15,362 nucleotides of DNA, taken from IMG/VR virus record IMGVR_UViG_2721755498_000003; one strand, written 5' to 3'. The translations under genes were made by a program, and so were the position numbers. Under the pieces are notes generated by a model. The model had not been told where the DNA came from, ran no database searches, and saw only the letters and a program-made list of their open reading frames with translations. Positions 1 to 15,362 of the stretch are shown here, one piece after another. Origin of the DNA: a virus (taxonomy: Duplodnaviria > Heunggongvirae > Uroviricota > Caudoviricetes). How positions within the stretch are numbered: the stretch's first letter is position 1; every line of letters begins with the position of its first letter.

Positions 1-19
1 CTATTTGATAAATATTAAA

Positions 20-1315
20 TTAATTTTTCATTGCTTCGTTATGGGGCATGGTTGGGGCAAACTCGCTTAACTGTGTATTTAACAAAGCTACCTGTGCATT
101 ATTGTTTTCAGACATCCATTTTCCGTATACCTGAAATACCATTTGCGCATTTGCATGGCCCATCTGGTTTGCTATAAATGCCGGGTTAGCACCAGCTGTC
201 AGCGACCAGCAGGCATAAGTATGTCTCGACTGATATGATTTTCGATGGCGGAGTCCGGCACGTTTTATCGCTGCGTCCCACATCTGCCTTATTGAGTCAA
301 CGGTAAAATGGTCACCATAATTTTTTACTCTCGCTGACACTTCAGGTTGAAAAACAAAGGTGCATTTTTGTTTTTCTGTTCTGCCATACTCTCTGAGGTG
401 AACATCAATGATATGCTCTTTGCTCAGTCTCGTTAATGTCATCTGACTCCGGAGAGCGTCGATTGCTGGCTTAATAAGATGAATGACCCGATTGGTTCCC
501 GCCTGTGTTTTTGGTACCGTGAAACGGTCTTTTGCTAAATTTCTCCTGATCATCATTGTTCCATTTTTCAGATCTATGTCCTCCCATCCAAGTGCACACA
601 GCTCACCAGGGCGAACGCCAGTATAAACAGAAACACACCATAAATTTTTTGCTTGCTGATTTCTGCACGCATCGATAAGACGGATAAATTCCTCCCGCGA
701 AAGAGGATCCGGAATGGTTCTTGATTCCTTTAATGGCGAGATCCCCTTAAACGGATTATCTGCCAGGTAACCGTTATCAACACCAAACTGGAACACGGCG
801 TTAAGATTTGTCATGTAATTATTTACAGTTACAGCCGATCTCCCTGGTTGTGTAACAATATAGTTACTTTTGGGGATCTGGTATCCAGTCAGTAGCTCTT
901 TACGAACCTCCAGTAATTTTTCTTTATTAATCGATGAGGCAAGATTTTTTTCACCGATTATGCTCAGGATATTTTTGATGACGGCACGGTATGTGTTGAG
1001 TGATGTTTTGGCGACTTCAGTTTCTTTCAGTGCCAGAAATTTTTCAGCCAGTTCTTTTATGGTTAAATCTTGTCGGGCCTCACCAAATTTTTCCAGATTG
1101 CGTGAGGAGGGAAACTGTTTTGCATAGTCGAAAACACCAGTTTTTATTGCGTAACAAACAGAGGAGCGTAGTTCACCTGCAACGCGCCTGTTTTTTGCTG
1201 TGTCAGGAACCCCCAGATTTTCCCTGACTCTTACGCCTTTATAAACAAACCAGATACGTAATTTCCCTCCATGGTTTTCCACGCCTGTCGGATATTTCAT
1301 TTCAACTTCTCTCAT
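20..1315 (-). CDS. Phage tyrosine integrase (site-specific recombinase)
   Basis: 431-aa ORF at the prophage end. C-terminal region carries the tyrosine-recombinase signature (...SRHTYACW... then ...MGHANAQMVFQVYGKW..., i.e. R/H-x-x-R box and GH...Y catalytic tyrosine, like lambda Int LGHKSDTMASQY). Followed on the same strand by a small xis-like gene. The 3' end abuts the window start, so the att site should lie just left of position 20. Confidence 0.9.
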   Translation of the reverse strand: MREVEMKYPTGVENHGGKLRIWFVYKGVRVRENLGVPDTAKNRRVAGELRSSVCYAIKTGVFDYAKQFPSSRNLEKFGEARQDLTIKELAEKFLALKETEVAKTSLNTYRAVIKNILSIIGEKNLASSINKEKLLEVRKELLTGYQIPKSNYIVTQPGRSAVTVNNYMTNLNAVFQFGVDNGYLADNPFKGISPLKESRTIPDPLSREEFIRLIDACRNQQAKNLWCVSVYTGVRPGELCALGWEDIDLKNGTMMIRRNLAKDRFTVPKTQAGTNRVIHLIKPAIDALRSQMTLTRLSKEHIIDVHLREYGRTEKQKCTFVFQPEVSARVKNYGDHFTVDSIRQMWDAAIKRAGLRHRKSYQSRHTYACWSLTAGANPAFIANQMGHANAQMVFQVYGKWMSENNNAQVALLNTQLSEFAPTMPHNEAMKN

Positions 1316-1334
1316 TAGTTAGTGTGGCTTTTAG

Positions 1335-1586
1335 TTAAGTAAGATGACGTCTTGGTCTCGCTGATGCCTGGCGCTCAATCCAGCGATCAATTTCTTCCAG
1401 GTTGTAAAAGCATGGACTGTTATCCCATGGCATACCGTCATGAGCGACATGCTTATATTCCCTTCCTTCCATAAACGATTTTTCCCGGGCCTTTTTTAAC
1501 GTACCTTTTTTTATTCCTTTCAGCGCAATTAACTGCTCTTCGGATACCCATTTGCCGGGAGAGACAATCATGATTACTTCGCTCAT
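1335..1586 (-). CDS. Excisionase-like small protein (Xis-type directionality factor)
   Basis: 83-aa ORF immediately upstream of int on the same strand with a 19-nt gap; basic C-terminus (RQASARPRRH). Size and position are typical of lambdoid xis. Function assigned mainly by context. Confidence 0.6.
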   Translation of the reverse strand: MSEVIMIVSPGKWVSEEQLIALKGIKKGTLKKAREKSFMEGREYKHVAHDGMPWDNSPCFYNLEEIDRWIERQASARPRRHLT

Positions 1587-1658
1587 CGATTTCTTTATCT
1601 CTTACATCAGACGAGCGCCGGTTGCAGAATACCAGTCACAACCGGCGACAGTTGAACA

Positions 1659-4130
1659 TTAAGAATCAGCCTGACTCGGGATCAGTTTTTGCCAGATAAC
1701 TGAAACGTATTTTGCCTGGTAACGGGCGTCATCAAGTGCATTATGGCGCTCACCTTCGAATGGAATAGCCGTTCTGGCATCGAAGTCTATGGCTTTCCCC
1801 AGCTCAACGATTGTGCGTACATCGCGATCGTTGTAGTAACGCCACGGGCAGGGGATCCCCTGCCGTTCGTATGAACGGCGCAAAATCGTGTTGTCGAAGT
1901 TGGCTCCATTTCCCCAAACCTGAACAAAAAATTCACCGGAGTTTTCGTCGATAAATTCCCGCAATTGTAACAGTGCATCATCTAACGGGATTTCATCGGT
2001 CATAATGGCAGATTGCGCTTCGCGTGATTGCTTAAGCCACCATTTAATGGTGTCCCGATCAATGACTCCGCCAGCAGTTTCCAGATCGATAGTCTTACTA
2101 TATTCCGGTCCCATATCTCCGGTTTGCGGATCGAAAAATATTGCACCTATTGAGATGATCGGGGCATCAGGATTTTTTCCCATGGTTTCAAGGTCGATCA
2201 TTAGATGGTCACACGTCCTGCTGGTGGATGTGATTTCGTGATGACCGTTCACCTTAATTGGGTGATCTGCCGTCTCGCCAGTTTCATTATCGCTATTGTG
2301 ATGCTGATTGCCGCCAGTGTTCTCCTTGTGTGGATGTTCAGCGCCTTCCATTTCCTCCGGATCATCTTCCTGAACTTCAACCTGATACTCTTCATCGAAT
2401 GTTTCTTGGTATGTTGCGTCGCCCATCACCGCGCCACAATCAGGGCAGTTGCCGCCGCCGGTCTGACCGCAGGCGGTGCAGACTTTTTCCACTTCCTGTT
2501 GCGCCACTGGTTCAGGCTGTTTCGTTTCTGGCTCGTTTTGTAACGCATTTGGACTGTTTTGTTCCGCTTTTTGGTAGTTCCGTTCCGATTCATGCTGGTT
2601 CTGGTTCACAGAATCGCGGGTCTGGATCCCCTTAACCCATTTCGGATCATTCGGGTCACTAATCCCTTCAACAAATTCACCACGTGATGCAGCAAGCAAC
2701 TTATCGGCGTCAGGCTGGCTGATATTGGCTGCCTGCATAATTTTGTTTACTTCGTCAGCGGTAACTTTTATCGGCTCTGGTTGTTCTGAATCTTCAGCGG
2801 TATCTACATTTTGCGGTAAGCCCGTGTATGTGCCATTTTTTCGGGCAAAATATTCTTCTTTTGTGATTTCAGTGGCGCCAGCAGCCAGTGCCTTATCCAG
2901 ACCAGAAAGTTTGTTTGCGCGACCGTATTTTTCTCCGTCCTTATCTGCGAAGAGGAAATAGAACGGCCCCTCACGCTCTACAGATGGTTCAGCTTCCGGC
3001 GCGGTTTCATTTTTTGGGATATCAGATACCTCAGTTTCCACTGCATCAGTTTGTGTTTCTGATGACTGGAGAACATCAACAGTGCCCAGGTCTGTTTCTT
3101 CATTCTCAAACACGCCCTTTGTCGTCAGGTATTCGCAGATATATTTGTTCAGTGCTATGGGATCTTTGTGAATGTCGATCGGACGCTCACGGACAAGGCC
3201 AAAAATAGTCTGGCGGTCGTAGCGAAGGGCATCAGGCTGTTTGCGCATTGATGCCGAGATACGCTTCCAGTCTTCGCGGTCGTTGTCGATAACTTCTTTT
3301 TTTGCCCAGCGATGGATGCTGCCGTCAATGTTTCCGGCATCCACATCACCAGGCCAGAGAGCGTAGGCCAGTTCGTCATCCAGTGTTTTCCATGTCTGCT
3401 TGTATTCGCGATGAATGGCAGCAATGACCGGGCTGATTTTTCCTGTTGAATTTTCAGTGTACTGTTGATTGGTTCTGGCGCGGGCGAGATCAACAACAGA
3501 CGTGTATTTTCCGGTTTCCTTGCGTTCACCTTCGCGACGTTTTTTCCAGATGCGCATCTCTGCCTGAATTTCGGGCCATTTAGCACCAGGAATACATTTA
3601 TGCTTAACCCACCCAATGGCGTGCAACTTAAGCTCCGGATACATGGCGTTAACTTCTGGCATTTTCATCAACGCTTCAACGATATGTCCGTCGAATGTTG
3701 CCATGTCTTCCTGCAACAATTCCTGTGCGCTAATAACCATATCAACGGTGATGTTTTCACATGTGTCGAACTTAACCATGACAGCGTTCTGTACTTCAGG
3801 GGCCAGCTTGTCAAAAGTGACGTTCATCGGATCGGATTCAGTCTCAACCGGGACAAAAGAAGCAGACTCCTCATCCCAGCGGTTTTCCTGCATATATTCA
3901 GCATCCCATGAATCGAGGGCAGGGCGGGGTATGCCAGGTTTATCCTCGCAGACAATAAATTTATAAGCGCAGTCCTGAGCAGCCGGATAATGTTCCAGGA
4001 ACTGCCAGTGAAATTTTGCTCGAGCACGGCGTTCGTCGCCAGCTTCAATGGCTGTGGCTACAGCCACAGCGCCTTCTTCCCTTGTTGCCAGTTCGTCAGG
4101 AATAGCGGCGCAAATAAAGACTTTACTCAT
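1659..4130 (-). CDS. RecE-like exodeoxyribonuclease VIII-family protein with C-terminal DnaQ-like DEDDh 3'-5' exonuclease domain
   Basis: 823-aa ORF with GAGG RBS upstream of the ATG at 4128-4130. Central segment KLLAASRGEFVEGISDPNDPKWVKGIQTRD matches the conserved RecE core as I recall it. C-terminal ~180 aa carry DEDDh motifs (HLMIDLETMG ... FDNT ... HNALDDARYQ). Long Asp/Glu-rich linkers and a C-x2-C-x7-C-x2-C zinc ribbon (CTACGQTGGGNCPDC, nt 2436-2480). Confidence 0.8.
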   Translation of the reverse strand: MSKVFICAAIPDELATREEGAVAVATAIEAGDERRARAKFHWQFLEHYPAAQDCAYKFIVCEDKPGIPRPALDSWDAEYMQENRWDEESASFVPVETESDPMNVTFDKLAPEVQNAVMVKFDTCENITVDMVISAQELLQEDMATFDGHIVEALMKMPEVNAMYPELKLHAIGWVKHKCIPGAKWPEIQAEMRIWKKRREGERKETGKYTSVVDLARARTNQQYTENSTGKISPVIAAIHREYKQTWKTLDDELAYALWPGDVDAGNIDGSIHRWAKKEVIDNDREDWKRISASMRKQPDALRYDRQTIFGLVRERPIDIHKDPIALNKYICEYLTTKGVFENEETDLGTVDVLQSSETQTDAVETEVSDIPKNETAPEAEPSVEREGPFYFLFADKDGEKYGRANKLSGLDKALAAGATEITKEEYFARKNGTYTGLPQNVDTAEDSEQPEPIKVTADEVNKIMQAANISQPDADKLLAASRGEFVEGISDPNDPKWVKGIQTRDSVNQNQHESERNYQKAEQNSPNALQNEPETKQPEPVAQQEVEKVCTACGQTGGGNCPDCGAVMGDATYQETFDEEYQVEVQEDDPEEMEGAEHPHKENTGGNQHHNSDNETGETADHPIKVNGHHEITSTSRTCDHLMIDLETMGKNPDAPIISIGAIFFDPQTGDMGPEYSKTIDLETAGGVIDRDTIKWWLKQSREAQSAIMTDEIPLDDALLQLREFIDENSGEFFVQVWGNGANFDNTILRRSYERQGIPCPWRYYNDRDVRTIVELGKAIDFDARTAIPFEGERHNALDDARYQAKYVSVIWQKLIPSQADS

Positions 4131-4223
4131 TTTGTTTTAACCTCATGACAGATTTAAGGATGAACAAATCCCTGCCATTGCTGGCATATAAGAATGAAAC
4201 CGGATATTTATTACGGAACTGTT

Positions 4224-4415
4224 TTAAAGACCTGCCGGGATTTCGATATTATCCTGGTGAATAACTTTATCGACCGGGTAACAGTTACCGGGAATTTTCT
4301 GTTCGGTTGCTGCAGTCATACACTCCTGCATTGTCCTGTGCACACTGACTGCAATATCAACTGGCTCTCCGGAAACAAGAAAAACTGTCAGAACAAGCAC
4401 AAATGCTGAATTCAT
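4224..4415 (-). CDS. ydfD: Small lysis protein YdfD (63 aa) with N-terminal hydrophobic segment
   Basis: Start chosen at the internal ATG (4413-4415) that gives MNSAFVLVLTVFLVSGEPVD..., matching Qin YdfD as I recall it. This ATG overlaps the dicB stop in an ATGA arrangement, suggesting translational coupling. The six-frame ORF extends to 4469 but that extension lacks an RBS. Confidence 0.7.
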   Translation of the reverse strand: MNSAFVLVLTVFLVSGEPVDIAVSVHRTMQECMTAATEQKIPGNCYPVDKVIHQDNIEIPAGL

Positions 4416-4600
4416 TGTGCACATCCTTTTGGCATCAGACGTAAACGAGCCAGCATTGAAACAATGCATATTTTATTTAATAGCTCCCGTTCTTGTTTTC
4501 TCTTGTTAATGGCATCTTCAGTAAATACTGGGTTACTGATAGTGACACCAATTTCAAAACAACCTTCAGACGTATTAACGTTTGGTAATAACGTTTTCAT
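4412..4600 (-). CDS. dicB: Cell-division inhibitor DicB (62 aa)
   Basis: Internal Met of ORF 4412..4705 gives MKTLLPNVNTSEGCFEIGVTISNPVFTEDAINKRKQERELLNKICIVSMLARLRLMPKGCAQ, which I recognise as DicB. GAGG RBS lies about 9 nt upstream. Located downstream of DicF in the same operon, as in Qin. Confidence 0.8.
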   Translation of the reverse strand: MKTLLPNVNTSEGCFEIGVTISNPVFTEDAINKRKQERELLNKICIVSMLARLRLMPKGCAQ

Positions 4601-4769
4601 TATCGCGTCCTCAACAATGAATTTTGTGATGCAGTGCCTGGTGCCTCCAGGTGACGTTAACCAGTTAACAATTAACGCCGGATACAGAGAATCCACCCAT
4701 AACACTGTTTTTGGTTTTAACTGTTCCGCGTGCGCTCAGCCGCATTCACCACATCACAAAATTCACTTT

Positions 4770-4827
4770 AAAAAGGGCGGCAGAGCAGTCACGGAGTAAA
4801 ACTGATACCGCCAAACGTCACCAGAAA
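4770..4827 (-). ncRNA. dicF: DicF small regulatory RNA (ftsZ-targeting sRNA) with intrinsic terminator
   Basis: Minus-strand sequence TTTCTGGTGACGTTTGGCGGTATCAGTTTTACTCCGTGACTGCTCTGCCGCCCTTTTT matches the DicF RNA as I recall it. It ends in a GGCGG...CCGCC hairpin followed by a T-run. Lies between ydfC and dicB. Confidence 0.8.
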
Positions 4828-5167
4828 ATTGATAACAGAGGGCGTTGCAGCGGGGTTGTCACTTAAGCGTATGGTCAACCTGACAACCCGGTGTCCTCAA
4901 CGGGGAAGGAATAACCTCGCCATACTTACCGCCGCGCCATTTCGCGGGTTGCCACAACCGGAAGCGCACGGTCGACGAAAATTTAACGACAGGCTATCTA
5001 TGAACCAGCTACCTCGCCGTGCGCTTTCGCGTTATGGTCTGACTTTTCAGGGAAATATCCTTTCAGTAAACTGTCAGTGCCGGATGCTCACCCGTGTCCG
5101 GCGCACGCACTCCACCTCACCCGTGGAGAACTCCTTAATTACTAACCTTAGCTTTGTTGATTAGCTA

Positions 5168-5386
5168 CTAACGCGGGTATGTAATCATTCTGGCAATGCT
5201 TAATGCCGCTGCTTTTTCCAGATTGGTGATATCCTGCTCCAGAGCGGACAGATTTTCAGCCTGCTTAGCCCTGGTTTCATTGGCCCATTTCAAATCCTGC
5301 GCTGCATTAATTTTCTGGCGCATCCACTCATAAAGTTCATCATCGGTATAGTCTGGCGCGATGATGACGGGTTCTCGTTTCTGCAT
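5168..5386 (-). CDS. ydfC: YdfC-like small protein (72 aa)
   Basis: 72-aa ORF (MQKREPVIIAPDYTDDELYEWMRQKINAAQDLKWANETRAKQ...) with GAGG RBS 8 nt upstream. Position in the ydfABC-dicF-dicB operon as in Qin. Confidence 0.7.
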   Translation of the reverse strand: MQKREPVIIAPDYTDDELYEWMRQKINAAQDLKWANETRAKQAENLSALEQDITNLEKAAALSIARMITYPR

Positions 5387-5415
5387 ACTGATTCCTCGCG
5401 GTGCTGTTTCGCTTA

Positions 5416-5544
5416 TCAGCCGTTAGATTTTGCCGAACTGGAAAGCGCCTGTTTAAATTCGTTGAAGCTGAGAGCTTCTTCGCCGTCGGCAAGACCTTCG
5501 AAGTATTCTTCGTAAGCCTTTTCCATGATTGTGTCGAAATCCAT
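5416..5544 (-). CDS. ydfB: YdfB-like small acidic protein (42 aa)
   Basis: Not in the six-frame track because it is under 60 aa. Hand translation of the minus strand gives MDFDTIMEKAYEEYFEGLADGEEALSFNEFKQALSSSAKSNG then TGA. AGGT-type RBS 7 nt upstream; the start lies 1 nt after the ydfA stop. An in-frame upstream ATG at 5584-5586 would add 14 aa (MVPVAGWKETQVSD) overlapping ydfA. Confidence 0.6.
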   Translation of the reverse strand: MDFDTIMEKAYEEYFEGLADGEEALSFNEFKQALSSSAKSNG

Positions 5545-5545
5545 A

Positions 5546-5701
5546 TCACTCACCTGGGTTTCTTTCCAGCCAGCGACGGGCACCATTTTCGGTTTTAAAC
5601 GTTTTGCTTTTGGTATACGTCATCGCGGTGAACGTACCGTCCTGGTTGGGGAACACGCCACATACCAGAGATTCGCTGTTGCCAAGATCGATAGTATCCA
5701 T
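5546..5701 (-). CDS. ydfA: YdfA-like small protein (51 aa)
   Basis: Start chosen at the internal ATG (5699-5701) giving MDTIDLGNSESLVCGVFPNQDGTFTAMTYTKSKTFKTENGARRWLERNPGE, with GAGG RBS 5 nt upstream. The longer six-frame ORF to 5755 has no RBS. First gene of the dicB operon. Confidence 0.6.
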   Translation of the reverse strand: MDTIDLGNSESLVCGVFPNQDGTFTAMTYTKSKTFKTENGARRWLERNPGE

Positions 5702-5780
5702 GCTGACCTCATTTCCCCTTAACGCCGGGGTAGCGGAACTGTTTGCTGAGAACACCGTGCGGTGTCTTGATGGAAAATAA

Positions 5781-5834
5781 TTTAGAATAACCTAACATGA
5801 GAGGCAAGTGTTTTTTGTTAGATTGATCTAACAA
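5781..5834 (-). promoter_or_regulatory. Promoter/operator region of the ydfABC-dicF-dicB operon (P_dicB analogue) with palindromic repressor operator
   Basis: Near-perfect palindrome TTGTTAGA-TTGA-TCTAACAA at 5815-5834, plus a degenerate second site at about 5781-5798 (TTTAGA...CTAACA). On the minus strand a TTGCCT -35-like hexamer sits between the two sites. Located between the dicA stop and the ydfA start. Confidence 0.5.
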
Positions 5835-5869
5835 AAAGGGTGGGCGCAACTAATCACTTGAAAAGAATG

Positions 5870-6277
5870 TTATTTTATTGATTTATTTTTACGCGCTTTA
5901 AGCATTTCTTCGAAGAGTTTGTTGAAGTTTTCTACTCTTGCGCGCATTTCAGACAGCAAGGCTTCCTGCTCGGAAGATGGAAGAGCATCGAATAATTCGA
6001 TCAATTCTTTGTGGTTGGGAGTTAGCTCTGTTTCCACATGAAGTTCTTGTGCAGGCACTGGTGCCTTGTCTTCGTCACCAAACATTAGCCATGTAGGTGA
6101 GCACTTCAGAGCATCCGCTAAAGCAAACAATCGTTTTCCGACTGGCTGGGTTTCGTCTCTTTCCCATTGTGAAATTGTGACGTGAGCAACTCCAGCGAGG
6201 CGCGCGGCTTCTCGTTGTGTTAAGCGTAATTCTTTTCGTCGCGCCAGAACTCGCTGGCCCAGGGTTCTTGTATCCAT
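5870..6277 (-). CDS. dicA: DicA-like repressor (XRE/cI-type HTH N-terminus, DicA-type C-terminus)
   Basis: 135-aa ORF. HTH region LTQREAARLAGVAHVTISQWERDETQP. C-terminal motifs CSPTWLMFGDEDK and EMRARVENFNKLFEEMLKAR are recognisably DicA-like, but the N-terminal half is diverged from my recollection of K-12 DicA. Divergent from a Cro-like gene. Confidence 0.8.
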   Translation of the reverse strand: MDTRTLGQRVLARRKELRLTQREAARLAGVAHVTISQWERDETQPVGKRLFALADALKCSPTWLMFGDEDKAPVPAQELHVETELTPNHKELIELFDALPSSEQEALLSEMRARVENFNKLFEEMLKARKNKSIK

Positions 6278-6299
6278 AGTTAGGTAATTCTAATTTTTC

Positions 6300-6344
6300 T
6301 TGACTTAGGTATCCCGCGCACAATAATGTTAGAAAAGTCTAACA
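6300..6344 (+). promoter_or_regulatory. Rightward early promoter (P_dicC, pR analogue) with overlapping operator
   Basis: -35 TTGACT (6300-6305), 16-nt spacer, -10 AATAAT (6322-6327). The palindrome TGTTAGA-AAAG-TCTAACA (6327-6344) overlaps the -10 and start site. On the opposite strand a TAGAAT -10-like element sits 12 nt before the dicA ATG, suggesting a nearly leaderless repressor transcript. Confidence 0.55.
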
Positions 6345-6358
6345 AGAGGGGGGCTTTG

Positions 6359-6586
6359 ATGCTTAAAGTTGACGCAATTACTTTTTTTGGCAGCAAAACA
6401 AAGCTTGCCAATGCCGCAGGAGTGAGGCTGGCAAGTGTTGCTGCTTGGGAGATACTGGTTCCTGAAGGTCGCGCGATGCGTCTACAGGAGGCATCTGGCG
6501 GGGAGCTTCAGTATGATCCCAAAGTTTATGATGAATATCGTAAGACGAAGCGGGCGGGGCGGTTGAACAATGAAAATCACTCCTGA
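6359..6586 (+). CDS. dicC: DicC/Cro-like small regulator (75 aa)
   Basis: Start at the internal ATG 6359 (MLKVDAITFFGSKTKLANAAGVRLASVAAW...) preceded by a GAGGGG RBS. The six-frame ORF starts at 6326 inside the operator. Divergent from dicA, in the Cro position of the switch. Confidence 0.7.
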   Translation: MLKVDAITFFGSKTKLANAAGVRLASVAAWEILVPEGRAMRLQEASGGELQYDPKVYDEYRKTKRAGRLNNENHS

Positions 6587-7091
6587 ACAGGCTCGTGAGG
6601 CTCTGGATGCCTGGATATGTCGACCAGGAATGACACAGGAGCAGGCGACGATATTAATCACTGAAGCATTCTGGGCTTTGAAAGAGCGCCCGAACATCGA
6701 TGTTCAGCGTGTCACAGATGAAGGTGGCGCGGTTGATCAGCGAGCGCTTGGTGTTAATCGAGTGAAGATATTCGAACGCTGGAAGGCTATCGACACCAGG
6801 GATAAGCGTGAAAAGTTCACGGCGCTAGTGCCTGCGATTATGGAGGCTATCCGGATTAGTGATTTCAGGTTGTATCGTGAAATTACTGACGGAAAAAGCA
6901 TCACGTGCATGATCGCCGGGTTAAACAAAGAATATGGCGATGTGGTGGAGTCCGGACTGCTTTTTGCTGATCCTGCCGTAGTGGATCGTGAAACTGACGA
7001 ACTTATAGAAAAAGCAATTGCTTTCAAGCTTGCGTATCGACAGCAATACCAACAAAAAGCTGGATGGAATTATGAGCCTTCTTTTTGCTGA
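6570..7091 (+). CDS. YdaT/CII-like early regulatory protein (putative)
   Basis: 173-aa ORF overlapping the dicC end by 17 nt. It sits in the position occupied by cII/YdaT-family genes in lambdoid prophages. Function is inferred from context and weak recollection of the family. Confidence 0.5.
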   Translation: MKITPEQAREALDAWICRPGMTQEQATILITEAFWALKERPNIDVQRVTDEGGAVDQRALGVNRVKIFERWKAIDTRDKREKFTALVPAIMEAIRISDFRLYREITDGKSITCMIAGLNKEYGDVVESGLLFADPAVVDRETDELIEKAIAFKLAYRQQYQQKAGWNYEPSFC

Positions 7092-8037
7092 ACGCCCACT
7101 GGTTATAAACACGCAGCTGGCAATGAAAATTGGCTTAAACGAAGCCATTGTTTTGCAACAACTGCACTACTGGTTGAGAGATACCAACTCCGGCATGGAA
7201 TGTGATGGTGTTCGCTGGATTTATAACACAACGGAACAATGGCTGGAACAGTTCCCATTCTGGTCAGAGTCAACGTTAAAGCGCGCGTTTGCAAGTCTGA
7301 AAACGCTGGGGCTTTTGCGTTGTGAAAAGCTCAATAAATCAAAGCGCGATATGACCAATTTCTACACGATCAACTATGGGAGCGAGCTTTTAGATGGTGG
7401 CAAATTGAGCGAATCCATCGGTTCAAAATGCGCCGCTCCATCAGGTCAAAATGACACGATGGAAGAGGTCAAAATGAAACGCTCCATTGGTTCAAAACGA
7501 CCCAATGTCATCGGGTCAAAATGGCCTGATGATCTTACAGAGAATACAACAGAGATTACTACAGAGAATAAAAACACTTTTCGTCCGGAAGCTTCGCAAC
7601 CGGACCCGCAGACGACTGAACAGGATTCTTTAACCCGGAACTCCGACGCGGTTGTGTTTAGTGCGAAAAAACGCCAGTGGGGTAGCAGGGAGGATTTGGC
7701 GTGTGCGCAGTGGATCTGGGGGCGGATCGTGGGTCTCTACGAACAGGCAGCCAGTGATGATGGCGAGATCATGCGACCAAAAGAGCCTAACTGGACTGCC
7801 TGGGCCAATGACGTGCGCACAATGCGGATGCTGGATGGCAGAAGCCACAGACAAATTTGCGAAATGTTTGGTCGGGTTCAGCGAGATCCATTCTGGGTAA
7901 AAAACATCATGAGCCCGTCAAAGCTCCGCGAAAAATGGGACGAACTGGTCATCCGCCTGGGACGTTCACCTGTACAGCGTTGTGTTAATCATATTTCTGA
8001 ACCGGATACAGAAATTCCGTCTGGTTTCAGAGGATAA
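7072..8037 (+). CDS. Replication initiator, lambda O-like (origin-binding) protein
   Basis: Start taken at ATG 7072 (MSLLFAERPLVINTQLAMKIGLNEAIVLQQLHYWL...); the six-frame ORF uses an upstream TTG at 7018. Tandem iterons lie inside the coding sequence and give a repeated SIGSK/IGSK peptide motif, as in lambda O, where ori sits inside the gene. Located after the cro/cII-like genes. Confidence 0.7.
   Translation: MSLLFAERPLVINTQLAMKIGLNEAIVLQQLHYWLRDTNSGMECDGVRWIYNTTEQWLEQFPFWSESTLKRAFASLKTLGLLRCEKLNKSKRDMTNFYTINYGSELLDGGKLSESIGSKCAAPSGQNDTMEEVKMKRSIGSKRPNVIGSKWPDDLTENTTEITTENKNTFRPEASQPDPQTTEQDSLTRNSDAVVFSAKKRQWGSREDLACAQWIWGRIVGLYEQAASDDGEIMRPKEPNWTAWANDVRTMRMLDGRSHRQICEMFGRVQRDPFWVKNIMSPSKLREKWDELVIRLGRSPVQRCVNHISEPDTEIPSGFRG
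7417..7573. repeat. Putative phage origin of replication: five iterons plus AT-rich tandem repeats
   Basis: GGT(T)CAAAA(T/C)G cores start at 7420, 7444, 7467, 7489 and 7514 (spacing 22-25 bp), each with internal dyad symmetry (e.g. GTCAAAATGAC). They are followed by three 12-bp-period repeats ACAGAGA(A/T)TA at 7537, 7549 and 7561 in an AT-rich stretch, consistent with a DNA-unwinding element. Confidence 0.7.
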
Positions 8038-8077
8038 GTGTTGATTTCAGGTCATGAGGTAATTTTAAGGGGGACTT

Positions 8078-8500
8078 GTGGCAAAAGTTTTTACACAAGA
8101 AGAGCGGGAAAAAATTAAATGGCAGGTGGTGGAACTCGTGCGCCAGAGCGGCCGTGAGACGTTACGGCAACTGGAAGCTAAAACAGGTGCGACTAGATAT
8201 CTGATGAGCGTTCTTGCCAGAGAGCTGGTAGCCAGTGGCGATGTATACAACTCCGGCTACGGGTTATTCCCCTCTGAACAGGCGCGTAAGGACTGGCAAA
8301 ACGCCCGCAAAAAACTCTCGAGGGCAAAGGTGAAGAAACCTGCTGTGGTTGATCCGGACCTTATCTGGTCATCACCTGACGGAGAAATACGTCGCTACGA
8401 CAGTCGCCTAAACATAATCTGTCGCGAGTGCCGGAAGAGCGAAGTTATGCAGCGCATACTGGCTTTCTATCAGGGTAATTTTCAGGACGTGGCGCAGTGA
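8078..8500 (+). CDS. Hypothetical phage protein (140 aa), possible winged-helix DNA-binding protein
   Basis: GTG start at 8078 with a strong RBS (TAAGGGGGA) 4 nt upstream. Its stop overlaps the start of the next ORF in a GTGA arrangement. No motif I can assign with confidence. Confidence 0.6.
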   Translation: MAKVFTQEEREKIKWQVVELVRQSGRETLRQLEAKTGATRYLMSVLARELVASGDVYNSGYGLFPSEQARKDWQNARKKLSRAKVKKPAVVDPDLIWSSPDGEIRRYDSRLNIICRECRKSEVMQRILAFYQGNFQDVAQ

Positions 8501-8853
8501 GTGCACCGGCAACCATTCTTGATATGTGCTGTGGCAGCCGCATGTTCTGGTTCGATAAGTCTGACAAACGGGCGATATTCAGCGATATCAGAAAAGAAGG
8601 ATACACATTACGCAATGGGAGACGCTTGATTATCAGCCCTGACATTATCGCAGATTTTCGTGCATTATCATTTGCAGACGCATCTTTTTCGATGGTTGTA
8701 TTAGACCCTCCGCATCTTGAGCGTGTTGGTGATAACGCCTGGATGGGAAAGAAATATGGACGGCTGAATAAAGATGCCTGGCGTGATGATTTGCGACAGA
8801 GATTTAAAGAAGCTTTTCGGGTGTTGAGGCCGCACGGCGTTCTGATTTTTTAA
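8497..8853 (+). pseudogene. Beta-class N6A/N4C DNA methyltransferase, N-terminal fragment (3'-truncated)
   Basis: FSMVVLDPPHLERVGDNAW...RFKEAFRVLRPHGVLIF matches the beta-class layout (hydrophobic run, DPPY-type motif, then RVLKPGG-type motif), with His replacing the usual aromatic residue. The ORF stops 3 codons after that motif. No FxGxG AdoMet-binding region follows in any frame. Confidence 0.5.
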
Positions 8854-9115
8854 TGGAATGAAACGCAAATACCGGTAAGCCAGATTCTGGCACTGACAGA
8901 TAGAAAGCCTGTTATCTGTCAACGAACAGGGAAAAAACGATAAAACCCACTGGATTATTTTTATGAAAGAGGCATCCAGTGAGTAGATTCGTAAGGTTAC
9001 AGATACGTATATCTGAATAATTAAATTCAGTTCTGTAAATAAAACTTAATCCTTAACCGGATGGATTTCTGCACCCTCAGAACATCAGGAGGCCGCCCGA
9101 AAGGGCGGTAGTGAA

Positions 9116-9757
9116 ATGCGAAAGTTCAAAATTATTATTGAAACGGAAATAGCTGGTGGAGATTTTGAGGATGTATTCGAAGTGGACGATAACGCAACAC
9201 CTGATGAAATTCATGACGGAGCATAAGAAATTTTCTTTAACTACTGCAATTACTCATACCACGAAATAAAAGACGATGAGGAAGAACAAAGTGGCTGATT
9301 TTTGTTCAGCTAAATATAACATCAGTTTTGAAGAGCGGGATGAACTATTAATGGACTATGGTGAATTACGCGGTGGAAGTGCTGCTGATGTCGAATCCTA
9401 GCGTGATGACTATGAAGCGGGAAAAACTCCGGTCGAAGCATATTGTGATGAGTGGGGCGATGAATGAGCGAGATTAATTATCAGGAAGGGCATGAAACGG
9501 CGGGGCAAGCAAAACCAGTGGCATGGCGATATCGCTACGTGAAAAAAGCGTTACGGACTTTCAGGGGAAGTAGTGGTCTGGTGACTGGAAATATGTACCG
9601 AAAAAAGAGGATTGTAACGACAGGCCGAACTATCAAATTCAGGCCTTATTCACTGCCTCACCAGTCCCGGTTACATCAGAAGAACTGGTTAAAGCTGTGC
9701 ACTTTTATGAACAACTAAAACGCGAAAATCCACCAACATCCGGCAACTAGATTAATG
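9116..9757 (+). pseudogene. Frameshifted/interrupted remnants of small acidic phage ORFs
   Basis: Protein-like reading frames are split by stops and frame changes: 9116-9226 (MRKFKIIIETEIAGGDFEDVFEVDDNATPDEIHDGA), an in-frame continuation to 9298, 9276-9401, 9464-9718, and a +1 frame reading ...DWKYVPKKEDCNDRPNYQIQALFTASPVPVTSEELVKAVHFYEQLKRENPPTSGN ending at 9750. Confidence 0.3.
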
Positions 9758-10004
9758 GATTAACTATGTCGGTTAAACGACCAGCCAACTGAAAAAGCGG
9801 AAACCTGATTACAGGTTGCCAGATAAGGCAATGAGCTACCTGGCGCGGAACGGACTGATAAGTATGGGGAATGTTTTACGATGAACCTTTAGACTAAAGA
9901 GTTTGTAACGCTATGTAAGTGATTTTTTCTGGTTTAGATGTTTATATGTCCGGCCAAATTGAGGTGTGTTTAAATGTAATTGCACATTGATTGTAGGAGG
10001 AATA

Positions 10005-10184
10005 ATGAAAAACGCATTGCAGTTTTTGTTTGTTGCGTTCTGGTTGTTCGCATCATGTATGCCCATCATCTTCACAGCAAGGTATATGGAAAAAGTTGAT
10101 GTTTTGATATTAATATTTGGATATATAAATGCCCTTTTTTTAGGGGTGTTCATGGCGGTCATGTGCATTGAATACTGGCGGTAA
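10005..10184 (+). CDS. Small hydrophobic membrane protein (59 aa, two predicted TM segments)
   Basis: Start at ATG 10005 with a strong RBS (TAGGAGG) 4 nt upstream. Translation MKNALQFLFVAFWLFASCMPIIFTARYMEKVDVLILIFGYINALFLGVFMAVMCIEYWR. AT-rich codon usage unlike the flanking phage genes. Confidence 0.45.
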   Translation: MKNALQFLFVAFWLFASCMPIIFTARYMEKVDVLILIFGYINALFLGVFMAVMCIEYWR

Positions 10185-10518
10185 ATACAGCGAACTCCAT
10201 TGGTTTAGTTGGATATTTACTGTGCTGGACAAAAACGGTTTGCGGGGAAATCTTAGTTAAGTAGAATGACTGCGGGTGCTTGAGGCTATCTGCCTCGGGC
10301 ATGGACACCAACGGCAGATAGAGAAAAGCCCCAGTTAACATTACGCGTCCTGCAAGACGCTTAACATTAATCTGAGGCCAATTTCATGCTAGACACATGT
10401 AGGTTAGCCTCTTACGTGCCGAAAGGCACGGAGAAGCAGGCTATTGTTAACACCAAGCTGTAATGTCCCCTTTGAACCATTCTAAAATGTCCCCAGACAA
10501 TTCTCTGGGGGATTTTTC

Positions 10519-11859
10519 ATGATCAAAGAGACTGTTACGATGAGTCATAAGGAACTCCACCGACTTCAGATTATTCAGGAGTCAATTAATCGACATATTA
10601 CTCAGGAACAAGCTGCGGCACGCATTGGCATTTCTATTCGGCAGGTTAAACGTCTGGTGCAACGGTATAGAAATGAAGGGCCTTCTGGTCTGGTTTCCCA
10701 CCGACGTGGAAAGCGTCCTAATAATTCCTTTTCTACTGAATTCAGAGCAACAGTAATTTCACTCCTCAAAGGCCGTTACGCTGATTTTGGACCTACGTTT
10801 GCGTGCGAAAAATTGCGCGAGATACACGGTTTATCTTTATCCGTTGAAACTCTCAGAAAGTGGATGATAGAAGAGGGGTTATGGCGTGAACGCCGTCGTA
10901 AAATTGCCCGTATATATCAACGCCGCATGCGACGACCATCTTACGGTGAACTGATCCAGATTGATGGCTCACCTCATGACTGGTTTGAAAATCGAGGCCC
11001 CAGATGTACACTGATCGTTTTCATTGATGATGCCACCAGTGCGTTGATGGCGTTGCGTTTTGTGCCTGCTGAAACAACCCGGGCTTACATGGAAACCCTC
11101 CGGGGTTACCTTAATGATCATGGCGTACCGCTCGCTCTCTACTCTGATAGACACAGTATATTCAGGGTAAATAACCCAGAGCGGGAAGGTGAGCTGACCC
11201 AGTTCACTCGTGCGATAAAGACACTGGGCATCGAGCCAATCCATGCCAACAGCCCGCAGGCAAAAGGGCGGGTAGAGCGCGCCAATCAGACACTACAGGA
11301 CAGGCTGGTCAAAGAAATGCGGCTTCAGAATATCAGTGATATTGAAACAGCAAATGCATGGTTGCCGACCTTTATTGAAGCCTATAACAACCGGTTCGCT
11401 ACGTCGCCTCGTACTACTGATAATGCTCATCTTGATGTGCACCATTCTGAAGAGGAACTGGGTTATATCTTCAGCCTACAGGCGAAGCGCGTTCTGTCTA
11501 AAAATCTCACTTTCCAGTACAAAAGCAGTGCGTTTCAGGTACGCAGTGAGAGCCGGGGATATCGACTTAGGCATTCGGTTGTTACTGTATGCGAGAACTT
11601 TGACGGTGAAATTAACGTTCTGTATGACGGGAAAGCGCTGGGCTGGGAAAAGTATGTTGATGGCCCGGAGCCTATACCACTGGATGATGAAAAGAGTGTC
11701 CATGAACGAGTGGATAATGCCCGTATTGATTTACGCTCAAAATACTATGTTAAACCTAAAGCTGACCATCCCTGGCTTACGCGCCGAACGCAAAGTCATC
11801 AGCAAGTTAAGCCCCCGAAGTTACCTAAAAAGAAGCCTGATCCCGATAAAAAAGATTGA
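10519..11859 (+). CDS. DDE transposase with N-terminal HTH and rve-type integrase core (single-ORF IS, ISNCY/IS1202-like)
   Basis: 446-aa ORF with RBS GGGGGA 7 nt upstream. HTH region QEQAAARIGISIRQVKRLV. Catalytic triad candidates: D in IQIDGSPHDW, D in LYSDRHSIF, E in KGRVERANQTLQ. Basic Lys/Pro-rich C-terminal tail. Family assignment is from memory, not a search. Confidence 0.85.
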   Translation: MIKETVTMSHKELHRLQIIQESINRHITQEQAAARIGISIRQVKRLVQRYRNEGPSGLVSHRRGKRPNNSFSTEFRATVISLLKGRYADFGPTFACEKLREIHGLSLSVETLRKWMIEEGLWRERRRKIARIYQRRMRRPSYGELIQIDGSPHDWFENRGPRCTLIVFIDDATSALMALRFVPAETTRAYMETLRGYLNDHGVPLALYSDRHSIFRVNNPEREGELTQFTRAIKTLGIEPIHANSPQAKGRVERANQTLQDRLVKEMRLQNISDIETANAWLPTFIEAYNNRFATSPRTTDNAHLDVHHSEEELGYIFSLQAKRVLSKNLTFQYKSSAFQVRSESRGYRLRHSVVTVCENFDGEINVLYDGKALGWEKYVDGPEPIPLDDEKSVHERVDNARIDLRSKYYVKPKADHPWLTRRTQSHQQVKPPKLPKKKPDPDKKD

Positions 11860-11913
11860 AACCAAGATCGATTCGGTTGAGTGCATATCCATTCATAGGG
11901 TAGATTCTTAAGT

Positions 11914-11979
11914 CGCGTTTCTGGTGTTCATTTTCGGGTGGTTTGTTACTTGTTTTACCGGGGATATGCCAGAAACGCG
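11914..11979. repeat. Perfect 11-bp inverted repeat (CGCGTTTCTGG ... CCAGAAACGCG) with 44-nt loop
   Basis: Arms at 11914-11924 and 11969-11979, 55 nt downstream of the transposase stop. The loop contains the alternative right-end candidate. Confidence 0.6.
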
Positions 11980-12254
11980 CTGAGTCAGTCTGGGCGGTGC
12001 GCGTAATGAGGCGTTATGGTAAATAGCCTATGCTAATGTCCGCTAAGAGCAAGAAGCGGAAGTTGGCATTTTTGTGGACTGTCCCCACAAAAGTGACTAC
12101 AGAAATAGTTGCAATTCATAATTGATCATGGGTTGTCAGTTAAACTCGTGGCGATTTAAATAGACTAATTGGGAGTGCGTCCATTACTTATATCTTGTAA
12201 TGTTAACTATCAGAAATGATACAAAGATAATATGTCTTTAAAGAAAAGGCTGAT

Positions 12255-12281
12255 GGCGAAAAGTGGCCCGATGAGGGCCAC
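12255..12281 (-). terminator. Probable intrinsic terminator of flxA
   Basis: Minus-strand hairpin GTGGCCC-TCATC-GGGCCAC followed by TTTTCG, immediately after the flxA stop. Confidence 0.45.
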
Positions 12282-12295
12282 AATACGGCTGTCAC

Positions 12296-12628
12296 TTAGA
12301 CGTAAATATCAATGGTGCCAGCGGTATTTGTATCGTCTTTTTTCTCTTCTTTTTTATCAGGCTGAACTGTCGCGTCTTCATTCTTTTTCTCTGCCTGCTG
12401 CCTTAACAACTGCTCCAGTTGAGCCCAGAGGCTTTCAATTTGCTTCTGTACCAATGCAGCCATTTCTTTTTTCTGCTGTGTCGTCATCCCCTCTTCCGAT
12501 GAGATTTTCCCAAGCTTTTCAGTCAGCACCTGAATTTGTCTTGTGATTTTGGCTATTTCTGATGTTCCTTCCGGGGCGGAGTTGTTTGAAATAACGGTTG
12601 AGGTATTTCCCTGAATTGTGACAGACAT
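12296..12628 (-). CDS. flxA: FlxA-like protein (FliA/sigma-28-regulated, Gln/Lys-rich coiled-coil-like)
   Basis: 110-aa ORF (MSVTIQGNTSTVISNNSAPEGTSEIAKITRQIQVLTEKL...) with AAGGAG RBS and a canonical sigma-28 promoter immediately upstream. Confidence 0.75.
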   Translation of the reverse strand: MSVTIQGNTSTVISNNSAPEGTSEIAKITRQIQVLTEKLGKISSEEGMTTQQKKEMAALVQKQIESLWAQLEQLLRQQAEKKNEDATVQPDKKEEKKDDTNTAGTIDIYV

Positions 12629-12651
12629 AGATTTCTCCTTTTAAAAAAGCA

Positions 12652-12678
12652 CTATCGGCATGAACAAAAAAATCTTTA
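12652..12678 (-). promoter_or_regulatory. Sigma-28 (FliA) promoter for flxA
   Basis: Minus-strand TAAA-N15-GCCGATAG (consensus TAAA-N15-GCCGATAA). -35 TAAA is the complement of 12675-12678; -10 is the complement of 12652-12659; spacer exactly 15 nt; about 24 nt before the flxA ATG. Confidence 0.7.
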
Positions 12679-12830
12679 ATCGTATTTCTTGTGTCATTAA
12701 TTGTTTGATGTTCAGATTGTTTTCCTCGCGGGCTGGCGCGCCTCAGAAAGTAAAGCTTGTTGACAGGGGTAAACGTTCGGCAATAATTTTCTGCCGCATG
12801 CGGGTGTTGCATAAAACGTGTTACGTTCCT

Positions 12831-13136
12831 TTATCGACAGGTCAGGTCACCGCTCACCCGCCGACGAGAAAGCAACACTGACATGCTAAAGCAAAAAATA
12901 GATGAATAAGTTGAGTTGTGCATATGTAGCCTGACCGTCACAAAGTATATGGTGTCTGTACCAGTAAGATGATGGCCGGACTCTTTAAAAACGAGCTGAC
13001 CTGCACAATACAGGATGGACTTAGCAATGGCTGCTCCTGGCAGAAAGCGGACAGTGATCACCGTTCTTACGACTACTTTCTGACTTCCTTCGTGACTTGC
13101 CCTAAGCATGTTGTAGTGCGATACTTGTAATGACAT
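12831..13136 (-). CDS. YdfV-like hypothetical ORF (101 aa), doubtful
   Basis: 101-aa ORF between flxA and relB, matching the size and position of the ydfV annotation in Qin. No clear RBS; its 5' end overlaps the relB promoter; composition is not convincingly protein-like. Confidence 0.3.
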   Translation of the reverse strand: MSLQVSHYNMLRASHEGSQKVVVRTVITVRFLPGAAIAKSILYCAGQLVFKESGHHLTGTDTIYFVTVRLHMHNSTYSSIFCFSMSVLLSRRRVSGDLTCR

Positions 13137-13148
13137 TTGTAATTACAA
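13097..13148 (+). promoter_or_regulatory. relBE promoter and relO operator
   Basis: -35 TTGCCC (13097-13102), 17-nt spacer, -10 GATACT (13120-13125). Repeated TTGTAAT hexads including the perfect palindrome TTGTAATTACAA (13137-13148), just upstream of the relB RBS AGAGGTG. Confidence 0.7.
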
Positions 13149-13160
13149 GAGGTGTAAGAC

Positions 13161-13400
13161 ATGGGTAGCATTAACCTGCGTATTGACGATGAACTTAAAG
13201 CGCGTTCTTACGCCGCGCTTGAAAAAATGGGTGTAACTCCTTCTGAAGCGCTTCGTCTCATGCTCGAGTATATCGCTGACAATGAACGCTTGCCGTTCAA
13301 ACAGACACTCCTGAGTGATGAAGATGCTGAACTTGTGGAGATAGTGAAAGAACGGCTTCGTAATCCTAAGCCAGTACGTGTGACGCTGGATGAACTCTGA
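13161..13400 (+). CDS. relB: RelB antitoxin
   Basis: 79-aa ORF MGSINLRIDDELKARSYAALEKMGVTPSEALRLMLEYIADNERLPFKQ..., recognisably RelB. Its stop overlaps the relE start in a TGATG arrangement. Confidence 0.9.
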   Translation: MGSINLRIDDELKARSYAALEKMGVTPSEALRLMLEYIADNERLPFKQTLLSDEDAELVEIVKERLRNPKPVRVTLDEL

Positions 13401-13687
13401 TGGCGTATTTTCTGGATTTTGACGAGCGGGCACTAAAGGAATGGCGAAAGCTGGGCTCGACGGTACGTGAACAGTTGAAAAAGAAGCTGGTTGAAGTACT
13501 TGAGTCACCCCGGATTGAAGCAAACAAGCTCCGTGGTATGCCTGATTGTTACAAGATTAAGCTCCGATCTTCAGGCTATCGCCTTGTATACCAGGTTATA
13601 GACGAGAAAGTTGTCGTTTTCGTGATTTCTGTTGGGAAAAGAGAACGCTCGGAAGTATATAGCGAGGCGGTCAAACGCATTCTCTGA
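13400..13687 (+). CDS. relE: RelE toxin (ribosome-dependent mRNA interferase)
   Basis: 95-aa ORF MAYFLDFDERALKEWRKLGSTVREQLKKKLVEVLESPRIEANKLRGMPDCYKIKLRSSGYRLVYQVIDEKVVVFVISVGKRERSEVYSEAVKRIL, recognisably RelE. Confidence 0.9.
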   Translation: MAYFLDFDERALKEWRKLGSTVREQLKKKLVEVLESPRIEANKLRGMPDCYKIKLRSSGYRLVYQVIDEKVVVFVISVGKRERSEVYSEAVKRIL

Positions 13688-13758
13688 ACCAAAGCATGAC
13701 ATCTCTGTTTCGCACCGAAGGTGACACTTCTGCTTTGCGTTGACAGGAGAAGCAGGCT

Positions 13759-13914
13759 ATGAAGCAGCAAAAGGCGATGTTAATCGCCCTGATCGTCATC
13801 TGTTTAACCGTCATAGTGACGGCACTGGTAACGAGGAAAGACCTCTGCGAGGTACGAATCCGAACCGGCCAGACGGAGGTCGCTGTCTTCACAGCTTACG
13901 AACCTGAGGAGTAA
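13759..13914 (+). CDS. hokD: Hok-family small membrane toxin (HokD/RelF)
   Basis: Below the six-frame size cutoff. Hand translation gives MKQQKAMLIALIVICLTVIVTALVTRKDLCEVRIRTGQTEVAVFTAYEPEE (51 aa), with GGAG RBS 8 nt upstream. A 15-codon upstream ORF (13697-13744) ends 14 nt before the start. Confidence 0.8.
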   Translation: MKQQKAMLIALIVICLTVIVTALVTRKDLCEVRIRTGQTEVAVFTAYEPEE

Positions 13915-13984
13915 GAGACTCGGCGAGTGAGAAATCCCTCGCCACCTCTGATGTGGCAGGCATCCTCAACGCACCCGCACTTAA

Positions 13985-14014
13985 CCCGCTTCGGCGGGTT
14001 TTTGTTTTTATTTT
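13985..14014 (+). terminator. Rho-independent terminator after relBE-hokD
   Basis: CCCGC-TTCG-GCGGG hairpin (UUCG tetraloop) followed by TTTTTGTTTTTATTTT. Confidence 0.8.
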
Positions 14015-14130
14015 CAACGCATTTGAAGTTCTGGATGGTGCCGGAATAGAATCAAAAATACTTAAGTAGCGCGCAGGGATAAGAGGGATGGTCCCTTAAA
14101 GGGGAGAGCTAATTATCCGGAAGGATTCTG

Positions 14131-14382
14131 ATGATGAACATCGAAGAACTGCGTAAAATTTTTTGTGAAGATGGCCTCTATGCTGTGTGCGTTGAAAATG
14201 GAAATATTGCTAGTCATTACCGCATTGTGTGTTTGCAAAAAAATGGGGCTGCGTTAATTAATTATGTGGATGCCCGAGTGACGGACGGATTTATCTTGCG
14301 CGACGGTGAGTTTGTCACTTCATTACAGGCATTAAAAGAGATCGGAATAAAAGCTGGCTTTTCTGCTTTTTCAGAAGAATAA
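14131..14382 (+). CDS. rem: Rem-like small protein (83 aa)
   Basis: 83-aa ORF in the position of rem downstream of hokD in Qin. Identity is by size, order and recollection. Confidence 0.55.
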   Translation: MMNIEELRKIFCEDGLYAVCVENGNIASHYRIVCLQKNGAALINYVDARVTDGFILRDGEFVTSLQALKEIGIKAGFSAFSEE

Positions 14383-14448
14383 ACTCATCTACAATCTTGC
14401 GCGGGGCTGAACTCCCGCTGAGTAACACCGTGCCACCGGAGAAAACCG

Positions 14449-14967
14449 ATGGCACGCAACGCAAAATATTACAATCATGATAATTCGACCGTTCTTGCCC
14501 ACACGCACGAGCGGTATTCTCACGCATTTAAGTCAGACTGGTACCAGCATCCCCCATGCACTGAAGAACAGGCCGAATGGCTCATTCAGTGTTACCGCAG
14601 GCGCGGATGCGAGGTTAAAAAAGCCCTTAGCCTCGACTACCGTCACTGGATAATCTCCGTCAGGCTTCCTTACTCCGAACGCCCACCGCGTCCGTCCCGC
14701 ACATTCCAGCAACGCATCTGGAGGTAACGTGCGGGTATTACTTCGACCTGTTCTGGTATGCCAGCCGACGATCCGCATCATCTGATTGGTCACGGGCAGG
14801 GCGGAATGGGAACCAAAGCACATGATCTCTTTGTGTTGCCTTTGTGCAGAAAGCATCACGACGAGTTGCATACGGATACCGTGGCATTTGAAGAGAAGTA
14901 TGGCTCCCAACTGGAGCTGATTTTTCGATTTATCGATCGCGCGCTGGCAATTGGTGTGCTGGCCTAA
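14449..14967 (+). pseudogene. DUF968/HNH-like protein (YdfU-type) interrupted by an in-frame TAA
   Basis: ORFs 14449..14727 and 14758..14967 are in the same frame, separated by one TAA at 14728-14730. The downstream part carries the HNH-like motif DDPHHLIGHGQGG...LPLCRKHHDELH. GGAG RBS before 14449; none before the ATG at 14758. Confidence 0.5.
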
Positions 14968-14984
14968 TTTTGTGGAGTAAGTTG

Positions 14985-15362
14985 ATGCGTGATATTCAGA
15001 TGGTTCTTGAGCGTTGGGGGGCATGGGCGGCTAATAATCATGAAGATGTGACCTGGTCGTCCATTGCCGCCGGTTTTAAGGGATTAATTCCTTCAAAAGT
15101 AAGATCTCGTCCGCAATGCTGTGACGATGACGCGATGATCATTTGTGAATGTATGGCTCGCCTGAAAAAAAACAACAGCGATTTACATGATTTATTGGTG
15201 GACTATTATGTCGGCGGCATGACTTTTATGGCGCTTGCACGTAAGCATGGGCGATCTGATTGTTGGGTTGGCAGGATGCTCCAGAAAGCTGAGGGCGTAG
15301 TGGAGGGCATGCTGATGGTGTTGGATCTCCGATTGGAGATGGATGCTGATTGTTCGAAATAA
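14985..15362 (+). CDS. Antitermination protein Q (QuuD/phage 21-82 type)
   Basis: ATG at 14985 with GGAG RBS 7 nt upstream; [39 protein letters not shown]...[18 protein letters not shown]... matches the DLP12 QuuD-type Q family as I recall it. Stop is at the window end. The six-frame track starts at an upstream TTG (14970). Confidence 0.8.

Follow-up and report, generated by a model that had tools for sequence, protein, structure and literature searches.

The window, the whole stretch of 15,362 nucleotides that was analysed, opens with a series of features on the minus strand. At its left end lies an intact tyrosine integrase gene (int, 20-1315), a 431-aa open reading frame (ORF) with the Pfam domains Arm-DNA-bind_2 and Phage_integrase, which PGAP calls as 426 aa from a start at 1300, followed by the 83-aa excisionase gene xis (DUF1233; 1335-1586; Pfam PF06806, 1.6e-31). 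An 823-aa exonuclease (1659-4130) ends in a Rv2179c-like 3'-5' exonuclease domain of the DEDD type (Pfam PF16473, residues 642-813) and is spanned by phrog_2082 from residue 1 to residue 822; K-12 ydfE corresponds to its N-terminal 256 aa. Identification of this protein as RecE (exonuclease VIII) was rejected, the NCBIfam RecE model giving 282.7 bits against a cutoff of 1269 and matching the middle region only. The body of the dicBF operon (4224-5701), supported by the Pfam families DicB and DUF1482 and by Rfam DicF, comprises ydfD (4224-4415), dicB (4412-4600), the DicF sRNA (4775-4826; RF00039, 76.7 bits), ydfC (5168-5386), ydfB (5416-5544) and ydfA (5546-5701). Together these genes suggest a leftward, pL-like (dicBp) operon in the order ydfABC, DicF, dicB, ydfD, exonuclease, xis and int.

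A DicA-family repressor of 135 aa (5870-6277, minus strand) is matched in Pfam by HTH_3 only and in NCBIfam by the DicA model NF007257 (224.7 bits against a cutoff of 101), and a divergent DicC-like Cro of 75 aa (6359-6586, plus strand; Pfam P22_Cro) probably begins a rightward, pR-like operon of dicC/cro, the ydaT/cII-like gene, an O-like gene with an iteron origin, DUF977, a decayed nin-like region and Q. The YdaT/cII-like protein (173 aa; 6570-7091, plus strand) matches Pfam YdaT_toxin and phrog_163 (CII-like activator), and the 321-aa O-like replication initiator (7072-8037, plus strand) matches phrog_391 (replication initiation O-like; 1.2e-90). Five iterons of about 23 bp, spaced by 23, 23, 23 and 24 bp, lie inside the O-like gene (7400-7531) with an A-rich stretch 3' of them (7536-7575), the layout of a lambda-type origin, and we regard this segment as a putative origin. 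Downstream are a DUF977/Ren-like protein (140 aa; 8078-8500, plus strand; Pfam PF06163, phrog_142) and a DNA methyltransferase pseudogene (8497-8986, plus strand), a 118-aa ORF fragment that covers only positions 52-165 of the 229 of phrog_954 and bears the label "frameshifted; internal stop" in the annotation of a genome of 99.8% identity. An AT-rich stretch of broken small ORFs follows (8987-10253; 39-43% GC), containing a frameshifted hypothetical gene (9464-9883) and, relative to the nearest genome, an extra G at 9505. Neither a P/DnaC-like loader nor an N-type antiterminator was found among the larger ORFs scanned from O to Q and left of the repressor, a scan that took in only part of the small broken ORFs of 8990-10250; both genes may be dispensable, because the viable phage HannyBb has the same O-DUF977 replication module.

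The orphan 5' half of a hokD locus, consisting of the sok RNA and the mok/hok leader (10254-10444, plus strand; Rfam sok RF01794, 104.1 bits at 10274-10445), abuts a 3,301-bp transposon of the IS1202 family (ISEsa1-type; 10445-13745, plus strand). Its terminal inverted repeats, IRL (10445-10471) and IRR (13719-13745), are imperfect, matching at 20 of 27 positions, and it encodes an intact 446-aa transposase (10519-11859, plus strand; NCBIfam ISNCY NF033594, 466 bits against a cutoff of 250) that PGAP names ISEsa1-family. Carried as cargo are flxA (12296-12628) and ydfV (12831-13136) on the minus strand, and on the plus strand relB (13161-13400; NCBIfam RelB, 133 bits against 96) with the overlapping relE (13400-13687; NCBIfam RelE/StbE, 54.7 bits against 27.9), the layout of a type II toxin-antitoxin pair. 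The 51-aa hokD toxin ORF (13759-13914, plus strand) now lies downstream of relBE; its product is 100% identical to K-12 HokD and falls below the curated cutoffs of the NCBIfam Hok families (48.5 bits against 73). To the right, all on the plus strand, are rem (14131-14382), the DicA antirepressor gene, whose product is 91.6% identical to K-12 Rem; a 92-aa hypothetical protein (14449-14727; phrog_1212); a remnant of ydfU (DUF968/HNH; 14729-14967) with a 69-aa C-terminal ORF (14758-14967); and the 125-aa antiterminator Q (14985-15362; PF06530 positions 1-118 of 118, 6.9e-51). Every gene named in an earlier, sequence-only reading of this DNA is present and open by ORF, Pfam, phrog and Rfam evidence. 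The transposase, the orphan sok/mok remnant, the methyltransferase pseudogene, the ydfU deletion, the type of Q and the relBE transposon did not appear in that reading.

We place the window, with a probability of about 0.93, in a Qin-family lambdoid prophage, of which it forms the early (left) arm, bounded by the integrase and the antiterminator Q. Its layout is that of a lambdoid early region, with int, xis and recombination genes leftward, repressor and cro divergent, and the cII-like gene, O, nin region and Q rightward, and the sign of the GC skew flips near the repressor gene, at about 5,700. The genes dicA/dicC, ydfABC, DicF, dicB and ydfD, and likewise relBE, hokD, rem and ydfU, stand in Qin order with high identity to K-12; per protein the identities are 88-100% (tblastn), the repressor excepted (57%). 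Nothing contradicts the Qin-family identification. Over its full length the window has a 99.8% collinear match to E. coli chromosomes in which the element lies between ydfJ' and rspB, and its first bases continue the int-side arm that adjoins the core and rspB in a 99.8%-identical genome and in K-12. The prophage therein probably integrated between ydfJ and rspB at the 11-bp core TTATGGATTTC, a placement seen in relatives and not in the source contig. The core can indeed be found, as had been proposed, as a direct repeat at both ends of K-12 Qin, and attP is reconstituted in the records of phages HannyBb and PhiR42_1, but for the source the core TTATGGATTTC falls 19-29 bp outside the window's left edge. 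The late region and the source-genome att sites are out of view because the window ends on the right at the Q stop codon and on the left 18 bp short of the core. At least 80% of the window is held by 404 of 5,426 complete E. coli genomes, and Qin varies from 11 to 97 kb over 189 strains (PMC6379469). The arrangement is neither rare nor new; it is common, already sequenced, and also deposited as a phage genome.

Alignment to Qin of K-12 MG1655 (NC_000913 1,632,277-1,652,745), segment by segment, fully supported the claim that the window is more complete than its K-12 counterpart. The two have their integration site, att core and gene order in common, shared segments are 96-99.6% identical in nucleotide sequence (blastn), the dicBF operon is 96.2% identical in nucleotides and 94-100% in its proteins, and DicB, YdfD, FlxA, RelB, RelE and HokD are identical. 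K-12 Qin lacks window positions 1180-3363, where an IS2E remnant stands, and positions 6850-11674, and differs in its dicA/operator block, in having a full-length ydfU, and in its Q gene (ydfT, 250 aa), a different module; the window's Q finds no match in K-12 Qin. K-12 keeps only positions 1-1179 of the integrase end, and the window retains the 2.2 kb that IS2 replaced there (xis, the beginning of int and the greater part of the exonuclease) as well as 4.8 kb deleted there (the cII-like gene, the O-like initiator with its five iterons, DUF977 and downstream genes). The sequence-only reading had described the state of K-12 correctly, with IS2 breaking the integrase/exonuclease end and the replication genes gone. 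K-12 Qin is a descendant of an element of the window's kind: the IS2 event cost it xis, the beginning of int and the bulk of the exonuclease gene, and a separate deletion removed 4.8 kb, running from inside the cII-like gene to inside the transposase gene. The comparison gives a clean account of the decay of K-12 Qin and places two K-12 orphans as fragments: ydfX as the cII-like N-terminus (the first 93 codons; residues 1-93 are 97.8% identical by tblastn), and ydfW as the transposase C-terminus. The window copy is itself partly decayed, with the ydfU deletion, the methyltransferase pseudogene and the AT-rich stretch. Qin-type prophages fuller than that of K-12 are common; public genomes have them annotated, phage records include them and the literature discusses them, so the earlier claim matters little; the window is ordinary except for the hok-targeting transposon that carries relBE.

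It is plausible, judging from the genes, that the prophage is potentially inducible, and any of its genes may be active at present. That the window is an arm of a fully functional temperate phage, so that the source prophage excises, replicates and is inducible, for example with mitomycin C, is possible, although we put the odds somewhat against it. All early ORFs are open. Against HannyBb, a phage from bird faeces, identity is 99.5% for Int, 100% for Xis, 99.6% for the exonuclease and 98.8% for O; against PhiR42_1 it is 99.4-100% for the four proteins (Int 99.5% and Xis 100%; Xis is missing in K-12), and in both phage records attP is joined. In the 50-kb prophage of the closest complete genome, none of the lambda-like head and tail genes is annotated as a pseudogene. 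The source's own late half, however, is outside the window, ydfU is broken by a frameshifting deletion, the methyltransferase gene survives only as a pseudogene, and Int carries a private substitution, D389N, two residues past the inferred catalytic His; plaque formation by PhiR42_1 was not confirmed from a paper. The route of induction also speaks against it. A Pfam scan of the repressor returned HTH families only and no S24 peptidase (cleavage) domain, and no LexA box (CTGT-N8-ACAG, up to one mismatch) was found near rem. In K-12, Rem was shown to be an antirepressor and works with DicA and DicC in a switch that is not inducible by mitomycin C, and K-12 dicBp shows neither mitomycin C induction nor RecA dependence (PMC10448788). 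By homology with K-12, derepression would be expected through Rem and a DicA/DicC bistable switch and not through RecA-mediated cleavage, and the mitomycin C assay that had been suggested is probably the wrong test for this prophage.

The short, apparently non-cleavable repressor would sit between divergent promoters, each with palindromic TTAG-N6-CTAAC operators. Two operator-like palindromes (5781-5796 and 5817-5832) accompany the leftward dicBp/pL-like promoter, an assignment suggested by alignment to K-12 dicBp, and two more (6279-6294 and 6328-6343) flank a candidate pR-like promoter, TTGACT-16-AATAAT (6300-6327). A search with the operator pattern gave nine matches against 2.3 expected, a count reached in 2 of 200 shuffles. 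The sequence-only reading had noted that the DicA-like repressor is diverged in its N-terminal half over a conserved operon. The operon is conserved and the repressor is diverged, but along its whole length: identity is 51% over alignment columns 1-70 and 58% over the remainder. It is the allele of E. coli B, 100% identical to WP_000381212.1 of BL21(DE3) (tblastn), and is present in 565 of 5,426 genomes.

From these differences it had been suggested that the prophage is a heteroimmune variant of Qin, which we consider doubtful on sequence grounds. Different immunity, meaning no cross-repression between K-12 DicA and this prophage or between this repressor and K-12 Qin, would agree with the repressor's 57% identity to DicA and with the replacement of a block of about 700 bp (about 5770-6470) that takes in the repressor gene, the operators on either side of it and the beginning of cro; in 50-nt windows, identity to K-12 is about 60% before position 6471 and 100% from there on. 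Cro itself is 84% identical to K-12 DicC, with all differences N-terminal. The central 6 bp also differ from K-12 in every operator-like site. Yet the TTAG/CTAAC arm core is kept at all four sites, and the site at 6325-6344, ATGTTAGAAAAGTCTAACAA, aligns to K-12 Oc, TTGTTAGTCATAACTAACAA (PMC3441716). Counting the arm bases of the Oc form TTGTTAG-N6-CTAACAA, 14 of 14 are present at 5815-5834 and 13 of 14 at 6325-6344; in Oc a single A-to-C arm change abolishes DicA binding (PMC3441716). The recognition helix, too, is largely retained (AHVTISQWE against SHVSVSQWE, with the start of helix 2, TQR, identical to DicA), the repressor passes the NCBIfam DicA model, and both alleles occur on otherwise near-identical arms, as in PhiR42_1 and the window. 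On balance the odds seem somewhat against a separate immunity.

Evidence for the existence of the relBE transposon is strong. A 15-bp direct repeat, GGAGAAGCAGGCTAT, flanks it at 10430-10444 and 13746-13760, and the insertion point is the hokD start codon, so that the ancestral hok/sok locus is split. The empty site is represented by the contiguous hok/sok locus of HannyBb, to which the orphan sok/mok remnant is 98.4% identical. A contiguous sok-mok-hok arrangement with overlapping antisense control was not found in the window, the sok/leader and hokD being 3.3 kb apart. The same unit is found in many other hok-family loci at a constant relative position and orientation, and four such loci have identical 30-bp element ends and differing local duplications of 15-16 bp (GGAGAAGCAGGCTAT, GGAGAAGAAGGCCAT, TGGAGGGGCTATGAT and TGGAGGGGCTGCGATG). 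We propose tentatively, at a little short of even odds, that relBE, flxA and ydfV are the cargo of a 3.3-kb ISEsa1-type transposon that inserts one way round at the ribosome-binding site/start codon of hok-family genes with 15-16-bp duplications. On this proposal relBE, long studied as a chromosomal type II toxin-antitoxin pair, would not be an independent gene pair of the prophage. Alternatively, hokD and plasmid hok loci could have received the flxA-relBE block when one hok gene underwent homologous recombination with another; the similarity among hok loci would suffice for this, and the position and orientation of the block are invariant, but every insertion has a direct duplication of its own local target, the ends and 27-bp imperfect inverted repeats accompany an intact DDE transposase, and recombination would bring old flanks along and not duplicate new ones, which makes it very improbable. 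Transposition into hokD would sever hok from its own promoter, mok and sok, and would explain why K-12 has a relBEF operon, lacks sokD and keeps ydfW as an orphan. If true, such an element alters the reading of the origin of the K-12 relBEF operon, adds a target-specific, cargo-carrying member to the IS1202 family, and represents one addiction module disarming another.

The ydfU remnant results from an 811-bp out-of-frame deletion with its junction at 14757/14758 and a GGTA microhomology, the longest repeat to be seen at its breakpoints. That the window is chimeric or mis-assembled, and in particular that this deletion is an assembly collapse, is effectively refuted: although the junction as a single piece occurs in none of the 5,426 complete E. 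coli genomes, the remainder of the window is 99.8% collinear with many finished chromosomes, a plain 4-bp microhomology marks the junction, and the exact junction, 76 nt long, recurs together with 6.6 kb of surrounding sequence at 99.92% in two independent assemblies (L029 and L033), one of them an NCBI assembly and the other a metagenome contig from ENA. We conclude that the deletion is real.

Several relatives share large parts of this arm. The Qin-like prophage of BL21(DE3) (NC_012971 approx. 1,581,600-1,597,900) has a repressor and a Q 100% identical to those of the window, a Cro that is 98.7% identical, and cII-like and O-like genes at 97-99%, but its int is frameshifted, its exonuclease is cut to 166 aa, its DUF977 gene is truncated, the ISEsa1/flxA/relBE transposon is absent, and the late region is mostly deleted. 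Phage PhiR42_1 (PV340562, 48.7 kb, host ECOR13) covers 94% of the window at 98.7% identity and has, like it, dicBF, the relBE transposon, hokD and rem, together with attP in its joined form and a complete late region of lambda-like type; it differs in its K-12-type dicA allele, full ydfU and K-12-type 250-aa Q, and its transposase is broken into two annotated ORFs (97.5%, tblastn). Phage HannyBb (PP925841) is 99.1% identical over the int-xis-exo-ydfD-dicB-DicF block and 96.3% over the cro(3')-cII-like-O-DUF977 block, but has another immunity region, an uninterrupted hok/sok and neither relBE nor flxA. Phages mEp460_ev081 and Tritos cover 55% and 47% of the window.

The control region resembles Gifsy-type repressor/antirepressor immunity and the DicA-DicC-Rem switch (Ragunathan and Vanderpool 2023), with a short HTH repressor that has no cleavage domain, a Cro-like gene pointing the other way and rem further downstream, and differs in its repressor allele and operator spacers, with no LexA box found near rem. 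The transposon, in turn, fits the IS1202 family (Harmer and Hall 2023) in its ISNCY/IS1202-type DDE transposase, whose 446 aa fall inside the family range of 394-507, and in its imperfect terminal repeats (about 24-26 bp in the family). Its duplications of 15-16 bp come near those of the long-duplication subgroup (16-17 bp), and where ISAjo2 relatives prefer dif sites, the element here has a strong preference too, for hok-family gene starts. ISEsa1 is listed in its ISfinder entry as 1,609 bp with no detectable duplication (PMC10132070), whereas the element here measures 3.3 kb with flxA, ydfV and relBE as cargo. Two modules of the element are constant, one of about 1.6 kb on the left with the transposase and one of about 0.7 kb on the right with relBE and the right terminal repeat, and the middle between them varies, which suggests that the ISEsa1 entry represents the left module alone.

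The ORF listing and searches against Rfam, Pfam, PHROGs and NCBIfam identified the window as a lambdoid early region. Its leftward genes are an integrase (20–1315), a DUF1233 excisionase (1335–1586), an 823-aa exonuclease with a C-terminal Rv2179c-like DEDD domain (1659–4130), ydfD, dicB, DicF (4775–4826), ydfC, ydfB, ydfA, and a DicA-family repressor of 135 aa (5870–6277). Rightward run a DicC homologue of the P22_Cro type (6359–6586), a YdaT/cII-like gene (6570–7091), an O-like initiator (7072–8037) carrying five iterons at 23–24-bp spacing (7400–7531), a DUF977/Ren-like gene, a methyltransferase fragment followed by an AT-rich stretch of broken ORFs, a 446-aa ISNCY/ISEsa1-family transposase, relB, relE, hokD, rem, a 92-aa ORF, a ydfU remnant, and a 125-aa Q whose stop codon ends on the final base of the window. 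Rfam placed a sok match at 10274–10445, and flxA and ydfV lie on the strand opposite to the rightward genes. A switch in the sign of the GC skew near the repressor gene fits the expectation for divergent operons. A tRNA scan of the window found none, so integration did not take place at a tRNA. Several records label the 823-aa protein exodeoxyribonuclease VIII, despite its failure against the RecE model (283 bits versus a cutoff of 1269); its catalytic domain is that of a DEDD Rv2179c-like 3'-5' exonuclease, and no annealase gene lies beside it. No P/DnaC-like helicase loader was recognised between the initiator and the DUF977 gene (7072–8500). The C-terminal half of the initiator matches DnaD-like loader PHROGs, and the Escherichia phage HannyBb has the same replication module, likewise without a separate loader between these genes.

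Alignment of the MG1655 Qin sequence to the window by blastn, with proteins compared by tblastn, confirmed the central observation of the sequence-only reading, that this Qin-type arm is fuller than that of K-12. Window 1–1179 corresponds to the 3' part of intQ' (99.6%), 3364–5988 to ydfE through ydfA plus the 3' end of dicA (96.2%), 6265–6849 to dicC and ydfX (86.6%), 11675–14757 to ydfW through the start of ydfU (98.3%), and 14755–14967 to the end of ydfU (95.3%). The segment 5989–6264 has no blastn match in K-12, and Q has no counterpart in the K-12 element. The description of K-12 Qin as disrupted by IS2 and lacking replication genes proved accurate in this segment-by-segment alignment, since a 706-bp IS2E remnant takes the place of 1180–3363 and 6850–11674 is absent. 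Three short K-12 genes can now be read as parts of longer ones: ydfE represents residues 1–256 of the exonuclease, the orphan ydfX codons 1–93 of the YdaT/cII-like gene (window 6570–6849), and the orphan ydfW the last 61 codons of the transposase (window 11675–11859), all by tblastn. A 4.8-kb deletion joined ydfX to ydfW in K-12 (L002, the MG1655 Qin locus, 19175–19637).

The arrangement of the window is ordinary and already known. Of 5,426 complete E. coli genomes, 404 contain at least 80% of the window in one place, and over its full length the window reaches identities of up to 99.8% with E. coli chromosomes. The best match, CFSAN064036, carries an element of approximately 50.0 kb between ydfJ' and rspB. 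Beyond the part that matches the window, this element comprises lysis and cold-shock genes and a lambda-like set for head and tail, no member of which is annotated as a pseudogene; it ends with pinQ and ydfK. Outside the window in this genome (L001 13635–14832), rspA lacks its C-terminus and rspB its N-terminus, which indicates a host deletion directly beside the prophage end. PGAP annotated the CFSAN064036 transposase as "missing C-terminus" plus a separate ydfW gene (L001 25518–26858); tblastn recovered a continuous 446-aa ORF identical to that of the window, and the division in two is an artefact carried over from the K-12 annotation. Among phages, PhiR42_1, with a 48.7-kb genome and ECOR13 as its host, matches 94% of the window with 98.7% identity, and HannyBb, mEp460_ev081 and Tritos in the phage collection have large blocks in common with it. 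The att core GAAATCCATAA/TTATGGATTTC was found at both K-12 ends and 19–29 bp to the left of window position 1. In HannyBb and PhiR42_1 the two phage arms are joined across this core as attP, so these records represent excised genomes. Published Qin sizes span 11–97 kb across 189 strains (PMC6379469), and dicBF has been reported in larger prophages (PMC5069750). The same 2016 paper found neither dicB nor DicF in sequenced phage genomes (PMC5069750); the environmental phage HannyBb (L004 5700–6550) carries dicB with 98.4% protein identity, and its DNA aligns at 99.1% over the DicF locus (within window 4224–5047). In the Qin relic of E. coli B, as seen in BL21(DE3) (L006 26069–26845), hokD sits after a truncated DUF977 gene, and tblastn found no transposase, flxA, relB or relE at that locus.

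Int, Xis, Exo and O are all open, and their identities to the HannyBb counterparts are 99.5%, 100%, 99.6% and 98.8%, respectively. Private substitutions are D389N in Int, positioned +2 relative to the inferred catalytic His and −8 relative to the Tyr, and F677Y in Exo. The methyltransferase fragment is a mark of decay, and ydfU has suffered an out-of-frame 811-bp deletion with GGTA microhomology. Compared with the closest genome, the G-run at 9505 is longer by one G in the window; it lies within a hypothetical gene (9464–9883) that was frameshifted already. As one piece, the ydfU junction is absent from the 5,426 complete E. coli genomes, as a chimeric assembly would predict. A lookup of the exact 69-aa ORF left by the deletion recovered the same junction in GCA_003292515.1, an NCBI assembly, and in a metagenome contig from ENA (99.92% over 6.6 kb); because of this exact recurrence the junction is real, and the objection that the window is a chimera fails.

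The same lookup revealed at least four different deletions (loci L026, L027, L029, L030 and L033) whose right endpoints coincide exactly, immediately ahead of ATGCCAGCC at 14758 and just upstream of the ATG of the 69-aa C-terminal ydfU ORF. Their left partners are window positions 14757, 14639, 5664 and 4684, each preceded by TA. The lookup selects junctions that leave this ORF, but selection alone is insufficient, because the same ORF would result from endpoints across approximately 45 bp ahead of its ATG; ascertainment bias therefore explains the coincidence only in part. No IS or other mobile element was found at the recurrent breakpoint, where 10 of 3,421 complete genomes lacked full site coverage and none of them was informative, and ydfU was intact in all 120 IMG/VR loci with the breakpoint site.

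The immunity region bears on two further claims. The repressor was described as having a diverged N-terminal half, and identity to DicA is indeed low there (51% over the first 70 alignment columns); the divergence is not confined to that half, with 58% over the rest, 67% over the last 45 columns and 57% overall. The Cro homologue is 84% identical to K-12 DicC, with every change N-terminal. At the nucleotide level a diverged block extends from ~5770 to ~6470, beyond which identity to K-12 reaches 100%. The dicB operon, said to look conserved, is so only from ydfA onward, because the diverged block takes in its operators. A palindrome pattern search returned 9 matches versus 2.3 expected. Four operator-like TTAG-N6-CTAAC palindromes were identified, two at the leftward promoter and two between repressor and cro; N7 spacing gave zero matches. 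One of the four overlaps the -10 element of a predicted TTGACT-16-AATAAT promoter. The candidate sites at 5815–5834 and 6325–6344 keep 14/14 and 13/14 arm bases of the K-12 DicA operator Oc, TTGTTAGTCATAACTAACAA, and the remaining two retain the TTAG/CTAAC core; the central six bases differ from Oc at all sites. In K-12, one A-to-C arm change in Oc abolishes DicA binding (PMC3441716). The putative recognition helix reads AHVTISQWE, versus SHVSVSQWE in K-12 DicA. Because the operator arms and this helix are largely kept, heteroimmunity toward K-12 Qin would be possible but is not indicated. The window repressor allele occurs in 565 genomes, versus 851 for the K-12 allele; E. coli B has the same allele, the BL21(DE3) protein being identical to that of the window.

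By homology, repressor bound at these operators would shut both early promoters. Upon derepression, the leftward transcript would yield DicF, DicB, YdfD, exonuclease, Xis and Int, and the rightward transcript Cro, the cII-like protein, the initiator, which would act on its internal origin, and Q. The repressor has no cleavage domain, and no LexA box was found near rem or the repressor, one-mismatch sites occurring only elsewhere, at chance frequency. The antirepressor Rem, which counteracts DicA in K-12 (PMC10448788), is 91.6% identical in the window. In K-12, DicA/DicC constitute a bistable switch that is responsive to heat and urea, and not to RecA or mitomycin C (PMC10448788). Taken as a whole, the interpretation of the window as a more complete, heteroimmune and potentially inducible relative of Qin is partly supported.

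The item worth pursuing is a hok-targeting, relBE-carrying transposon. The sok/mok/hok locus of HannyBb is uninterrupted, and window 10254–10444 and 13745–14758 match neighbouring parts of it that overlap. Between them, a segment of 3,301 bp (10445–13745) starts with TGTTAACACCAAGCTGTAATGTCCCC and finishes with GGTGACACTTCTGCTTTGCGTTGACA; these ends match as inverted repeats at 20 of 27 positions, and a 15-bp duplication, GGAGAAGCAGGCTAT, flanks the segment on both sides. The ancestral locus (window 10254–13914) has thus been split by an ISEsa1-type transposon of the IS1202 family, which carries flxA, ydfV and relBE and is inserted at the hokD start codon; the right copy of GGAGAAGCAGGCTAT supplies hokD with its ribosome-binding site and with the opening two bases of the ATG. 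A GTGCC-GAAA-GGCAC hairpin lies immediately ahead of the insertion point and may play a part in target recognition. A right end sought ~1.6 kb from the left end, the ISfinder length, was not found, and the best match to the left repeat lies at 13719–13745. The left module with its junction is present in 787 complete E. coli genomes, and in ~2,950 the match stops at base 10444, representing the empty site.

The unit also occurs, with identical 30-bp ends, in three plasmid hok-family loci, each with its own duplication, namely GGAGAAGAAGGCCAT (Enterobacter, IncF), TGGAGGGGCTATGAT (E. coli, IncI-gamma/K1) and TGGAGGGGCTGCGATG (E. coli, IncK2/Z). Scans of species-representative genomes (16 loci) and metagenomes (73 loci) were pooled with loci fetched earlier, giving 23 distinct right flanks, ~16 of which start at the ribosome-binding site of a hok-type gene. 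Plasmids and chromosomes from several genera of enterobacteria carry units in many hok-family loci. The units span 2.6 to 7.7 kb and have in common a left module of ~1.6 kb with the transposase and a right module of ~0.7 kb with relB, relE and the right repeat, separated by a variable middle. A literature search of incomplete coverage returned nothing specific on a relBE or hok transposon. At loci where both ends can be seen, the duplications measure 15–16 bp; Harmer and Hall described ISEsa1 as 1,609 bp long with no detectable duplication, and reported duplications of 16–17 bp for another IS1202 subgroup (PMC10132070).

Follow-up and report, generated by a model that had tools for sequence, protein, structure and literature searches.

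[quoted passage not shown] Previously, DicA has been established experimentally as the repressor of the operon promoter dicBp. Deletion of dicA raises dicBp activity 22-fold, and the Qin-encoded antirepressor Rem relieves DicA repression and induces the operon (PMC10448788). RNase III and RNase E release the small RNA DicF from the operon transcript (PMC10448788), and its 3′ end arises by Rho-independent termination (PMC5069750; PMC10448788). Together with Hfq, DicF represses ftsZ, xylR, pykA, and manX (PMC5069750; PMC10448788); the conservation of the operon and the targets of DicF are covered in PMC5069750. Furthermore, DicF accumulates without induction in stationary phase (PMC10448788). 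DicB recruits MinC to the septum, and DicB together with MinC also inhibits ManYZ, thereby blocking the entry of lambda DNA (PMC6832061; PMC10448788). The best-documented benefit of DicB is indeed the exclusion of incoming phage (PMC6832061). YdfD, a 63-aa protein, binds IspG; the lysis it causes requires ongoing division and is prevented by co-expressed DicB or SulA (PMC8835842). The suppression of YdfD lysis by DicB goes back to Masuda 2016, as cited in PMC8835842.

A parallel to this operon, in position and logic, is Kil of the lambda pL operon; no sequence relationship between the two is claimed. Lambda Kil, like KilR of the Rac prophage, is a small inhibitor of the FtsZ ring, encoded in a repressor-controlled early-left operon upstream of the recombination and xis-int genes. 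The direct target of Kil is FtsZ/ZipA, and DicB works via MinC instead. Besides, we know of no DicF-like sRNA or YdfD in lambda.

The DNA analysed here is a stretch of 15,362 nucleotides (hereafter the window) from the IMG/VR virus record IMGVR_UViG_2721755498_000003. Judged by its sequence, the region 4224..4827 is certainly the well-studied dicF–dicB–ydfD cassette for division inhibition and lysis known from the Qin prophages of E. coli, real but ordinary. Its three components are textbook Qin genes, and as a discovery this already known module matters little. The original prediction had placed dicF, dicB, and ydfD here as an intact module, at limits that are exactly those of the K-12 annotation transferred to the window. 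Both the placement and the intactness hold; the strand, on which the prediction was silent, is the minus strand for all three genes. In the alignment with MG1655 Qin, 650 of the 651 nucleotides of window 4200..4850 (minus strand) are identical. The sole difference, at window position 4341, is a synonymous GTG versus GTT change in Val25 of ydfD. The substitutions in the DicF seed, in DicB, or in YdfD that would have refuted the prediction are thus absent. DicF matches the experimentally validated K-12 RNA at 53 of 53 nucleotides, seed regions included, and DicB and YdfD match their K-12 counterparts at 62 of 62 and 63 of 63 residues, respectively. Taken with the nucleotide alignment, these identities exclude a chance match.

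The family searches agree with the alignment. The DicF covariance model RF00039 (gathering score 48) matched 4826..4775 on the minus strand over all of its 52 positions (1-52 of 52; 76.7 bits, E 8.7e-16), and the K-12 annotation transfers dicF to 4827..4775. Residues 1-62 of the 62-residue DicB matched both PF05358 (136.8 bits, cutoff 27) and NF049927 (132.8 bits, cutoff 100). YdfD matched PF07358 (DUF1482; 91.1 bits, cutoff 25); in the NCBIfam profile search, no model matched it. No evidence contradicts the identification of the three genes, and the weak points concern mechanism. As a whole, we are highly confident that the region is best explained as the distal half of a dicBF operon (ydfA-ydfB-ydfC-dicF-dicB-ydfD), the early-left operon (pL type) of a lambdoid prophage of the Qin family, controlled by a DicA-family repressor, with K-12-like RNA processing and K-12-like action of DicF, DicB, and YdfD. 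The RNA processing and all molecular activities in this reading are carried over from K-12 experiments by way of sequence identity.

Table 1. Coordinates of the cassette, its operon, and the neighbouring control and recombination genes in the window.
Feature	Coordinates	Strand	Basis
Tyrosine integrase (int), intact	20..1315	-	PF12167 and PF00589
Excisionase (xis)	1335..1586	-	PF06806, 108 bits; PGAP annotation
823-aa exonuclease, next gene downstream of ydfD	1659..4130	-	PF16473, K-12 comparison
ydfD, 63-aa lysis protein	4224..4415	-	PF07358, K-12 identity
ATGA, overlap of ydfD start and dicB stop	4412..4415	-	Direct reading of the sequence
dicB, 62-aa cell division inhibitor	4412..4600	-	PF05358, NF049927, K-12 identity
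dicF-dicB spacer (dicB 5′ UTR), 174 nt	4601..4774	-	Identical to K-12
dicF, 53-nt DicF sRNA	4775..4827	-	Rfam RF00039 and identity to K-12 b1574
Long untranslated ydfC-dicF region, DicF precursor	4828..5167	-	~99% K-12 identity, 4 substitutions
ydfC	5386..5168	-	PGAP name in CFSAN064036; K-12 alignment
ydfB	5544..5416	-	PGAP name in CFSAN064036; K-12 alignment
ydfA	5701..5546	-	PGAP name in CFSAN064036; PF07151; K-12 alignment
Candidate dicBp, pL-like, TTGCCT-17-TAAATT	5779..5807	-	Aligns with K-12 TTGACC-17-TAATCT
Operator-like site, 2 mismatches	5780..5797	.	Pattern search and inverted repeats I1/I2
Operator TGTTAG-N6-CTAACA, perfect	5816..5833	.	Pattern search and inverted repeats I1/I2
DicA-family repressor (CI/C2 analogue)	5870..6277	-	NF007257, 224.7 bits vs cutoff 101
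Operator-like site, 3 mismatches, dicA-dicC intergenic	6278..6295	.	Pattern search
Operator, perfect, dicA-dicC intergenic	6327..6344	.	Pattern search
DicC/Cro-like regulator, divergent from dicA	6359..6586	+	NF007282, 163.6 bits; PF14549 P22_Cro
rem, DicA antirepressor	14131..14382	+	PGAP name in a 99.8%-identical relative

The terminator hairpin that had been claimed for DicF is present. In both the minimum free energy and the centroid structures of DicF, the 5′ part is single-stranded and a stem-loop forms on the 3′ side (4812..4776); a UUUUU run (4774..4770) comes after it. The stem is interrupted, which is why a simple terminator scan made no call at the DicF 3′ end. The folding-energy z-score of −1.39 is not significant on its own. 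DicF was paired with K-12 ftsZ (−80 to +40), the host's own ftsZ lying outside the window, and the best duplex (−38.5 kcal/mol) spanned the Shine-Dalgarno sequence and the AUG; 65 of 500 shuffles reached that energy, so the duplex gives no evidence over and above the identity with the validated K-12 RNA. Nucleotides 1-52 of DicF are unchanged across six loci, namely the window, K-12, and the phages Tritos, mEp460_ev081, vB_EcoM-606R7, and PPompW_699. The distance from the DicF 3′ end to the dicB ATG is 174 nt, so that the predicted 170 nt was right, and K-12 and the four phages each differ from this spacer by at most four substitutions. When 4100..5900 was scanned permissively with Rfam for further structured RNAs (antitermination elements, for instance), only DicF and a sub-threshold match of STnc100 (RF02076) came up. 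The latter is a full-length match to the dicF-dicB spacer at 4568..4777 (minus strand), scoring 34.4 bits (E 2.5e-5), below the gathering score of 47. This similarity suggests that the Salmonella 'sRNA' STnc100 may be a homologous dicB-type 5′ UTR of a prophage.

As had been predicted, the TGA of dicB and the ATG of ydfD share the tetranucleotide ATGA, read 4415..4412. The 4-nt overlap is kept at all six loci named above, with GTGA in place of ATGA at the junction of PPompW_699. Its conservation supports a functional constraint on the dicB/ydfD junction, and from it we infer that translation of ydfD may be coupled to that of dicB. Since an AAGGA Shine-Dalgarno motif lies within dicB, 8 nt upstream of the ydfD start, independent initiation of ydfD is possible as well, and coupling thus keeps the standing of an inference. 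Between PPompW_699 (1501..2101) and window 4827..4224, DicF, the spacer, and the early part of dicB are about 95% identical. In the PPompW/Stx-associated phages, the 3′ half of dicB and the entire ydfD are far more divergent from the window. Conservation is higher in the noncoding DNA upstream than in the coding sequence. This pattern points to a possible recombination breakpoint inside dicB in these phages.

The claim of repressor control is borne out by the gene context. A DicA-family gene lies upstream of the operon, and operators flank the pL-like promoter as in K-12. The small genes ydfA, ydfB, and ydfC (5168..5701) are the promoter-proximal genes of the operon. The candidate dicBp agrees with the consensus at 8 of 12 positions, which falls below the threshold of the promoter scan, and the scan did not report it; its position would correspond to that of the K-12 promoter. 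The perfect operator nearest to it lies just upstream of the candidate −35 hexamer, and the site with two mismatches lies between the −35 and −10 hexamers. Altogether, four TGTTAG-N6-CTAACA sites mirror the positions of the four K-12 sites. The entire window contains ten such sites, a count matched by 10 of 200 shuffles, and both zero-mismatch sites fall in the two control regions. A spacing of eight nucleotides (TGTTAG-N8-CTAACA) was also tried and rejected, as it gave nothing relevant; the correct spacing is 6 nt. LexA boxes (CTGT-N8-ACAG, 1 mismatch) were found neither in the immunity region nor ahead of rem, and their number in the search was at chance level, giving no evidence for direct SOS control.

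High identity to K-12 ends near 5762, and between that point and about 6458 it drops to about 60% at the DNA level, i.e., a different immunity allele in which the operator half-sites are kept. Because the repressor is just 57% identical to K-12 DicA (75/132, BLASTP), its sensitivity to Rem and its operator affinity are assumed here. Despite the divergence, the shared half-sites make cross-immunity with K-12 Qin possible.

The transcript had also been proposed to continue into exo-xis-int. The downstream gene order exonuclease-xis-int is as proposed; a single transcript running through these genes is not supported, and northern blots in K-12 showed ydfABC-dicF and ydfABC-dicFB-ydfD but nothing longer that includes ydfE (PMC10448788). 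The ydfD-exonuclease spacer differs from that of K-12 by a single A within an A-run. A terminator scan of this spacer gave only a weak 5-bp hairpin (4186..4173), and its fold is no better than that of shuffles (z −0.22), which demonstrates neither a terminator nor read-through. Protein profile searches found no gene for an N-like antiterminator. In the improbable scheme given below for excision-competent Qin-family phages, the highly conserved untranslated regions between ydfC and dicF and between dicF and dicB could hold a cis-acting element for read-through past the DicF terminator into dicB-ydfD, and perhaps into exo-xis-int, one that works without a recognisable N gene. As to the exonuclease itself, the Rv2179c-like 3′-5′ domain of PF16473 occupies residues 642-813, and the middle part has a partial RecE-like match below the family cutoff. 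The enzyme termed 'exo' is not of the lambda-Exo or RecE type. The K-12 pseudogene ydfE is an N-terminal remnant of this 823-aa protein.

The window represents the left arm of a lambdoid prophage of the Qin family, one less decayed than that of K-12. Several E. coli strains, e.g., CFSAN064036, have a chromosomal region with 99.8% identity to it, in which the element adjoins rspA/rspB, the position of Qin in K-12. The minus strand carries int, xis, the exonuclease gene, ydfD, dicB, dicF, ydfC, ydfB, ydfA, and the DicA-family repressor gene. On the plus strand, genes for a DicC/Cro-like regulator, a YdaT-like protein, an O-like protein, and a DUF977 protein, a methyltransferase remnant, and an IS1202-family transposase gene are followed by flxA, ydfV, relBE, hokD, rem, a ydfU remnant, and Q. 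The ATGA overlap, the dicF-dicB spacer, the operator half-sites, and the rspA/rspB neighbourhood (seen in the closest relative) are all shared with K-12 Qin. In contrast, ydfE and intQ of K-12 are pseudogenes, split by IS2, whereas the exonuclease, xis, and int genes are intact here. K-12 Qin is a deletion derivative that lacks the equivalents of window 1180..3363, where it has IS2E instead, and of 6850..11674; the replication-region genes present here are lost from it.

The original prediction spoke of an apparently intact prophage. This is justified in part. The left arm is intact, unlike in K-12, and int, xis, the exonuclease gene, the repressor gene, cro, and Q are all undamaged. The window also shows decay: an insertion of the IS1202 family, a hok/sok locus cut short, the remnant of a methyltransferase gene, and a deletion of about 807 bp in ydfU. 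The structural (head and tail) genes lie outside the window; in the closest relative, head genes are present together with an IS3 insertion. Three complete phage genomes, mEp460_ev081 (LR597641), Tritos (OV696610), and PhiR42_1 (PV340562), carry the module at 96-99.8% identity with the same 4-nt overlap and in the same order as here (CI/C2-like repressor, small genes, dicF, dicB, ydfD, exonuclease), in contrast to the window with its IS insertion and ydfU deletion. Strains carrying this less decayed Qin-family element could show what the cassette does in a real induction, which the crippled Qin of K-12 cannot.

If the K-12 activities apply, the cassette would work as follows. In the lysogen, the DicA-family repressor would occupy TGTTAG-N6-CTAACA operators overlapping the promoters of the operon and of the divergent dicC, and would keep the operon nearly silent. 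Derepression through the prophage's own antirepressor Rem, through a DicA/DicC bistable switch, or through stress would yield a polycistronic RNA. RNase III and RNase E would cut the long untranslated ydfC-dicF region to generate the 5′ ends of DicF, and the stem-loop and U-run would set its 3′ end through partial Rho-independent termination. DicF with Hfq would then pair with the translation-initiation region of ftsZ and with the xylR, pykA, and manX mRNAs, and the read-through transcripts would encode DicB and YdfD. DicB is expected to bind MinC and direct it to the septum in a ZipA-dependent manner, so that FtsZ rings are dismantled, and to block the ManYZ-dependent DNA entry of lambda-like phages. 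YdfD would bind IspG and cause division-dependent lysis, counteracted by DicB. Since co-expressed DicB prevents YdfD lysis, DicF and DicB should hold this lysis in check when the operon is on. For the same reason, and because the benefit of DicB is best documented for phage exclusion, DicF, DicB, and YdfD should not be regarded as three additive toxins. The proposal that the module may act as a host-takeover cassette on induction, largely anticipated in the literature, is plausible, and the module may have such a role during induction of this particular prophage. We also consider a more elaborate scheme, which we think improbable, for excision-competent Qin-family phages. There the cassette, instead of being a leftover or a module for the benefit of the host, would be a timed early-lytic device in which DicF and DicB freeze division and close ManYZ to rivals. 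Through the conserved overlap, the DicB:YdfD ratio would be set at a value leaving YdfD lysis latent, with YdfD serving as a fail-safe that kills only the cells escaping the division block.

Two alternative gene calls bear on the identification itself. The plus strand of the region is open for ORFs at 4464..4799 (111 aa), 4194..4409 (71 aa), and 4829..5164 (111 aa), and the PhiR42_1 record annotates equivalents of the first and the third as hypothetical proteins. However, long antisense frames of this kind are an expected by-product of coding DNA, and the genes called by PGAP and in the records of Tritos and K-12 are those of the minus strand. The products of these minus-strand genes match curated families over their full length, and the genes are experimentally characterised in K-12. 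We therefore rejected the antisense ORFs, whose chance of being the real genes is negligible. In the same reading frames as dicB and ydfD, longer ORFs are also open. The dicB ATG at 4600, which leads to the TGA at 4414..4412, is an internal in-phase start of a GTG-initiated ORF (4412..4705) that would give a 97-aa DicB, and mEp460_ev081 is annotated with the longer dicB; likewise, an 81-aa YdfD could start from 4469 instead of the ATG at 4415..4413, with the same ORF end at 4224. Were these the functional products, the start/stop coupling would vanish. Against this, the DicB models cover exactly the protein that begins at the internal ATG (62 of 62 residues), a GAGGA Shine-Dalgarno motif lies 7 nt before that ATG as AAGGA does before the short ydfD, and YdfD has been characterised as a 63-aa protein (PMC8835842). 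[quoted passage not shown] 1988, as cited in PMC8835842. The longer ORFs were accordingly rejected as the real genes, and we hold them to be very improbable.

The short dicB and ydfD on the minus strand being the genes, a different question is what the module is kept for. It may be a domesticated module retained for the host, through the exclusion of incoming ManYZ-dependent phages by DicB, through control of metabolism and division by DicF during stationary phase or anaerobiosis, or through filamentation under stress, in which case its presence would say nothing on takeover. We regard this as a serious possibility, at somewhat less than an even chance. The 604-nt module has matches in 4637 of the 5426 complete E. 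coli genomes (in 3778 at ≥80% coverage), with a median of two and a maximum of nine places per genome having any. It has been kept with one synonymous change in the heavily deleted Qin of K-12, which is without int, the exonuclease, and the replication genes. The protection that DicB gives against lambda infection (PMC6832061) and the accumulation of DicF in uninduced stationary-phase cells (PMC10448788) fit with such a benefit. On the other hand, the same module occupies the same pL-like position in mEp460_ev081 and Tritos, which are isolated functional temperate phages (for mEp460_ev081, PMC10448788 likewise reports these genes in a functional phage). In addition, it stands under the phage repressor/antirepressor switch, which is how early lytic genes of the kind of lambda kil look. 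In the phage collection, 39 records match the module, eight of them at ≥80% coverage, including mEp460_ev081, Tritos, and PhiR42_1. The host-benefit and the lytic-programme readings are not mutually exclusive.

Several smaller observations concern the phage records and the decayed part of the window. In PhiR42_1 (PV340562), the annotation of 5268..6208 is without dicB and dicF and calls two antisense ORFs instead, which is probably a mis-annotation. A literature search on the origin of this phage (ECOR13) found no paper describing it. The ydfU gene (DUF968; ~14729..14967) lacks about 807 bp, with the junction near 14755..14758 at a 4-bp microhomology. The missing segment is present in all close relatives, including CFSAN064036 and PhiR42_1, and the contiguous junction was not found among the best matches listed from the 5426 complete E. 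coli genomes; the deletion is either private to this element or an assembly artefact. A full-length match to the sok/hok leader (RF01794, 104 bits) lies at 10274..10445 on the plus strand, with no hok ORF after it. An IS1202/ISEsa1-family transposase ORF (446 aa; 10519..11859, plus strand) starts about 70 nt past this leader, and from this arrangement the hok/sok locus looks as if it had been truncated by the IS insertion. In K-12, the gene named 'ydfW' is equivalent to the C-terminal end of the same IS1202-family transposase ORF (window 11709..11858).

Follow-up and report, generated by a model that had tools for sequence, protein, structure and literature searches.

The region described here is very probably the switch (lysis/lysogeny-type) that governs immunity in a lambdoid prophage of the Qin family, working by the mechanism proposed below, for which binding, repression and activation, the positions of the transcription start sites, and the role of Rem are carried over from K-12 experiments and from homology. 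It lies in a window of 15,362 nucleotides, by which we mean the whole stretch of DNA that was analyzed, and its sequence marks it as orthologous to the dicC-dicA-dicBp immunity locus of K-12. The system is a sequence variant, a new allele, of the well-studied DicA/DicC switch of K-12 Qin, and the earlier note on this DNA, which had read it as an immunity switch with the same palindromic operator at both divergent promoters, was essentially right. The operator, the bistability, the antirepressor, and the leaderless repressor mRNA have already been published for Qin; what we demonstrate for the present allele are the operator sites and their non-random clustering, the orthology of the locus, its conserved layout, and the co-variation of the sites with the HTH of the repressor.

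The window represents an E. coli prophage that is Qin-like and has decayed less than Qin itself, the cryptic prophage of K-12. The 1.3 kb around the switch are 99.9% identical to many E. coli chromosomes, and the query region is found at a coverage of at least 80% in 538 of 5,426 complete E. coli genomes, or about one in ten. One of these matching genomes carries the gene order int-xis-exo-ydfD-dicB-ydfC-ydfB-ydfA-HTH-Cro-ydaT, adjoining ynfA/rspA, with flxA, relBE, hokD, and rem further along. A DNA-level search of a phage collection returned no characterized phage with this allele: the single match over most of the query was an 8-kb record named "Escherichia phage Rac" (89% identity, 85% coverage), and the remaining 11 matches, annotated dicA/dicC, were short (24% coverage). 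Downstream of the repressor gene lies the ydfABC-dicF-dicB-ydfD operon, with operator-like sites at its putative promoter, and further away in the window is the gene for Rem, presumed to be the induction input of the switch (Table 1).

Table 1. Coordinates of the switch and of associated features within the 15,362-nt window
Feature	Positions	Strand	Details
DicF RNA	4775-4826	-	
Predicted leftward early promoter (dicBp equivalent)	5779-5807	-	-35 TTGCCT 5807->5802; 17-nt spacer; -10 TAAATT 5784->5779
OL2, degenerate operator ATTTAGAATAACCTAACA	5780-5797		11/14 (3 mismatches); type-specific site at the same position in all related loci
OL1, perfect operator TGTTAGATTGATCTAACA	5816-5833		0 mismatches; ends 8 bp upstream of the predicted leftward -35
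DicA-type repressor, 135 aa	5870-6277	-	Pfam HTH_3, E=1.5e-14; P22 C2-like HTH N-terminal domain
Oa, degenerate operator AGTTAGGTAATTCTAATT	6278-6295		10/14; over the repressor -10 and predicted start; corresponds to K-12 Oa
Rightward promoter (dicCp equivalent), TTGACT-16-AATAAT	6300-6327	+	Promoter scan, 10/12 matches; predicted start 6334
Om, candidate middle operator ACTTAGGTATCCCGCGCA	6303-6320		9/14, one good half-site; overlaps the rightward -35
Oc, perfect operator TGTTAGAAAAGTCTAACA	6327-6344		0 mismatches; spans the rightward promoter from about -7 to +11; K-12 Oc orthologue
DicC-type (P22 Cro-like) protein, 75 aa	6359-6586	+	Pfam P22_Cro, E=3e-11
Rem, antirepressor relieving DicA repression in K-12	14131-14382	+	92% identical to K-12 Rem

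A pattern scan of the whole window found TGTTAGA-N4-TCTAACA without a mismatch at two places, OL1 and Oc. When up to three mismatches were allowed, there were four matches versus 0.57 expected, a number reached in 0 of 200 shuffles; they comprise OL1, Oc, OL2, and a site at 8549-8566 (three mismatches), which was tried as a further operator and set aside as probably a chance match because it is devoid of the TTAG-N6-CTAA core. That core is common to all four copies in the immunity region and to no other place in the window, occurring exactly four times in 15,362 nt (at 5782, 5818, 6280, and 6329) versus 0.18 expected. The earlier note had located the right-hand perfect copy exactly, whereas it had drawn the left-hand one a base too wide on each side (5815-5834) and had given the degenerate left copy, which does exist, a span of 5781-5798 that is off by one base; the degenerate copy now called Oa was absent from it. 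A repeat finder groups the other three copies as one family and also brings out Oa, through the 83% complementarity of 6279-6301 to 5774-5796. The clustering of the palindromes is real and non-random. To these four sites we add, as a candidate, the middle site Om, whose center lies 24-25 bp from the center of Oc and from that of Oa, and whose block GCGCGGGATAYCTAAGTCAA is kept among loci of the same repressor type from several genera; judged by its sequence, it is the weakest part of the operator assignment.

On the right-hand side, the repressor gene and the dicC-type gene are divergent, with about 80 bp of intergenic DNA (6278-6358) between them, where an inverted repeat of the Oc type (18-20 bp) overlaps the -10/+1 region of the dicC promoter. 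The TTGACT-N16-AATAAT promoter that the earlier note had described as overlapping this palindrome was called by the promoter scan, the final T of its -10 being the first base of Oc, and the dicC-type gene that follows has a Shine-Dalgarno sequence AGAGGGGGG at 6346-6354. The same arrangement is known experimentally from K-12, where the start of the dicC promoter was mapped by 5'-RACE and Oc overlaps its -10 (PMC3441716). The K-12 operator, TTGTTAGTCATAACTAACAA, has the form TGTTAGT-N4-ACTAACA and binds DicA (PMC3441716); at the position of the window Oc, K-12 reads TGTTAGTTATGACTAACA. Binding there is attested in several ways, namely by point mutations in Oc that relieve the titration of DicA, by an in vivo operator assay with an outcome that requires dicA and is lost when one A is changed to C, and by the shift of Oc with a crude DicA extract in EMSA (PMC3441716). 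From Oc, DicA acts as a repressor of dicC, and the transcription of dicA itself requires DicA at this site (PMC3441716). The DicC-type protein of the window is 84% identical to K-12 DicC, with the differences confined to the first ~33 residues.

The repressor shares 57% identity with K-12 DicA from end to end, so the divergence that the earlier note had seen in the N-terminal DNA-binding half is there but runs along the entire protein. Over residues 1-71 it gives a gap-free alignment with the N-terminal domain of P22 C2 (E=1.3e-18), the homology stopping at ~71, and it carries the conserved C-terminal motifs CSPTW.FGDE, LP.SE, and NFN.LFEE. A Pfam search of the 135-aa protein for a Peptidase_S24 domain gave no match. 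The repressor is not a member of the SOS-cleavable lambdoid repressors (lambda cI, P22 C2, 434 cI), which are marked by a LexA-like S24 peptidase domain at the C-terminus with an Ala-Gly cleavage site, and its working at the level of the operator would be similar to theirs.

With regard to the repressor transcript, the minus strand carries the TAGAAT hexamer that the earlier note had pointed out (6292->6287), at a distance of 9 nt, not about 12, from the ATG (6277->6275). No Shine-Dalgarno sequence is found (TAGAAT-TACCTAACT-ATG), and among the family members examined, that of the window included, each has a TAnnnT hexamer 6-9 nt ahead of its ATG. The simple promoter scan made no call for the repressor promoter, which has no recognizable -35, and in K-12, Reg-Seq failed to detect an RNA-polymerase site at the dicA promoter (PMC7567609). 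In K-12, the dicA transcription start site is 3 nt upstream of the ATG, as confirmed by RLM-RT-PCR (PMC4681348, Table S3, Fig. 2A, Fig. S1), and the known leaderless genes include dicA (PMC8794815); leaderless dicA mRNA is thereby already established for the K-12 orthologue. Because of this K-12 start and because the stretch running from the -10 as far as the ATG has a positionally identical arrangement (TAGAAT-TACCTA-ACT-ATG in the window and TAGCAT-TAGCTA-ACT-ATG in K-12), the repressor mRNA of the window would, by homology, also be near-leaderless, its start being predicted at minus-strand position 6280 (an A), 3 nt ahead of the ATG. The leaderless transcript suggested in the earlier note thus holds by homology to K-12 dicA, with the correction that a leader of 3 nt makes it near-leaderless.

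The left-hand side is organized around the predicted promoter of the ydfABC-dicF-dicB-ydfD operon, for which the simple promoter scan likewise made no call. The minus-strand promoters fall below the scan thresholds, and their positions therefore rest on K-12 start-site data and on conservation; read from the sequence and from conservation, the leftward transcript is predicted to start near 5771, at the A of a conserved CATCAA. An operator is present at this promoter as the earlier note had claimed, with the refinement that the perfect OL1 lies just upstream of the putative -35, whereas the spacer and the -10 are covered by the degenerate OL2. Downstream of dicA, K-12 has a TTGACC -35 that is flanked by TGTTAGCTATAGCATACA and TGTTAGTCATGGCTAATC (as read in the dicA orientation), which stand at the places of OL1 and OL2. 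A DicA site at dicBp was rated as low-evidence, with its location unmapped as of 2020, and Reg-Seq mapped none at dicB (PMC7567609). The spacing between OL1 and OL2 is 36 bp, or about 3.4 turns, with no obvious cooperative phasing. We note in passing that the left side is less tidy than that of lambda, both in this 36-bp spacing and in having its strongest site outside the core promoter.

OL1 is the center of a larger perfect palindrome of 26 bp (5812-5837), which is located 33 nt after the stop codon of the repressor gene, a position that raises the question of whether it acts mainly as an RNA hairpin, that is, as a terminator or stabilizer at the 3' end of the repressor transcript that insulates it from the ydfA operon, and not as a protein site. 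The minus-strand RNA of the palindrome does form an 11-bp hairpin, and the 81-nt segment around it folds with -13.5 kcal/mol (z = -3.1 versus shuffles). This reading is nevertheless very improbable: neither strand has a U-tract after the palindrome, the terminator scan made no call, the stem is AT-rich, and the core of the palindrome is the same 18-mer as Oc, whereas the K-12 site at the same position is imperfect and forms no hairpin, and in other repressor types the sequence at this place follows the half-site of the respective repressor. The hairpin is real, but a terminator as its main function was rejected for want of a U-tract and of a scan call, together with this tracking of the repressor type, and we retain OL1 as an operator.

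The assignment of the four sites draws on a comparison of about 170 related loci. A genome scan yielded 21 loci (Escherichia, Citrobacter, Enterobacter, Symbiopectobacterium, Rahnella, and others), and two viral-contig scans yielded a further 160. Their layout is conserved: the Oc palindrome stands at -67/-68 from the repressor ATG, Oa at -18, filling the 18 bp before the ATG, and the rightward -35 TTGACT around -37 to -31, while on the other side of the gene OL1 is found about +36 past the stop codon in most types and further in a few, with OL2 34-37 bp beyond it, a CTTG(A/C)C -35 between the two, and a TAAnnT -10 in the right half of OL2. The conserved CATCAA occurs at the expected leftward transcript start across repressor types. 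What changes is the half-site, and it does so with the HTH of the repressor: TQR..VAHVTISQWE, the type of the window, goes with TGTTAGR; TQR..ISHVSVSQWE, that of K-12, with TGTTAGY; SQA..VAHVTISQWE with CCTTAGR; ..SHATISLWE and ..SGSSISLWE with T(G/A)TTGAG; and ..SSVSVFKWE with ATAACT. The weak sites change with the type as the strong ones do, and within a type the operator arms are nearly invariant and the central bases vary (74 loci of the window type). This co-variation is the strongest non-experimental evidence available, and it argues that all four copies bind the cassette's own proteins.

A more restrictive interpretation would accept only the two perfect palindromes as operators and regard 5780-5797 and 6278-6295 as mere -10/start regions, whose resemblance to a half-site comes from the overlap of TTAGA with TAGAAT. 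We consider it unlikely. TAGAAT does recur before the ATG in types with a different Oc (loci L007, L011, and L016), and in K-12 the predicted Om and Oa, each taken alone, showed no DicA binding in vivo, a result reported in the paper as data not shown (PMC3441716). The sites are, however, type-specific: the TTGAG types have TTAAGAT..CTAAA, the TAACT types have TTAACTTATATTAT, and K-12 has TTAGC..GCTAA, with AGTTAGCTAATGCTAAAT standing directly before the dicA ATG at the place of the window Oa. The restriction of TTAG-N6-CTAA to just these four places in 15.4 kb speaks in the same direction. Moreover, K-12 DicC represses dicA and binds this region (PMC11430063, PMC10448788), and a site over the dicA promoter is therefore needed. 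In ChIP-seq, dicA is flanked on both sides by the strongest DicC peaks, and the palindromic motif is TT(A/C/T)G...C(G/A/T)AA (PMC11430063), which fits the TTAG-N6-CTAA core. We therefore keep all four copies as operators, on the understanding that the degenerate sites may need cooperativity or may serve DicC only, since neither Om nor Oa, taken alone, was bound by K-12 DicA.

A windowed alignment to K-12 Qin sets off the switch from its surroundings. Divergence is confined to 5780-6458, where identity per 30 nt is 30-83%, and the flanks are mostly 97-100% identical, with 26-27/30 in the lowest 30-nt windows; the left edge of the diverged block falls at the leftward -10 and the right edge within dicC, of which the first ~33 codons lie inside the block and the remainder is identical to K-12 dicC. 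From this alignment, the operators to the left and right appear to have been exchanged together with the repressor and the portion of DicC that binds DNA, as one 680-bp cassette, which has the look of a classical lambdoid immunity region. The two prophages are otherwise alike in chromosomal neighborhood, gene order, operator positions, the 18-bp 7-N4-7 form of the palindrome, the rightward -35 TTGACT, the -10-to-ATG geometry, and Rem; they differ in the replaced cassette with its repressor and DicC N-terminus, in the left operator OL1, which is a perfect palindrome in the window and an imperfect one in K-12, and in the retention of int, xis, and exo by the window-type prophage.

The earlier note had raised the possibility that operator specificity differs from that of K-12 and had proposed a comparison of half-sites with Qin. 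In this comparison, the outer TGTTAG is identical and position 7 is consistently different, with a purine there in 80 of the 86 half-sites taken from distinct sites in 74 loci with the window-type HTH and a pyrimidine in 76 of 76 half-sites from 79 K-12-type loci, counts that are not phylogenetically independent. This consistent difference makes a different specificity plausible even though the outer bases are the same, and the diverged cassette suggests, without proving, an immunity specificity separate from that of K-12. The opposite reading, in which the window repressor has the specificity of K-12 DicA, the differences at position 7 and in the center reflect neutral drift or the tuning of affinity, and the two alleles cross-repress, is a serious possibility, but we lean against it. 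The shared outer half-site is in keeping with it, as are the conservation of H, V, S, Q, W, and E in the recognition helix and the behavior of the P22 repressor, which contacts operator positions 2-7 and 12-17 and leaves the central positions 8-11 uncontacted, reading them indirectly via minor-groove geometry (PMC4267663). The same contact pattern, however, places position 7 inside the contacted block of this homologous repressor (PMC4267663), the split between purine and pyrimidine is nearly complete, and the swap of operators, repressor, and DicC DNA-binding part between near-identical flanks is the usual signature of an immunity module. In the P22 repressor, E44 governs the sensitivity to the central bases (PMC4267663); in our alignments, the equivalent residue is Q in the window repressor and E in K-12 DicA. 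Co-occurrence of the two alleles in one genome was tried as a proxy for heteroimmunity and discarded: the genome identifiers from the two viral-contig scans do not overlap, but the two alleles occupy the same prophage site, which deprives this of weight.

A separate specificity being the reading that we prefer, a broader and more speculative proposal can be put beside it, one that we hold only tentatively and think rather doubtful as a whole: that the DicA family forms a heteroimmune series of specificities on one scaffold, with the swap at position 7 separating the window type from K-12, perhaps together with the Q-for-E replacement and other changes in helices 2 and 3, and that the operator polymorphism of the K-12 type perhaps reflects selection on affinity or a repressor-induced mutational hot spot, not drift. 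The observations behind this are that a helix-2 change of TQR to SQA correlates with a change of the outer TG to CC, and that all three operators of the K-12 type show an unusually dense polymorphism at positions 7, 8, 11, and 12, consisting of transitions only.

The mechanism that we propose begins with a dimer of the 135-aa repressor, which would bind the 18-bp operators of the form TGTTAGR-N4-YCTAACA. Since the strong rightward promoter has its -10 end and its start point covered by Oc, occupancy of this site would shut off that promoter and with it the expression of the Cro-like DicC and of the replication-side genes. With Oc occupied, the weak repressor promoter, which overlaps the rightward one and is opposed to it, would fire, either by direct activation or by relief from polymerase competition, and would yield the near-leaderless mRNA that is predicted to start about 3 nt before the ATG. 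Oa, lying over the -10 and start of the repressor promoter, would be the shut-off site for DicC and perhaps for excess repressor, and a bridge between Oc and Oa may be provided by the weak middle site Om. On the left, the occluding site would be OL2, which covers the spacer and -10, and OL1, just upstream of the -35, may load repressor and help to fill OL2, the two together keeping the ydfABC-dicF-dicB-ydfD operon, and hence the division inhibitors, off. In K-12, DicA and DicC form a bistable switch and Rem is an antirepressor (PMC10448788), and because the window repressor is devoid of a RecA-cleavable domain, induction would proceed through Rem or through a spontaneous flip of the DicA/DicC switch.

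The proposed system can be placed among the known lambdoid switches. To immC of P22 it is related by the residue-for-residue alignment of the C2 N-terminal domain with the window repressor, by the match of DicC to P22_Cro, and by 18-bp symmetric operators, with a P22 contact pattern (PMC4267663) that matches the invariant arms and variable centers seen here; it differs in that the repressor has 135 aa and is devoid of the C-terminal S24 self-cleavage domain of the 216-aa C2, and in that the half-site is TGTTAGR and not that of P22, with Q at the equivalent of E44. In both P22 and lambda, as here, the middle site is 24-25 bp from each neighbor. The cI/Cro system of lambda shares the divergent repressor and cro genes, the tripartite right operator with a spacing of ~24 bp, and the second set of operators at the leftward early promoter, and the present repressor promoter would also resemble P_RM, from which leaderless cI mRNA is made, in being weak and dependent on repressor occupancy. 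Set against lambda, the HTH subfamily and the operator sequence are unrelated, the leader would be 3 nt instead of 0, the operator centers are about 12 bp closer to the predicted repressor start, the left side has its strongest site upstream of the -35, and induction would be by antirepressor and not by RecA. In combining a short, non-cleavable repressor with a small prophage-encoded antirepressor, the switch resembles the Gifsy/Fels-type prophages, and it was through its similarity to the Gifsy and Fels antirepressors that Rem was found (PMC10448788).

The current understanding of such switches is unchanged by these results, and what they add is modest: the operators of a common allele have been located and a fourth site has been added to them, the left-hand sites have gained comparative support, and a consistent difference from K-12 at position 7 has been documented. 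Under the control of the switch are two division inhibitors, DicB and DicF, and a lysis protein, YdfD, and the existence of a second allele of operator and repressor matters for the prediction of cross-immunity between Qin-like prophages and related functional phages. The tabulation of HTH against half-site is a small, usable resource for the specificity of P22-C2-like repressors, and the located operators, including the left sites that are unmapped for K-12 in databases, aid the interpretation of the DicA/DicC regulon outside K-12.

The stretch from 5780 to 6458 of the window has abrupt mosaic edges relative to the Qin prophage of K-12, with identity of approximately 30–80% inside them and mostly 97–100% outside; the left edge coincides with the −10 element of the leftward promoter, and the right edge lies at about codon 33 of dicC. 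In a group of Enterobacter-type loci and related viral contigs (L007 and L093–L103), the repressors carry a recognition helix identical to that of the window repressor, VAHVTISQWERDE, but begin helix 2 with SQA rather than TQR. The operators of these loci have the form CCTTAGR-N4-YCTAAGG, which makes the TQR arginine the likely reader of the outer TG of the half-site.

A further conserved element, the block GCGCGGGATAYCTAAGTCAA (6306–6320), is located between Oc, the right operator at the dicC promoter, and the −35 element, at the place where the candidate middle operator is situated and where the −35 of the repressor promoter would fall. It is kept in loci of different genera that have the window's repressor type (L005 and L083–L092), whereas the bases around it diverge among those loci. 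Within the K-12-type dicA regions (L104–L183), Oc and the two left operators of the dicB-operon promoter, OL1 and OL2, all vary almost exclusively at central positions 7, 8, 11, and 12, and exclusively by transitions (TGTTAG-YYATRR-CTAACA), with 9, 12, and 14 haplotypes, respectively, among 79 loci; the arms of Oc and the neighboring intergenic DNA are almost without variation. Central variation of this kind is also found in OL1 among window-type loci (L024–L082) whose repressor proteins are identical. Such variation could represent either the tuning of operator affinity or a mutational hot spot.

RNA, toxin–antitoxin, transposase, and antirepressor features of the window
Feature	Position	Strand	Match or remark
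DicF small RNA	4775–4826	−	Rfam RF00039, 76.7 bits
sok antitoxin RNA	10274–10445	+	RF01794, 104 bits
ISEsa1-like transposase ORF	10519–11859		start adjoins sok match
relB, relE, hokD homologues	13161–13914	+	
Rem antirepressor	14131–14382	+	92% identical to K-12 Rem

DicF is situated within the leftward operon, flanked by ydfC and dicB, and the sok match indicates a hok/sok-type module; in the matching genome, the annotation gives the transposase ORF as a truncated pseudogene. The relB, relE, and hokD homologues, which lie upstream of rem, share their gene order with K-12 Qin. In the genome flank of the prophage at locus L002 (1236–2433), the host genes beside the integrase, rspA and one for a zinc-binding dehydrogenase, are annotated as truncated fragments, which suggests a deletion or rearrangement at the integrase-side prophage end.

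Identity to the K-12 counterpart is 92% for the Rem antirepressor but only 57% for its presumed target repressor; either Rem reads the conserved parts of DicA (the linker and C-terminal motifs), or it is unmatched to the window repressor.

Follow-up and report, generated by a model that had tools for sequence, protein, structure and literature searches.

We read the 15,362-nt stretch of DNA analysed here (the window), which belongs to a lambdoid, Qin/mEp460-like E. coli prophage, as carrying a lambda-type origin of replication inside its own initiator gene, whose product would recruit DnaB-DnaC through a DnaT-like C-terminal tail (probability roughly 0.55). That the iterons form a functional origin is very probable; that the tail itself directly recruits DnaB-DnaC stands at about even odds.

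Operon context and domains of the initiator

The initiator gene lies in a lambda-like early region, and the features first needed here are the following (coordinates are those of the window).

5870-6277, minus strand: cI/HTH_3 gene
6300-6327, plus strand: pR-like promoter, TTGACT-16-AATAAT (10/12 match in a promoter scan), directly upstream of cro, in lambda synteny
6326-6586, rightward early operon: P22_Cro gene
6570-7091, rightward early operon: YdaT/cII-like gene
7072-8037, plus strand: O-like replication initiator gene, an open reading frame of 321 aa (PHROG 391, 'replication initiation O-like', 1e-90)
7072-7395, plus strand: N-terminal winged-helix domain, residues 1-108, presumed to bind the iterons
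7639-7962, plus strand: C-terminal helical core, residues 190-297, homologous to the C-terminal domain of lambda O
7993-8034, plus strand: C-terminal tail ISEPDTEIPSGFRG, residues 308-321, presumed helicase/loader-recruitment peptide
8078-8500, plus strand: DUF977 gene (LygF/YdaW, 'Ren-like'; Pfam PF06163, 5e-29; PHROG 142), a non-ATPase

The first 20 nt of the initiator gene are shared with the end of the cII-like/YdaT gene, and the pR-like promoter putatively drives cro, the cII-like gene and the initiator gene rightward through the origin. Homologues of the O-like protein number 4276 in Enterobacteriaceae. Neither the protein nor its halves matched any Pfam family, even at E 10, and the protein was placed in its family through PHROGs, a BLASTP match to lambda O and a fold search. 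Its first-pass description as an O-like initiator applies to the C-terminal core, which is 34% identical to the C-terminal domain of lambda O over 148 residues (BLASTP E-value = 5e-26), but not to the N-terminal domain, which is of a different winged-helix family: it gives no alignment to the N-terminus of lambda O and does not match Pfam Phage_rep_O. In an AlphaFold2 model of moderate confidence, the best structural matches of this domain are the iteron-binding RepA_N initiators (pSK41/pTZ2162 RepA), to which its fold comes nearest, and DnaD-like replisome organisers, and related families in PHROGs are labelled 'DnaD-like'. The linker encoded by the repeats is predicted by AlphaFold2 to be disordered. 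The representative homologue library includes one member with a lambda O tail (P0262).

The isolated phage HannyBb has an O gene with an identical N-terminal domain and C-terminal core as its sole recognisable replication gene, and the O region of mEp460_ev081 is 97% identical to that of the window; the earlier suggestion of a replication-competent module thus gains indirect support. A truncated gene for a methyltransferase and an IS element lie further downstream in the prophage of the window.

Iterons, AT-rich block and dyad within the coding sequence

All of the repeats reported in the first-pass annotation were recovered inside the open reading frame 7072-8037, as had been claimed, and they are arranged as follows (no strand is assigned).

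7398-7523: iteron array, dyad-symmetric unit GGTCAAAATGACC, 23-bp period
7398-7407: degenerate sixth iteron, TGGCAAATTG, intact in relatives
7421-7430, 7444-7453, 7467-7476, 7490-7499 and 7514-7523: iteron cores, spaced by 23, 23, 23 and 24 bp
7536-7579: AT-rich block, presumed DNA-unwinding element, with three 12-bp repeats and the conserved AATAAAAAC
7583-7605: GC-rich dyad GTCCGG-N11-CCGGAC, which includes the palindrome GAAGCTTC, 3' of AATAAAAAC

The core GKTCAAAAYG occurs exactly five times in the window, counting both strands, against 0.26 copies expected by chance, and none of 200 shuffles contained five copies. Tandem Repeats Finder and a separate repeat search each independently recovered the same array. 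The five dyad-symmetric iterons had been placed at 22-25-bp spacing, which narrows to 23-24 bp, and the dyad symmetry is real: the family consensus GGTCAAAATGACC has the arms GGTCA/TGACC and the flanks TCCATC...GATGGA. A period of 23 bp is not divisible by three, so three frames are used to read the cores, and the encoded peptides are SIGSK, SGQN, EVKM, SIGSK and VIGSK, among them the SIGSK-type peptides noted earlier. Relatives carry five to eight iteron copies, and a natural deletion of 93 bp among the homologues fuses iteron 1 to iteron 5.

The three ACAGAGA(A/T)TA repeats that had been described after the iterons in an AT-rich stretch are likewise present (ACAGAGAWTA at 7537, 7549 and 7561; 0.03 expected by chance), and relatives carry three to five copies of this 12-mer. 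The block has a GC content of 30%, and purines make up 70% of its top strand; no 40-mer of the gene is less stable, and it ranks within the window's top 1%. The peptide that it encodes, TENTTEITTENK, is invariant. The GC-rich dyad is kept in six of the seven diverged homologues. No DnaA box (TTATCCACA) was found at one mismatch or fewer in 7000-8050, the nearest relaxed match being at 8089, and helicase recruitment through DnaA boxes was rejected, as there are none near the origin.

Selection on the DNA and inheritance with the N-terminal domain

A first IMG/VR scan by full-length alignment returned 80 loci at 98-100% identity, which were uninformative for comparison; the diverse homologues were obtained from a scan of genome contigs using an alignment of the C-terminal domain. 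Among seven diverged homologues, synonymous-codon identity was 87-95% over nt ~7400-7627, a stretch that includes the GC-rich dyad, versus 49% in the flanking domains (by element, 0.87 in the iteron array, 0.95 in the AT-rich block and 0.49 in both protein domains). Residues 108-185, with synonymous identities of 0.87-0.95, nevertheless have a lower amino-acid identity than the domains. Since synonymous identity in the repeat region exceeds that of the domains, selection acts on the DNA itself. The origin had been placed at 7417-7573; the array within it stands, but the constraint at the DNA level is wider, about 7400-7627.

All ten of the loci with an N-terminal domain of the window type have at least four copies of GGTCAAAAT and at least three of ACAGAGAATA, whatever their C-terminal domain or tail, and where the N-terminal domain is unrelated, the middle of the gene carries other repeats, with periods of 22-24 bp. 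The iteron sequence and the N-terminal winged-helix domain are therefore inherited as a unit.

A DnaT-type tail and no loader gene

The last 14-15 residues of the initiator follow the tail of E. coli DnaT, which is near-invariant in 105 DnaT sequences. The tail ISEPDTEIPSGFRG matches DnaT 166-179 (VSEPDSQIPPGFRG) and fits the conserved DnaT pattern [ILV]S[EQ]PDxxIPxGFRG (NCBIfam DnaT positions 160-179). Only the last 15 residues of the two proteins align (67% identity), with weak statistics (E 0.18-0.6 against PDB sequences), and the profile-profile similarity is gone when the tails are removed (P 0.26). The O-like protein has neither the N-terminal oligomerisation domain of DnaT nor its PF17948 three-helix bundle. 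A short, acidic peptide for which disorder is predicted, the tail is conserved among homologues, whereas the linker preceding it is not. The literature on the motif, on YdaU/DUF1376 and on 'initiator-solo' modules, in which subscription journals were thinly covered and a prior description is possible, yielded no description of the tail.

The first-pass annotation correctly saw no P- or DnaC-type loader downstream. There is no helicase or loader gene in the window, and neither the window nor any of 80 close relatives yielded a homologue of DnaC, lambda P, DnaT or YdaU. The isolated phages HannyBb and LLS are likewise without a helicase or loader gene, and in the whole genome of HannyBb no homologue of DnaC, YdaV or lambda P was found by tblastn and no helicase is annotated. 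The next gene, predicted to encode a non-ATPase, is indeed one, DUF977. In other phages, DUF977 follows lambda P (L082) or the DnaC-like YdaV (Rac) and occupies the position of ren, and in other loader-less modules with a GFRG-type tail the next genes are PerC-like, DUF1627, methyltransferase or ParB-HTH genes, with no DUF977; it was thus rejected as a hidden loader. The DnaT-type tail, whose putative partner is DnaB-DnaC, bears out the further expectation that helicase recruitment may work differently in this module.

Tail type and loader type across phages

For the O C-terminal family, the tail type was compared with the next gene in 65 parsed loci at species level. In these loci, tryptophan-rich tails were followed by lambda P in 37 of 37 cases and GFRG-type tails in none of 16; two of the 16 GFRG-type loci were followed by a DnaC paralogue, and 14 had no DnaC neighbour. 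A motif-anchored scan of IMG/VR recovered 119 open reading frames ending in the motif, with seven N-terminal classes and three classes of C-terminal domain; the next gene was a DnaC paralogue in 65, DUF977 in 39 and lambda P in none. In reverse, 79 of the 80 loci with a YdaV-like dnaC were preceded by an open reading frame ending in IPxGFRG. The same scaffold was found both with and without a phage dnaC. A protein 75% identical to that of the window (P0036) has a different tail and P downstream, and the state of the tail changes at least 11 times on the tree of the C-terminal core. Five loader-less loci have other tails (L116-L118, L127 and L136). As the end of the gene that encodes the tail adjoins the downstream gene, part of this co-occurrence is possibly linkage by descent, and the samples of viral contigs contain redundancy. 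Residue A84 of DnaC (the dnaC1331 site) is conserved in the phage DnaC paralogues, a hint only.

Comparison with known systems

It is textbook knowledge that lambda has its origin within the initiator gene, and iterons lie inside the rep gene of RepA_N plasmids as they do here. The proposed likeness to the lambda ori-in-O architecture held on every testable point, namely context, codon 117, the AT-rich block and GC dyad, C-terminal homology, synonymous constraint and inheritance of the iterons with the N-terminal domain. In both, the initiator gene occupies the same operon position, after cro and cII and opposite a cI-type repressor, and it contains the origin, whose first strong iteron core begins at codon 117. 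The iterons of both have dyad symmetry, a centre resembling TCAAAAYG and a repeat period of ~20-24 bp; after them come an AT-rich, purine-skewed block and then a GC dyad, which in the window has the position of the right-hand palindrome of lambda ori. Both proteins consist of two domains, and the iterons encode the disordered linker between them; the C-terminal cores of the two proteins are homologous. The N-terminal domains, however, are unrelated in sequence, lambda has four iterons versus the five or six of the window, and lambda has a P gene and an O tail of ...NTDWIYGVDL, whereas the window lacks P and has the tail IPxGFRG.

The host order dnaT-dnaC, a tail-bearing protein followed by a DnaC-type loader, recurs in phages. 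DnaT is a restart factor, whereas the tail in the window sits on an initiator predicted to bind the origin. In the YdaU-YdaV-YdaW module of Rac, YdaU precedes the DnaC paralogue YdaV and ends in PDSAIPPGFRG, the same tail as that of the window, and the context is also alike, with racR/ydaS/ydaT-like genes upstream and DUF977 downstream; YdaU differs in its N-terminal family (DUF1376) and in its class of C-terminal domain, and Rac keeps a DnaC paralogue where the window has none. LLS has a lone initiator without helicase or loader, an O family protein that ends in TKIPEGFRG and has mid-gene repeats as in the window, but its N-terminal domain and its class of C-terminal domain are different.

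Among earlier reports of an O/DnaT chimera, the nearest concerns DopC of Cellvibrionales and Oceanospirillales, an O-derived protein in which a DnaT C-terminal element replaces the C-terminal domain of lambda O (PMC5509034). For DopC, the DnaT-like part is reported to be a domain, matched by HHpred to 2RU8, whereas the initiator of the window has a core of the lambda O type and only its tail is DnaT-like. DopC also differs in being chromosomal and domesticated, without iterons and with a P-like partner (PMC5509034).

Proposed mechanism and alternative readings

On the reading that we prefer, transcription from the pR-like promoter would express the O-like protein, and dimers of its N-terminal winged-helix domain would bind the five or six dyad-symmetric iterons; the resulting nucleoprotein complex would open the adjoining AT-rich 12-mer block. 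The phage has no helicase or loader of its own, and the disordered 14-residue tail of the initiator, which appears to copy that of the host restart protein DnaT, would bring host DnaB-DnaC to the opened origin, most likely via DnaC. The tryptophan-rich tail region of lambda O would pair with P in the same way. Somewhat short of even odds, we consider that a DnaT-like tail lets initiators dispense with a loader gene and, by extension, that tails form a partner code, tryptophan-rich for P and GFRG for DnaC.

The recruitment of DnaB-DnaC by the E. coli preprimosome is itself an open question (PMC5778457, PMC11087952, PMC13377028), and no direct DnaT-DnaC contact has been documented despite decades of work (PMC5778457, PMC11087952). 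This absence favours a second reading of the tail, in which the origin is as described but the tail docks onto PriA, PriB or PriC, and the initiator is an origin-bound surrogate of DnaT for PriA-dependent loading of DnaB. The C-terminal domain of DnaT docks onto the HD2/CTD of PriA through a conserved hydrophobic interface (structures 9ZBT/9ZBU; PMC13377028), and the tail contains the hydrophobic I-P-x-G-F. However, the text of PMC13377028 neither assigns the contact with PriA to the extreme tail nor gives residue-level roles for DnaT 160-179, the O C-terminal core has no similarity to the three-helix bundle of DnaT, and the frequent DnaC paralogue downstream (65/119, and 79/80 in reverse) makes a partner on the DnaC side simpler; we regard PriA docking as unlikely. 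Only slightly more probable is that the tail is no recruitment peptide but serves oligomerisation or the handling of ssDNA and keeps SSB off the opened origin, DnaB-DnaC being loaded without specific contact, or that the helicase comes by another route, such as DUF977 or R-loops formed by transcription. DnaT 84-179 binds ssDNA more cooperatively than DnaT 84-153 (PMC4132743), DnaC by itself can load DnaB on ssDNA that is bare, but not when SSB coats it (PMC11087952), and DUF977 comes directly after O in the clade of the window. Yet the tail here is a short, acidic peptide of predicted disorder attached to a core unrelated to the DNA-binding bundle of DnaT, DUF977 also follows P and DnaC and is missing from other loader-less GFRG modules, and the tracking of loader type by tail type would be left without explanation.

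The repeats might instead encode a mere disordered linker, or the module might be a decayed one that lost P, with no working origin in either case. The predicted disorder of the encoded linker, the truncated methyltransferase gene and IS element, and the existence of in-frame iteron-deletion variants are consistent with this. However, conservation in the gene peaks at the synonymous sites of the repeat region, whereas the peptide encoded there varies, translation passes through the iterons in three different frames, and the loss of P goes with a specific tail, not with random decay. A decayed module was rejected on the genomes of HannyBb and LLS, isolated phages that both have loader-less modules, and we hold this whole reading, already largely refuted, to be very improbable.

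Implications for lambdoid phage replication and the preprimosome

The origin of the window is in itself an ordinary new member of the lambda kind. According to the available part of PMC12315714, about a tenth (34/314) of enterobacterial lambdoid phages encode only an O-type initiator, and the replication of such O-only modules, LLS included, is 'not yet understood'; that part makes no mention of the tail motif. A concrete and cheaply testable explanation of how O-only phages replicate is offered by the DnaT-type tail of the initiators compared in this analysis, that of LLS among them. For the host, the authors of the 2026 preprimosome structures propose DnaT's N-terminal domain, rather than its tail, as the recruiter of DnaB/DnaC (PMC13377028). 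Phages appear to have copied one piece of DnaT, the invariant tail, and to have placed it beside DnaC-type loaders, and the tail is therefore the piece to test in preprimosome recruitment. If the broader reading is true, on which such a tail lets initiators dispense with a loader gene, the long-missing contact in the handover from the PriA-PriB-DnaT preprimosome to DnaB-DnaC would be identified. The findings also suggest that tail swapping is the way in which lambdoid replication modules change their helicase-loading partner.

Genomic location of the replication module

The 15.4-kb window represents the early region of an E. coli prophage, lambdoid and of the Qin/CP-933O-like type. Over positions 6300-8900 it shares 99.4% identity with Escherichia phage PhiR42_1 and 96-97% with the phages HannyBb and mEp460_ev081; in some records (mEp460_ev081 and mEp460_4F5, for example) the initiator is labelled "Primosomal protein I". 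The following features were recognized.

20-1315, minus strand: integrase, first in the gene order
Between integrase and repressor, in this order: excisionase, exonuclease VIII and small Qin-type genes
4775-4826, minus strand: DicF antisense RNA (Rfam, 76.7 bits), in the leftward early region, as in Qin
5870-6277, minus strand: cI/DicA-like repressor
6300-6327, rightward: sigma-70-like promoter TTGACT-16-AATAAT, reading through cro, the cII-like gene and O
6326-6586: Cro/DicC
6570-7091: cII-like gene of the YdaT family
7072-8037, plus strand: O-like initiator gene
8078-8500: DUF977/LygF
8497-8853: methyltransferase ORF after DUF977, matching a 229-position PHROG profile over positions 52-165 only
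10274-10445, plus strand: sok antitoxin RNA of a hok/sok-type module (Rfam, 104 bits), as in Qin
10519-11859: 446-aa transposase (HTH_28/rve_3) of an insertion sequence, downstream of the methyltransferase ORF
12296-12628, minus strand: flxA, as in Qin
13161-13687: RelB antitoxin and RelE (ParE-fold) toxin pair, as in Qin

From its profile coverage the methyltransferase gene looks truncated, and the insertion sequence arrangement downstream of DUF977/methyltransferase in PhiR42_1 differs from that of the window; beyond the replication module, this prophage may have decayed in part. The start codon of O lies 20 nt within the 3' end of the cII-like/YdaT gene (7072-7091), and in relatives the P or DnaC gene overlaps or abuts the O stop codon (-24 to +6), which together suggest translational coupling along the module.

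An origin within the initiator gene

The five iterons and three ACAGAGA(A/T)TA repeats that the first-pass annotation had placed inside the O gene are present in numbers far above chance. GKTCAAAAYG occurs five times in the window with both strands scanned (7421, 7444, 7467, 7490 and 7514), against 0.26 expected and with none of 200 shuffles giving five, and ACAGAGAWTA three times (7537, 7549 and 7561; 0.03 expected); Tandem Repeats Finder and a repeat finder recovered the corresponding 23- and 12-bp periods. When diverged homologues are aligned, the full iteron reads GGTCAAAATGACC, an imperfect palindrome (GGTCA/TGACC, with flanks TCCATC...GATGGA) that confirms the internal dyad symmetry noted before. 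The same alignment shows a sixth, degenerate iteron at 7398-7407 and, at 7583-7605, the dyad GTCCGG-N11-CCGGAC, which comes after a conserved AATAAAAAC. No 40-mer of the O gene is less stable than the 12-mer block (30% GC; top strand 70% purine), and no DnaA box was found within the origin region. The repeated SIGSK/IGSK peptide was also recognized; the SIGSK, SGQN, EVKM and IGSK peptides arise because the iteron cores are read in three frames.

Three comparative tests (synonymous sites, N-terminal linkage, and copy-number variation or deletion) indicate that the repeat DNA itself is functional. When same-amino-acid codon pairs were scored for codon identity in seven homologues of about 70% amino acid identity, the identical-codon fraction was 0.87 for residues 108-154 and 0.95 across the 12-mers, remaining about 0.9 as far as about residue 185, but 0.49 in each of the two folded domains; selection therefore acts at the nucleotide level from about 7400 to 7627. 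In all 10 loci with this N-terminal domain, no fewer than four copies of GGTCAAAAT and three of ACAGAGAATA are retained, however far the C-terminal part has diverged and whichever tail it has. Unrelated N-terminal domains are accompanied by other mid-gene repeats (periods of 22-24 bp or 15/30 bp) at an equivalent place in the gene, a specificity linkage that is classical for lambdoid origins. Relatives have five to eight iterons and three to five 12-mers. The 290-aa homologue P0016 carries a natural, precise in-frame 93-bp deletion fusing iterons 1 and 5 (L359:3309-3400 on the E. coli contig DBLUCI010000006.1, against window 7421-7514). The 290-aa initiators P0016-P0021 have one intact iteron left and are probably the product of an origin-defective prophage allele; the in-frame ori- 'r' deletions of lambda resemble this 93-bp deletion.

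The annotated iterons of lambda begin at O codon 117, with an A-rich block behind them; in the window, too, the first strong iteron core starts at codon 117. Synonymous constraint, N-terminal linkage and this lambda-like anatomy thus uphold the earlier lambda ori-in-O interpretation, and as an origin the window's is an ordinary member of that kind. It differs from lambda in the non-lambda N-terminal domain of its initiator, and from the usual members of the kind in a loader-less module with a DnaT-type tail.

Another 12-bp repeat, CCGCACATAA, was found downstream of the iterons in the O genes of L121, L126, L129-L135, L138, L139, L150 and L154 (Xenorhabdus, Pantoea, Sodalis and Proteus loci), as two triplets with spacings of 12, 12, 45, 12 and 12, and in the locus L151 the window's ACAGAGAATA 12-mers accompany a diverged N-terminal domain and different iterons. 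Such triplets may be a general element of O-gene origins.

Absence of a loader and the C-terminal tail of the initiator

The gene after O encodes DUF977, a non-ATPase as had been stated; it occupies the ren position and not that of a loader, because elsewhere it follows the lambda-P gene (L082) or the DnaC paralogue YdaV (Rac). A tblastn search for homologues of DnaC, YdaV, lambda P, DnaT and YdaU gave none in the window itself, none in 80 near-identical viral contigs (taken with 4-kb flanks) and none in the HannyBb genome, complete at 45 kb (a phage isolated on E. coli), in agreement with the first-pass statement that no P/DnaC-type loader is evident downstream.

AlphaFold2 predicts for O a winged-helix domain at the N-terminus (residues 14-100, pLDDT 60-76), a long stretch of disorder encoded by the origin DNA (85-202), a helical C-terminal core (203-297, pLDDT 70-90) and a disordered C-terminal tail. 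Judged by 34% identity over 148 residues (E = 5e-26), the core is homologous to the C-terminal domain of lambda O; the N-terminal domains of the two proteins gave no alignment. The same core exists in 2949 representative proteins, with many different N-terminal domains and C-terminal tails. The only DnaT-like element found in O is its short tail: ISEPDTEIPSGFRG, its final 14 residues, matches the very C-terminal end of DnaT from E. coli, VSEPDSQIPPGFRG, by NCBIfam, PDB sequences (2RU8, 6AEP and 9ZBT) and hhalign.

When genomes were scanned at species level for the O C-terminal family (67 loci, 65 parsed), tryptophan-rich tails (NTDWxxG... or HWNSxEAWENTL) were followed by a lambda-P homologue overlapping or abutting the stop codon in 37 of 37 cases, and GFRG-type tails in none of 16. 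Two of these 16 have a DnaC paralogue at +3 (1e-84 to E. coli DnaC), and the other 14 have DUF977, PerC-like, DUF1627, methyltransferase or ParB-HTH genes, except for L114, in which an 80-aa ORF without a Pfam match comes next. Five loader-less loci (L116-L118, L127 and L136) carry other tails. P0036, with 75% identity to the window's O and the same iterons, diverges just after the last core helix to end in ...DWNSADGWEDVL, and is followed by lambda-P and then DUF977. The tree of the core requires at least 11 tail-state changes, and its enterobacterial clade has both tail types intermixed.

A motif-anchored scan of IMG/VR (PDxxIPxGFRG plus stop) gave 119 ORF ends, of which 65 are followed by a DnaC paralogue, 39 by DUF977 and none by lambda-P; the viral samples behind these counts are redundant. 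With tails removed, the complete ORFs fell into seven classes by N-terminus and three by C-terminal domain (one with the lambda-O core, one termed "TFFGP" and one that contains true DnaT C-terminal domains), and the same scaffold was seen both with and without phage dnaC. Conversely, an ORF ending in IPxGFRG precedes 79 of 80 YdaV-like dnaC loci in a low-diversity sample. YdaU of Rac (DUF1376) ends in ...VSLPDSAIPPGFRG and is followed by YdaV, the host dnaT is directly upstream of dnaC, and the "O family protein" of the loader-less phage LLS, with another scaffold and mid-gene 15-bp repeats, ends in ...VDTKIPEGFRG. By these comparisons tail type tracks loader type, although part of the association is possibly linkage, because the tail coding sequence adjoins the downstream gene.

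The O-type initiators of L116, L117, L118 and L136 (Sodalis, Acerihabitans, Edwardsiella and Providencia) form a second loader-less class: their tails are of the form ...W(A/T/N)EC(S/E)QR..G..AA, and the genes that come next are methyltransferases or small ORFs, neither P nor DnaC. L118 shares the N-terminal domain and iterons of the window. Six IMG/VR loci (L242, L230, L275, L211, L159 and L274) encode phage proteins of about 260 aa in which a genuine C-terminal domain of DnaT (E about 1e-28 against DnaT 85-154) and the tail are fused to phage N-terminal domains. A DnaC paralogue comes next in two of these six purely DnaT-like proteins and in 25 of 28 related YdaU-type proteins, which suggests common ancestry of the host dnaT-dnaC and phage ydaU-ydaV-type pairs. 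The 55 phage DnaC paralogues sampled align with E. coli DnaC over the full length (46-50% identity), and at least 95% conserve alanine 84, the site of dnaC1331, a mutation that blocks the PriA/PriB/DnaT pathway in vitro. This conservation is a possible hint to the site of action of a DnaT-type tail.

A possible role of the tail in helicase loading

In the mechanism that we propose, O dimers would bind the iterons through the winged-helix domain, the assembled complex would open the 12-mer block as pR transcription passes through, and the flexible tail would then recruit DnaB-DnaC, the host's here and with a phage-encoded DnaC paralogue in relatives. The tail would act towards DnaB-DnaC much as the tail region of lambda O does towards P. 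Work with lambda hybrid phages established that the C-terminal part of O interacts with P, and from the co-occurrence of tail and loader we infer that the extreme tail of lambda O is the contact.

DnaB-DnaC as the partner of the tail is likewise inferred, and the main rival is a partner on the PriA side, because cryo-EM shows the C-terminal domain of DnaT docked on PriA and the authors favour DnaT's N-terminal domain as the recruiter (PMC13377028). Reviews and recent papers know of no direct DnaT-DnaC contact and call the recruitment of DnaB-DnaC by the preprimosome unresolved (PMC5778457, PMC11087952, PMC13377028). As a second rival, the tail could serve purely for ssDNA handling or oligomerisation (PMC4132743).

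Two prior reports come closest. One noted loader-less modules without giving a mechanism, LLS being the loader-less phage of this 2025 paper (PMC12315714). The other is on DopC, a bacterial protein derived from O that bears the C-terminal domain of DnaT, an O/DnaT-domain chimera whose P-like partner runs counter to the pairing of tail and DnaC (PMC5509034). In the literature searched, with most subscription journals outside its scope, no description of the tail motif or of its link to loader type was found. For the question of how DnaB is loaded in loader-less lambdoid phages, the tail provides an answer that can be tested, and the finding points to the tail of DnaT as a candidate element for the recruitment of DnaB-DnaC.

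Follow-up and report, generated by a model that had tools for sequence, protein, structure and literature searches.

What kind of gene ended in the short methyltransferase-like reading frame described here, what shortened it, and does the remaining frame still encode something useful? The window, as we call the whole stretch of 15,362 nucleotides that was analysed (IMG/VR virus record IMGVR_UViG_2721755498_000003, Caudoviricetes), carries on its plus strand a gene for a protein of 140 amino acids and, overlapping its end, a frame of 118 codons. An initial annotation, made from the letters alone, interpreted this second frame as the N-terminal half of a beta-class N6A/N4C DNA methyltransferase, cut off at a deletion or recombination junction. 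Our analysis makes it very probable that the frame is instead the 5′ part of a decayed gene for a class I methyltransferase of about 162 amino acids, which follows an intact lygF gene in a Rac/Qin-like lambdoid prophage of Escherichia coli and was killed by a stop codon and an insertion.

Both open reading frames (ORFs) and their GTGA overlap are present as first described (Table 1), and the strong ribosome-binding site noted for the 140-aa gene was found as the Shine-Dalgarno-like sequence AAGGGGGA. In the second frame, the sequence ILDMCCGSR corresponds to residues 7–15 (8515–8541) and is located N-terminal to DPPH, VVLDPPH corresponds to residues 67–73 and FRVLRPHGVLIF to residues 107–118. 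The frame had been said to run on for three more codons, whereas the stop codon TAA comes directly after the residues ...LIF. Three ORFs of the minus strand (8065–8250, 8445–8645 and 8701–8922) are antisense to conserved coding sequence, and we found no pointers to them. A terminator-like hairpin at 8819–8842, ending in the T-run that has become longer by the A-to-T change, matches the consensus weakly and was not treated as functional.

Table 1. Features of the lygF/methyltransferase interval, in window coordinates.
Feature	Position	Strand	Remarks
Shine-Dalgarno-like sequence of lygF, AAGGGGGA	8067–8074	+	3 nt 5′ of the GTG; direct sequence reading
lygF ORF	8078–8500	+	GTG start, 140 aa, TGA stop
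5′ methyltransferase ORF	8497–8853	+	GTG start, 118 codons; WP_001310834.1 in some RefSeq genomes
GTGA overlap	8497–8500	+	start codon GTG of the methyltransferase gene shares bases with the lygF stop codon TGA; translational coupling
Whole methyltransferase pseudogene	8497–8986	+	internal stop and frameshift; relic of a class I SAM-dependent enzyme of about 162 aa
Motif I (SAM-binding loop), LDMCCGSR	8518–8541	+	residues 8–15, 5′ of DPPH
Motif IV, DPPH	8704–8715	+	residues 70–73; invariant across the family
Nonsense codon TAA	8851–8853	+	replaces AAA, the codon of the invariant Lys119 in FKWNE
Frameshift site GGGAAAAAA	8929–8937	+	1-nt insertion relative to the nearest intact alleles
C-terminal remnant NDKTHWIIFMKEASSE*	8936–8986	+	+1 frame; last beta-strand of the fold

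Prophage setting and the upstream gene

Between positions 8040 and 9000 the window is 99.3% identical to Escherichia phage PhiR42_1, which comes from E. coli ECOR13. In this phage, genes for an integrase, an excisionase and the RecE exonuclease VIII come first, on the minus strand, and are followed by cI, cro/DicC, a cII/YdaT-like gene, genes for an O-like replication protein and LygF, and a gene annotated as ‘methyltransferase protein’, after which come an insertion sequence (IS), flxA, relBE, a hok-like gene, rem and Q. The ORFs of the window are arranged in the same order. The antisense small RNA DicF was detected at 4775–4826 on the minus strand (Rfam RF00039, 76.7 bits, full length), which confirms the Qin/Rac-like nature of the left arm, and a sok-type antitoxin RNA of a hok/sok locus at 10274–10445 on the plus strand (Rfam RF01794, 104 bits). 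The gene order shared with PhiR42_1, together with DicF and the sok-type RNA, shows the window to be the early region of a lambdoid prophage of Rac/Qin type; the lygF/methyltransferase interval closes the rightward early operon, in the place occupied in lambda by ren and the nin genes.

About 75 nt 3′ of the sok-type RNA, an ORF of 446 aa (10519–11859, plus strand; HTH_28 and rve_3) encodes an IS transposase, a layout resembling that of the hok loci of E. coli K-12 with flanking IS elements. Two more genes located 3′ of the methyltransferase relic are decayed: a DUF7167 gene (9116–9298, plus strand) has an internal stop in the RefSeq copies, in which a hypothetical gene (9464–9883, plus strand) is also marked as ‘frameshifted; internal stop’. 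The whole nin-equivalent region is eroding.

The 140-aa protein, which the initial annotation had left as unknown, belongs to the DUF977 family (Pfam PF06163; 99 bits against a cut-off of 22.1, E = 3e-28), its residues 2–136 covering the full length of the 134-position profile. It is annotated as LygF/DUF977 in PhiR42_1 and as ‘DUF977 family protein’ in RefSeq (WP_001151262.1), and in the PHROGs database it matches phrog_142, ‘Ren-like exclusion protein’ (E = 4.2e-47). The gene looks intact and lies directly 3′ of the O-like replication gene; lambda ren, likewise, comes directly after replication genes. The BLASTP similarity between LygF and lambda Ren (E = 2e-6) is confined to a C-terminal segment of 20 aa (NIICRECRKSEVMQRILAFY versus NLVFKECRQSAAMKRVLAVY). 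DUF977 was described in 2009 as a winged-helix DNA-binding domain (PMC2686095), and our literature search on LygF/DUF977 returned nothing beyond that note.

The two genes had also been proposed to form a co-expressed module. Each of 80 related IMG/VR viral loci (L007–L086) encodes a relative of the enzyme, in a few cases a truncated one. The start codon shares bases with the preceding stop codon (GTGA or ATGA) in most of these loci and in all those of E. coli type, whatever the upstream gene, and a GGAGG is usually found 5′ of the overlap. The maintenance of this overlap makes coupling a conserved property of the methyltransferase cassette. LygF is encoded upstream in only 15 of the 80 loci; in other E. 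coli genomes of RefSeq, ead/Ea22-like and YdaT-family proteins adjoin the methyltransferase, and in Stx2c prophages its gene is found close to the left genome end. Pairing with LygF is thus optional, and what remains of the proposed module is the translational coupling through the conserved overlap, not a fixed pair of genes.

Family and fold of the methyltransferase

The assignment to the beta class had to be abandoned, because motif I is located 5′ of motif IV, the reconstructed protein obtains 17.3 bits with the Pfam profile N6_N4_Mtase (PF01555), for a cut-off of 26.7, and this profile matches none of 62 diverse relatives. By contrast, Methyltransf_11 matches 39 of these 62 proteins (best E = 3.7e-10) and Methyltransf_25 matches 22; the 118-aa ORF itself passes the Methyltransf_11 cut-off (22.7 versus 21.2 bits). 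In the family profile built from the 62 relatives, the segment iLDacCGs aligns with motif I of PH0226, VLDLACGVG (E = 1e-5), and L8, D9, C12 and G13 are each conserved in at least 90% of the family. As is characteristic of class I enzymes, this glycine-rich motif is followed by an invariant acidic residue, D30, at the end of strand 2, and the structural model has a Rossmann-like seven-stranded fold resembling solved methyltransferases. It is literally true, as had been remarked, that no FxGxG motif occurs 3′ of the ORF in any frame; this is misleading as a sign of loss, since the glycine-rich SAM motif sits 5′ of DPPH.

Across the family, the residues D30, R32, P48, D70-P71-P72-H73, E105, R108, K119, W120 and P138 are invariant down to about 40% identity. 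The histidine of DPPH, previously regarded as an unusual replacement of the aromatic residue, is accordingly a hallmark of the family and no local substitution, and the residue that was turned into a stop codon, K119, is itself conserved throughout.

The family is large, with 2030 clusters at 50% identity (E ≤ 1e-3). The intact homologue matches over its full length phrog_954, ‘DNA methyltransferase’ (E = 3.2e-88), and the PADLOC model MTase_II (PDLC03288, E = 2.4e-71), and the orphan methyltransferase model of PADLOC-DB (oMTase, PDLC03730) also matches the family over the full length. NCBIfam has no specific family for the methyltransferase. Searches of PDB sequences with the single sequence and with the family profile returned only generic class I matches, the best being PH0226, with neither a close relative nor a clue to the substrate, and no experimental paper on the family turned up in literature searches on the DPPH motif and on orphan methylases encoded by lambdoid prophages. 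A target-recognition domain could not be accommodated in a protein of about 160 aa. One subgroup (P0009, P0018 and P0064; about 248–251 aa) possesses a C-terminal extension of about 88 aa that has no precomputed Pfam assignment, and other relatives have N-terminal extensions of 50–80 aa. The motif (D/N/S)PP(aromatic/His) marks the methylation of an exocyclic amino group. Together with the names given to the family in databases and its phage context, the DPPH motif suggests that the substrate would be DNA. The role may be self-protection against restriction.

In the structural model, which is of medium confidence and weak over residues 1–30 and 71–90, strand 5 is formed by residues 110–119, a helix by residues 127–131, and strands 6 and 7 by residues 138–143 and 150–156. 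The 118-aa product stops at the last residue of strand 5 and is devoid of the FKWNE motif and of the final beta-hairpin (strands 6 and 7 of seven). Because these elements are missing, it is most likely inactive; it would probably be unstable as well.

Lesions, spread and decay of the window gene

As reference for the DNA alignment we used the intact gene of the Stx2c phage Stx2c_EH0430, an ORF of 175 aa (164 aa from the conserved GTG). The window gene is colinear with it from the start codon to a stop at 8986, and its DNA is 87–88% identical to that of intact genes over the whole length. Codon 119 is AAA in the intact genes and TAA in the window. A second lesion, 26 codons after the nonsense codon, is one extra base in GGGAAAAAA, for which the nearest intact alleles have GGAAAAAA; these alleles read ACAGGAAAAAACGAT at the run, encoding TGKND, and the outcome of the frameshift is ...TGKKR* instead of ...TGKNDKTHW.... 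Translation in frame after the TAA gives WNETQIPVSQILALTDRKPVICQRTGKKR, and the +1 frame gives NDKTHWIIFMKEASSE up to 8986. The 133 nt located 3′ of the stop codon are colinear with the intact genes and encode the normal C-terminus (WNETQIPV...KTHWIIFMKE): this sequence is the missing C-terminus of the same methyltransferase gene and is not foreign. What had been read as a deletion or recombination junction near 8853 is an AAA-to-TAA change, accompanied by a 1-nt insertion.

Intact homologues are 157–175 aa long among the best full-length matches of the 7080 proteins returned by the database search, and the closest of them (P0001) has 162 aa and 88% identity. The view that the ORF is a truncated methyltransferase relic was therefore correct, its full-length homologues being clearly longer than 118 aa. 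In the homologues, the sites of the disabling lesions hold sense codons in the proper frame, and the 3′ remnant can still be aligned. With TAA in place of K119, W120 and P138 beyond the stop, a frameshift further on and several invariant residues replaced, the window copy is a pseudogene of its family.

To follow this allele in complete E. coli genomes we used a 40-mer that seeds a match only if the T of TAA is present, and an AAA version of it for comparison. The TAA allele occurs in 474 of 5426 genomes, including ATCC 8739, once in each, always in the chromosome and with at least 99% identity, and the AAA 40-mer was found in 386 genomes. Copies of the window gene with 95% identity or more occur in 479 records, so the nonsense codon is present in essentially all of this close lineage. 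The lesions are thus old, have been inherited and cannot be put down to sequencing errors. The exact 118-aa protein is encoded on at least 1000 contigs. A rare metagenomic variant in ENA contigs (P0008/P0136) has GAA (Glu) at codon 119 and keeps the frameshift, in the background of an allele that has also lost R76 and L99; such a change from stop to sense is to be expected from drift in a dead gene.

In strain CFSAN064036, RefSeq has the identical sequence under the label ‘SAM-dependent methyltransferase; frameshifted; internal stop’, and a 98.8% identical copy in strain C21-2 carries the same label. The pseudogene status is already known from this public annotation. In other RefSeq genomes the 118-aa ORF is the protein WP_001310834.1, ‘class I SAM-dependent methyltransferase’, and the annotation of one and the same allele (loci L004–L006) is inconsistent, being pseudogene in one case and protein in another. 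Because of this inconsistency, surveys of E. coli methylomes or restriction-modification systems may overcount methyltransferases.

Decay extends beyond the two lesions. An alignment of 42 intact relatives (71–93% identity) contains 65 invariant columns, and the window copy departs from five of them (C39R, D40N, P58S, F69L and G102R), in addition to K119, whereas intact members, each left out in turn, depart from zero to two. This excess of changes at invariant sites speaks for relaxed constraint, which the dN/dS ratios given below do not. The Shine-Dalgarno sequence GGAGG found 5′ of intact genes has become GGACG in the truncated lineage, within 8483–8500 of the window. Substitutions are clustered at 8593–8616 (residues 33–40), where the window has KEGYTLRN and the family KEEHTLCD, with four of eight residues changed, two of them invariant; this cluster could be due to local drift or to a short stretch acquired by recombination with a divergent allele.

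Pairwise dN/dS ratios, calculated by the Nei-Gojobori method, show no sign of relaxed selection, with a median of 0.15 between the window gene and 15 intact genes and of 0.14 among intact genes. Since the ratio is not raised, the gene may have been inactivated late compared with its split from the intact lineages (dS 0.3–0.6). The two alleles present in the truncated lineage differ by three synonymous and three non-synonymous changes, too few for a selection test.

The same gene has been independently truncated elsewhere, to 77 aa in phage HannyBb (L002, 3458–3691) and to 94 aa in three IMG/VR loci (L043, L044 and L046), and PHROGs 11564, 6151 and 7811 look as if they had been built from N- and C-terminal fragments of the methyltransferase gene. 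It seems that this gene decays often.

Alternative explanations and comparison with known systems

In the explanation that we favour, the gene is part of an early operon with the order cro/dicC, cII/YdaT-like gene, O-like replication gene, lygF and methyltransferase gene, and the enzyme was translated by coupling from the GTG that overlaps the preceding stop codon, presumably early in the lytic growth of phages with an intact copy. The ancestral enzyme, of about 162 aa, had a class I fold with an N-terminal motif I and the invariant DPPH and FKWNE motifs, and no target-recognition domain. It would probably methylate an exocyclic amino group, most likely on DNA, acting as an orphan methylase that protects the phage's own genome. 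In the window, the change of Lys119 to TAA, the 1-nt insertion, the weakening of GGAGG to GGACG and the replacement of five invariant residues have left a dead gene, and these lesions, which are old, have been inherited by nearly the whole lineage of copies at least 95% identical. It is unlikely that the intact relatives, instead of being sequence-specific DNA methylases, are non-specific amino-methyltransferases of DNA, RNA or protein, used for host takeover or anti-restriction, and that the 118-aa remnant could keep a SAM-binding or regulatory role.

A related proposal, that the 118-aa fragment is a repurposed functional protein, for instance SAM-binding or regulatory, which has been kept for its usefulness, appears very unlikely to us. 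Admittedly, 474 genomes retain the ORF with its start codon and its coupling to lygF, the pairwise dN/dS is not raised, and many genomes carry the RefSeq protein WP_001310834.1. Such a protein would, however, be missing two of seven strands and the invariant FKWNE motif, have five invariant residues replaced (a sister allele is without the invariant R76 too) and be translated from a Shine-Dalgarno sequence weakened from GGAGG to GGACG. A prophage present once per chromosome and passed on vertically accounts for how widespread the fragment is, genes next to it are pseudogenes as well, and in other phages the same gene is truncated at different positions.

The remaining alternatives concern the way in which the frame ends. 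That a deletion or recombination event near 8853 took away the C-terminal half of a beta-class enzyme, with a 3′ FxGxG motif, is hardly credible: it is true that the ORF stops at 8853 and that none of the frames beyond it contains a glycine-rich motif, but the 133 nt after the stop are colinear with intact genes and encode a normal C-terminus, motif I is located upstream, at residues 8–15, and N6_N4_Mtase remains below threshold with the reconstructed protein and matches 0 of 62 relatives. We give equally little credence to the production of a full-length enzyme by readthrough of the TAA combined with a frameshift or transcriptional slippage at GGGAAAAAA. Slippage is conceivable in the homopolymer run (8929–8937) that contains the frameshift, yet the run has just six A, two independent recoding events would be required, TAA is the tightest stop codon, intact relatives are without such an arrangement and invariant residues have been lost too. 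The chance that faulty sequencing or assembly of this one record produced the stop codon and the frameshift is practically nil; one of the two lesions does lie in a homopolymer run, but the TAA 40-mer is present at 99% identity or more in 474 independent complete genomes, and both lesions also occur in PhiR42_1 and in the three RefSeq loci examined.

The decayed, formerly full-length class I gene that we favour makes this locus a case of routine accessory-gene decay in a domesticated E. coli prophage, and as such it matters little. The intact family, which has no target-recognition domain, is very common in enterobacterial prophages.

Compared with lambda Ren, LygF occupies a similar position just after the replication genes, its gene overlaps a neighbouring gene as ren does, and the two proteins have in common a conserved C-terminal CRECRxSxxMxRxLAxY (E = 2e-6) and membership in PHROG 142. 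Ren has 96 aa and LygF 140 aa, with a winged-helix region corresponding to Pfam DUF977. The order of motifs in the methyltransferase, motif I before motif IV, recalls RNA amino-methyltransferases with a (D/N)PP(F/Y) motif, such as Trm11/Trm14/TrmN (m2G), the UPF0020 m4,2C synthase and the RsmD-like HI0767. The window family differs from these enzymes in having no RNA-binding domain (THUMP or similar) and shows no significant sequence similarity to them, and its phage context and database names would point to DNA. With beta-class N6A/N4C enzymes (PF01555; M.RsrI, TTHA0409) it shares a catalytic motif of the (D/S)PP(Y/F/W/H) type; unlike them, in which the order is IV-TRD-I, it has motif I followed by IV, no TRD, an intact length of about 160 aa and a Pfam score below threshold. 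The closest system is the PHROG 954 family itself, represented for instance by the 162–175-aa gene of Stx2c_EH0430. The window copy differs from it by the nonsense codon at K119, the 1-nt frameshift, the weakened ribosome-binding site and the five replaced invariant residues, and resembles it in having 86–88% amino-acid identity over the reconstructed length, the motifs LDMCCGS, DPPH, FKWNE and KTHW, a GTG start overlapping the upstream stop codon and a place in a lambdoid early operon.

Follow-up and report, generated by a model that had tools for sequence, protein, structure and literature searches.

A reading frame of 59 codons (ORF59 hereafter) lies in this prophage just downstream of two pseudogenes, and the question is whether it encodes a protein and, if so, what such a protein might do. 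The window, i.e., the whole stretch of 15,362 nucleotides that was analysed, is a Qin-type lambdoid prophage of Escherichia coli situated next to rspB. Its minus strand carries, in this order, genes for an integrase, an excisionase and an exonuclease, then ydfD, dicB, DicF, ydfC, ydfB, ydfA and dicA. The plus strand carries dicC, a YdaT-like gene, an O-like replication gene, DUF977/lygF, a methyltransferase gene, two pseudogenes called by PGAP and ORF59, and these are followed by an ISNCY transposase gene, ydfW, flxA and ydfV (both on the minus strand), relB, relE, hokD and rem. ORF59 thus follows the replication genes and precedes the Q antiterminator gene (ydfT, just past the end of the window), i.e., it lies in the early-right or nin-like region. 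Its direction is that of the rightward early operon (dicC, O, DUF977, rem, ydfU and ydfT are all on the plus strand). The initial annotation had ORF59 standing alone between decayed ORFs and a transposase. These neighbours are indeed present (two PGAP pseudogenes upstream, an ISNCY/IS1202-like transposase downstream), but the gene is not isolated: a hok promoter-like site begins 55 nt past its stop codon and is followed by a hok/mok/sok leader (Table 1).

Table 1. Coordinates of ORF59, its parts and the neighbouring features in the window.
Feature	Position	Strand	Basis and remarks
DicF RNA	4775-4826	minus-strand gene group	Rfam
Shine-Dalgarno TAGGAGG	9994..10000	+	Read directly; AGGAGG at 9995-10000, 4-nt spacer to ATG
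ORF59	10005..10184	+	59-codon CDS, ATG to TAA; predicted two-helix membrane protein; product MKNALQFLFVAFWLFASCMPIIFTARYMEKVDVLILIFGYINALFLGVFMAVMCIEYWR
TM1, first hydrophobic helix	10014..10079	+	Codons 4-25; hydropathy, AlphaFold2 helix 3-24, invariant columns
TM2, second hydrophobic helix	10101..10172	+	Codons 33-56; hydropathy, AlphaFold2 helix 31-58, invariant columns
hok promoter-like site	10240..10267	+	TTGCGG-16 nt-TAGAAT, read from sequence; ends 6 nt before the hok leader
hok/mok/sok regulatory leader	10274..10444	+	Full-length Rfam RF01794 'sok' match, 104 bits, E 2e-24; separated from its hok ORF
15-bp direct repeat, left copy	10430..10444	.	GGAGAAGCAGGCTAT; repeat search, two copies 100% identical
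3301-bp insertion	10445..13745	+	ISEsa1-like (IS1202 group/ISNCY) transposase, then ydfW, flxA, ydfV, relB, relE
ISEsa1-like transposase	10519-11859	+	Inside the 3301-bp insertion
15-bp direct repeat, right copy	13746..13760	.	GGAGAAGCAGGCTAT; repeat search; overlaps the hokD start codon
hokD (relF) ORF	13759..13914	+	PGAP annotation of the equivalent region; leader and hokD continuous in IS-free loci

The translation of this frame is identical to the peptide given initially, and the ribosome-binding site claimed for it is in place. When both strands of the whole window are considered, ORF59 is the sole case in which AGGAGG precedes an ATG by 3-10 nt, and only two such hexamers precede any start codon at this distance in the 15.4 kb. 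The hexamer is replaced by AGGGGG in 40 of 137 related loci (a change at position 9998). The atypical AT-rich composition was also borne out, as the GC content of positions 9901-10200 is the lowest in the window (0.363, i.e., ~36%). In T-rich DNA, length and hydrophobicity by themselves say little in favour of a gene, and non-genic ORFs of at least 40 aa are numerous in the window. ORF59 rises above chance because it combines a strong ribosome-binding site with a conserved homologue.

This homologue came out of 1.84 billion representative proteins searched exhaustively with phmmer. It is a 59-aa protein (P0081/P0086; MRKILMYLCISIWIVISCVPIILTSEYLTEASIMALMFGHANALCIGVFISIIYIECWR) that is 41% identical to ORF59 over residues 1-59 without gaps (E = 1e-8), and the relation was confirmed by a profile search and by tblastn (E = 3e-11). 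Hence, the description of ORF59 as an orphan stands in part only: it is confined to Escherichia/Shigella prophage DNA and has no described family, but a second, equally long subfamily exists. A lack of conservation beyond this locus, which the initial annotation had named as an argument against the gene, is contradicted by the phmmer and tblastn matches elsewhere. The paralogue is located in the Rac attachment region, between ttcA and uspF, where a Rac-type prophage has been reduced by extensive deletion to a remnant with the order integrase fragment, DUF1627 (ydaW) fragment, 3' fragment of lygF, paralogue, hok fragment and broken sit permease gene. The hok fragment, 55 nt after the paralogue, is a piece from the middle of the hok ORF that is 81% identical to positions 13827-13888 of the window. 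The position relative to lygF and hok is kept across both subfamilies. The paralogue is the sole intact ORF of the remnant (PGAP marks nothing else as intact there), and a search for an intact context found it in no phage-genome record, IMG/VR providing just one match at the end of a contig. The phmmer and profile searches revealed neither a third subfamily nor a homologue outside Escherichia/Shigella, and the IMG/VR profile search found the same loci again. We conclude that the family belongs to Qin- and Rac-type lambdoid prophages of Escherichia and Shigella only.

We then compared the window with the paralogous locus (L162) for signs of coding, i.e., in one pairwise comparison that involves only two diverged lineages. 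The two 180-nt ORFs share start and stop and form a gapless alignment with 59% nucleotide identity; identity at codon positions 1, 2 and 3 is 58, 70 and 48%, respectively. The values of pN and pS are 0.35 and 0.70, which gives a dN/dS of ~0.24 with dS saturated. Among the six frames, that of ORF59 alone is uninterrupted at both loci; the antisense frame likewise open in the window is broken by two stops in L162. When 74 random substitutions were simulated, the frame stayed open with a probability of 0.027, and a skew between positions 3 and 2 at least as strong as the observed one arose with a probability of 0.009. There are several indels in both flanks and none inside the ORF. The homology between the subfamilies does reach beyond the ORF, for ~135 nt on the upstream side and 38 nt on the downstream side, where identity is about as high (~61%), so that part of the conservation is not specific to coding.

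The variation at shorter evolutionary distances has a different pattern. Among 152 full-length copies of the Qin allele we found 8 variable sites, of which 7 are nonsynonymous (A16V, V31I, I37M and Y40H at frequencies of 14-26%, plus three singletons) and 1 is synonymous. These data fit neutrality (P = 0.22) and reject an omega of 0.2 or less (P = 0.001), i.e., purifying selection was not detected among the close Qin alleles. The within-allele variants I37M, Y40H and Y57C match the residue of the paralogue, and these positions are thus tolerant. Selection on ORF59 may now be relaxed in this cryptic prophage.

Could the frame be spurious? It would then have arisen by chance in T-rich DNA after an AGGAGG, its hydrophobicity would result from T-rich codons, and the paralogue would be homologous non-coding DNA. 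The abundance of non-genic ORFs in the window, the homology of the flanks and the neutral-looking 7:1 ratio all fit such a reading, as does the lack of a PGAP call in any of the 60 entries listed for ORF59. One divergent assembly (L005) also carries frameshifts in ORF59, although it looks error-rich. Yet frame, start and stop have been kept over 41% nucleotide divergence without an indel while each of the five other frames is interrupted in one lineage or both, and neither the codon-position pattern nor the simulated probabilities are those expected of a chance frame. The strong pairing of Shine-Dalgarno and ATG is unique in the window, and ORF59 is intact in 152 of 153 full-length copies, a set in which intact copies are over-represented because the loci were retrieved through peptide matches. 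We thus regard a spurious frame as unlikely and hold, with good confidence from these sequence comparisons, that ORF59 truly encodes a protein, or did so until recently. The initial proposal of a real gene for a small membrane protein with two transmembrane helices is very probably right, given the strong ribosome-binding site and a diverged homologue of equal length with coding-type substitutions.

Other ways of reading this DNA were rejected. A GTG start at 9966, chosen by some submitters, would give a protein of 72 aa, but the paralogue begins at the equivalent ATG, which is the codon served by the Shine-Dalgarno sequence. An antisense ORF of 85 aa (9911-10168, minus strand) opposes the direction of the operon, has no PHROG match and is interrupted by the two stops in the paralogous locus; phage entries in GenBank annotate this version, naming it 'hornerin' or hypothetical. 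Another antisense ORF, of 60 aa (10159-10341, minus strand), matches phrog_7511 and was treated as an annotation artefact because it is antisense to the conserved hok leader. ORF59 is not a piece of a larger decayed gene, as no bigger ORF or protein match covers this DNA in any relative. A structured RNA finds no backing either: positions 9930-10273 fold no better than shuffled sequences (z = -0.79), and the Shine-Dalgarno sequence is unpaired in the minimum free energy structure.

What kind of protein would ORF59 encode? The two hydrophobic segments reported initially were recovered by Kyte-Doolittle hydropathy (15-residue windows above 1.8 for residues 4-25 and 31-58) and in the AlphaFold2 model. 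They span about residues 4-25 and 33-56 and are joined by the polar loop TARYMEKVD, with a GRAVY of 1.27 for the whole peptide. AlphaFold2, given the single sequence, predicts a helical hairpin (residues 3-24 and 31-58) with a mean pLDDT of 82.6. The class of residue is kept at 53 of the 59 positions between ORF59 and the paralogue, and the alignment of three sequences has 23 invariant columns (M1, L5, L8, W13, S17, C18, P20, I21, I22, T24, L36, F38, G39, N42, A43, L44, G47, V48, F49, I55, E56, W58 and R59). The residues common to both subfamilies are W13, S17, C18, P20, I21, I22 and T24 in TM1, and F38-G39, N42-A43-L44, G47-V48-F49 and I55-E56 in TM2. The spacing G39xxxA43xxxG47 in TM2, together with the Asn, suggests a helix-packing motif. 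More generally, S17-C18-x-P20 in TM1 and F38-G39-x-x-N42-A43-L44-x-x-G47-V48-F49 in TM2 suggest that the helices pack against other helices, either by self-association or with a membrane partner. The protein ends (...CIEYWR) three residues after TM2, without a charged tail. Its N-terminus bears K/R and its loop is neutral to acidic, a charge pattern that is clearest in the paralogue and that makes an N-in/C-in topology probable, with the short loop in the periplasm.

Searches of Pfam (E <= 1), NCBIfam, PHROGs and PADLOC gave no match to ORF59 (and PADLOC none to the paralogue), and a profile search of the PDB returned nothing. When the AlphaFold2 model was compared with viral structures (BFVD) using Foldseek, we obtained generic helical hairpins only (best E = 0.77). 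A full-text literature search with four peptide strings found no occurrence. ORF59 matches no described family, structure or paper among those searched, and it does not belong to any named family, though by type it is akin to other small membrane proteins of phages.

ORF59 is nevertheless widespread. Of 5426 complete E. coli genomes, 1566 carry its DNA, never at less than 95% identity. The paralogue is present in 1045 of these 5426 genomes, in 1039 of them with an identity of at least 99%; its carriers include ST131 and O4:H5 strains among the matches listed. Taken together, the carriers of DNA of the two subfamilies include ST131, other B2 strains and Shigella. The paralogue has no PGAP annotation in the entries listed, and neither subfamily was annotated by PGAP among the 90 RefSeq entries inspected. 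In GenBank, submitters have at times given ORF59 a label ('membrane protein' or 'hypothetical protein'), both for E. coli and for four Shigella species. It is also found in three deposited E. coli phage records, the complete genome PhiR42_1 and the partial genomes vB_EcoS-640R1 and vB_EcoS-813R8, all of which annotate the antisense ORF instead. Public databases thus already contained the sequences, labelled hypothetical or 'membrane' proteins. New here are the evidence for coding, the existence of a second subfamily, the constant placement beside hok and the omission of both subfamilies from RefSeq.

The ORF59 segment is absent from K-12 and from the Qin prophage of BL21(DE3), and for this reason the standard Ribo-seq datasets are silent on it. 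Surveys of small proteins in K-12 would have been unable to find a gene that the strain lacks, and the absence from both strains probably explains why such surveys missed ORF59. Short genes that annotation easily misses are a feature of the Qin and Rac prophages, e.g., DicB, YdfD, KilR and the YnaM/YnfT family (YnfT, YnfU, YnfQ and YnfR are annotated in Qin). DicB, YdfD and KilR differ from ORF59 in having described activities, and ORF59 is unrelated to them in sequence. If it is translated, ORF59 is one more small membrane protein missed by standard annotation. The main gain is a corrected annotation, along with one more uncharacterised family, and nothing points to an unusual mechanism.

The genetic neighbourhood gives the only lead to a specific function. 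The 5' portion of the hok mRNA lies in the leader that follows ORF59, as does the start of mok (at 10387). We read the RF01794 match in this way because the consensus of the model ends in AUG and runs sense to the hok mRNA; the region also aligns with the annotated sokW/mokW/hokW locus of phage 933W (92% identical). The promoter-like site ahead of the leader was placed relative to the 5' end of the Rfam match (10274) and scores under the threshold of the promoter scan. In relatives that are free of the IS, positions 9798-10444 of the window are joined directly to 13745-14009, with an overlap of 15-16 bp. ORF59, leader and intact hok are unbroken in 80 of 158 related loci, whereas 58 of them have the insertion as in the window. 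Since the leader runs into hokD in the relatives lacking the IS, the ancestral order is one in which ORF59 stands right before an intact hok/sok. The linkage may still be mere synteny, because hok is common without ORF59: it occurs so in most phages, e.g., in 933W and in the Rac-type locus L007.

Starting from what is observed at the locus (an ORF with its ribosome-binding site, a hydrophobic hairpin, a homologue that diverges in the manner of coding sequence, and synteny with hok), we infer a route of expression, a topology, oligomerisation and a possible phenotype as follows. ORF59 would be a genuine coding gene left out by RefSeq, the member of a small family of Qin- and Rac-type lambdoid prophages. 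Its product would be a helical hairpin of 59 residues inserted in the inner membrane. The promoter scan revealed no sigma-70-like promoter on either strand at 9400-10600 (a weak or atypical one could escape it) and ORF59 is co-oriented with the early operon, which makes it likely that it is translated, via its strong Shine-Dalgarno sequence, from early transcripts that read through the region upon induction of the prophage or upon infection. The hairpin would then act by helix-helix packing, with itself or with a membrane partner, in a non-essential accessory function of the phage. We hold this combination of coding gene, hairpin, early read-through expression and accessory function to be the best overall explanation, with moderate confidence.

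More specific functions were proposed in the initial annotation: a toxin, a superinfection-exclusion factor or a holin-like peptide. All three would be compatible with a small hydrophobic hairpin, but each comes without its defining features, and the lack of a detected promoter, the unremarkable RNA folding, the position in the early region and the absence of a charged tail leave nothing specific in their favour. T4 Imm and HK97 gp15 are small phage inner-membrane exclusion proteins with two transmembrane helices and a non-essential accessory role. ORF59, likewise small, phage-encoded and predicted to lie in the inner membrane, might similarly be a protective moron expressed in the lysogen, where it would act in superinfection exclusion or against phages. 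Its AT-rich composition, which differs from that of its neighbours, is moron-like, and the persistence of the paralogue as the only intact ORF of a degraded remnant in 1045 genomes would fit domestication. However, we detected neither an own promoter for expression in the lysogen nor a terminator, and ORF59 has no sequence or family match to such proteins (none in PADLOC or Pfam, Imm-type families included). Besides, the B2 copies of the paralogue are at least 99% identical, so that their intactness carries little weight, and the substitutions in the Qin allele look neutral. A protective moron is in our opinion improbable.

The association with hok may be given more weight than this. The family could be a functional partner of hok/sok, potentiating, gating or protecting against Hok during induction, or else an independent toxin with two transmembrane helices. 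If so, ORF59 and hok would form a two-gene membrane-damage cassette that is not annotated in RefSeq in up to about half of the complete E. coli genomes. We consider this quite improbable.

Proteins of the Hok/Gef type have about 50 aa and a single transmembrane helix, and small hydrophobic peptides are often toxic on over-production. It is thus conceivable that ORF59 is itself a type I toxin, i.e., a membrane-depolarising peptide curbed by an antisense RNA as in hok/sok. Like HokD/RelF, it is a small, very hydrophobic and prophage-borne peptide predicted in the inner membrane, and it always adjoins a hok locus, in both subfamilies. The likeness ends there: ORF59 has two helices instead of the one typical of type I toxins, and neither sequence similarity to Hok nor a match to Hok_Gef (Pfam, E <= 1) or to another toxin family was found. 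The architecture of a type I system is lacking as well, since no promoter-like site for an antisense transcript was detected at 9400-10600, no mRNA structure hides the Shine-Dalgarno sequence, and ORF59 has no mok/sok/tac/fbi-type mRNA elements of its own, the Rfam match downstream belonging to the separate hok locus. That the paralogue stays intact while its surroundings were deleted or broken also speaks against a toxin, which we deem very unlikely.

Class II holins and pinholins such as S21 68 have two transmembrane helices with a spacing of small residues (G/A) in TM2, and ORF59 recalls them in both respects. It might accordingly be imagined as a holin-like or lysis-accessory protein that permeabilises the membrane together with Hok late in the lytic cycle; the synteny with hok in both subfamilies would suit this, and hokW, closely related to the hok that adjoins ORF59, is reported to aid lysis and phage release in Sp5 (PMC8621323). 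ORF59 is, however, an early-region gene that lies outside the lysis cassette (essD, ydfR, rrrQ and rzpQ, several kb downstream, past the right end of the window). It has no match to a holin family (Pfam, PHROG), no charged C-terminal domain and no dual-start motif, and hok does without it in most phages (933W, L007). A role in lysis is accordingly a very doubtful proposition.

The insertion that now parts the leader from hokD can be described in some detail. The 15-bp direct repeat at its borders (Table 1) is single-copy in the uninterrupted relatives (L004-L007) and looks like its target-site duplication. The ends of the insertion are imperfect inverted repeats of 25 bp (18 of 25 positions match); nowhere in the window does the left end have a better inverted match than at 13721-13745, which abuts the 15-bp repeat. 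Because perfect direct repeats and terminal inverted repeats flank 10445-13745, this segment looks like the product of one transposition event, by which the hok leader and mok were parted from the hok start codon and the order relB-relE-hokD was created. The integration of relBE into an ancestral hokD/mok has been stated earlier (PMC6379469, citing Ramisetty and Santhosh 2016). ISEsa1 is listed at 1609 bp, without a detectable duplication of its target (PMC10132070), and the 3.3-kb unit seen here, with its passenger genes and its 15-bp repeat, may merit a separate look.

In this prophage, a 3301-bp unit parts the coding sequence of the hok gene from its leader, with the hok/mok leader directly on one side and the hokD ATG directly on the other. 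Its cargo consists of an ISEsa1-like transposase of the IS1202 group, ydfW, flxA, ydfV, relB and relE. The termini are imperfect inverted repeats of 25 bp (18/25 matching), and two identical 15-bp copies of GGAGAAGCAGGCTAT border the unit as direct repeats; IS-free relatives contain a single copy. The unit thus looks like the product of a single transposition, with relBE as passenger, from which the relB-relE-hokD arrangement originated. The integration of relBE into hokD had previously been mentioned in a passage of PMC6379469, and ISEsa1 proper is listed in PMC10132070 as an element of 1609 bp without target duplication. Two direct repeats lie just inside the left end of the insertion, and inspection by eye of the right end revealed two similar motifs in inverted orientation, ending in ATGTCA/GTGTCA; these repeats and motifs may be transposase-binding sites. 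The complete unit was found in 759 of the 5426 complete E. coli genomes, and the places matching it include 134 that are plasmid-borne.

Coordinates of the insertion, the antisense ORFs and the other features discussed.
Feature	Sequence	Position	Strand	Remarks
ISEsa1-like insertion	window	10445-13745		3301 bp; 10430-13760 with the direct repeats
Direct repeats ACCAAGCTGTAATGTCCCC and ACCATTCTAAAATGTCCCC, subterminal	window	10452-10494		left end of the 3301-bp insertion
60-aa ORF	window	10159-10341	-	match to phrog_7511, E = 2e-32; opposite strand of the hok leader
85-aa ORF	window	9911-10168	-	antisense to ORF59
Terminator-like hairpin with T-run	window	9802-9817	-	190 nt upstream of ORF59
Prophage remnant	L173 (E. 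coli ST131, ttcA-uspF)	1484-3669		likewise in L165-L172

The Rfam matches agree with this separation. Although RF01794 bears the name 'sok antitoxin', the 157-nt consensus of this family has the polarity of the hok mRNA, with its 3' end at the hok AUG, so that a match marks the hok leader on the matched strand rather than the strand of the Sok RNA. Such a match occurs at positions 10274-10445 of the window and none was found beside hokD (13759), which is consistent with the loss of the leader from hokD. In the Qin prophage of BL21(DE3), a distance of no more than about 260 nt separates hokD and the DUF977 gene (locus L174, 31069-31845), and both the relBE/IS insertion and the module of ORF59, the 59-codon ORF for the predicted two-helix membrane protein, are absent. 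Judging from this organisation, the hokD of B strains may therefore have retained its leader, unlike that of K-12.

Both antisense ORFs of this region appear to be annotation artefacts. The 85-aa ORF is recorded as 'hornerin' or as hypothetical in three phage GenBank records. Since the 60-aa ORF that matches phrog_7511 is antisense to the hok leader, this family may derive from spurious ORF predictions in conserved hok leaders. The terminator-like hairpin falls within a region marked by PGAP as a frameshifted pseudogene, and we know of no minus-strand transcript for it to end.

B2-type strains have a remnant prophage, about 2 kb long, in the region where Rac attaches, and the paralogue of ORF59 is encoded in its unannotated stretch. 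This remnant contains fragments of integrase, DUF1627, lygF and hok genes together with a broken sit permease gene, and PGAP annotated no intact genes in it between ttcA and uspF. Several single-base indels were found in copies of the ORF or its paralogue (L005, 2986-3122; L163, 6001-6204), in the assemblies of E. coli ECMA0423 and GCA_013422975.1, and the genes adjoining the L163 copy are likewise broken up. Because these indels are probably sequencing or assembly errors, and not marks of true pseudogenes, both copies were left out of the selection counts. The 4.83-Mb record NZ_CP026085.1, labelled DH5alpha, has the full Qin early region, ORF59 included, whereas K-12 ER2796 matches the window only from position 11675 onward; the strain label of this record may be wrong.

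Follow-up and report, generated by a model that had tools for sequence, protein, structure and literature searches.

The transposase gene in this stretch of Caudoviricetes DNA raises the question of what moves with it. An earlier note on the window (the whole 15,362-nucleotide stretch, IMG/VR record IMGVR_UViG_2721755498_000003) had proposed limits at a perfect 12-bp inverted repeat or, as a compact alternative, TGT-ended limits at 10464–11966, and had found both models unsatisfactory. Comparison with empty sites, and with another copy carried by an IncI plasmid, places the mobile element at 10445–13745 (3,301 bp). With a probability of about 0.88, sequence comparison indicates that this is one IS1202-family transposon, composed of the transposase, flxA–ydfV and relBE, which a Qin-type lambdoid prophage of E. 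coli has acquired in its hok/sok locus. The note was right to expect a transposase-bearing mobile element, right to suspect passenger sequence, which lies between the transposase arm and the right arm, and right to doubt the compact boundaries. The features of the element and its target are as follows.

10274–10444, plus strand: leader of the hok mRNA, with the sok antisense gene; this upstream half of the target breaks off after the ‘AT’ of the start codon of hok.
10430–10444: left copy of the target-site duplication, GGAGAAGCAGGCTAT, from the hok ribosome-binding site to the ‘AT’ of the ATG; single in the empty sites.
10445–10474, plus strand: left terminal inverted repeat (IRL), TGTTAACACCAAGCTGTAATGTCCCCTTTG, abutted by more than 10 left flanks; 22/30 match to the right end.
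10519–11859, plus strand: transposase, 446 aa, IS1202 family (ISEsa1-like), in an uninterrupted reading frame.
12036–12064: inner end of the transposase arm; palindrome AATGTCCGC-N12-GCGGACATT in relatives, GCGGAAGTT in the window.
12065–13033: variable cargo, holding flxA and most of ydfV.
12296–12628, minus strand: flxA, a cargo gene.
12831–13136, minus strand: ydfV, mostly in the cargo segment.
13034–13745, plus strand: conserved right arm, with the relB promoter region, relB, relE and the right end.
13161–13400, plus strand: relB, an open reading frame named RelB by PGAP in an identical genome.
13400–13687, plus strand: relE, an open reading frame named RelE by PGAP in the same way.
13716–13745, plus strand: right terminal inverted repeat (IRR), CGAAGGTGACACTTCTGCTTTGCGTTGACA, ending ACA-3'; 22/30 inverted match to the IRL.
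13746–13760: right copy of the target-site duplication, GGAGAAGCAGGCTAT, an exact repeat of 10430–10444.
13759–13914, plus strand: hokD (relF), encoding a toxin of 51 aa; the part of the hok locus downstream of the split, which now follows relBE.

The empty site is provided by phage vB_EcoS-640R1 (L092) and E. coli 4/2-1 (L094), both of which contain a contiguous, intact hok locus and no transposon. The window is 96% identical to these loci over 9798–10444 and 97% identical over 13745–14009, and the whole 3.3 kb is absent from them. The upstream and downstream matches overlap there by 16 bp (AGGAGAAGCAGGCTAT), and the 15-mer GGAGAAGCAGGCTAT is present in only one copy. In the window, this 15-mer forms a perfect direct repeat that directly abuts both element ends. 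The absence of a target-site duplication reported earlier holds for the two boundary models then considered, but not for the true ends. An empty-site comparison had also been named as the check that could overturn those models, and the intact-hok prophages do overturn them by placing the insertion at 10445–13745. Perfect 15-bp duplications occur in four independent insertions, including that in the window, and match the 15–17 bp class of the IS1202 family (we used classes of 5–6, 15–17 or 27–28 bp, by subgroup, as the criterion).

The element ends are TGT…ACA, with TGTTAAC… at 10445 and …GTTGACA at 13745, and the imperfect terminal inverted repeat (22/30) is of the type found in the IS1202 family (TGT/ACA ends and repeats of ~22–29 bp). 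The left end is fixed by the different, unrelated flanks (more than 10) that meet precisely base 10445. The same ends are seen in relatives L095, L096, L097 and L098, and at four independent sites the duplicated target comes directly after the IRR. The IRL is retained with 5 mismatches in a Hahella relative, a 1,449-bp multicopy IS whose transposase shares 62% amino-acid identity. This IS also has TGT…ACA ends, with the terminus …GGGTTGACA (…GTTGACA), and makes 15–17 bp duplications in the single insertions examined. For the IS1202 family, an internal repeat of the inner terminal motif is expected close to each end. Such a copy is clear at the left end, where TAATGTCCCC (10461–10470) recurs as AAATGTCCCC (10485–10494). 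The matches at the right end (AAGTGTCACC and AGATGTCATG on the complementary strand) are weaker and were identified by eye only. A composite transposon would have two IS copies around the cargo, but 10445–13745 contains one transposase gene and one IRL/IRR pair.

The transposase matches NCBIfam NF033594 (‘ISNCY family transposase’) with 466 bits against a cutoff of 250, and the Pfam families HTH_28/29/32/23 and rve_3. Its length, N-terminal helix-turn-helix and DDE (RNase H-fold) core agree with the description of IS1202-family proteins (ISNCY group in ISfinder; 394–507 aa), and D149, D210 and E253, the DDE triad, are invariant in 9 relatives. There was no match when the sequence was compared with solved structures. 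The protein is one residue (S345G) apart from the plasmid protein WP_004196353.1, and its PGAP product name is ‘IS1202-like element ISEsa1 family transposase’. PGAP marks the identical gene as a pseudogene without its C-terminus, apparently an artefact that arises because ydfW is annotated separately; judged by its profile match, its DDE triad and the single difference from plasmid copies, the transposase is intact. This enzyme presumably made the insertion and may still be active. Two features of the gene were considered and rejected as marks of element structure: the stop in protein homology at residue 430, taken as a right end, is an artefact (plasmid proteins also have 446 aa), and the 27 bp by which many E. 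coli copies differ in length, taken as a duplication, are an in-frame indel within the gene.

The unit appears to have a modular architecture, with a left arm encoding the ISEsa1-like DDE transposase, a right arm comprising relB–relE and the right end, and swappable cargo between them. The transposase arm (10445–12064; 1,620 bp) is conserved in all relatives to ~12064. Homology to all plasmid and genomic relatives ends at ~12054–12064 and the DNA beyond differs; no proper inverted repeat or duplication is found at 12064 in any context examined. The right arm is 98.2–98.5% identical to those of L095, L096 and L097, whose cargo differs. L095 and L097 carry ncr/chr metal-resistance genes (nickel/chromate resistance), L096 carries cytochrome b and a CDF transporter, and L101 contains another gene set. 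This cargo would be exchanged between elements. A 165-bp ‘solo’ piece on plasmids (11901–12065) was considered as a module of its own and rejected, being an IS26-truncated remnant.

Copies elsewhere confirm the limits of the unit. The 3,301-bp sequence (99.7% identity) is also found in the pndA locus of the IncI plasmid NZ_CP039299, where a separate 15-bp duplication, TGGAGGGGCTATGAT, flanks it. In sister elements the left arm (91–99% identity) and the relBE right arm (98% identity) recur around different cargo. Those on pMRY16-398_1 (12,843 bp; 15-bp duplication GGAGAAGTCAGCTAT) and pEC-IMPQ (6,093 bp; 15-bp duplication GGAGAAGAAGGCCAT) both lie between the ribosome-binding site and the ATG of a hok-family gene. 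In additional copies the IRL adjoins hok or sok leaders, in five further copies the Rfam sok match stops at the junction, and one copy occupies the same 15 bp but is inverted. A contrary case is the IMG/VR contig L133, where the 3,301-bp unit lies outside any hok locus and the repeat beside it is only 6 bp long. At least 80% of the unit is present in 759 of 5,426 complete E. coli genomes; K-12 strains have only unit positions 1231–3301 (the right 63%), at 99.8% identity.

The target is a hok/sok locus in which the sok/mok leader and a ~50-aa Hok-family open reading frame are both present, contiguous in the empty sites and split by the insertion in the window. The full Rfam sok model (RF01794) matches 10274–10445 with 104 bits, above its gathering score of 59, and is matched nowhere else in 9700–14300. 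No tRNA remnants were found near 10200–10330. The downstream product is HokD (WP_000813254.1 in the annotation of an identical genome). The insertion lies between the ribosome-binding site and the start codon of hokD, cutting the gene off from its sok/mok control region. In the proposed mechanism, the transposase would make cuts staggered by 15 bp across this ribosome-binding site and start codon, and repair of the cuts would duplicate GGAGAAGCAGGCTAT. The insertion parts hokD from the promoter of the locus as well as from mok and sok. The ribosome-binding site is kept in the duplicated copy, which leaves hokD as the third gene behind relBE, the classical relBEF operon. The hok initiation region may be recognised as DNA. 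Comparison by eye of the 33 bp left of the IRL (TTACGTGCCGAAAGGCACGGAGAAGCAGGCTAT) with the sites in PMC10132070 revealed no XerC–spacer–XerD pattern. Candidate dif/Xer-like sites at the IRL or at the arms of the 12-bp repeat were likewise unconvincing by eye, and the arrangement of the dif/Xer subgroup (ISAba32/ISAjo2 type, with the IRL 3–6 bp from a XerC arm and a 5-bp duplication) is absent here.

Three other accounts of the locus have to be weighed, beginning with a 1.88-kb IS bounded by the 12-bp repeat, the main model of the earlier note. Its arms are:

10333–10344: left arm, AGTTAACATTAC, inside the sok/hok leader and 101–112 bp outside the element.
12197–12208: right arm, GTAATGTTAACT (exact reverse complement), within the cargo and 88–99 bp past the flxA stop codon.

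The repeat exists, is perfect and has its left arm where it had been placed, but the right arm had been given as 12198–12209; since this is off by one, the span is 1,876 bp rather than 1,877 bp. A third TTAACATTA copy had been located correctly at 10361–10369. In dinucleotide-preserving shuffles of both flanks beside the transposase open reading frame, perfect inverted matches of 12 bp or more arise in 13 of 3000 cases (0.4%) with flanks of 300 and 400 bp, in agreement with the <1% estimated earlier, but in 81 of 1000 (8%) with 1-kb flanks. The significance of the repeat is weak because the pair was chosen after the fact. Homology to the transposon-free hok/sok loci crosses the left arm and continues up to 10444, this arm falls within the Rfam sok match, and every other element copy starts at 10445. 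The two arms also occur separately: the left is found in L092 and L094 without the right, whereas the right is present wherever the flxA cargo occurs (L098, L100, L003), and neither the IncI plasmid nor K-12 nor strain EC6622, which all have it, shows a left arm nearby. Beyond the 12-mer, the cargo around 12197 has no homology to hok/sok. The arms are not the termini of the present/absent unit, whose limits are 10445 and 13745. The sok leader and the cargo thus share these 12 bp by chance, and we attach virtually no weight to the repeat as a boundary.

A compact or ISfinder-style model, in which only a ~1.5–1.6-kb IS moves (10464–11966 or 10445–12064) and flxA–ydfV–relBE is pre-existing or separate, is improbable, although several observations speak for it. 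The 1,620-bp arm recurs at 70–99.7% identity with at least six different sequences past 12064, and the arm-end motif GCGGACATT resembles an inverted transposase-binding site (putative). The ISfinder entry ISEsa1 is 1,609 bp long and has a 439-aa Tnp; its terminal repeat matches at 15/22 positions, and no duplication is listed for it (PMC10132070, Table 7). In several genera the arm lies beside unrelated DNA (L025, L027, L031, L045, L046), with no relBE, right end or duplication within the 2.5 kb available, so that a shorter unit may also move or these copies may hold larger cargo. Against this model, the empty sites lack the entire 3.3 kb, and the full 3,301 bp entered pndA as one piece with a new 15-bp duplication. 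No copy examined has a duplication around 10445–12064, which fits the ‘no TSD’ of ISEsa1 (PMC10132070); this entry probably covers the transposase arm only. The limits 10464–11966 are excluded because conserved element sequence runs past both sides: they miss the true TGT end at 10445 and stop before the conserved sequence to ~12064. Still less probable is that relBE entered the hok locus alone, as a minimal promoter-plus-genes module from plasmids, with the transposase an unrelated neighbour. RelE is identical in the Qin and plasmid copies, and integration of relBE into hokD from a plasmid origin is a view attributed to Ramisetty and Santhosh (2016), as cited in PMC6379469. However, the same right end follows relBE in every case, each time in a unit that begins with the IRL and the transposase, and the 15-mer duplications lie outside the IRL and IRR, not around relBE.

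The single-transposon reading places the element close to several known systems. It resembles ISEsa1 and the IS1202 family in its transposase (~440–450 aa, with an N-terminal helix-turn-helix and a DDE core), TGT…ACA ends and ~25–30-bp imperfect repeats. Unlike ISEsa1 as described, a 1,609-bp element whose repeat is weak (15/22) and for which no duplication is detectable, the moving unit is 3.3–12.8 kb, makes clean 15-bp duplications and uses a distal right end behind relBE. The true ends would explain why ISEsa1 has no findable target duplication. The tIS of the family (ISKpn21, ISKpn65, ISRel10) likewise have passenger genes between their ends, but carry one extra ORF of unknown function, whereas the present group has a fixed toxin–antitoxin module at one end and variable multi-gene cargo swapped at two fixed points, 12064 and 13034. 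The dif/pdif-targeting members (ISAjo2, ISAba71, ISAba32, ISKpn21) are also strongly site-specific, at a fixed distance from a short feature. Their insertions fall beside dif-like sites, 5 bp away on the XerC side, with 5-bp duplications; the present group inserts across the hok-family ribosome-binding site and start codon with 15-bp duplications. Tn7-like elements share TGT/ACA ends, several internal transposase-binding repeats (putative here) and site-specific targeting, but the present group has a single transposase gene, no TnsA/C/D/E-type partners and a 15-bp rather than 5-bp duplication. In the K-12 Qin prophage, the RelB, RelE and HokD proteins of relBEF/hokD are identical to those in the window, which holds the complete form. 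K-12 has lost the left 1,230 bp of the element together with the sok leader and neighbouring prophage genes, so that the transposon cannot be recognised there.

Taken jointly, these observations incline us, by a little over even odds, towards a previously unrecognised group of IS1202-family transposons on Enterobacterales plasmids and prophages. Its members would be specific for the translation-initiation regions of hok-family type I toxin genes and carry relBE as a built-in right-end module, so that relBE control replaces the antisense control of hok. Their cargo (metal resistance, flxA and others) would be swapped at two fixed internal sites flanked by motifs resembling transposase-binding sites. 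In the same reading, relBE(F) of K-12 would be a decayed copy and ISEsa1 the left arm. We found no description of a hok-targeting or relBE-carrying IS1202 transposon in the searchable literature.

The relBE locus of E. coli K-12 is the founding example of a major toxin–antitoxin family, and how such chromosomal loci spread has been debated for decades. Here a vehicle for the spread of relBE becomes visible, a transposon with defined ends, duplication and target. Its insertion would account for a hokD (relF) gene that lacks sok/mok and is co-transcribed with relBE, and its remnant for the orphan ‘ydfW/intK’ fragment in K-12. On plasmids of Klebsiella and Enterobacter, KPC-type IncFII backbones among them, the same vehicle carries nickel and chromate resistance. 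For a family so far known for dif/Xer sites, hok toxin genes would represent a second kind of target specificity. In this locus one addiction module has physically hijacked another.

Sequence comparison identifies the region as a complete, relBE-carrying IS1202-family transposon of 3.3 kb, inserted in the hokD locus with a 15-bp target duplication. The Rfam sok family gives a full-length match (104 bits) at 10274–10445, where the plus strand reads, by eye, as a hok mRNA leader. Homology with the hok/sok loci of Stx phages, other prophages and plasmids extends from upstream of 10200 to exactly 10444, the 'AT' of the hok start codon. In plasmids and other genera, transposase-region copies (70–99.7% nucleotide identity) all start at 10445 with TGTTAA, and their more than ten unrelated left neighbours fix the left end at this position. 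The same copies lose homology at about 12054–12064, where neither an inverted repeat nor a duplication was found. Phage vB_EcoS-640R1 and a prophage of E. coli 4/2-1 contain an uninterrupted hok locus that matches the window at 9798–10444 (96%) and 13745–14009 (97%). Within that locus the two matches share a 16-bp overlap, AGGAGAAGCAGGCTAT, and the window therefore holds an insertion at 10445–13745. The right terminus, CGAAGGTGACACTTCTGCTTTGCGTTGACA, ends in ACA and matches the left terminus, TGTTAACACCAAGCTGTAATGTCCCCTTTG, at 22 of 30 positions in inverted orientation. The principal features are:

10430–10444 and 13746–13760: perfect 15-bp direct repeat GGAGAAGCAGGCTAT, flanking the insertion
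10445–12064: transposase arm, beginning with the left terminal inverted repeat (10445–10474)
10519–11859: transposase ORF, 446 aa
12065–13033: cargo
13034–13745: relBE right arm, ending with the right terminal inverted repeat (13716–13745)

An earlier note had placed the ends of the element at a perfect 12-bp inverted repeat around the transposase or, alternatively, at a TGT-ended pair (10464–11966). The empty-site comparison contradicts both models. The true left end is 101 bp further in than the repeat's left arm and 19 bp further out than the TGT-ended alternative. The accompanying suspicion of passenger sequence was correct, as flxA cargo lies inside the element. The repeat itself exists, with AGTTAACATTAC at 10333–10344 and its exact reverse complement at 12197–12208, one base lower than reported; a third copy, TTAACATTA, is found at 10361–10369 as described. 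Perfect inverted matches of 12 bp or longer arise in 13 of 3000 dinucleotide-preserving shuffles of the ORF flanks (300 bp left, 400 bp right), making the chance estimate of under 1 percent fair for this narrow framing, and in 81 of 1000 such shuffles with 1-kb flanks. Chosen post hoc, the repeat is weak evidence. The left-arm 12-mer also occurs in hok loci without the transposon, and the extent of hok/sok homology assigns this arm and the third copy to the sok/hok leader. The right arm falls within the cargo, 88–99 bp beyond the flxA stop codon; its 12-mer accompanies the flxA segment in an IncI plasmid, K-12 and a solo flxA module of E. coli EC6622, none of which has the left arm. Apart from the 12-mer, the cargo around the right arm has no homology to hok/sok. 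The best interpretation is that the repeat arose by coincidence from this particular insertion.

Across the stretch compared (10200–12400), the window and a Qin-type lambdoid prophage of E. coli CFSAN064036 are 100% identical, and the prophage gene content includes an integrase, exonuclease, dicB, replication genes and the segment under study. The 446-aa protein scores 466 bits against the NCBI ISNCY/IS1202 transposase model (cutoff 250) and has N-terminal helix-turn-helix domains and an rve_3 core; D149, D210 and E253 are invariant among nine relatives with identity down to 36%. Of the defining IS1202-family features examined, the element shows the transposase architecture, TGT/ACA ends, imperfectly matching terminal repeats and a duplication whose length falls in one of the classes of the family. 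Its behaviour differs from that of the dif-targeting subgroup. The transposase differs by one residue from WP_004196353.1, an 'IS1202-like element ISEsa1 family transposase' found on many Klebsiella and Enterobacter plasmids. ISEsa1 has a listed length of 1,609 bp, a 15/22 terminal repeat and no detectable duplication (PMC10132070), implying a simple 1.6-kb IS, which the element here is not. Its missing duplication parallels that at about 12054–12064, and the entry probably covers only the transposase arm.

A second insertion and sister elements with their own duplications show that the 3,301-bp unit moves as a whole. The unit is present at 99.7% identity in the pndA locus (hok family) of IncI plasmid NZ_CP039299, adjoining trbA, with its own 15-bp duplication, TGGAGGGGCTATGAT. 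Plasmid pMRY16-398_1 contains a 12,843-bp sister element (left arm 99%, relB-relE right arm 98%) whose cargo is nickel and chromate resistance genes and whose duplication, GGAGAAGTCAGCTAT, lies directly ahead of a hok-family ORF. The 6,093-bp sister element of the IncHI2 plasmid pEC-IMPQ carries a cytochrome b gene and a cation-diffusion transporter, with duplication GGAGAAGAAGGCCAT ahead of another hok-family ORF; pMS7884B carries this element too, but its left flank is rearranged. A relative in Hahella sp. SMD15-11 (L033–L043, L060; transposase 62% identical) is a plain 1,449-bp IS without cargo, present in at least 10 copies, with TGT...ACA ends (right end ...GGGTTGACA) and 15–17 bp duplications at the single insertions examined. 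The 15-bp duplication and distal end here thus fit this IS1202 branch. At one Hahella locus (L034), two IS copies lie ~17 bp apart.

The transposon in the window is probably active. Most E. coli copies (e.g. L002, H2–H4, H94–H118) lack 27 bp within 10567–10606, between near-repeats CAGATTATTCAGG and CATATTACTCAGG. This in-frame loss removes nine codons from the helix-turn-helix region, and copies with it may be inactive; the long form is found in the window and in the plasmid copies. An IMG/VR locus (L178) has a pnd-type left flank (…GGAGGGGCTATGATG) and the Qin hokD right flank, and appears to be a recombinant of two inserted copies. In Leclercia adecarboxylata NCTC13032 (L057, 2468–2501), the right end is directly followed by the transposase gene from codon 114, which suggests that an element was rearranged internally.

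Cargo changes always occur at 12064 and 13034, with four cargo types seen (L095, L096, L101 and L100 among the loci). Both borders (12036–12064 and 13034–13054) contain AAGCGGACA-like motifs resembling transposase-binding sites. The solo flxA module of EC6622 (L100, 3001–4017) corresponds to window 12036–13052 and has inverted ends TGTC(C/T)G... and ...C(G/A)GAC. The border motifs and this module suggest that the cargo may be a mobilisable cassette. The palindrome that ends the transposase arm is repeatedly split by other ISs (L011, L012, L017, L018, L028, L029, L030), including ISEsa2 (IS110 family) at the 12054 equivalent and another element, starting TGTGAGTTCAAC, at the 12050 equivalent.

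At least 80% of the unit is present in 759 of 5,426 complete E. coli genomes. K-12 strains keep only its positions 1231–3301; in the K-12 Qin prophage, a deletion has fused ydfX directly to window 11675, midway through the transposase gene. What is called ydfW in K-12 corresponds to the final 49 codons of this gene (window 11710–11859), and in full-length copies PGAP therefore describes the intact 446-aa gene as two features, a truncated pseudogene and ydfW. The insertion separates hokD from its promoter, mok and sok, and the right-hand duplication copy restores its ribosome-binding site, placing hokD directly behind relB-relE. This is the relBEF arrangement described for K-12, where co-transcription has been reported (Gotfredsen and Gerdes 1998, cited in PMC5120126). 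Integration of relBE into the hokD region, from a plasmid origin, was noted previously (PMC6379469, citing Ramisetty and Santhosh 2016); that work regarded relBE as a self-contained module. The element goes unmentioned in a 2025–26 survey of hok loci, and the literature searched describes no relBE-carrying or hok-targeting IS1202-family transposon; it may already be registered in ISfinder or TnCentral.

Verified duplications accompany four insertions, each in a different hok-family locus and in every case across the ribosome-binding site and start codon. In at least seven additional loci the left terminal repeat adjoins hok-type initiation sequences, and in five of these Rfam sok matches stop at the junction. 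One copy (L028) occupies the same 15 bp in the opposite orientation. In Leclercia sp. EMC7 (L029, 2387–2456), only 10 bp (GAAGGCTATG) separates relB-relE and the right end from the next left end, which belongs to a 72%-identical relative; two elements appear stacked in one hok target. In Kluyvera (L025), a minus-strand match to Rfam isrO, a Salmonella sRNA, at 2337–2450 extends over the outermost ~24 bp of the left end of a 91%-identical copy. Some more distant relatives occupy non-hok sites; their right ends were not found within the 2.5 kb available. One complete 3,301-bp unit (L133, 1345–4645; IMG/VR UViG_2912051188_000002) also lies in a non-hok site, flanked only by a 6-bp repeat (CGCCTT). 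Either this event was off target and gave an atypical duplication, or the junction has been rearranged. At all four verified sites the duplication begins right after a small hairpin-forming sequence (e.g. GTGCCGAAAGGCAC), which may be part of the target signal. The junction falls variously after AT, ATG or ATGAT, and loci differ in the duplicated 15-mer; both points argue for repeated independent targeting and against a single inherited event. We place the element in a modular group that repeatedly hits hok-family genes.
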